A stretch of DNA of 37,665 nt from Sanchytrium tribonematis (Eukaryota), in contig JADGIG010000028.1 in assembly GCA_018985235.1 (NCBI GenBank), positions 1 through 37,665 on the forward strand. The letters are read 5' to 3'. A program made the position numbers and the translations under genes. Under the pieces are notes generated by a model. That model did no database searches. It saw only the letters and a list, made by a program, of their open reading frames with translations, and was not told the origin of the DNA. Shown here piece by piece: positions 1 through 37,665 of this stretch (positions within the stretch are counted from its first letter, which is position 1; every line of letters starts with the position of its first letter).

Positions 1-1060
1 GGTTATTTTCTGAAACACTAGATTCTGAAATAGGTCTATTAAATCCGATTAAATTTGGAGTTTTGTGATCAAGTCCCACAATTTTGTCCATAGTTCCAAA
101 TTCAATCAAGGATCTATTTATATCACTTGGAGAAATGCCCTCGCTCATATAAATACCTATTATGCCCGTTATATGAGGGGTAGACATACTTGTTCCTGAC
201 ATTTTCTTAAAGCTCTTGTTGCTCGAAACGTAAGCACTATAAATGTTTTCCCCGGGAGCATGAATGTTTACACAATTTCCCCAATTTGAAAATTTAGACT
301 TTTGGTCATTCACATTTGTGCTACCCACAGTTATCGCAAGAGGCTCACTACCAGGCGACTCTGAACAAGCGTCTATGTTGTCATTGCCGGCTGCTACTAC
401 AACTGGGATACCCATTCGCACTACTGCAGCAACTGCATCATTAAAGATATCGCTGTATTCCCCACCAAGCGACATATTTATAACAGAAGGCTTTTGAGTT
501 GAGCGCGCATCTCTTACAGCCCATTGCAACCCTTCTAATATGTCGGTGTCATCTCCATACCCTTCACTATTTAAAACTTTTACTGCAACTATATCCATCT
601 TTTTGGCAACTCCAAATAGCTTTCCGGCAATGGTGCCTGCAACATGAGTTCCATGTCCGTCTTCATCAATCTTTCCTTCTCCAGTTATGTCTACGCCAAA
701 CGAGGCTCTGCCTTGGAAATCTGCGTGATTGATGTTTACACCAGTATCCAGTACATAGGCTACACACCCTTTTCCAGCGGTATCTGGGTATATATATTTT
801 GAGTCTGTTCCTTTTCTCGAGTCTATCCTATCAAGACCCCAGCTTCTCGGATTTAGCTGAATTTCACGTTTATGGTATGTTCTAGATTTTAATATTCTTT
901 TCACTATTCCACTGTCCTGTAGTCTACTATGGTGAACTTTACTTAAAGTTTGGTGTATGGAAGCCCTAAAATCTCCTATAACTATATCGGCCGGTTCATT
1001 GCTATGTTTGGTATATTGCACAATGTATTTGCTGTATACGCATAAAATTATACACAACAT
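1..1060 (-). CDS. Subtilisin-like (S8, proteinase K type) secreted serine protease, 3' end outside window
   Basis: Not in ORF track (no stop inside window). Frame open from ATG 1060: short hydrophobic N-terminus, then WGLDRID, YVLDTG (Asp), DGHGTHVAG (His), NMSLGG, AAGN, SGTSMSTPH (Ser). Confidence 0.95.
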   Translation of the reverse strand, partial: MLCIILCVYSKYIVQYTKHSNEPADIVIGDFRASIHQTLSKVHHSRLQDSGIVKRILKSRTYHKREIQLNPRSWGLDRIDSRKGTDSKYIYPDTAGKGCVAYVLDTGVNINHADFQGRASFGVDITGEGKIDEDGHGTHVAGTIAGKLFGVAKKMDIVAVKVLNSEGYGDDTDILEGLQWAVRDARSTQKPSVINMSLGGEYSDIFNDAVAAVVRMGIPVVVAAGNDNIDACSESPGSEPLAITVGSTNVNDQKSKFSNWGNCVNIHAPGENIYSAYVSSNKSFKKMSGTSMSTPHITGIIGIYMSEGISPSDINRSLIEFGTMDKIVGLDHKTPNLIGFNRPISESSVSENN

Positions 1061-1321
1061 AGAAATAGACTTGAAATTCACTTATAAGTGAGAACTTTGC
1101 CCAATAAATATCACGTATGGTAAAATGGCTGCTATTTACTGTCTTGTGAATATAGCCGGACCACAGATGGCTTCATTATGGCGTAATAGGCTATTAAAAT
1201 CAGTGTAGAATTCAGCCGACTTAGCCATTCGGGCAATTCGGCTATAATTAGCACCAAATTGTCACAATTTGCTAATTATAATGCATTGTTCAACTTCATT
1301 TAATGTAATTTATTTTAAACT

Positions 1322-2120
1322 TTACTCTTGCATAGCATCAGCATTGGTTTTAGCTGTTTGTACTAGTTCAGATATCCAAGCCTGGTCTACCATATGGAAT
1401 CCATCCTTCAGAATTCCAATTTCCACAAGCATCTGCTTGTCCTTAACATCATGAACCTTGACCATTCTAAATCAAAATTATTTACATTTCTGCAACCAAC
1501 TTAATGGCATCATTCACGGTTACATCACAAGAAGATTCGCTAGAGGAAATTTTTTCTAATTCTGTCATAGCTAAATTGTTACCTTTACCGCAGGCAATTG
1601 CTCTATATCCATAACAAGTAGCATCTGGTTCAAGCATGCCCAAGTAATCCTCAGTTGCAATGAGGCTTGTGCAACCATATGGTCTTAAATGAGAATAAGT
1701 TATATATTGATGAGTTGAAAAAAGCATTTGATCAACTAAAGCTCGACCATGCGCATCTATTCCGTACCTTTCTTTGTGATTGTCTGCGATACTTTTGGCA
1801 TCTGCCAGCATCGCTAAACCGTCAGCATATATACCGCTCCAGCTCATAATAGCATTTTTAGATATTGGACGCACCTGACTGATAGTAGTTGAAATACTAG
1901 TACCATCAATCAAACCATTTCTGCCATACACTTTTGATTTTGAGGTATATTTCACCAGTTGATTCTGGATTAAATGCATATGACCCAAAACTATTCCATC
2001 TTTACATTTAATGCCAAGTGTTAATGGAGCATTTTCAATTGCTTTTTTCGCGTATTCAATCTGAAAAATTTGACCGTCAGGAGCATAGGTAGAAACACTG
2101 AAGTCGTAACCGCTTGACAT
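1322..2120 (-). CDS. PRE10: 20S proteasome subunit alpha7; intron 1467-1485; possible additional intron(s) 1875-1931
   Basis: MSSGYDFSVSTYAPDGQIFQIEYA, GIKCKDGIV, RPYG. Splicing 1467-1485 adds the expected C-terminus (AEIMVKVHDVKDKQMLVEIG...MQE, TAA). Confidence 0.92.
1467..1485 (-). other. 19-nt spliceosomal intron GTAAATAATTTTGATTTAG
   Basis: GT-AG ends; contains the in-frame TAA that truncates the ORF; removal restores the alpha7 C-terminus. Confidence 0.9.
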
Positions 2121-2166
2121 TATTGCAATTGTTTGAAGGATAATAAATTTATTAAAATTTTAATAA

Positions 2167-2433
2167 TTACTTTTTTTGTTTATTAAGAATTTGCAATAAC
2201 CTATTTTGCATCTTATCCAGGCGAGTCATAAAATCCTGTAATTCTTCTTTTAATAATTTGTTTTGAATCTTGATGGTATCATTTTCATCCTGTAAACGCT
2301 TCAATTGTTCTGTTAATTCTTCTACTTGTTGTTCTAAATCTTGCTGCTTTTCGAGTTTTTTTGCTCTACTTTTTCTAGCTGCTAACGTATTCTTTTTTCG
2401 CCTTTCTTCCTTCCCAGAGGGATTGGGATTCAT
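2167..2433 (-). CDS. Short bZIP transcription factor (Gcn4/CpcA-like basic region), 88 aa
   Basis: RRKKNTLAARKSRAKK basic region followed by a long leucine zipper; in-frame TGA three codons upstream of the ATG. Confidence 0.85.
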   Translation of the reverse strand: MNPNPSGKEERRKKNTLAARKSRAKKLEKQQDLEQQVEELTEQLKRLQDENDTIKIQNKLLKEELQDFMTRLDKMQNRLLQILNKQKK

Positions 2434-2704
2434 TGATTGTCACGGGCCCCCCTAACAGCAACTTTATGTACTTCCAGAAGTACACATGTACCTCCATATG
2501 GGATATCTATTGAATTATCTAGAAATCAAAACATATTTCGCACATGGATTTCGCAATTTCCATACTATTATTTTTTGACACAATCTAAATTCTCGCAGCC
2601 AATCAAATAATGATCGAGTGATACGGAGTATTTTAAATCACTTATCATTGGATAGATAATCTGACCGGAGAACATAAGAAGAAACTTGATCCAGAGGTTA
2701 CACG

Positions 2705-3037
2705 ATGAATCAGCTTCAACGTACTTGGATCGCCCAAAATAAATTGTCAACATCGTTTGATCCAAACATGGAAAATTATGAATACATTGACCAAGTTCTC
2801 CAATATATCCAATTAGGTCGTTTAGATTGTGACCAACTTATTAATGTGATACCTTTTTTCGTGCAATATGCACAAGTTCCTGGACAAGTTCCTAACTGTG
2901 AAAATATGTTTATCGGCCTTTGTGCCATTTTTGAAGTAAGACCTACCCAATTTCTTGCGTATCTGACTGGAAGAACGAACCAAGATGTGTATAATGCAAG
3001 ACGTTATGCTGTGGAATATATGTCTAAAGTTGAATAA
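2705..3037 (+). CDS. Uncharacterised 110-aa protein, paralog of 12659-13000
   Basis: Clear protein similarity to the ORF at 12659-13000; stop in TAAATTT context like other genes. Confidence 0.85.
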   Translation: MNQLQRTWIAQNKLSTSFDPNMENYEYIDQVLQYIQLGRLDCDQLINVIPFFVQYAQVPGQVPNCENMFIGLCAIFEVRPTQFLAYLTGRTNQDVYNARRYAVEYMSKVE

Positions 3038-3085
3038 ATTTTGTTGACCCTAAATAAATTCACGGGAGAATCTCAAACGAACAAG

Positions 3086-6000
3086 ATGTCATTTGTTCAT
3101 TTGCACTTTGATCAATTTTTAGATTATCATCAAAATTTAATTAATAGCAAAATTATTAATCCACAAAATGACGCCCCTGCAATGGAACACTACATAAGTG
3201 TTATCCAAATGGAAGGCTTAAATGTTCCTTTAAAGGATGTTGTGAAGGTCAAATTCAATAATCAAGACTACATCTCCAAGTCTGATGCAGATACATCAAT
3301 GAACAATTATTTTAGGCAGTCTATTTATTATCTCAATTCTTTAAAAGATTCTGCTGAAATACCAGAGAATGTTCTTGCAACCTTACTCGATGTCTACATC
3401 AAATTATTTGATCATTTGTATTACTTTATGATAACCATTGATCAGCATGCTATTCAATGGGATAAATCTATGATTTATAGATACATGGAATTCACTTTGG
3501 ATCAAATGGACCGAATTGCAATGATTTTGATACATAATCCTTTTTCACCATCGAAAGAAATGCTTGAGCAATGGATTACAAAACTTATAGATTATCCTTC
3601 TGTTTCTTATCCCATGCTGATGATTCTTTTTAATTGGATCATAGAATGTGAGTCAATATCCATGTTTAAACAATGTGTCAACCAAATTGTAGACACACCA
3701 GAGAACCATTTGATTAAAAACATGCTATTACTTCCTCTTACGATCGAGCCACCTTCTAGATTTGAGTTGTTCACTTCCTTCAGGGACTACCTCAAACATA
3801 CAATTAATCACAATGATCCATTAGTACGCGTGAAGCAGCTTATTCACTACCAGCAAGATTATGTCACATCTAAAAAATTTAATGATGAATATTTTATAGT
3901 CTTGGACACATTTGTGCTTATTTTGTTTGATAATTACAGCAAACAAATCAGAACACTTCACGATAAAGATCTAATTGCGCTACTCGAAGTGCTGTGTATT
4001 ATTTATCGAAATAGAGTCTCTTTTACTACTTTTTTTACAGGTAAAGGATTATTGATACTTCAAGTTTTACAAGATTTAAAAATTTCACATCTCAAGTCAC
4101 CAGGGTTGTTTTACTTGAAATTATTTGCAAACATCAGTCAACACCCAGATAACATAGATTATGTATATAACTTTATAAAACACTCCAGAGGCATTTTAAA
4201 CATTGACGGAATGATCAAATCTGTTGATCAATTTACGACGATTTCTTGCAGTGACTTGGACTACGCTATTCTGCAGCCAATGATTTCCATTATTGGAAAT
4301 GTTCATTCATACGTAAATGATGATACACTCATTATTAATTTGATAAAACTAAGTTGCACCAGTGCACCACAGGATTTCAAAAATACAATTTACACTTCGC
4401 TTGGGAATCTACTTACCCCCTTTAATTACAAAGACATTGTATTCTATATTGTCAACACTAAAACATACACTGCTCTATTAGACTTACAAAATCCACTACC
4501 ACTTTTGCAATTGATTGAAAAATGTTTTGAATTTCCTTTTCACATGAATAATTTGAATGACTATCCACTTATAGTTGACTATACGATTCAGTTGTATCTG
4601 AAAGTGTATACTTTGAATAACCCTTTGAAGGTATTACATTCTATTTTTAAAATATTTGCTCGATGCTTACTCAGTTACCAAAACATTTCTCACAATGAGC
4701 TATTGCAACATCATCCGGGACATTTGATTTGTAATCAATTTCTCACTTTCCACAAAAATTCAAAACAAATGCGCCAAATATTACTAGATACCTTTCAAGA
4801 CATCAGAAAGCAAACCCAATATACGTGCGTGGATGCGTTTATACCAGATTGTCTTTATGAAATGCTTCGATTCACACATTCGCTGCTTGGAAGTCAAGAA
4901 CATTTTACTTTGTACAAAGGATCAATCAGTGCTACAAGCATTGAATACATTACAGATTATCTCAACCATCACAATTTCGTTGATTATTTGCTAGAGTGGA
5001 TTCATTTCCATGATCACGAAAATATTTCCACACTATCTATTTTTAATCTGTGTTGGTTCAAGACATCAAAGATAAGTGTTGATGTTTTAGAAAGATTTCA
5101 AGAAGATCTTCTATTGTATCCTGATCATAAAGTAGAATATAATGAATATGCTCACTTTTTTGATTACACCAACAAAACCCCAATATTTATTTACAATCCT
5201 CATTTTTTACAAAATGTCAATATTACTTCTCAGGAACTATTGGTTAGCTTTTTCTTGTTCTGCTTTAGAAATGAATACAAGATTGTCAACCAATTATTAG
5301 GATTAAATTCAAATGCAGATGTCTTTGTAGATTTTATCCATGCCATGCTACAAGTCCATCCACATGATTATGACTCGTTAGAAATGGATCAAAAAAATGA
5401 ATCTTTATTTGCACTAATTTATTATGGCTTGAAAACGAATCATGCATATTATTACACAAGTGGTTTTTATGATTTGCATATCCACGTTTTAAAATCAGAT
5501 GACTCAGACTATTATGCGTTGTTAATGAAATCTTGGTCCATTCAATCTAGCATGTTTTATTTAAATCAAAATAGCATACTCGCACTTAGTGATATTAGCC
5601 TCAAAATTCTAATCTTTGTGATCAACACAAATCCACAAATTTACATTATGAATCTCTTGAAACATATTCATAACACTACCAATGTGACTGAACCCAATCT
5701 GACGATACAAGATATTGTTCAACTTGATATTCCATCAGAATTAATGTCGCAATATTTTGTAAATCATACGTATTATCGTCACTTACATAAATTAAAATCA
5801 ATTTATCACAACGCATCTCAATTTGTTATGTCGTCTATTGCCAATTATTTGTATTATTTAAGTGACTATATGCAGCACAATTCTGCGCAAGATTACTCAA
5901 AATGGTATAATCAAGTGATTGGAATCATTCATCACATTTTGCAAATGAATCAATATCCAGAGTATTCTAGTGCATTGCTACTGAGCTGCAATCACTTTGT

Positions 6001-7332
6001 ATATATTTATAGTCAATCGCATTCTCACAAATTGCAAATTAAAGAATATTATTCATATTTGAGTATTCATAAAATGATGGATCCACAGTCCACTGCTTTA
6101 CTCTCTAGCGCAATGATTTACAATCATATATTAACAACTCAGACTAGTGTTGTACCAATTACTATAAAAGGAAGAGGGGAATTTACAAATTATCACGCGA
6201 TACAGCATGATTCTACAGATGGGTGTATTCAAGATTTATTGGATTTAGTATATAGCCAGCAAAATGAAACTAGTAGTGCATATTTACATTTGCTACAGTT
6301 GCTTCTTCTTCAAAAACCATGTGTTGTAAATATGACCAAATTGCTTAATTTGTTTAATCACGGGATGAATCCCGCTTTAATAGCGCATATTCTTACTTTG
6401 GTTGATTCAAATCAAATTAAACATCATTTGAAGCAAATTAAAATTGAAATGCATGAAAATATACTAATTAAAGATGATACATTGACATTTAAAGCATTAT
6501 ATAAACTAACCCCATTTATCAAATGCGCTAGTATTTTATTAAACAAATGTATTAAAAGCAACCAATCTGAATTACTTCTCGATATTCACCATATACTTCA
6601 AGAATGTTCCCCCATTTATTTTTATAGACAGGTGGAATACACAAATGATATTGAATTATACATTAAATTGATGTTTACTTTAAATTATTTTTGCAAAGCG
6701 TATTACACTCAAGAATTTGCAAATCACTCAAAATTATTTATTCATGAGAGCGTTTGCGACTTGACTTTGATTCAAATTCTTGTTAACTGTAGTATCCAAA
6801 AGCTGCGACAATTTAAACAAGAATGGAGTGAAATTTATAAAAATGCGGTGCTTAGTACTTTTTATATGTTTAAGAGTGCTCTGGTGTTGATGGTACAAAG
6901 AATGTGTTATTCGAAATATGTTTTAGATACGGAAGCTTTGACAAGCATTGTTGATTTATTTCTATATTTATATAGAATATATCATGACAAACTTCAAAGC
7001 ATTAAGCATGAAGACATCTCACTGGTAATTGTTAATTGATTTAGTCGGATTTAAAGCTTTATTATCCTGGAAATGTTTACAATGACAAGCAGGACTTTGA
7101 AAATTTGTTGAGGGCGTATAAGCCGAATACTAAAGAAATGGAGCCTGTTTTTGAATGGATATTTGGAGAAATTATAGAAGGTATGGAGTTGATTGGGTCA
7201 TTATTATTGAAATTTACAATTTATCAGCAAAATACTGAGGCAAGAATTTTGATGATGAAAATGGACATAATTAAAAGTGATTATCTAACAAAAATCAGGC
7301 AATTATTTAAAATGGTAAATGAGAGAGTGTGA
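3086..7332 (+). CDS. NUP192: Large alpha-helical protein (~1408 aa), probably nucleoporin Nup192/Nup205; intron 7025-7044
   Basis: Long ORF from ATG 3086 joined in frame to the 7105-7332 ORF by a 20-nt intron. LIKLSCTSAPQDFKNTIYTSL, HHPGHLI and LLVSFF...IVNQLLGL resemble Nup192/205 blocks as I recall them; highly diverged. Confidence 0.6.
7025..7044 (+). other. 20-nt spliceosomal intron GTAATTGTTAATTGATTTAG
   Basis: Phase 0; contains the in-frame TGA; removal gives EDISL|SDLKLYYPGN...LLRAYKP in frame with the downstream ORF. Confidence 0.88.
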
Positions 7333-7333
7333 T

Positions 7334-8320
7334 TTATTTGTCCAGGTTACCTAGTAAAAATTGATTGAAATATCTTCTTGCAGTTAAATTTGGAAAATCC
7401 AACTGATAATTGTCTTTGTTTGCATACGATAATATTCCTAATTCAAATAGTACCTTAATAGCCCGTTTTCTATCCATTTGTGACAATCTTAAATCACAAA
7501 GCTCCTCTGGTGGAATCGAAAGTGAATCTTCATGGAGGGAGAGCCAAATATTTTTGATCTCATTTTTGTTTATCATCTTCTTTGCATAAAAAACTTGCTC
7601 ACTATTCAGCATTGGAGGAATACATGAGAAAAAATGGGTTGGATTTTCGATGAGTAACCTTGTAAGGAATGGGTGCGAGATAATTTCGTCACCAAAAATG
7701 TAACCACTTACGTTTTGGCGAAGTAAATCCAAGATATACTTGCTGTCCATTGATTGAAAGAACGAATTGGATTTCAATTGAGGAAGAACTTGGGTTTCTA
7801 ATTCGTTCATGGTATATCCACAGACACCTCCCCAATTTCTATTAAAAGTCAAGTCTAGAATAGGCAAGTCCAAGCCTTTTATGACTTTAATCACTTCAAT
7901 CAATGAGCTTGAGGTTAGTATCAAACAATTAGACTTTTCGTATATTAAATTTAGTTTTTCAATCACTTTAACCACCTTGTCTTCAATGTTCCTATTTCTT
8001 AAAATATGTTCAACAATGAAATAATTTAAATCATTTATAATTATGGTTTCACCATTCTTGAGTGGTTTAAAGTCCAGCAGTTGACTCCCATGAATTATTT
8101 TTATTCTTGGCTGTATAATACTTTGACTGTTAGCTTTTTTCAAAGCCTCTGAACCTTGGAATAAAAAATTGCGATTGTCGAAGGAATTATTCCATGCAGA
8201 CAATGATTGAATAGCGGAATCAAGGTAAAATTGAGGGGGTCTGAATATATGCAAAACAGTCTTTCTGTTGAGTTGAATATGCTCAAGTACCTTAATGAGA
8301 TATCTCGTTTTATCAATCAT
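7334..8320 (-). CDS. Degenerate bacterial-type 'AAA-ATPase-like' (PF09820-type) protein
   Basis: Motif order IDKT, RPPQF (for RPRRFGKS), LFQG, CGYTMNE, SGYIFG...SHP, LFELGILS, LDFPN follows the family pattern. First in-frame ATG at 8320. Confidence 0.6.
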   Translation of the reverse strand: MIDKTRYLIKVLEHIQLNRKTVLHIFRPPQFYLDSAIQSLSAWNNSFDNRNFLFQGSEALKKANSQSIIQPRIKIIHGSQLLDFKPLKNGETIIINDLNYFIVEHILRNRNIEDKVVKVIEKLNLIYEKSNCLILTSSSLIEVIKVIKGLDLPILDLTFNRNWGGVCGYTMNELETQVLPQLKSNSFFQSMDSKYILDLLRQNVSGYIFGDEIISHPFLTRLLIENPTHFFSCIPPMLNSEQVFYAKKMINKNEIKNIWLSLHEDSLSIPPEELCDLRLSQMDRKRAIKVLFELGILSYANKDNYQLDFPNLTARRYFNQFLLGNLDK

Positions 8321-8439
8321 CACTTTCACAATGAAATTAACATGTGACAAATTGGACGTCAGAGGGTCGTCTGATGACTGTATTTGCCACTATGGTGTCA
8401 TATTCAATTGTTAAAGGTCATTGAGGAGTTTTATGAAGC

Positions 8440-8678
8440 ATGATTCAAATAAAGAAGAAAAGCTTAACAAAATTAGAGGTTATGCATATGACGTTTGATA
8501 AAATGAACAATGCATTCGAAGGAGAAAATTTAAGAAGACAAACGTTGCTCAATACGGTGGTCAGCTACTTTTTAGAGACTGATGAGATTCTAGTGCATCA
8601 AATATTATATGACAGAAGTAATTTACGATTAATATAGCATCATATTTGTATGGTGAAAATATGCTTCGGAATTCATAA
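8440..8678 (+). CDS. Candidate small hypothetical gene or gene remnant with a 20-nt intron 8618-8637
   Basis: GTAATTTACGATTAATATAG fits the local intron consensus; splicing extends the ORF to TAA 8676-8678 in TAAATTT context. 5' end uncertain. Confidence 0.4.
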
Positions 8679-8759
8679 ATTTAATTTGTAGATAGAATTA
8701 CTTTAATAAACACTTCAATGTAATAGGGGACATATTTTCTAAATTAGATTAATTTTAAT

Positions 8760-8832
8760 GGGGAATTAGCTCAATTGGTAGAGCGTTCGCTTTGCATGCG
8801 AAAGGTACAGGGATCGAAGCCCTGATTCTCCA
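8760..8832 (+). tRNA. tRNA-Ala (anticodon TGC), intronless
   Basis: Acceptor GGGGAAT/ATTCTCC + A; D arm GCTC/GAGC; anticodon arm TTCGC-TTTGCAT-GCGAA; T arm CAGGG-ATCGAAG-CCCTG. Confidence 0.97.
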
Positions 8833-8837
8833 TTTTT
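8833..8837 (+). terminator. RNA polymerase III oligo-dT terminator
   Basis: TTTTT directly after the tRNA discriminator base. Confidence 0.8.
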
Positions 8838-8954
8838 GCTTTAATTCATTCGAACCCGAATTCGTTAGAGTCTAGTAATGTTTCTTAATATTTGTATTCT
8901 TCGCATCAATATCAAAGCAAGCACATTTCACCAATTTTTTGTAACTAGGGAGGG

Positions 8955-9530
8955 ATGACGAGCGCTAGAAATGGCAAATTAATTGTTGTTGAGGGAATCG
9001 ATCGATCTGGTAAATCCACTTTAGTTCAAAGACTTTCTGAGCATTTTGATTGCATTAAATCAGGATTTCCTAACAGAAATACGCCTATTGGGAAGTTAAT
9101 TAATCAAATATTAACAAGGGAAGTTGTAGTTGATGATATAAATGCCATACACTTGCTCTTTACTGCCAATAGATGGGAATTGCAAACCCAATTATCCGAG
9201 TGGTTGAAGAATGAAAATGTGATTTTGGATAGATACATTTATAGTGGAATTGCGTATAGTGTTGCACAAGGAATCGACTTGGAATGGTGTCTTGAGAAAG
9301 AGACAGGACTTCTTGTCCCAGACAAAGTCATCTATCTGGATCTTGATGCCAAAGTAAGTGCTGAGCGAAAAGGATTTGGAGATGAGTTATATGAAAAGGA
9401 GAAATTTCTTAGCTTGGTGACTGAGGCATTTAAAATTCAAAAAGATAAAAACTGGATGTTTATAGATGCTACTAAGAGCATAGATGAAGTTTTTGAAGAG
9501 GCGGTTTCATTTATAAAGGAGAGTAAGTAA
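8955..9530 (+). CDS. CDC8: Thymidylate kinase
   Basis: P-loop EGIDRSGKST, FPNRNTPIG, HLLFTANRWE, DRYIYSGIAYS. Confidence 0.97.
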   Translation: MTSARNGKLIVVEGIDRSGKSTLVQRLSEHFDCIKSGFPNRNTPIGKLINQILTREVVVDDINAIHLLFTANRWELQTQLSEWLKNENVILDRYIYSGIAYSVAQGIDLEWCLEKETGLLVPDKVIYLDLDAKVSAERKGFGDELYEKEKFLSLVTEAFKIQKDKNWMFIDATKSIDEVFEEAVSFIKESK

Positions 9531-9545
9531 ATCTATGCTATTAGT

Positions 9546-11727
9546 TTAATACGGTCCCATTTTTAGGTTTTTCCCCTTAATTGTAAACATTTTGTCGAAC
9601 GGATCATCGATACTGGAATCCGAGACCTCTGTCAAATCGGAAGTACTGGGTTTGTTCATCTCGATGGAGGTGTGTGGAAGTCCGAGAGTTCGAGACATAG
9701 TCAATGGCTCAGCCTCTTCGTCAAAATTGTCTATACTTTTTAATGAAGGTGATTTGCTTCTCTGTCTATGAGCTGCTTTTTCATATAAAGTAGTCCTAGG
9801 CAAGTCATTTTTTACCGATGAGAGAGATGAGGAACGTGACAGTTCTAGTTCTGAATCTATAAGCTTTTGCTTTCTAGATGGTAACGCTTGACTCCTTTGT
9901 GATGTATTTGATCGTTTTGGCGGTGGAATTTTATCTGAAGAATATTCATCGATCACGTTTGCTACACCTAACTGAGATTCTCTATATTTTTTGTTCTTTA
10001 AAGATATTTTGCGTAGTATATTTGAGAATCTGTGGGAGTTGGATGATCTTTTGGTTGTCATCATTTCTTCATACAGCTCATCTGCATTATTAACACCTAA
10101 CAGTTCCGAATGCTTTGCCGCCAATGTCCGAGGTCCACCCCAGGAACGGGTAAAATAGGTTGCTATGCCATATATATACCTAAATTAATCAAAAATACAC
10201 CAAAGTGTAAAAGAATGGCATTAACATCATTAAAACAGGAAATGTAAATAAAACACTGAACAATTTGTACTTCAATGCATAAATTGTAACAATGAGCCAC
10301 TGGCCAATAAATGGGAATGCAAAAAACCACAAAGCATAATATGTTGTCAAGTACCCAGTAGCGTAATATAAAATAAATACAATTGCATATGCAGACATAA
10401 ATCTGTTACAAAATTCCAACATTCTCCATATTAGCAATAATGGTACCCTTTGCCATAATTCAAAACTAACAATCATCCAAGCTTCATTAGCCACAGCACC
10501 AAGTAGCCATCTTCGACGCTGCTTCATAAAAGATCGGAAACCAGTCACAGCGGTGGTAGAAGCATGTGCCACTGCACACATTCCAGTTGCACCAAATTCA
10601 TAATTTTGCATCAAAAGATGAGTCAAATATCGGTCTTCTCCCAAATAAAATCTGTGGTAATTTAAAGTGGCTTTCTGATTCAAATCTCCAAAATAAACTT
10701 TTCCAATTCTTCTCAATGTGGAATATCTAATCATGGTAAGGGCGCCTGGTAGACAAGTGACTCCGCCCAAGGCACTTTCCATGACCCTGACAACCAATTG
10801 GCCCTGCATATATTCCGGGTTTTGATAATGATATAGTAAATTCCACCATTGATTTGTTGTACAACTGATAAATCCAGTAACCGCTTTTTTACTCAAGTCT
10901 TTATCCATTGTCACCGCTAGATTGTGAATTGCATATCTGTCAAGTACAATGTCACTGTCTATCATTAATACATGATGATTTCTTCTGTTAATTCTTTCAG
11001 TCCTTTGTTGTATAAGCTGCCACGCATTACCTTGGGTAATCCTCTTTCCACCATGATCGCATCTAGTGACCACCAATTCCCGATTATTTACAACCACCAT
11101 GATACTACTAGGGAGATCTTGGGCTAAGGGAACATCATATTCTTTTAAAAGAGCTAAATAAATGGGACTCATTTCAGAATCGTCAAAGGTGCAATATAAG
11201 CTTAAGGGTCCATCGTACTCCGAGTACAGCACTGAGTGAACAGCTTTTAACAAATCATTTATATCTTCATTGTATATTGGCATGATTACGCTTATTTTGG
11301 TCGAGATAGTAAAGGTAGAAAGTTTTGATCTCCAAATTTTTTGCGAAAATATAGAATACACAGCACAAATAACAGGCAATATTCCGAATAATGAATAAGA
11401 CGCCAAAATGACATAAAATGATTGCTCTTTCAGAAAATAAGGCATTTGAGAATCAAATTCAATCGGAAAGAGGCTCAATGTTAAAGGAATATACATGACC
11501 CGTAAATACAAAAATAGCAGCATGAATAATAACGAAGCAACTTTATATTTAATTTTACCCACCATGACTAACTTGATGGGTAATAAAATAAATATACTCG
11601 TAAAAGTAAGAAACTCAAGAACACCATGTCCTAAGGCAATCCATGTTAAAATTTGGAGCCAAATTGGCATTTGATCTTTACCTGAATGACCGTAGAGATC
11701 CGTTATGATATCTGTCAAATCTCCCAT
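9546..11727 (-). CDS. Chitin synthase, compact class VI-like GT2 (~720 aa); intron 10180-10198
   Basis: IDSD, QNPEY, CLPG, LGEDRYL and QRRRW present; splicing adds YIYGIATYFTRSWGGPR and joins the 9546-10124 ORF as a low-complexity tail. Confidence 0.9.
10180..10198 (-). other. 19-nt spliceosomal intron GTATTTTTGATTAATTTAG
   Basis: Contains the in-frame TGA; removal (GT|G = Val) restores the SWG motif of chitin synthases. Confidence 0.9.
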
Positions 11728-11768
11728 TCGCAAAGTTTGGCCCTAAAATCCCTGATCCTTTTATTGAT

Positions 11769-12014
11769 TTATTCCTCAATTTCGTATTCTTGAGCGATAT
11801 CTTTGATGGAGGTTTGTTTATATTTTGCCAAAATACCAAGTAAGTGGAAACCCAAATCCTTAGTATCATTCAACTGATGAAGAATTTTTTTCTGGTGTTT
11901 TGATTTTCTTTCTAGTTCGACCAAATCAATATCTTTTAGCATTATTTTGAGATCTGTGAGTTTTTCTTGCAGTGATCTAATGATTTTAGCATTTTGTAAT
12001 TCTTCTTGTTCCAT
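11769..12014 (-). CDS. SWI5: DNA repair/recombination mediator Swi5 (Sae3 family)
   Basis: LHQLNDTKDLGFHLLGILA...IKDI matches the Swi5 LH.YN..KD.G..L.G pattern; coiled-coil N-terminus. Confidence 0.8.
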   Translation of the reverse strand: MEQEELQNAKIIRSLQEKLTDLKIMLKDIDLVELERKSKHQKKILHQLNDTKDLGFHLLGILAKYKQTSIKDIAQEYEIEE

Positions 12015-12033
12015 TATTCTCCTTGAGATAACA

Positions 12034-12240
12034 ATGGCAAAGCCGACAATGATTCAAAAAATACAAATGGGCGCAATGATGGGCGCAGGAATTGGTTGTG
12101 TAATTGGTGGGGTGGGTGGTATTTTTCAAGGGCTAGCAAATAAGCAGGAACCTTTTTTTAGAGTTTTGGGAAGAAGTATGCTAGGATCCGCCGGTACTTT
12201 TGCGGTAATAATGGCAGTTGGCAGTGTTTTGCGGCAATAA
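12034..12240 (+). CDS. MGR2: Mitochondrial import component Mgr2/Romo1
   Basis: KIQMGAMMGAGIG...MLGSAGTFAVIMAVGSVLR; ATG at 12034. Confidence 0.93.
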   Translation: MAKPTMIQKIQMGAMMGAGIGCVIGGVGGIFQGLANKQEPFFRVLGRSMLGSAGTFAVIMAVGSVLRQ

Positions 12241-12382
12241 ACTCTTTGATATTTCAGATCGCTTGTTTGTGTTTATTAAACAATGCATCGATACCCAGTG
12301 GATAATTATAATAAATTGTTCGCACAATATCGAAAATGAATTTAGTAGAATTATGAATTATTTACTATTTAAAAAGGCTCAA

Positions 12383-12541
12383 TTATGCCAGGCGATTGTT
12401 CAAGGTCCTCGCAACCATTACAGGGTCACAAGAAATAAAAAATCCCAATGCATTTTTTAAAAGTATTTGTTCAAGGTATTTATCGCTCTTATGAGCCGAT
12501 TTTAGTTTCTGATAAGTGAGATGAATGAGTTCTGAAGTCAT
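12383..12541 (-). CDS. 52-aa micro-protein (SERTA-like motif), below ORF-track cutoff
   Basis: MTSELIHLTYQKLKSAHKSDKYLEQILLKNALGFFISCDPVMVARTLNNRLA then TAA; TATAAAAAG starts exactly 30 nt upstream of the ATG. Confidence 0.6.
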   Translation of the reverse strand: MTSELIHLTYQKLKSAHKSDKYLEQILLKNALGFFISCDPVMVARTLNNRLA

Positions 12542-12658
12542 TTAGATGAAGCAGACGACTTCCTTTTTATAAGGAAACATGTGAAAATTGGGCAATCATA
12601 ATCCAATCACATCAGATATGTGACAAACGTGTCGATCTTCACATTTGATTAGTAAATT

Positions 12659-13000
12659 TTATTCATAAAGCATGCAATGATTTGCTTGTTCTTTGGCATA
12701 ATCAAGTTCTTTCAGACTCCTCCCAGTTAAATATCCTAAATAACAATTAGGCTTGACCTTGAAAACTGCACAAAGTCCAACAAACATTGACTCTGCATAA
12801 TTTATGTTATTTGTACATTTGATATAGTGTAAAAGAGCTCTTATTACCGGTTCGAGCTCAGAAGCTCCAAATCGACCAACTAAAATGTAATTGAGAATTG
12901 GTTCAATATATTCAAAGCCATCCATGTACAAATCAAAGTGCTCTAGCATTTGATTGATAACCAATTCTGTGTTAGTAAAATGGGATTCGATAGTATTCAT
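12659..13000 (-). CDS. Uncharacterised 113-aa protein, paralog of 2705-3037
   Basis: Shared blocks with 2705-3037; TATATATAAG 30 nt upstream of the ATG. Confidence 0.85.
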   Translation of the reverse strand: MNTIESHFTNTELVINQMLEHFDLYMDGFEYIEPILNYILVGRFGASELEPVIRALLHYIKCTNNINYAESMFVGLCAVFKVKPNCYLGYLTGRSLKELDYAKEQANHCMLYE

Positions 13001-13495
13001 TGGTTTGTAAAGTCGTGGTACTTATATATAGCCCATCGGAACTAAACTCGGTGACTATAAATCATTAACCCCGAAAAGATTTAAAAATTGTAACACGATC
13101 TTGTATTTTAGCACGGAATATTGTATCCAGTTTTCAACCAAGTCTTACGAGCCATTTTAAATACAATGTACTTTTTTAGTTTGAAACTATTAGGATAAAT
13201 GTGAAGATAGTTCTCAAATCTCATCAAAATTATTTATTTCTAGAAATACTAGATAGTTCAAACTGAATCTTTGCAATAAAAACTATACTAGACGGTATAA
13301 TTTCATACGCATCTTTGCTTTTTACGGAAAATTCTTGTGATCTTGTCATGCAAGTGAAATTTTCTTTATGGTTTCTTTTAATATATGAAAAGAACGTAGT
13401 GTCCAATCATATTATTGAAAGAATCTGTTCAGAATACACACTCAAGTTTCGCGATGTGAGAGTCAGGGTCAATATTTAAAACAATTGTTTGGCTG

Positions 13496-13876
13496 ATGCA
13501 ACTCAAATCTTATTGTGAACAAGTATTGGCGCATACATACGGCTTGAAAGCTATCATGATTACTGATAGTGATGGTGCTGTATTGTTAAGTATAGCGTGT
13601 GATGATGTGCCAGACAATATGTTGAATGTTGCCACGGGCATGCTTTATACTATTTCGAGTGATCTTAGTGGTAAATTTGGATTAGGGAAAAATGTAAAAA
13701 TAACTCAAAAGTATCAGGCGTATAACATCTTGCAAAAAAATTACAATCCGTTTATATTAACATTGATATCTGATGGAGACGCTCCAATTGAAGGTATATG
13801 GGGTGCGGAGCAGCATGAATTAGAAATCGCTATACATCAGCTTCTTGAAGACCACAACAAAAACAATAAAGTTTGA
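13496..13876 (+). CDS. LAMTOR3: Ragulator subunit LAMTOR3 (roadblock fold)
   Basis: GLKAIMITDSDG, KFGLGKNVKI...Y..Y..LQ.NYNPFILTLI. Confidence 0.85.
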   Translation: MQLKSYCEQVLAHTYGLKAIMITDSDGAVLLSIACDDVPDNMLNVATGMLYTISSDLSGKFGLGKNVKITQKYQAYNILQKNYNPFILTLISDGDAPIEGIWGAEQHELEIAIHQLLEDHNKNNKV

Positions 13877-13958
13877 TCGGTCTAAAATAAACTTGTGGCG
13901 TAGGTCCAATTTAACAAATGGCTAAAAATTATTAACTTTAAACGCTGCAAGAAAGTAG

Positions 13959-14366
13959 ATGGGAATAGCAAAAATATTTAGAACTTTATTCAGCACATTT
14001 TTGACATGTTCAAGTAATCAGAAGTCTAGTAAGGTTTGTAAATCATGCCCAAAATCTCGGGATCAAGAGTTGCCAAATTCTTTAGAAATAACCAGGTCAC
14101 AGGTGGTGTGCGATAGTGACAAAAGATACCTAACCCGTAACATCAGGCAGACTAGACGAGAATATTTGCGAGTAAGTCATCTCACGTTAAAGAAAGTGAC
14201 CAAATACCCAGATAGCTTGAATCGTTATGTTTATCTAAAATCTGTTTATTCCAAGCTCTCTCGACAACCTTTTAATGGTTTGCAGCATCAAGAGGTCTGC
14301 GAGTTTCATCTCAAACAGTTACTGAAGCAAATCGATGATGACTATATGATAAATAGCACTATATAA
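13959..14366 (+). CDS. Hypothetical 135-aa protein
   Basis: ATG-initiated ORF filling the gap between two genes, stop in TAAATT context; weak SERTA-like segment. Confidence 0.65.
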   Translation: MGIAKIFRTLFSTFLTCSSNQKSSKVCKSCPKSRDQELPNSLEITRSQVVCDSDKRYLTRNIRQTRREYLRVSHLTLKKVTKYPDSLNRYVYLKSVYSKLSRQPFNGLQHQEVCEFHLKQLLKQIDDDYMINSTI

Positions 14367-14372
14367 ATTATT

Positions 14373-16130
14373 TTATTTGTCAAAATCCAATTTAAATTTG
14401 CTCGTTTTCGGGATTAATACTAAGTCGCAAAGTTCTTTGGTTTCAGATTTCTTGTTTATCAAACTATTTAAAGAAGTAGTTGAATTTGCTTGAGTTGTTG
14501 AATTTGAGTACGTTTCGTCGTTAGAATTTTTTCGGGCCTTTGTGTTGACGGAAAACTCAGTTTCTGATATGGAAAATGCCCGGTTGCTACGTTGACCCAA
14601 TGAGGTCTTCTTTTGGTGGTTTTCGTGAATATGCTTCTTGTGACTCCAGTGGCTCACAATTTCTTTTATTTCCCTAGACTCTAAATCTTCCTTTCGCACC
14701 TCAATTTTCCCAAAATCAAGAGTTCCTCTTATCAAATTAATAATCAAGTCAATTAGAATAAACACAAGGTTGACAAATGGGCCAAACAGTACATACAGAG
14801 CATAGTAAAAAAAATTGTACCACATTTGAAACCTTGTTGTATTTAAAAGTAATAGAAGTAATTCACCCACAAAAGGAGCCAGAAAAATTAAATTGATAGC
14901 TGGCGCTTGACCAAAAGCATAGAGAACAATACTCAAAAAGGGGATGATTGAGAAAAATTGACAAAAAAATTGCAACACATGTGTTATTGTATACGTCTTT
15001 GGATATTCAGACAATAATAAAATCCAGCAGTACTCTCGTAACAATTGGAGTAAATGCTCTCTATGTATATAGTTTGAGAGCGTAGAAGATGGTTGATTTT
15101 TGGCAATACTCAAACTACACAATCCAATGCTCTCCCTACCCTTTTCGCTAACCAGATATCTTGATAAATCTACATCAGCCCCTAGATTAAATTTTGTTGA
15201 GCTCTGATGGAATATGATTGTTTGGCATTCATTTAATGCCTTTTGTGTTATAATGAAAAAACTTTGTGGGAGAGAATGCAAGTACCCACAGGAAAGAGGC
15301 AACTGTTTCCATTGATAAAAATTATCACAAAAGTGATATGAACTACCGTCTATTGTACCAGTCATTGCAACTCTTTGAGGGTACTTTGTAAATGTCATAC
15401 AAAAATTATGCACAACATTCTTATTCAACATGACGTTGGAATCTATAAATAGTACATACTCAAATTGATCCAACTGCTGGGCAAGATTCCAAGCATATTG
15501 TTTTGGGTCCACATCGTGATTCTGCCTTTTACATATGACGAGGTGCTTTTCCATTCCTGGAATTGATAAATCCACAATTCCATATTCCAAGGTCTTTTGC
15601 TTAAATTCAACATGATATTCCTTCAGTAGCTCAATATAAGCGAGATTCATTTCATAACTGTCAAACGAGCAAAAAATTGTTAAACGGCCCTCGTATTCTT
15701 GATTGACAGCCTTTTTAATGGTAGAAATAAGTTGCTTTGGATCTTCGTTGTAAACAGGAATTATGACAGCCACAGTTGGATTCTTGCGCCTCTCATCTAG
15801 GCGATATCCGACAATTGACTGGCTTATAATGTAGCGCAGTAAAAGCCCAGCTGACCAAATTCCATAGATGGCATAAAAGAACAAAAGTAAGTAAAATCCA
15901 CCATCAGCAAGAACCTTCGGAGTTTTGACAATAAAGGACACAGCAAAACTGACATAGAGTATTCGAGATAGAAAATACAAAAGTAGAAGCACAATAGCTA
16001 CAGCTTTATACCTATAATCTAATCTAAATAATACAGAAGTCGCTGTTACGACTCCAATTGATGTTAATACAAACTCAGCAAAACAATGTGATATTGCGTA
16101 GTAGTAAAGAATAGAAATCCATGTGTCCAT
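14373..16130 (-). CDS. Chitin synthase class VI-like paralog with degenerate catalytic motifs
   Basis: Same architecture as 9546-11727 (N-terminal TMs, VIIPVYNED, FD, IDS, C-terminal TMs) but EDR appears as ADV and QRRRW as HREHL. ATG 16130. Confidence 0.85.
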   Translation of the reverse strand: MDTWISILYYYAISHCFAEFVLTSIGVVTATSVLFRLDYRYKAVAIVLLLLYFLSRILYVSFAVSFIVKTPKVLADGGFYLLLFFYAIYGIWSAGLLLRYIISQSIVGYRLDERRKNPTVAVIIPVYNEDPKQLISTIKKAVNQEYEGRLTIFCSFDSYEMNLAYIELLKEYHVEFKQKTLEYGIVDLSIPGMEKHLVICKRQNHDVDPKQYAWNLAQQLDQFEYVLFIDSNVMLNKNVVHNFCMTFTKYPQRVAMTGTIDGSSYHFCDNFYQWKQLPLSCGYLHSLPQSFFIITQKALNECQTIIFHQSSTKFNLGADVDLSRYLVSEKGRESIGLCSLSIAKNQPSSTLSNYIHREHLLQLLREYCWILLLSEYPKTYTITHVLQFFCQFFSIIPFLSIVLYAFGQAPAINLIFLAPFVGELLLLLLNTTRFQMWYNFFYYALYVLFGPFVNLVFILIDLIINLIRGTLDFGKIEVRKEDLESREIKEIVSHWSHKKHIHENHQKKTSLGQRSNRAFSISETEFSVNTKARKNSNDETYSNSTTQANSTTSLNSLINKKSETKELCDLVLIPKTSKFKLDFDK

Positions 16131-16387
16131 GTTCACAAGGAGGTAGTCGCTACACAAAAAAGTTAGATTGAAAATTTCTTAGGAAAGTCCCCGTGATGAC
16201 TCTGAAATTATTTATTTTACTATATAATAGACTTCAAAGCCTCTCAACTACTTTCGCTGGGGCATTATTTCACTGATGATTGGTACTGCCAATCAAAGCA
16301 ATCCCCTTTCCCACTTGTAAATTAACTTGCTTTAATTTGGCAAGCCGTTTTGATAACATAAAAGGCGGTTCACCTATATTGAACAAT

Positions 16388-16867
16388 ATGAAATACCTTT
16401 TAGCTGCCTCTGTTTTGGCTTTTACTGTTGAAAATTCAATCACTAAAAGAGCAATTTTACCACCTAGTGGGATTCCCCCTCCACCACCTGGCGGGTCTCC
16501 CCCTGGTCCACCTGCTTCTCCTCTAACAGGTCCTAGTCCCAGCCCACCTGTTATCCCACCTAGTCACGAACCTACAGAAACTGGCTCTCCTGTAATGGGA
16601 GGACCAGAACATGAGCCTTTACATGAGACTCAACCGGAACCTATTGGAGAAATTAGACAAGAACCAAAACAAGAACCACTACATGAACCTCACCAGGGTC
16701 CTGATCATCTAGAACCTGTAAATCTTGAACCATCACATGCTGATACTGTGACGCCAGTGTCTGGAGCTTATGCAACCGAATCAGAAGAGATTCACGAGGG
16801 TACCTATTCTAGCGCAAGTCAATCAATTTTGAGTGCTTATATTATTGGGGCTCTATTTTTACAGTAA
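16388..16867 (+). CDS. Secreted Pro/Glu/His-rich, probably GPI-anchored surface protein
   Basis: Signal MKYLLAASVLA, Kex2-like KR, polyproline tract, HEP/QEP repeats, hydrophobic C-terminus after YSSAS. Confidence 0.8.
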   Translation: MKYLLAASVLAFTVENSITKRAILPPSGIPPPPPGGSPPGPPASPLTGPSPSPPVIPPSHEPTETGSPVMGGPEHEPLHETQPEPIGEIRQEPKQEPLHEPHQGPDHLEPVNLEPSHADTVTPVSGAYATESEEIHEGTYSSASQSILSAYIIGALFLQ

Positions 16868-16882
16868 ATTACTCAAGATTTA

Positions 16883-18049
16883 TTATAGTATGATACGTTC
16901 AATTACAATAGCAGATGCTCCTCCTCCGCCGTTGCAAATTCCGGCGCATCCGTATTTTGCCTTTTTGTCATTAAGAATATTCATCAATGTCACTACTACT
17001 CGTATGCCGGAACACCCAAGTGGATGTCCTAATGCAACAGCCCCACCACGAATGTTAACTTTTGACAGAGGTATATTGAGTAGTTGTGCATTAACCAAAC
17101 CAGCTACTGCAAAAGCTTCATTAATCTCATAATAATCTACTTGGTCTAGGGTAATATCTGCTTTTTTTAACGCTTTTGGAATCGCCAAATGCGGGGTTGT
17201 GACAAAATCTACAGAATCTTGCTCAGAATCGGCACACGCGAGAATTTTAAACACTGCATCACCTTTCTTGATGTGTCCATCTTTAAGGTAATTAGACATT
17301 TGCTTCTCACTAACTATTACAACGGCGCTTGCGCCATCACTCAATGGAGATGCGTTTGCTGCCGTGACAGTGCCATCTTTGGTAAAAACTGGTTTTAATT
17401 CTTTGACTTTTTCAACTTTTAGCTTCCGAATATTTTCATCTTCCTTCACAACAGTTTTCTGTCTGCCTCTAATTTCGATGGGAAGAATTTCATTTTTAAA
17501 ACAACCGGAATCCGTAGCTTCAACAGCGCGCCTAAACGATTCTATGGCATAATTATCCTGCTGTTCCCTCGAAATTGAATATTTTTCCGCAGTTCCATCC
17601 GCACACTCCCCCATTAATTTTTTTTGAAAAGGATCCAATAAACCATCATATTGTAGGCCATCTCTTAAGTCCGTGGAGCCATACTTAAGACCCCTATTGA
17701 CGTAGTATGGAGCATTGCTCATTGACTCTGAACCCACTGCCAAAACAGCATCTGCTCCACATAAAATACTCAAATTAGCTATACTAATCGCCTTCATTCC
17801 ACTTGCGCATACTTTGTTGATTTGGGTACCTATTGCTTTTTCAAGACCGCTATGTACACAGACTTGTCTTGCTGGATTTTGTCCTTGATTGGCACTTAGA
17901 ACATGTCCAAAAAATACTTCTTCGATATCATTCTTGACAGGAACTATCTGTGCTACCTCAACAGCTAGATCTATTGCAGACAGACTTGACAGTTGACCTT
18001 GAAAAGATCCAATAGGTGTCCTCTTACCAGAAATAATGAAGGAATGCAT
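16883..18049 (-). CDS. ERG10: Acetyl-CoA C-acetyltransferase (thiolase)
   Basis: RTPIGSFQG, NKVCASGMKA, EINEAF, GHPLGCSG, ICNGGGGA. Confidence 0.96.
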   Translation of the reverse strand: MHSFIISGKRTPIGSFQGQLSSLSAIDLAVEVAQIVPVKNDIEEVFFGHVLSANQGQNPARQVCVHSGLEKAIGTQINKVCASGMKAISIANLSILCGADAVLAVGSESMSNAPYYVNRGLKYGSTDLRDGLQYDGLLDPFQKKLMGECADGTAEKYSISREQQDNYAIESFRRAVEATDSGCFKNEILPIEIRGRQKTVVKEDENIRKLKVEKVKELKPVFTKDGTVTAANASPLSDGASAVVIVSEKQMSNYLKDGHIKKGDAVFKILACADSEQDSVDFVTTPHLAIPKALKKADITLDQVDYYEINEAFAVAGLVNAQLLNIPLSKVNIRGGAVALGHPLGCSGIRVVVTLMNILNDKKAKYGCAGICNGGGGASAIVIERIIL

Positions 18050-18085
18050 CAGCCCAACTCCTTTTAAAATATATATTTACTTTAC

Positions 18086-20660
18086 TCAAAATTCTACATT
18101 TGGATTTAATCCCACCATAGGGTCTTCTAACAATTGTCCATCCTCGTCCATTTTGTCTTCAATTAACACATTTTCCTTATTAACCAGATGTTTAATAATG
18201 GCTTTTAAAATTCTCTCCAGCTCCACAAGATCATCGGCATCTTGAATTTCTTGTTCCATTTCTTCCATCATGTAAGCAATTAAATCGCTTCTTGGCATCA
18301 TTGGCTCATCGTCACTGACACTCTTAAATTTTAGAATAATTTGCTCCTTTAACTTTGCAAATTTTGATCCTGTTAACTTTACTTTCTTAACTTGCTGTTC
18401 TACACTTTCAATAGCATCCATGGCGTCATTTTGAATCATAATATCCACATCTTCATGCTTAATTTGGGTAGTTGAACTGCTTACCAATCTATACGCTTCT
18501 TTGGCAAATTGAACATGCACCTCATTTTGGCCGTGGAGCCTTGCCAATGCTTCAGATAATCGAATCATGCTTTCCATTTGACGAACAGTAATTCTATCAC
18601 CCATTGCATTAGGATCTGCCTTTTGAAGCATTCTCAATTTTTTAAATGCTTTGCTTAAAAAAAGAGCAGCTTCACTTGTTAAGACTGGTTTGATGGTTCT
18701 ACAAAACTTAATGTAATTTCTCATTTGATCTTCTGTATAAGGTGTCTTGTGTGATTCCATAGGAGTTTGGTTTTTTTCCAACAATCCAGCCTGTAGGTGT
18801 TGTTTTGCAATAAGTTGAGATAATTGTATGTCTGTGGCCTCATCACAATCATCTTTAAGAATAAAAAATAAATCGAATCTGCTCAAAATAGGTCCTGTCA
18901 GTGCAACATTTTGTTTTAGAGTCTTTCTGGAATCATACCTACCAAATACAGGGTTTGCTGCAGCCAGAATACTCGTCCGAGCATTTAATGTGGCTTGTAT
19001 ACCAGCTTTCGAAATGCTAATGGTTTGCTGCTCCATTGCCTCGTGAATAGCTACTTGGTCTTTTGTGTCCATCTTTTCAAATTCATCGATTGCACAAACT
19101 AAATAAATGTAAATTACTTCCTTGATCAGCCAGCATCAAGGCTCCTGCCTCAATTGTAAATTCATTCGTTTCTTCTTCCCTAATAACACTAGCAGTCAAA
19201 CCGGCAGCAGAACTTGCTCGCCCACTTGTAAAAATACTTCGCGGATGAAAGTTACAAACCCATTTTAAAAGTTGAGACTTGGCTGTTCCTGGATCTCCGA
19301 CGAGAAGTATATTAACATCTCCGCGAAGATTGATTTGCTCTGGCGTCTGTTTGTGGACGCCACTGATCAATTGCAGTAAAATTCCTTTTTTGATATCATC
19401 ATGTCCAAATACACTTGGGGCCACACATTTTACAAAATTATTGTATATATTACTATCTTGGGTCATTTTTAATAATTGATTTCTTTGACTTTCAGTGAAA
19501 CATTTTTCCAAAATTTGATTTGGATCTAACAAATCAGGATCCAACCAGTATTCTGCCATTTCATCGTTATTAGCGGACTGTGATGCAAGAGCAGATGTTG
19601 GTTGCGTTGTTGGTAAATTGTCTGTCTGTGTTAGTCTGGATTTGAAAGAATCGTCAGTCGCAAGGTCATCGATATTTTGTCGCTTTCTTACTGACGGTTG
19701 TATAATTTTGATGCTCCCACTTACAACCTTAACATGGCTAGCCATAAATACAAGCTTGTGGCTTAATTCCCTTACACCCAAATCTTTAAAACCACTTACA
19801 CCTCCTGCGTTAGTTTTTTGGTCTTTTCCTCCTCTTCGTATCTCTACACCACCCAATTTAAGAGAATATGCCGAAATGTCTGGTATTGCAAGCAGGCATC
19901 CACTGATGCAACATTTGTCACCAGCCTTTGCTGTTTCTACAATGTCTCCACGGCAGATAACTTCGATTGTCCTGGGCATGGCTCCACTTGGTATTTCATC
20001 AGAACTTTCTTGAAATCTTAATTTTTGCCAATTTAAAAATTTGGAATTTTGTAACTGTAAATCAAACTGAACATTATTTTGACATGAAGTGTCAGGGCAA
20101 ACTTTTGGTTCAGTATAACGAAATTCTTGTTCAACGTTTTTAATGTCTGTCCCACATTCTCTGCAAGTAAAATTTCCTACAGTTAATTCTGGGCGAACAT
20201 CGCTGGTCCTAGTTACCGTTCCAACAACTTCTACCAACTCTCCAATTTTCTCGCACCCCAAATGCCTGAGTTGCATAGTTTGCATGACTTGATCGAAAGC
20301 TACCATAAAATGTCTCATAGGTCTATGATTTTCATTGTAAAGTGGCAATTGCATTCCGATGCCTCCGTCAGGAATAACTGGCATCTCTCCATCAGCATAT
20401 AAAAGTGCAGGGCAATGCTTATATACGAGGTATTCTGCTGCTTTACTAAGATATGGCAAAAATCTGTAATAATACTTGTATATTGCAGTACTGAAAGTCG
20501 AATCGAAACTGATTAGGTGTCTCATATTAACCATTAAAGTTGTCTTGTCTGTGTCTTTAAGACTCTTCAACTGACTGATGTAAACTTTTCTGTTCTTAAT
20601 TTGAAATGTCTCTACAAATTGAACAAACCTTTCGGCTGCTTTGCGTTCCAAATCATCCAT
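18086..20660 (-). CDS. MCM6: DNA replication licensing factor MCM6; intron 19099-19117
   Basis: VTRTSDVRPEL, Zn-finger CREC/CPDTSC, GDPGTAKSQ, spliced ALMLADQGICAIDEFEKM, SRFD. Confidence 0.96.
19099..19117 (-). other. 19-nt spliceosomal intron GTAATTTACATTTATTTAG
   Basis: Removal reconstitutes the conserved MCM Walker B region with no residue gained or lost. Confidence 0.96.
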
Positions 20661-20798
20661 GTTTGACAATGGCAAAAATAATTTTTTTAAACTATTAAGC
20701 AATAACAAACAATAATGAACATTCTTGTTCTCAATTGATTTCGAGCATATGATTGTGTGGAACGGAAAAAGAAAAGTGGTACAACTTACATAAATTTA

Positions 20799-23700
20799 TT
20801 AATTAGTGGATAATTTTTGCTGATCAACCAAAATCGTATAATTTCCATTTTTTGCATACAACTCATCGTGAGTTCCAATTTCTATGATTTCGCCGTTTTT
20901 CAGGACTATGATTTTATGAGCATCTTGAATTGTTGAAAGTCGATGTGCAATTACGATTGTTGTTCGATTTTGAGATGCCTCCTCTAATGCTTTTTGAACA
21001 ATTTTCTCGCTTTCGGTATCCAAAGCACTGGTAGATTCATCTAATAAAAGAAATTTTGGATCTCTATAGAGCGCTCGAGCAATTACGATTCTTTGCTTTT
21101 GACCACCTGAAGCGGTGGTATTACCGATTAAAGTGTCAAACTTTTCTGGTAAATTGTCAATAAAGTCAAAAATATTGGCCTGGCGAGCACATTTTTCGAC
21201 TTTTTCCCTATCAATCATATCCGCGCCAAACGCAATATTTTCGTTGATAGTTCCACGAAACAAAATCGGGTCTTGAGAAACTAATGCCATTTGATCTCTT
21301 AGATATTTGGGCTGCCACTTTTTTAAATCTACATTTTCACAGGCGACATTACCGGCTGTCGGGTCGTAAAATCGTTCTAAAAGCTGAATGATTGTAGACT
21401 TTCCGCTTCCACTTTGACCAACAAGAGCGGTGGTTTTTCCGACTTCAAAATTTTCTGTAATTCCCTTCAAAATTTTCATATCCTTGCGATTTGGATAGTA
21501 AAATTCCACGTTATTTAATGTTGCTGTTCCTTGAACATCTACCGGCTTCTCTCCGGCATCTTGAAGAGAATTTATGGCGCTCTCCCTATCAACAATTTCG
21601 AAATAAACTTGAGCTGCCACTGCAGCACGGCTCATTACTGATAGCTGTGCAAGAGCTTGACCGATTCCGGTCATTGAAAATACAACAGGAAAAATAACTC
21701 CAAACAAATCCTCAAAGCCGATCTTTCCCGCAATTAAATACAGCGAAGCTAACCAAAATGCGTATGCCAGAACAAAAAACATAGCCGCTTGGGAGATAGC
21801 AAAGTACACACTGCTGGTTAAAGTGCTTTTCAGTGCTTCTTGATGTGGTTTTTCTGTTCGATGCTCAAAGTAATCCAAAAATGCTTCCTCCCTATTAAGG
21901 CTCAGAACTGTGCGAATATTTTGAACTGCATCACATGCAATTGTTGAAGCTTTTTGATACTCATCGCGCAATTTTTTAGTCATTCCTTCCATGACTCTCT
22001 TTCGCATAATTCCCATAAATATTATGAGAGGCACAGCAATCGCAATTAAAGCCGTTAACTCAGCATTGTGATAAAACGCAATACCTAGACCAGTTGCGAC
22101 TGTTGCTAAAGATTGAATGATAACCCCCATTAGTTGCCCTGTGAGGCTTCTTATTTTGTCAGCCTCCTCACTTAATTGGGCACTTAGTGTACCGCTATTG
22201 TGCAATGGCTCGTCAAAAAAGCCAATTTCTTTCTCCAGAATCCCTTTGAACATACTATTTCTAATCATAACAGTTAATCGTTCTCCTGAAATGGAAAAGC
22301 AGGCAACTTGAGTGAATAGCGCCACAAATGCGCAAACCGCCAATACCAAAAACATATAAACCCAAAAAGTGGATTTTTCTACAACCTCATCATGAGTTCC
22401 AGCAAACACCGTTAAAATTTGACTTAAAATGACTGTATAAAGAGGGAAAATTGCACCATTGGCACAAGCTCCAATAAATCCTATAGTTAACAATGGCCAG
22501 TCATTTTTCTGCATTTTAAATAGTCTTGCAATCGGCCATTTTGTGATGGGAACTTTTGTCCTTTTTATAGTTTCTGCTTTCACCACATCAGCCTTGATAA
22601 CTTCTTTCGTCTCTTCTTTGGAGGTGGTAGTGACTCTTGGACGATCATTTGCACCTCTTAATCCCTGGGCCTTAACTAATGCATAAAAATCACCCTGTTT
22701 TGCGACCAACTCTTCGTATGTTCCAGTTTCACAAATGAAGCCTTTATTCATTACAACAATCATATCAGCATCTTTAATGGTTGAGAGCCTATGTGCAATG
22801 ACAAACGTAGTTCTATTTTCCGCAGCTTTGTCCAGCGCTTCTTGAACTACTTTCTCTGAGGTGCTGTCCAAAGCTGAAGTTGCTTCATCAAGCAAAATTA
22901 TAGAAGGGTCTTTCATGAGCGCCCGAGCTATAGCAATTCGTTGACGTTGTCCTCCACTCATTTGTCCACCTTTCTCACCAACAGTTGTGTCGTAAGAATG
23001 CGGAAATTGTTCTATAAAGTCGTGTGCTAAAGAGAGTTTGCAGCATTGTTTAATCTTATCCATATTTAAAGCTATCAAGCTTGCTCTCTCCTTAAAGTTA
23101 AATTCCTTTGCTCCCAGCATTACGTTTTCAGATATGGAGGTGTCAAATAAAACTGGTTCTTGACTTACTAAACCAATCTGCTGTCTCCACCAATTCGTAT
23201 CGATTTCATTTAGTGGAATTCCATCCACTAAAATTGTACCTTCATCAGGATCATAAAATTTTTGTAAAAGCTGAACAATAGTACTTTTTCCACTGCCTGA
23301 GCTTCCTACCAATGCAACTTTTTGGCCGGGTTTAATTTTGAGAGTGAAGCCTTTTAATACCTGAGTATCTTTTCTTGTTGGATACGAAAACTTGACATTT
23401 TCGAAATTGATCTCGCCTTTAAAGTCTTTGATTACTTTTCCAGGTAACGGTTTTTTGATTTCATTCACAATTTGCCTAACTTCTCCCCAAGCTCCAGATG
23501 CACTTTTTATATCTCCCAATGCTGGACCAATTTGCCCCAAAGCAAAAGCACCTAAGTAAATTTCAACTACCAATTAAAACAGCGAAAAAAACATTAAGCA
23601 CGTCACCTCCGGTCATGCTTCCGCTTTTAGTAGAACCATCAGGCAACTTTCCTTCTGCTACTTTCTCAGAACCGTACCAAAAACCAAGAGCGTAAGTTCC

Positions 23701-24570
23701 AAATAAGATTAGCATCAAATTTCCAATAGTTAGTGCTGTTTTCAGCGACTTCGACACACCTAAACGATAAGCAGCATCAATTTGTTTTACAAATTTGCTA
23801 TAAAAGTAATTTTGACTATTATACGCACATACAATTCTAATATTTGCAAGAACTTCTTGAGCTAGCCCACCCGCTTCTGCATATCTCTTCTGAGTCAAGT
23901 CGGCTGCTGTTGCCATAATTCTTCCGAAAATAGCCATGCTTATCGCCAACAAAGGGGTTGTGCTCAGCATTACCAAGGCCATGTCCCAGCCTTTAACTAA
24001 TCCAATTACGAAACCGCTTATAAATGTGGAAACAGACTGGATGGGAACCGGAAATCTTTCAGATATTCCTTCTTGAATCATGCTGATGCTACTCACCAAG
24101 TGAGTTACCAATTCGCCAGGTTTACGAACATCGTGAAATGAAACAGGCTGGTAAAGTAAACTTTTTAGGTATAAGAGTCTTAGTTTCCTGGTTTGAACTT
24201 CTCCCGTATACATCCAAAATGCTTCTTGTAAATATCCCAGAACAAAAACAACTGCTCCAACAATACTCAAAGCAGTAACTACATAAATCACATCTGCATT
24301 CAAATCGTCCAAAGCTTTTTGTTTGATAGCTTCATACTTTGCAGCTGGGAAGTGTAATACTTGTGTGAAGTAACTCTCATGAGAGGAGGTGTAACCATAA
24401 GTGGAAAATGACGTGATAATGTTCCCCATAAAAATAGACTGAAGGGGGAGAGCAATACCCATTCCTATAGCCGCAAGAGTTCCCACAATCATCATGACTT
24501 TATCACTGGTTGTCCCATATTTTTGAAAGATTTCAGATAATTTTCCACCATTACTTTTTTTCCTAGCCAT
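20799..24570 (-). CDS. Full-length ABCB/MDR1-type ABC transporter; intron 23552-23570
   Basis: TMD-NBD-TMD-NBD; GSSGSGKST, MSGGQRQR, LLDEATSALD, second NBD GQSGSGKST. Confidence 0.96.
23552..23570 (-). other. 19-nt spliceosomal intron GTAGTTGAAATTTACTTAG
   Basis: Removal gives the ABCB TM6 sequence VFFAVLIGAFALGQ and fuses two ORFs. Confidence 0.96.
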
Positions 24571-24629
24571 ATGCAGTTTCAGAAGTTGACGGCGTTAAAT
24601 TCGATCATTATGTTAAAGGACGTAATTTA

Positions 24630-25394
24630 TTACCAGCCGTTACTTCTCTCTCTTTTTTTCATGAATTTGGTTGGCTTGGCTGAATCAAATGGCCTTTCAT
24701 GAGCTCTTTTATTAGATTTTGGTTGATTTTTTGTAGACTCACGAATGTCTTTTAAGATTTTAAAATCTTCACGAAGACCTTTCATTTCGTCATTTAAAGT
24801 TTGAGAGGCTAATTTCTGATACATTTTTTTATCTTTTTTAGTACGCTGTATTCTCAAAAAATTGTCTTCCTCTATAGACTCACGTTCTTTAATTTTTTGC
24901 TGTATTTTATCATTGGAACGATCAAACGCATAGGAAGCAGTTCCATCAGCTAGCATTTCTTCTGGTTTGTCGTCAATTTCCATTTGAAAGTCACGCATAA
25001 TTCTAGAATTGGCGAGTTTAGATCTTTTCTTTTCATTTACGACCTTCTTGTGTTCTTTATCGTAAAACTGTGTCTGTGATATCTTGGGAGGTTTATAGGT
25101 TGTGCCTTTTTGAACGCTGAAATCGCTTAGGTCTGGTTTGAAGGAAAGATTAGGATTCGAGGATTCTAAAGATTTTGAGAGCTTATCAATTTTATAAGAT
25201 TGCAACTTTTCCAGTACAATTGCTTTCTCTAAAACTAGCCGCAATTTCACCAACCTTTTCACGAGATTTTGATCAATGCATCCAAATTGAATTTTATAAT
25301 TAAGGAGCTCTTCCAGTCTCAAATTATATTCTAATTGTGCAAGATTTTTTAAATGAAGAATTGCCAAACCTTTTTCACAATTGCCAAATTCCAT
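24630..25394 (-). CDS. LCP5: SSU processome factor Lcp5/neuroguidin
   Basis: KGLAILHLKN, RLVKLRLVLEK...YKIDKL, YKPPKI, EEDNFLRI; first ATG at 25394. Confidence 0.85.
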   Translation of the reverse strand: MEFGNCEKGLAILHLKNLAQLEYNLRLEELLNYKIQFGCIDQNLVKRLVKLRLVLEKAIVLEKLQSYKIDKLSKSLESSNPNLSFKPDLSDFSVQKGTTYKPPKISQTQFYDKEHKKVVNEKKRSKLANSRIMRDFQMEIDDKPEEMLADGTASYAFDRSNDKIQQKIKERESIEEDNFLRIQRTKKDKKMYQKLASQTLNDEMKGLREDFKILKDIRESTKNQPKSNKRAHERPFDSAKPTKFMKKRERSNGW

Positions 25395-25423
25395 GTTTTG
25401 CCCTATCAAATAATTTGATTTTA

Positions 25424-25792
25424 TTATAATAATTTTTTGACAGACTTAATGAGCTCCCGAGATACTTTTATGTCGGTCTTTTCTTGCTGCGCTCTACGTG
25501 GTTTAACTTTTTTCTCAATCTGACCATTTTCCTTCTTTTTCTTTCTTATCCCCATGGTAATTCGAAGAGAGTGCTTTTGGCGATTCGGTACAAAATAATT
25601 CAAATGCTTTAGATCGTTTTCGACTGTTTTTTTCTTTTTTAGTTGAGATTCTTTTGAAGAAGTGTATTTGGCTATAAGTCCATGCATAGTACTAAAATCC
25701 TCACCTTCAGTATCTAAAATCGAATTTTCTTTTCTAGTATAACCTGCTCTATATACAGGAGGATCATCAATTTTGATAATTGTTGGTGCCAT
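25424..25792 (-). CDS. Small basic protein, Faf1/C1orf131-like 40S biogenesis factor
   Basis: Lys-rich; QKHSLRITMGIRKK resembles the Faf1 K.P...R.G...K motif. Confidence 0.55.
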   Translation of the reverse strand: MAPTIIKIDDPPVYRAGYTRKENSILDTEGEDFSTMHGLIAKYTSSKESQLKKKKTVENDLKHLNYFVPNRQKHSLRITMGIRKKKKENGQIEKKVKPRRAQQEKTDIKVSRELIKSVKKLL

Positions 25793-25897
25793 TGTTGTGA
25801 GGAGGTTTGAAGTTATATTTTAAAGCGAATGAAAAATAGTGAATGACCAATATTAATTATTAGTTGCACCATCGCTACAAGGGGAAAAGCTATATTG

Positions 25898-27397
25898 ATG
25901 CAGGTACAAATATTCTTGACTGATGCAGTACCTGATAGCGACGGGACCTTTATAAATCAATATGAAGAAATAACAAAAGACAAGAAGAATGTAACACTAG
26001 TCTGCTGTTGTGATTCAAAGCTTTTATTTTTCCTGAGAAAAGCAAAATATGAAAGGATCAATTTATATTTTCCATTCGAGTTGGACTACTCATTTTTAAA
26101 ACAAATACTAAATTTGGGCCTCACATTGACACTAAATTGTTCTCCTGAATACTTCAAATATGAAATGGAATCGTTTAATATTGTATACCTGAAGGTTTCA
26201 AACAAGAATGAATTATTTAGAATGGCAAGAATACTACGATTAAAGATTGCGCAGAATCGAAACTATCAGCAGCTTTTAAAATATACAAGTACCGACGCCG
26301 AATATCCTTTGAAACTTTTCATACCGCCAATTGATATTATTCAAAGGCATTGCGCTGATGAAGAATTTTTGTCTTACTGCCTTGCTTATATGAACTTATT
26401 AAAGCATGGAATGGAATCAGCCAAGCCGTTTTTAAATGAAACTATTAGAGATAAGCATCCAAAAATTAAGTCTTGCGAAAAGATCAGACTATCTCATCCT
26501 GAAGCTATATGTATTGTTCAAGATGTTGAGCTTCTCAAACAGATCTCTTGTGTCATGAATTGTATGTCTTACAATGCATTTCTTGAACAACGGTTAAAAC
26601 ATGAAATTTTCCGTACCATCATTTTAGTAGATATACCATTTACTCCAATTTTTAGAATATATGGTGCAAACGTTTGCTTTTGTCTTATCACGGAACCAGA
26701 ACTCACTGAAGTTGATTTGAAATTAAGAAACAAAGAATTTTTATCTAAATTAAATGGTAAGACAAAAATATTGTCAGGAGGCAAATGCAAAGATCAGGGT
26801 GACTTCAATCTATTACTACATCACAAAAGAAGTAGCAGTAGGTCATCATCTGTCAAAAACGTACTCGCTGGTACTAGCACAAAGCAGGAACATGAAGCAT
26901 CAGACTCAAATTCCCTATCCGTGATTAAAAAAGACTCAAATTCCCAGCAAGAAAACCATAGAAAATTAATCAAGGCAAATATACAAACTCCTAGTAGATC
27001 CATGATATCAAAGCTCTCTTCAGAAACACCTATTAAAAGCAGAAAGGGCAAAAACATTATTTTATCACAAACTCCAATCGAGAAAGAAAATTTAAAGATT
27101 CCAAAAGAGGAATGCGAATTGCTTGAGTATGAGGCAAGCTGTAGTGACAAAAAAACTGATACATCTTTCAGCAACATTAGCGATACGCAAGACCGTGAAT
27201 TTATTGATAAAGCTTCTCCTCAACATTTGGAAAGTAGCGATTTAAAAATTTATCGCCCAGAATTTTCTCCACTACATTATAATCCGCCAAAATTTAAGCC
27301 TATTTTAGTTACAGACGAAGAAGACATTGATGATTCAGTTGGAAGTCTAGATCAATTTGTCATAGATCAGATACAGTTTTCCAGTGACTACTTGTAA
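25898..27397 (+). CDS. Hypothetical ~499-aa protein with disordered Ser/Lys-rich C-half
   Basis: 1.5-kb ORF; no family recognised. Confidence 0.8.
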   Translation: MQVQIFLTDAVPDSDGTFINQYEEITKDKKNVTLVCCCDSKLLFFLRKAKYERINLYFPFELDYSFLKQILNLGLTLTLNCSPEYFKYEMESFNIVYLKVSNKNELFRMARILRLKIAQNRNYQQLLKYTSTDAEYPLKLFIPPIDIIQRHCADEEFLSYCLAYMNLLKHGMESAKPFLNETIRDKHPKIKSCEKIRLSHPEAICIVQDVELLKQISCVMNCMSYNAFLEQRLKHEIFRTIILVDIPFTPIFRIYGANVCFCLITEPELTEVDLKLRNKEFLSKLNGKTKILSGGKCKDQGDFNLLLHHKRSSSRSSSVKNVLAGTSTKQEHEASDSNSLSVIKKDSNSQQENHRKLIKANIQTPSRSMISKLSSETPIKSRKGKNIILSQTPIEKENLKIPKEECELLEYEASCSDKKTDTSFSNISDTQDREFIDKASPQHLESSDLKIYRPEFSPLHYNPPKFKPILVTDEEDIDDSVGSLDQFVIDQIQFSSDYL

Positions 27398-27398
27398 T

Positions 27399-27755
27399 TT
27401 ATTGAGGTGTGGGAGTTGGTGGCGCTCCATAGTTTTGAAAATTTGAAAAGTCTGGCATTCCATTTGTCTGACTTGTTTGCAATCCTGGAATACTGCTACC
27501 ATACATTCCATTATTATACGGTGTCGTTACAGTATTAGGATTAGCGAAGTTATTGGTGATCCCTGTACCCACACCAGTTCCTACCCTGTTGTTTGGTCTG
27601 TAGTAATACATGGCATAATAATAGCCATCATAAAATCCATACTGATATCCCAATTGGTAGTAATAATAACACTGACTATATTGTGAGCCTCCTAAGCCGG
27701 CTTGTCTTTTTTCCAAAGGCTGTCCAAATAAATTGATTAATAGAAAAGCAATCAT
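27399..27755 (-). CDS. Small secreted Tyr/Gly-rich protein
   Basis: Short hydrophobic N-terminus, PLEKR Kex2-like site, Tyr-dense core; TATAAATA 29 nt upstream of the ATG. Confidence 0.8.
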   Translation of the reverse strand: MIAFLLINLFGQPLEKRQAGLGGSQYSQCYYYYQLGYQYGFYDGYYYAMYYYRPNNRVGTGVGTGITNNFANPNTVTTPYNNGMYGSSIPGLQTSQTNGMPDFSNFQNYGAPPTPTPQ

Positions 27756-28229
27756 TGCTAAGAATTCTCACTCCCATATTTATAGCCAGCTATCTAAACC
27801 ATTGTGGTAAATTACCACATTCAAACCCAACTCTAATCTAAATTCATAGATGAAATACCAATTTTTTTGATTGATAGTTTTCTTGGTAATTGGTACACTA
27901 AAATTCAGGCTTTCATTCAACAAATCTCTAGCACATCCAATATATATTTCTCTCACATTTGCAGACTATTATGCTAAGTGGTGAAAACCTCGATTTTGTC
28001 CAATTCAGAAAGCAGGTATAGTTGTGACCACTCCGCACCCAAAGTGCAGGCAGAGCTCGGTAACTATTTCAGTGGAAAAATATATGTTCAACAGTTGATT
28101 GGGAGATAATTAAATTCTAATTTGTGCGATTGATTGATTAGGAACCAGTGTTCGATCGATTAGCTTGTCGCTGATTTAATTAAAATAAATAGTCAGCAAG
28201 TGTTTTCGAAACAAAACTATTTTGGATCG

Positions 28230-30263
28230 ATGCCCCAAATAACAGTCACAATTATTGCCTGTCATAATATCATTAAAAGAGATTTATTTTCCAATCCGCA
28301 TCCTTTTTGTGTATTGACCATTAATGGAGAACAAACAAACACCACAAAAGTTATTAAAGGCACGCGAAATGCATACTGGAATCAACCATTTACATTCGAC
28401 GTTTCTGAAGGTTTATTGGCAATTCAAGTCTATGATCAAAGAAAATTCAAGTCTGCTGGCCAGGGCTTTCTCGGTAGGGTAGCCTTGGATTTAAGAGAAT
28501 ATCTGCGACAGGATTTGGATGAAATGATAGCTCTTCCACTGAAAACAAACGATTCTCAAATTCCAGTTGAAGGCAAAATAACTATAAATCTTTGTTGTCG
28601 ATCCAACGAAGAGGGAATCCCAACTTCGGAAGATCCTCTTCCTGAAGGTTGGGAAAGGCGAACAGATGCTTTGGGGCGATTTTATTATATCGACCACACT
28701 AATCGGACAACTACTTGGATTCGACCAACCGGTAGGGAAAATGTTGACAACAGGAATAGGTATGACAGACTTTCATTACCAGAAGGTGGTGCATTAGAAA
28801 TTTCTAATAATACAACAGATTCTGTAAATAATCAGCCACTACCAGCTGGTTTTGAGCAAAGATTCACACCCGACGGTCGACCATACTTTGTTGACCACAA
28901 TACTAGAACAACAACTTGGGTAGATCCCAGAAGGCAACAAACTGTCAGACTGAATCAGCAAGTTACGACTACTCAAACATTAGCAGATCTCGGCCCATTG
29001 CCTTCAGGCTGGGAAATGAGACTAACAAAGTTTGGAAGAGTCTATTTTGTTGATCATAATACAAAAACAACTAGCTGGGATGATCCACGACTACCCTCAA
29101 GTGTGGATGAAAGTGTTCCTCAATATAAAAGGGATTTTAGAAGAAAATTGGTATATTTTCGATCTCAGCCTCAATTGCGAACGATGCATGGACAATGTGT
29201 TGTCAAGGTAACCCGTGCAAATATATTTGACGATTCTTATAATGAAATTATGAGGTTGTCACCCAATGAATTAAAGAAAAAATTGCACATCAAATTTGAC
29301 AAAGAAGAAGGATTGGATTTTGGAGGACTTAGTCGAGAGTTTTTCTACTTATTATCGCACGAGATGTTCAATCCGTTTTATGGTTTATTCATGTATTCAG
29401 CTCACGACAATTACACTTTACAGATGAATCCAAATTCTAGTGTCAATCCAGATCATTTAAGTTATTTTCAGTTTATTGGTAGGATAGTCGGTCTTGCCAT
29501 TTTTCACCGGAGATTTCTAGATGCATTTTTTGTAAGACCATTTTACAAAATGATTCTCGACTTGAAGACCAATATTGATGATATGGAAATGATTGATAAT
29601 GATGTATACAAGTCACTTAAATGGACTTTGGAAAATGACATAACAGATGTCCTCGATCTGACATTTAGTACAGAGGAAGAGGAGTTCGGCACTTTAGTCA
29701 CTCACGACCTTAAGGATAATGGAAGGGAAATTCCTGTAAATAATGAAAACAAAGCAGAATATGTCGATTTAATCGTGAATTGGAGAATAAAGAAAAGAGT
29801 TCAAGTTCAATTTGACTCCTTCCTGAAAGGCTTTCACGAATTTATTCCAAAAGATTTAGTATCTGTTTTTGATGAGCGAGAATTAGAAATGCTGATTGGA
29901 GGGATTGCAGAAATAGATCTAAAAGATTGGAAAGAAAATAGCGTATACAAAAATTATTCCGAAAATGATAATCCCGTAAAATGGTTCTGGCAGCTTATGG
30001 AAAAGTGGGATAATGAGCAGCGGGCAAGATTTTTGCAATTTGCAACCGGAACAAGTAGAATACCTGTTAATGGATTTAAAGACTTACAGGGAAGCGATGG
30101 ACCCAGAAAATTTACCTTGGAGAGGACAGATCAAATCACTGCACTTCCCAAAGCACACACTTGTTTCAACAGGATTGATCTTCCCAACTACAAATCTTAC
30201 GAGATCTTAGAGCAGAAACTTACTATGGCGATTGAAGAAACCATTGGTTTTGATCAGGAATAA
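28230..30263 (+). CDS. RSP5: NEDD4-family HECT E3 ubiquitin ligase
   Basis: C2 domain, three WW domains, HECT domain with [10 protein letters not shown]; first ATG 28230. Confidence 0.97.
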
Positions 30264-30269
30264 ATTTAT

Positions 30270-31781
30270 TTATAATTTAAATGACGCTATAAATCCCAAA
30301 GACAAAATTATAATGACAGAAATAAATGCCACTCTATATCCAGCTGGTTCTGCCAAAGCTTTGGGCCCAATTATGGCTTCCATTAAACTTGTAATGATAG
30401 CTATTCCGATTCCACCACTGAGCTGAATTGAGGTATTAAATATTCCACCGTACAATCCCCTATTTTTAGCCTCTGCTAATTCAAAAGTTTTGATATTCAA
30501 GCCATTAAATACGAATATCAGCCCAGACAGTCCACAAATATAAGCTGTGAAGCTGAACATCCAAAAATTTGAGGAGCTTTCATTAAAAATCAGCAGAAAA
30601 CACGCAAATATTTCAAGTCCTGTTCCAATTAAAACAAATCTTCTAAGGCTAAAAATTTTCATAAGTTTTCCATTAATTAATGTTGCAATAGTAGCACTTA
30701 CACCCAATGTCAAAGAGTACAAACTTGCCTGTAATACGTTTAAACCCAGTATGTTTTGTAGTTGTAATGCACTGAAATACAGGAAGCACATTCTAAATGC
30801 ACCATATGCGAAAGACACAAAAATAACTAATGAAAACTTTTTTGTCCATATATACAGTGGCATTAACGGATGTGGTGCGTAATGTTCCCATATTGGGAAG
30901 GATATTAAGCAAAAAATTGAAACAAAAAAGGGTAATAAAATTTGATAATTTGACCATGGTATCGGTGAGTTGCCTGCACTAATAGAATAGCAGAGCAGAA
31001 CAAAGCCTGTAGAAGCGAGTAATGCACCTGGTACATCTAAATTTGAAATGAAATTGGAGGATTTGGATCCATCGTTTGAATCTATGTCTTTTTCTGGAAT
31101 CACACAATATTTTGGAATCACCAAACATCCGACTAGAAAAATTAGAAAGGTAAATAGGGACATGATGAAAAAAGCCCATTTCCAGCCTATTGCAAATGTT
31201 ATCGCACCACCTAGAATTTGTCCACTAACATTTCCAAGACTGGCTGCAAGGCTATATGCTGTTAGCGCAATTTCTTTGGAAATCCTAGTTCTAGAAGACC
31301 CGAAATTAGTTACAATAAGTGTCAAACTAGCTGGAACTGTAATGGCAGCTCCTAATCCTTTTAATGATCTAAATATAATTAGCTGAAAACTAGTAGCGGA
31401 GAATCCACACAATCCAGTGAATAACGCAAACCATAAAATCCCAAATAGTAAGACATATTTGCAGTTTGTTAAATCAGAGATACGACCCATTAATAATAAG
31501 AATGATGAAAATGCCAATGCATATCCAGATACTATCCATTGCAATTCACTTGGAGTCATATTGAATTCTTTCCGAAGGGTGTCCACCATTAAATTCACAG
31601 AATTTAACCAGAACACATCAAGCGCAAATGCAACACATAAAATTGTAAGCATTAGATATTCTATCGATTTTGGTATGAGGTTTTCAGAACTTGAATCTGA
31701 TGTTACGATTTTCGGACTTTCGAGTAATTCTGACTTGACATGTTTCAATTCGACTTCTTCGTTCATTGAATTGCTTTCCAT
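30270..31781 (-). CDS. MFS drug:H+ antiporter (DHA2, 14-TM type)
   Basis: LQWIVSGYAL, GRISD motif A, RSLKGLGAA, GWKWAFFI, LDVPG, PHPLMP. Confidence 0.9.
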   Translation of the reverse strand: MESNSMNEEVELKHVKSELLESPKIVTSDSSSENLIPKSIEYLMLTILCVAFALDVFWLNSVNLMVDTLRKEFNMTPSELQWIVSGYALAFSSFLLLMGRISDLTNCKYVLLFGILWFALFTGLCGFSATSFQLIIFRSLKGLGAAITVPASLTLIVTNFGSSRTRISKEIALTAYSLAASLGNVSGQILGGAITFAIGWKWAFFIMSLFTFLIFLVGCLVIPKYCVIPEKDIDSNDGSKSSNFISNLDVPGALLASTGFVLLCYSISAGNSPIPWSNYQILLPFFVSIFCLISFPIWEHYAPHPLMPLYIWTKKFSLVIFVSFAYGAFRMCFLYFSALQLQNILGLNVLQASLYSLTLGVSATIATLINGKLMKIFSLRRFVLIGTGLEIFACFLLIFNESSSNFWMFSFTAYICGLSGLIFVFNGLNIKTFELAEAKNRGLYGGIFNTSIQLSGGIGIAIITSLMEAIIGPKALAEPAGYRVAFISVIIILSLGFIASFKL

Positions 31782-31943
31782 CCTTGAGTTTCAACTTTTA
31801 TTTTTCAATTCGTTAATTACCTTAGGGCCTAATCAATTAGAACATCATTAATCATTTATTCATACTACTTATCCAAAATTCCTCAAATTGGGAATCTGTT
31901 CCAATAACTATAAACCGGAAAGTAATTTGACAAGAAAAATAGT

Positions 31944-32483
31944 TTATTCTTCAGATTTCTTTTGCTTCTTCTTTGCAACACGACCAGGTTTGCCACCAGA
32001 AAGTGAAGAGTTGAGAGCTAAGTCAATCTCTTTTTGTGATTCGACTCTAACCATAAAAGAAGCAACATCTACCAATTGTTTTCCGACTCTAATATGTTTC
32101 TGTTTGATAAGAACACGGGCATGATGGACGCTTTTTGCTAAACCCAATTTATATACTTGAGTTTGAAGTCTTCTTTCTAAAAAATCTTCAACTTTTAATC
32201 CTAAAACGTAATCAAGCTTCTTCTTTGTCTCGTCAAGAACACCTAGTCTGATTAGTCTTCTAATTAGTGCATTACCCTCAAATAATCTTTTAGGGTCTTT
32301 TGGTGGTAAAGTTAATAATTCACGAGCAGCTCTTCGAATGTGTGACAACATAAATCCAATTCTCCAGATTTCTTTCTTGTTCTTTAGTCCATATTCTCCA
32401 CATAATTTTAATTCGTGATCCATACGGTCTTTTTCATAAGGTCTTCTTGGTACACGATATACCTTGGAATGATTTGGTCGCAT
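31944..32483 (-). CDS. RPS9: 40S ribosomal protein S9 (uS4)
   Basis: [33 protein letters not shown] 32483. Confidence 0.98.
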
Positions 32484-32629
32484 ATTTACATGGAATTTTC
32501 GCAAAGACAATAATTTTTCAACACGTGAAAATTTCAACACCCCTTTTCGGCATTTTGGCTCATTATCTGATTGGATAAGCATTGAGAAAATATTTCGTTA
32601 TAACATTTGGGACCACTTATAAATATCCA

Positions 32630-33196
32630 ATGGCAGGAATTAAGTATGGTAGAACACCAGATAATATCGAGAAGTCGGTCAAAGCAAAAGCTTCCAATAT
32701 CAGAGTATCTTACAAAAACACATTCGAAACTGCAAATGCGTTGAAAGGTATGAAATTAAAAAAGGCAGTCTATTATTTGAATGATGTCAAAGCTCATAAA
32801 AGATGTATTCCTTTTAGACAATTTAATCGCGGAGTAGGAAGAACTCCACAATGTAAAGAATGGAAGCACACTCAAGGTAGATGGCCGGAAAAGAGTTGTG
32901 ACTTTTTATTGAGTGTTTTGAAGAATTTGGAAAGCAACGCAGAAAAAAAAGGATTAAATGTTGATTCTTTAGTAGTTAATCATGTTAGTGTGAATCAAGC
33001 TGCAAAAATGAGACGAAGAACATACCGTGCTCATGGTAGAATTAACGCTTATTTGAGTAGTCCATCTCATTTAGAAATTATTGCAACTGAAGAGGAATCT
33101 TTGGTACCTAAGTCGTCTGCTGAACCAAAGAAACCTAAACTCACACAACAACAAATCGGAAAAGCTTTACATCGTAGAAAATACAGCAAGAAATAA
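32630..33196 (+). CDS. RPL17: 60S ribosomal protein L17 (uL22)
   Basis: [31 protein letters not shown] 32630. Confidence 0.98.
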
Positions 33197-33293
33197 ATCT
33201 GTCTTTACTTCCATATTATACGTTGTTTGTACGACACATGTACAATCTGTACCAAATAAAACATGATTCATTACATCTGAAAATAGACTAAAT

Positions 33294-33671
33294 TTATTTG
33301 TTAGAAGAAGTGAATTTGGTAACAGCTTTAGTTCCTTCAGATACAGCATGTTTAGCCAATTCACCAGGTAAAATTAAACGAACAGATGTTTGTACTTCTC
33401 TAGATGTGATCGTGGATTTTTTGTTATAGGCTGCTAATTTAGAGGCTTCGTTTGCAATTCTCTCAAAGATATCACCGACAAAAGAATTCATAATTCCCAT
33501 AGCTTTGTTTGAAATACCGGTATCTGGATGTACTTGTTTCAAAACCTTGTAAATGTAGGTGGAATAAGTCTCTTTTCTAACCTTACGTCTTTTAGCTGGT
33601 CCATCAGATGTTTTCTTTGCTGCTTTTGCTGGAGCTTTACCTGCTGGTTTCTTTTCTGCCTTTGGTGCCAT
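33294..33671 (-). CDS. HTB1: Histone H2B
   Basis: [16 protein letters not shown]...[13 protein letters not shown]. Confidence 0.99.
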
Positions 33672-33720
33672 TTGTACCGAACGAGGGACTTGAAGATTTT
33701 ATATCAAAATTCTTGCTCGA

Positions 33721-33763
33721 TGATTGGTTTAAAAGTCAAAAAGTAAGCGTCATTTTTGATTGG
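33721..33763 (-). promoter_or_regulatory. Histone promoter module (two CCAAT boxes), left arm of a 43-bp inverted repeat
   Basis: 39/43 identical to the reverse complement of 33913-33955; lies just upstream of the H2B TATAAAA (33703). Confidence 0.8.
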
Positions 33764-33912
33764 CCGAAAAAAAATTGTTTGAAAAATTCAATTAAACATA
33801 AAGCTTTTTACCATTTAATGTCACAAAATTGATATCCCCACTAGAAAATAAAGATCATATTTTGCAAACATTTTAGTTTGATTGGTTTAATTGGATCACG
33901 TTATTCATTGCA

Positions 33913-33955
33913 CCAATCAAAAAAGTCGCTTTGTTTTTGACTTTTAAACCAATCA
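33913..33955 (+). promoter_or_regulatory. Histone promoter module (two CCAAT boxes), right arm of the inverted repeat
   Basis: Mirror of 33721-33763; upstream of the H2A TATAAA (33974). Confidence 0.8.
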
Positions 33956-34004
33956 ATTGTCCACATTGTCGTTTATAAACGAGCTACCCTCATATAGTTA
34001 TAAC

Positions 34005-34418
34005 ATGGCAGGTGCAGGTAAAGGTGGTAAAAAAGAAGCAGCAGGTGGTAAAACAAAATCAAGATCCTCAAAGGCAGGATTACAATTTCCAGTTGGCCGT
34101 ATTCATAGATTATTGAGAAAGGGAAACTACGCACAACGTATTGGTGCAGGCGCTCCCGTTTATTTGGCTGCTGTATTGGAATATTTAAGTGCTGAAATCT
34201 TGGAATTGGCAGGTAATGCAGCTAGAGATAACAAGAAAACCAGAATTATTCCAAGACATTTACAATTAGCCATAAGAAATGACGAAGAACTTAACAAACT
34301 CCTCGGAAATGTGACTATTGCCCAAGGTGGTGTATTGCCAAATATTCATGCTGTTCTTCTGCCTAAGAAAGTCAAGGGTGCTGGAAAAGGACCTGCTGAT
34401 GAAAGCCAAGAATATTAA
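34005..34418 (+). CDS. HTA1: Histone H2A (C-terminal SQEY)
   Basis: [17 protein letters not shown]...[13 protein letters not shown] 34005. Confidence 0.99.
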
Positions 34419-34437
34419 TTAAATTCAGTTTATTATT

Positions 34438-35130
34438 TTACATAAAATCATCTTCTATAAATCCATCTTTGTTGCTAATTGCGGCATTTTCGTCGAACAT
34501 ATCAACGTAAGCCATTTCTTTCTCAACTTTCTTTTTCAAACTAGCATCTTTTTGATTCTTAATAGATTCTTTATACTCTTTATAGCTGTTCGAAATGGAA
34601 GTGTGATATTCAACTTTGGTTTTTTTAAAATCTTCCTCATTTTTTTCAACCTTGGTTTTAGTGAGTTTCTTCAATAGCTGCCCATCCCGCTCTATGCGAA
34701 CTCGTTTAACAAGGTTATCTTTCATAAAGCTCACTGTACCAGTATCCATTCCTCTTGTTTTCTTCAGATTCCAGCAAGGAGTGTAAATAATATCCACTGC
34801 ATCTTCTTTGCTGCCCTTGATAGAATTTCCCTTCACAATCTGTCCGCAATCAAGCAAAACTTGCTCGGGTATTGTAATGCTCTTGAAAACTTTTTCCATT
34901 TCTTTAAATGGCAAGGTTTTAAAATTCTTGTATTGTGCGAAATGATTTTGTAATATTTCCGTTATTTTTAATTTGAATTCCTCGCTTCTTAGATACACAT
35001 GCGCGGAAGAAAGATGGTCAACATGGAACCATATATCGTATTCGCAACAATGCTGAATCAAAATTTCATTTTCAAACTTGTCTCTACCCATATACACCAT
35101 ATCTTTTTCAAGTTGAAAATAAAAAACCAT
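34438..35130 (-). CDS. CCDC25: CCDC25/Jlp2 NFACT-R domain protein
   Basis: MVFYF, YMGRDKFENE, DIWFHVDHLSSAHVYLR, NSIKG, YTPCWNLKKT, EDDFM. Confidence 0.93.
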   Translation of the reverse strand: MVFYFQLEKDMVYMGRDKFENEILIQHCCEYDIWFHVDHLSSAHVYLRSEEFKLKITEILQNHFAQYKNFKTLPFKEMEKVFKSITIPEQVLLDCGQIVKGNSIKGSKEDAVDIIYTPCWNLKKTRGMDTGTVSFMKDNLVKRVRIERDGQLLKKLTKTKVEKNEEDFKKTKVEYHTSISNSYKEYKESIKNQKDASLKKKVEKEMAYVDMFDENAAISNKDGFIEDDFM

Positions 35131-35162
35131 TTGTTTTACCCGTTAACAAAATTATAAATTTA

Positions 35163-36257
35163 TTAAATAAAAGATCTGTACGATCCGTAATCTGACTTCT
35201 TGATTGAGTCTTTATTTTTGTTGACGTTTGACTTTCTTAATTTTAACGGCTTGTGTTTGTCTTTATATTCTACATGTTCATCAGTGCGTATCTCGATAAC
35301 GACTTGCTTCGAACTTGTATTTTCTTTCTTTTCCTTAACTTTTTTTGGTTTAATGTAGCCAGATGCTTTAACCAGTACATCTAATGCTTCATTAATTTCA
35401 ATCTCGTCCAATGTTGGAAATTCTCCGACATTGCAATTCCATTTCTGTGCAAAACCAATGACACCTTCTACATCCCTATCATAGTACATTTCTGCGTTCT
35501 CATGACTTGTGCTAACCATTTGAGGAAAATCAATCAAATATACCTTTTCATCATCATCAATCATCAAATTATATACATTCAAGTCGCCATGGATGAGACC
35601 GAATTCAGCCAGCTGTATCACAATTGATTTCATTTGGTCAAAAACATGTTGACTATCCAAAAATTGTCTTATTTGAGTGATTGGATATCCATTAATGGGT
35701 GACATGACTACCATGTGTCTATTGTGCCATATAGGCTCCGGTACAGGTAGCCGTTTATGTAAAATTGACATGAACGAAAATTCTTTTTCTGCTGATAATC
35801 TTGACAATAATAGCCATGAAGCATTATTTCTATTACCCATGTAGTCTCGATTGTTTTTCACCGTCCTAAAAGAAGTTCTACCAAGTCTATGTATTTTTAT
35901 AACCACATCTCTAGGACCTTCTTCTGTATCCATTGATCCAAGATATACATCACTTTCTTTACCAACCCCCAATTGTTTTCCTATTCCTAAAAGTCCTCTT
36001 TTCTCTAAAGTAAATAGTGCCATGTAATCATATCCCCCATATCCAAGTCTGTATCCACAAGTCTTTGCATTGTTTTCATAAGAAATTAATTTCCAATTCA
36101 TTAGTTGTTTCAATTCATTGTACACCGGTTTCTTGTATACGGCGGAGAGTAGATCAATAGGGATGTACTCGTGATTCTTGCATAGAATTTCCATACATTG
36201 GAGTAACCTCATTTGATCTGATGTCATTTGTGATAAATGAAGCGGGTTTAATCTCAT
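35163..36257 (-). CDS. RIO2: Serine/threonine kinase Rio2
   Basis: GYDYMAL, GVGKESDVY, HRLGRTSFR, IHGDLN, IDFPQMVS. Confidence 0.97.
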   Translation of the reverse strand: MRLNPLHLSQMTSDQMRLLQCMEILCKNHEYIPIDLLSAVYKKPVYNELKQLMNWKLISYENNAKTCGYRLGYGGYDYMALFTLEKRGLLGIGKQLGVGKESDVYLGSMDTEEGPRDVVIKIHRLGRTSFRTVKNNRDYMGNRNNASWLLLSRLSAEKEFSFMSILHKRLPVPEPIWHNRHMVVMSPINGYPITQIRQFLDSQHVFDQMKSIVIQLAEFGLIHGDLNVYNLMIDDDEKVYLIDFPQMVSTSHENAEMYYDRDVEGVIGFAQKWNCNVGEFPTLDEIEINEALDVLVKASGYIKPKKVKEKKENTSSKQVVIEIRTDEHVEYKDKHKPLKLRKSNVNKNKDSIKKSDYGSYRSFI

Positions 36258-36460
36258 GGAGAATGTTTAAAAGGAGATTATAGAAATTCTTTATTCTTCA
36301 TATTTTAGCGTGAATTGGATGACTTTTCAGACCTAAATTCAAAGAATTTCAAAAATCAAATAAGCAATTTTCAGTATATTAAATGTGACAAATGCTAATT
36401 GGTTTATCTCGGAAATTTTTCCTAAATGTTACTATAAGAAAGTTCTGTTGAAGAATCGAT

Positions 36461-36763
36461 ATGAAATATCTCTTTATGGCTAATGCTATCCAAGCAGCAT
36501 ATCCAGAATCGCCATTCTCAAAGGTATCAAATGGCTCCATCAGAAATACTATAAATGAATCGTATGGCAGTGTTGTTCATTACAATAAAAGTGGCGCATA
36601 CGAGGAGTTTGAGTTGAGCCCGATGGCTACACAGACAGAAGATGGTCTTGCAGATTCCCTAGAGTCGACTATATATGACGATCTTGAGAATGACTTGACT
36701 TATTCCAGTTCCTCTTCAATTCCGCTTTCATTCGCTTATATACTAAGTATGTTTATTCAGTAA
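36461..36763 (+). CDS. Small secreted acidic, probably GPI-anchored protein
   Basis: MKYL start, hydrophobic C-terminus after TYSSSSS; TATAAG 28 nt upstream; termini resemble 16388-16867. Confidence 0.75.
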   Translation: MKYLFMANAIQAAYPESPFSKVSNGSIRNTINESYGSVVHYNKSGAYEEFELSPMATQTEDGLADSLESTIYDDLENDLTYSSSSSIPLSFAYILSMFIQ

Positions 36764-36957
36764 ATTACATATCTTGAAAAAATTTGTTTTAAACTTATCT
36801 TTATCTTAAGAAGCATCTCGAATTAATTAGAAGTTTTATGCAATTTTGCAAAATTCTTTAAATTCTACAAGGAAAAGTGATCGTCGATGAAAAGATTCTC
36901 TTTAATGTGAGTATTATTGATTGAAGGAGGAAACTCTTATTTGTTTTTACCCGCACT

Positions 36958-37665
36958 ATGTTAGAGCAACTTCAACAATATTTTACTCAAATGAATGAAT
37001 ACCCTGAGTTACAACCTTTTATTCTTGACGAAATTCAACAAGAAATCAATTTTATGCAGGAAGATGAATTGGAATTGATGCATATGCAGAGTTTATTATT
37101 GCCTCTATTAAATATATGCATTGCAAATTCTAATAATGCCATTCTTCAACTATTATTTGATATCCATCCATTTCTACTGATTAAAGTATCACCATTAATA
37201 GACAACGTAGTCATTTTGAACCAAGTTGTCAAGACCATTAAACAATTTAAGTTGTATAAACATGCAAATTGGATCTCATTTATATGGTCTCATTTGACTT
37301 CTGACATAAATATTAAGGATCTGGCACTGATAACAATGCAATCCATACGCTTTTTTCAGCTTGAAATTAACATCCCAGAATTTGTTCAAAACATCCGAGC
37401 ACTCGAAATCCGGGAAGGAAGTTTGATTCAAGTCATTTCATTGCTACTTAAAAATAACCAGGACAGCCAGTTGGTGGATCTGATGATGCACCTAAGTATT
37501 GATTTATTTCAGCGAGTTTTACACAATGATTTTTCACCAGATTTGCTTGATCAAATTGATCATATTATTCATCATGGTACACATGAACTTCTCCCAGACT
37601 GTATTAATGCTATATTTCAAGCGATATTGAAATCAGAAATAGATATTCCTGCTTTTAATAAGTCT
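36958..37665 (+). CDS. Leu/Ile-rich alpha-helical (ARM/HEAT-like) protein, runs off the window
   Basis: 236 open codons from ATG 36958 (MLEQLQQYF...); possible upstream mini-exon 36887-36906 via a weaker 20-nt intron 36907-36926. Confidence 0.8.
   Translation, partial: MLEQLQQYFTQMNEYPELQPFILDEIQQEINFMQEDELELMHMQSLLLPLLNICIANSNNAILQLLFDIHPFLLIKVSPLIDNVVILNQVVKTIKQFKLYKHANWISFIWSHLTSDINIKDLALITMQSIRFFQLEINIPEFVQNIRALEIREGSLIQVISLLLKNNQDSQLVDLMMHLSIDLFQRVLHNDFSPDLLDQIDHIIHHGTHELLPDCINAIFQAILKSEIDIPAFNKS

What the first reader, a model, noticed from the sequence alone, without database searches (positions are those of the whole stretch)
1467..23570. Fixed-length 19-20 nt spliceosomal introns with an invariant A at -6 in a fungal-type genome
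Seen directly: five genes are split, and each is repaired by one GT-AG segment: 1467-1485 (19 nt), 7025-7044 (20), 10180-10198 (19), 19099-19117 (19), 23552-23570 (19). A sixth candidate is 8618-8637 (20). In MCM6 and the ABCB pump the splice restores conserved motifs exactly. All five start GTA and end TTNAYTTAG (TTGATTTAG twice, TTAATTTAG, TTTATTTAG, TTTACTTAG), with no CTAAC box and no polypyrimidine tract. None is a multiple of 3, and no conventional-length intron is needed anywhere in the window. Established: typical fungal introns are much longer; comparable sizes are known from chlorarachniophyte nucleomorphs (about 18-21 nt) and heterotrich ciliates (15-16 nt, branch A near the 3' end). 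Inference: a remodelled, length-measuring spliceosome with the branch A fused to the 3' splice site and a lariat loop of only about 14 nt, evolved independently in a fungal lineage.
Basis: partly seen in the sequence, partly recalled or inferred. Interest (0 to 1): 0.9.

Follow-up and report, generated by a model that had tools for sequence, protein, structure and literature searches.

The report
Nineteen-base introns in sanchytrid fungi
Five genes of a small algae-parasitising fungus (a sanchytrid) are each interrupted by a 19-20-base stretch that is very likely an intron cut out by the ordinary splicing machine, which would be shorter than any fungal intron I found reported and would repeat the tiny-intron design known from the ciliate Stentor.

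Summary
Observation confirmed. The window groups with the sanchytrid Amoeboradix gromovi (MCM6 71% identical; SH-aLRT 100). Five genes break at GT-AG segments of 19, 20, 19, 19 and 19 nt. Removing them gives gap-free agreement with intron-less orthologues or solved homologues at four sites. At two sites (proteasome alpha7, a 1408-aa protein), unnamed relatives break at the same codon. Two of their read-through tails back-translate to 19-nt introns with A at -6, one compatible with a canonical ACTAAY box (chance about 2% and 4%). So -6 is likely an ordinary branch point placed next to the AG, as in Stentor and Yarrowia. These would be the shortest fungal introns in the papers I reached (Encephalitozoon 22-76 nt). 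The sanchytrid genome paper used no splicing model, and truncated proteins sit in the public collection. Not shown: splicing itself (no RNA run), genome-wide length (no genome), the sixth candidate, or a 'length-measuring' spliceosome. A. gromovi keeps the core spliceosome; Slu7 and Prp18 were not found in its annotation.

The parts
1467..1485 (-). 19-nt phase-2 intron in the proteasome alpha7 (PSMA3/PRE10) gene, 2120-1322
   Evidence: same break in 2 of 2 relatives P0123 and P0124; the P0124 tail allows a YAG end only at 19 nt, with A at -6
7025..7044 (+). 20-nt phase-0 intron in an uncharacterised 1408-aa protein gene, 3086-7332 (no Pfam family)
   Evidence: A. gromovi orthologue P0246 is continuous, matches both exons and reads in register across the junction; P0247 breaks at the same codon and its tail fits a 19-nt intron with ACNAAY and A at -6
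10180..10198 (-). 19-nt phase-2 intron in a chitin synthase gene, 11727-9546
   Evidence: exon 1 and exon 2 abut in orthologues P0126 (71%) and P0127 (64%) with only the split codon between them
19099..19117 (-). 19-nt phase-1 intron in MCM6, 20660-18086, inside the P-loop domain
   Evidence: Pfam MCM profile positions 3-123 in exon 1 and 124-224 in exon 2; continuous in A. gromovi P0002 and in P0003, P0004
23552..23570 (-). 19-nt phase-1 intron in an ABCB (MDR-type) transporter gene, 24570-20799
   Evidence: exon 1 residue 332 = mouse ABCB1 residue 335; first whole codon of exon 2 = residue 338, leaving exactly residue 333 and the split codon
8618..8637 (+). 20-nt candidate intron in a 73-codon frame; fits the relaxed consensus (A at -6) but is unconfirmed
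   Evidence: no Pfam or exact-sequence support

Best explanation
These five 19-20-base GT-AG segments interrupt essential and conserved genes of a sanchytrid fungus and are very likely U2-type spliceosomal introns, predicted to be spliced through a branch adenosine six bases from the 3' end. Shown: the segments, the frame breaks, the gap-free fit to homologues, shared breaks in relatives, and the A at -6. Inferred mechanism: U1/U6 read the short donor GTA; U2 pairs with the degenerate box YTNAY at -9..-5 and bulges the A at -6; step 1 makes a lariat loop of 14-15 nt; the first AG, 5 nt after the branch A, docks for step 2 without a polypyrimidine tract. In yeast such short distances make Slu7 and Prp18 unnecessary, and neither was found in the A. 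gromovi annotation. The narrow length is most simply a floor (smallest loop this spliceosome can close) pressed by deletion bias in a compact genome, not a dedicated ruler. Intron presence is patchy between relatives, so loss or gain is continuing.
For: Frame repair at all five. Gap-free fit at four: MCM6, chitin synthase, ABCB, 1408-aa protein. Of the alternative frame-restoring GT/GC-AG pairs listed, the two shorter ones (14 and 16 nt) would add residues that the homologues lack. Same-codon breaks in P0123, P0124 and P0247. The tails of P0124 and P0247 can encode YAG only at 19 nt, or at 19 or 24 nt, with A at -6; random AT-rich tails pass the full test in 2.2% and 3.6% of 1500 trials each. 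P0005 and P0121 break at another MCM6 site with a tail that fits a GTAT start. Core spliceosome and DBR1 are annotated in A. gromovi. Stentor has the same layout: GUA start, branch A at position 10 of 15 and 11 of 16, Slu7 and Prp18 not found (PMC9505925 passages). Slu7, Prp18 and Prp22 are not needed for step 2 below 7 nt (PMC3392075); Slu7 is dispensable below 9 nt (10.1101/212811).
Against: No spliced RNA or lariat was seen. The relatives' introns are back-translated from protein tails, not read as DNA, and P0247 also allows 24 nt. A. gromovi lacks the intron at 2 of 2 sites where its orthologue was found, so mini-introns are not shown in a named species. For alpha7, exon 2 alone hits no solved structure, so its boundary rests on the relatives' breaks. 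Five introns in 37.7 kb cannot exclude longer ones elsewhere, and stop-free 18- or 21-nt introns would be missed by frame breaks (the motif scan found none that holds up). The absence of Slu7 and Prp18 rests on term searches of an annotation that covers about half the proteins; name searches also missed PRP16, PRP40 and YJU2.
Confidence: 0.87

Rival explanations
1. The five are real introns but only the short tail of a mixed population: the genome also holds conventional-length introns, or these are poorly spliced as in microsporidia, so there is no fixed-length system.
For: Only five introns in one window and two inferred in relatives; no genome. E. cuniculi has 22-76-nt introns with low splicing of the short ones. 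One relative's tail also allows 24 nt.
Against: 5 of 5 window introns are 19-20 nt and both informative relative tails fit 19 nt; none of the other 27 hand-listed genes needed a longer intron on inspection of frames and Pfam coverage. The interrupted genes include MCM6 and a proteasome subunit.
Confidence: 0.15
2. The segments are frameshifting insertions in decaying genes, or assembly or amplification errors.
For: The only DNA run laid may be the source of the window; two of the five sites were not checked against it.
Against: Five insertions share GTA...TTNAYTTAG, fall in essential single-copy-type genes with intact flanks, and two sites are shared with other species at the same codon; no gaps in the contigs over four segments.
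Confidence: 0.03
3. The segments are removed or bypassed without the spliceosome: Ire1-type cleavage as for the short HAC1/XBP1 introns (recalled), or ribosomal bypass or frameshifting.
For: The length resembles the roughly 20-nt fungal hacA intron (recalled).
Against: No CNGCNG loop motif within 25 nt of any of the six segments and no common hairpin pair at the boundaries; all carry GT, AG and a branch-type box; the relative has the spliceosome and debranching enzyme.
Confidence: 0.03

Closest known systems
Heterotrich ciliate tiny introns (Stentor coeruleus; PMC9505925, passages)
   Same: GUA start, AU-rich, UAG end, branch A at -6 in both length classes, two adjacent lengths, Slu7 and Prp18 not found
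   Different: 15-16 nt with a loop of about 10 nt against 19-20 nt with 14-15 nt; 8806 introns against about 0.15 per kb here; a clearer YTNAY box here; unrelated lineage
Mikrocytid introns (PMC10245619, section 7 read)
   Same: Parasite, two adjacent lengths, conserved sequence, few introns
   Different: 16-17 nt; spliceosome reduced to 17-19 proteins, whereas A. gromovi keeps U1, U2AF and BBP; none in metabolic or transporter genes, whereas here one is in an ABCB transporter
Chlorarachniophyte nucleomorph introns (PMC6009652, passages)
   Same: 18-21 nt, GT-AG
   Different: No discernible branch A, about 3 introns per gene, relic endosymbiont nucleus
Encephalitozoon cuniculi introns (PMC3629993, PMC6349667, PMC2483917; passages)
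   Same: Fungal-lineage parasite, few short GT-AG introns, TAAYTT-type branch hexamer
   Different: 22-76 nt, many in ribosomal-protein genes near the start codon, reduced spliceosome. Here 19-20 nt, mid-gene or 3', and the RPS9 and RPL17 frames need no intron
Yarrowia lipolytica fixed branch-point-to-AG introns (PMC2483917, passages)
   Same: Fungus; branch box 2 nt from the AG, which puts the branch A at -6; no polypyrimidine tract
   Different: Long introns (median 204 nt) and a strong ACTAAC box; only the 3' end is fixed

Membership tests
U2-type spliceosomal intron | GT...YAG ends whose removal restores the coding frame | tested here: met
   5 of 5; gap-free against homologues at 4 of 5
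U2-type spliceosomal intron | Branch-point-type box with a fixed A near the 3' end | tested here: met
   TTNAY with A at -6 in 5 of 5; YTNA and ACNAAY forced by two relatives' tails; sequence only
U2-type spliceosomal intron | Removed from mRNA through a 2'-5' lariat | not testable with these tools
   No RNA holder listed
U2-type spliceosomal intron | Major spliceosome encoded in the lineage | tested here: met
   A. gromovi eggNOG table: PRP8, BRR2, SF3B1, U2AF small and large subunit, BBP, U1-70K, DBR1 and others; a relative, not the window's genome
U2-type spliceosomal intron | U2/U6 snRNA complementarity to the signals | not testable with these tools
   No genome; Rfam finds only a tRNA in the window
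Ultra-short length-constrained introns (Stentor/mikrocytid type) | All introns within one or two adjacent lengths below about 22 nt | tested here: inconclusive
   5 of 5 in the window are 19-20 nt and 2 of 2 informative tails fit 19 nt; genome-wide distribution unknown
Ultra-short length-constrained introns (Stentor/mikrocytid type) | Branch A at a fixed distance from the 3' end (-6 in Stentor) | tested here: met
   position inferred from conservation, not from lariats
Ultra-short length-constrained introns (Stentor/mikrocytid type) | Loss or change of step-2 and branching factors | tested here: inconclusive
   0 hits for SLU7, PRP18 and four recalled KO/KOG ids in the held table; annotation-only; CWC25 and ISY1 present
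U12-type minor intron | RTATCCTT donor and TCCTTAAC branch site (recalled) | tested here: not met
   0 of 6 segments carry either
Ire1-type non-spliceosomal intron | CNGCNG loops on hairpins at both ends (recalled) | tested here: not met
   0 of 6
Introner (transposon-derived intron family) | Near-identical intron sequences at unrelated sites | tested here: not met
   The middle 7 nt match at 1-4 positions in all 10 pairs

The most novel reading that the evidence does not exclude
The whole sanchytrid lineage has converged on a single 19-20-nt intron class, the shortest in Fungi, with the branch A locked at -6 and Slu7/Prp18 lost as in Stentor, yet with U1, U2AF and BBP kept. That would be an independent, fungal-lineage case of minimal splicing geometry, with likely hundreds to about a thousand unannotated introns per genome that truncate the public proteomes.
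Probability: 0.55. Interest if true: 0.75.

Novelty: new member of a known kind. Interest (0 to 1): 0.62.

Why it matters
Length-constrained introns under about 22 nt are known from heterotrich ciliates, mikrocytids and nucleomorphs. A fungal case descended from an intron-rich ancestor would be another independent origin and would lower the fungal minimum from 22 to 19 nt (among papers reached). Convergence on GUA, a branch A at -6 and possibly loss of Slu7/Prp18 points to a shared geometric floor of the spliceosome. Such introns can be tested directly in yeast reporters and extracts. Practically, the published sanchytrid proteins were called with TransDecoder on genomic contigs, and the collection holds read-through truncations (P0001, P0122, P0125, P0245), so gene-loss and phylogenomic claims for this phylum may need re-annotation.

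Tried and rejected
No own genome held. No RNA holder listed; this is no evidence either way. The X1 contigs have no depth beyond 11339 in the stretch laid, so the MCM6 and ABCB segments remain unchecked against DNA. The search for related loci found no sanchytrid DNA: in metagenome contigs 80 loci were kept, of which I inspected the 12 most eukaryote-like by tblastn (none closer to A. gromovi than to a mucoralean MCM6; the five read in full that carry telomere repeats or TAA/TAG read as Gln look like ciliates); in viral contigs 1 weak locus; in prokaryote genomes none. The 18-nt motif hit at 33057-33074 is conserved RPL17 coding sequence, the 17-nt hit at 23197-23213 is antisense, and other relaxed hits fall in unbroken frames: all rejected. 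Adjacent frames at 2690/3038 and 24630/25424 are separate genes with their own start codons. Alpha7 exon 2 alone has no PDB or Pfam hit. The sixth candidate gave no Pfam or exact match, and the Atlas gave no answer. My working label 'Nup205-like' for the 1408-aa protein (in the notes) has no support and is dropped. The careful tree did not finish; the quick tree is reported. The Stentor genome paper PMC5659724 was not held.

Full report
Observation. All six segments lie at the stated coordinates. The window is 35.3% GC and about 88% coding in my hand list of 32 genes. Removing each of the five main segments joins two open frames into one. The products are proteasome alpha7 (259 aa), an uncharacterised protein (1408 aa), a chitin synthase (720 aa), MCM6 (851 aa) and an ABCB transporter (1250 aa); lengths are counted from the first Met and identities come. 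The phases are 2, 0, 2, 1, 1. The strict motif occurs 5 times at 19-20 nt, all at these breaks, and once more at any length from 14 to 40 (antisense). Shuffles give 0.11 on average. This is partly circular, and a relaxed motif was not clearly above chance (6 against maximum 6). Contigs of the only listed DNA run span four of the six segments without gaps, but that run may be the window's source.

Organism. MCM6 exon 1 is 71% identical to a protein of Amoeboradix gromovi and 66-69% to three unnamed ENA proteins; the next named fungi are at about 42%. A quick tree of 26 of the 120 listed hits (chosen by hand for spread; the window row without its read-through tail) puts these five rows in one clade at SH-aLRT 100 on a stem of 1.68 changes per site. 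The window is therefore a sanchytrid (Sanchytriomycota, algal parasites, sister to Blastocladiomycota according to PMC8371127). No Blastocladiomycota row was in the tree, and I did not assign a species.

Are the boundaries right? MCM6: the Pfam profile runs 3-123 in exon 1 and 124-224 in exon 2, and 3 of 3 informative close relatives are continuous there. Chitin synthase: the two exons abut in orthologues at 71% and 64% identity. ABCB: exon 1 residue 332 matches mouse ABCB1 residue 335, and the first whole codon of exon 2 matches residue 338. The 1408-aa protein: only two homologues exist among 1.84 billion representatives. The A. gromovi one is continuous and matches both exons (E 4e-8 and 1e-9, pairwise); read by eye it is in register across the junction, although MAFFT placed the start of exon 2 badly. 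Alpha7: exon 1 stops near residue 200 of 255 of the mammalian protein; exon 2 alone is too divergent to hit the PDB. Shorter frame-restoring options of 14 and 16 nt exist at two sites but add residues that the homologues lack.

Independent test in other species. The 19-20-nt length and the A at -6 were stated before these data were seen. Both relatives found for alpha7 (P0123, 75%; P0124, 70%) end at the same codon as the window's unspliced frame. P0124 continues for five residues and stops. Back-translation allows a YAG end only at 19 nt and forces YTN at -9..-7 and A at -6. P0247 breaks at the same codon as the 20-nt intron. Its tail allows YAG at 19 or 24 nt, and the 19-nt reading forces ACNAAY with the last A at -6, which fits the canonical ACTAAY branch box. 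Random AT-rich tails pass the complete test in 2.2% (phase 2) and 3.6% (phase 0) of 1500 trials each; the base frequencies were set by me. P0005 and P0121 break at another MCM6 site with a tail that fits a GTAT start but gives no length. At least two other species thus appear to share the class. A. gromovi lacks the intron at 2 of 2 sites where its orthologue was found, and its alpha7 was not among the hits.

Mechanism. Shown: ends, box, lengths, and a donor-to-A distance of 14-15 nt. Inferred: normal two-step U2-type splicing, with U2 pairing to YTNAY, branching at -6 and use of the first AG 5 nt downstream. The eggNOG table of A. gromovi (supplement file 4 of PMC8371127, cut at 4 million characters; the A. 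gromovi sheet appears whole because the second sheet begins near part 385, and the second species' sheet is mostly missing) lists PRP8, BRR2, SF3B1, both U2AF subunits, BBP, U1-70K, a LUC7-like protein, CWC25, ISY1, PRP17, PRP22, DBR1 and UPF1. SLU7 and PRP18 gave 0 hits by name and by four recalled KO/KOG ids, but SNU114, PRP16, PRP40 and YJU2 also gave 0 by name, so this is weak. It would fit yeast biochemistry, where these factors are not needed at short branch-to-AG distances (PMC3392075 and 10.1101/212811, passages). It would also fit Stentor, where both were not found. Nothing here shows a ruler. A lower limit plus deletion bias, as proposed for mikrocytids, explains the narrow range. 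Retention of any of the five shifts the frame and gives a premature stop.

Comparison and novelty. Heterotrichs 15-16 nt, mikrocytids 16-17, nucleomorphs 18-21 (PMC10245619 section 7; PMC6009652 passages), E. cuniculi 22-76 (PMC3629993 passages), myxozoan medians down to 22 (PMC13644364, first third and passages). Stentor's branch A is at -6 in both length classes (PMC9505925 passages). Yarrowia has the same 3' geometry in long introns (PMC2483917 passages). The design is therefore known; the lineage and the length are new as far as I could search. Searches for sanchytrid introns and for the shortest fungal introns listed no report. In the three sanchytrid-citing papers I opened, 'intron' occurs only in a reference title or about Blastocladiella. 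The genome paper called proteins with TransDecoder on contigs; its main supplementary PDF and one table were too large to read and could mention introns. Most subscription journals are not searched. The fungal survey PMC8476143 (passages) names no sanchytrid among the phyla it lists. Earlier scan notes hold nothing on this DNA or on sanchytrids; two mention 26-29-nt or very short introns in Rozella, unchecked here.

Verdict. Real feature; very likely U2-type mini-introns of 19-20 nt in a sanchytrid, shared with unnamed relatives, unproven by RNA. New member of a known kind, and a probable record for Fungi. Interest 0.62.

Noticed in passing
window 2705-3037 (+) and 12659-13000 (-): Two small ORFs of about 110 aa resemble each other by eye in their C-terminal halves; no Pfam family. 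Probably a lineage-specific paralogue pair.
   Followed up: no
window about 1860-1930 (-), alpha7 exon 1: Proteasome alpha7 carries an insertion of roughly 20 residues relative to solved alpha7 chains, conserved as coding sequence in P0123 and P0124.
   Followed up: partly
window 8760-8832 (+): tRNA gene (anticodon UGC, Ala), the only Rfam match in the window.
   Followed up: yes
window 14373-16130 (-): A second, very divergent GT2/chitin-synthase-like gene with only sub-threshold Pfam hits and no QRRRW motif.
   Followed up: no
window 7852-7930, 9078-9149, 10992-11044: Clusters of variant letters on alternative short contigs of run X1, consistent with two haplotypes or mixed strains; none lies in an intron.
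   Followed up: no
window 31944-32483 (-) and 32630-33196 (+): Ribosomal-protein genes RPS9 and RPL17 read as single frames, unlike the intron-bearing ribosomal-protein genes typical of yeasts and microsporidia.
   Followed up: partly
L079 about 1315-1331 and L045 about 1574-1593: MCM6 genes of ciliate-like metagenome contigs (TAA/TAG read as Gln) carry GT-AG introns of about 17 and 20 nt at one shared position, different from the window's; 17 nt is short for such ciliates.
   Followed up: no
proteins P0001, P0122, P0125, P0245: The window's own genes are in the public protein collection as truncated read-through products ending at the introns.
   Followed up: yes
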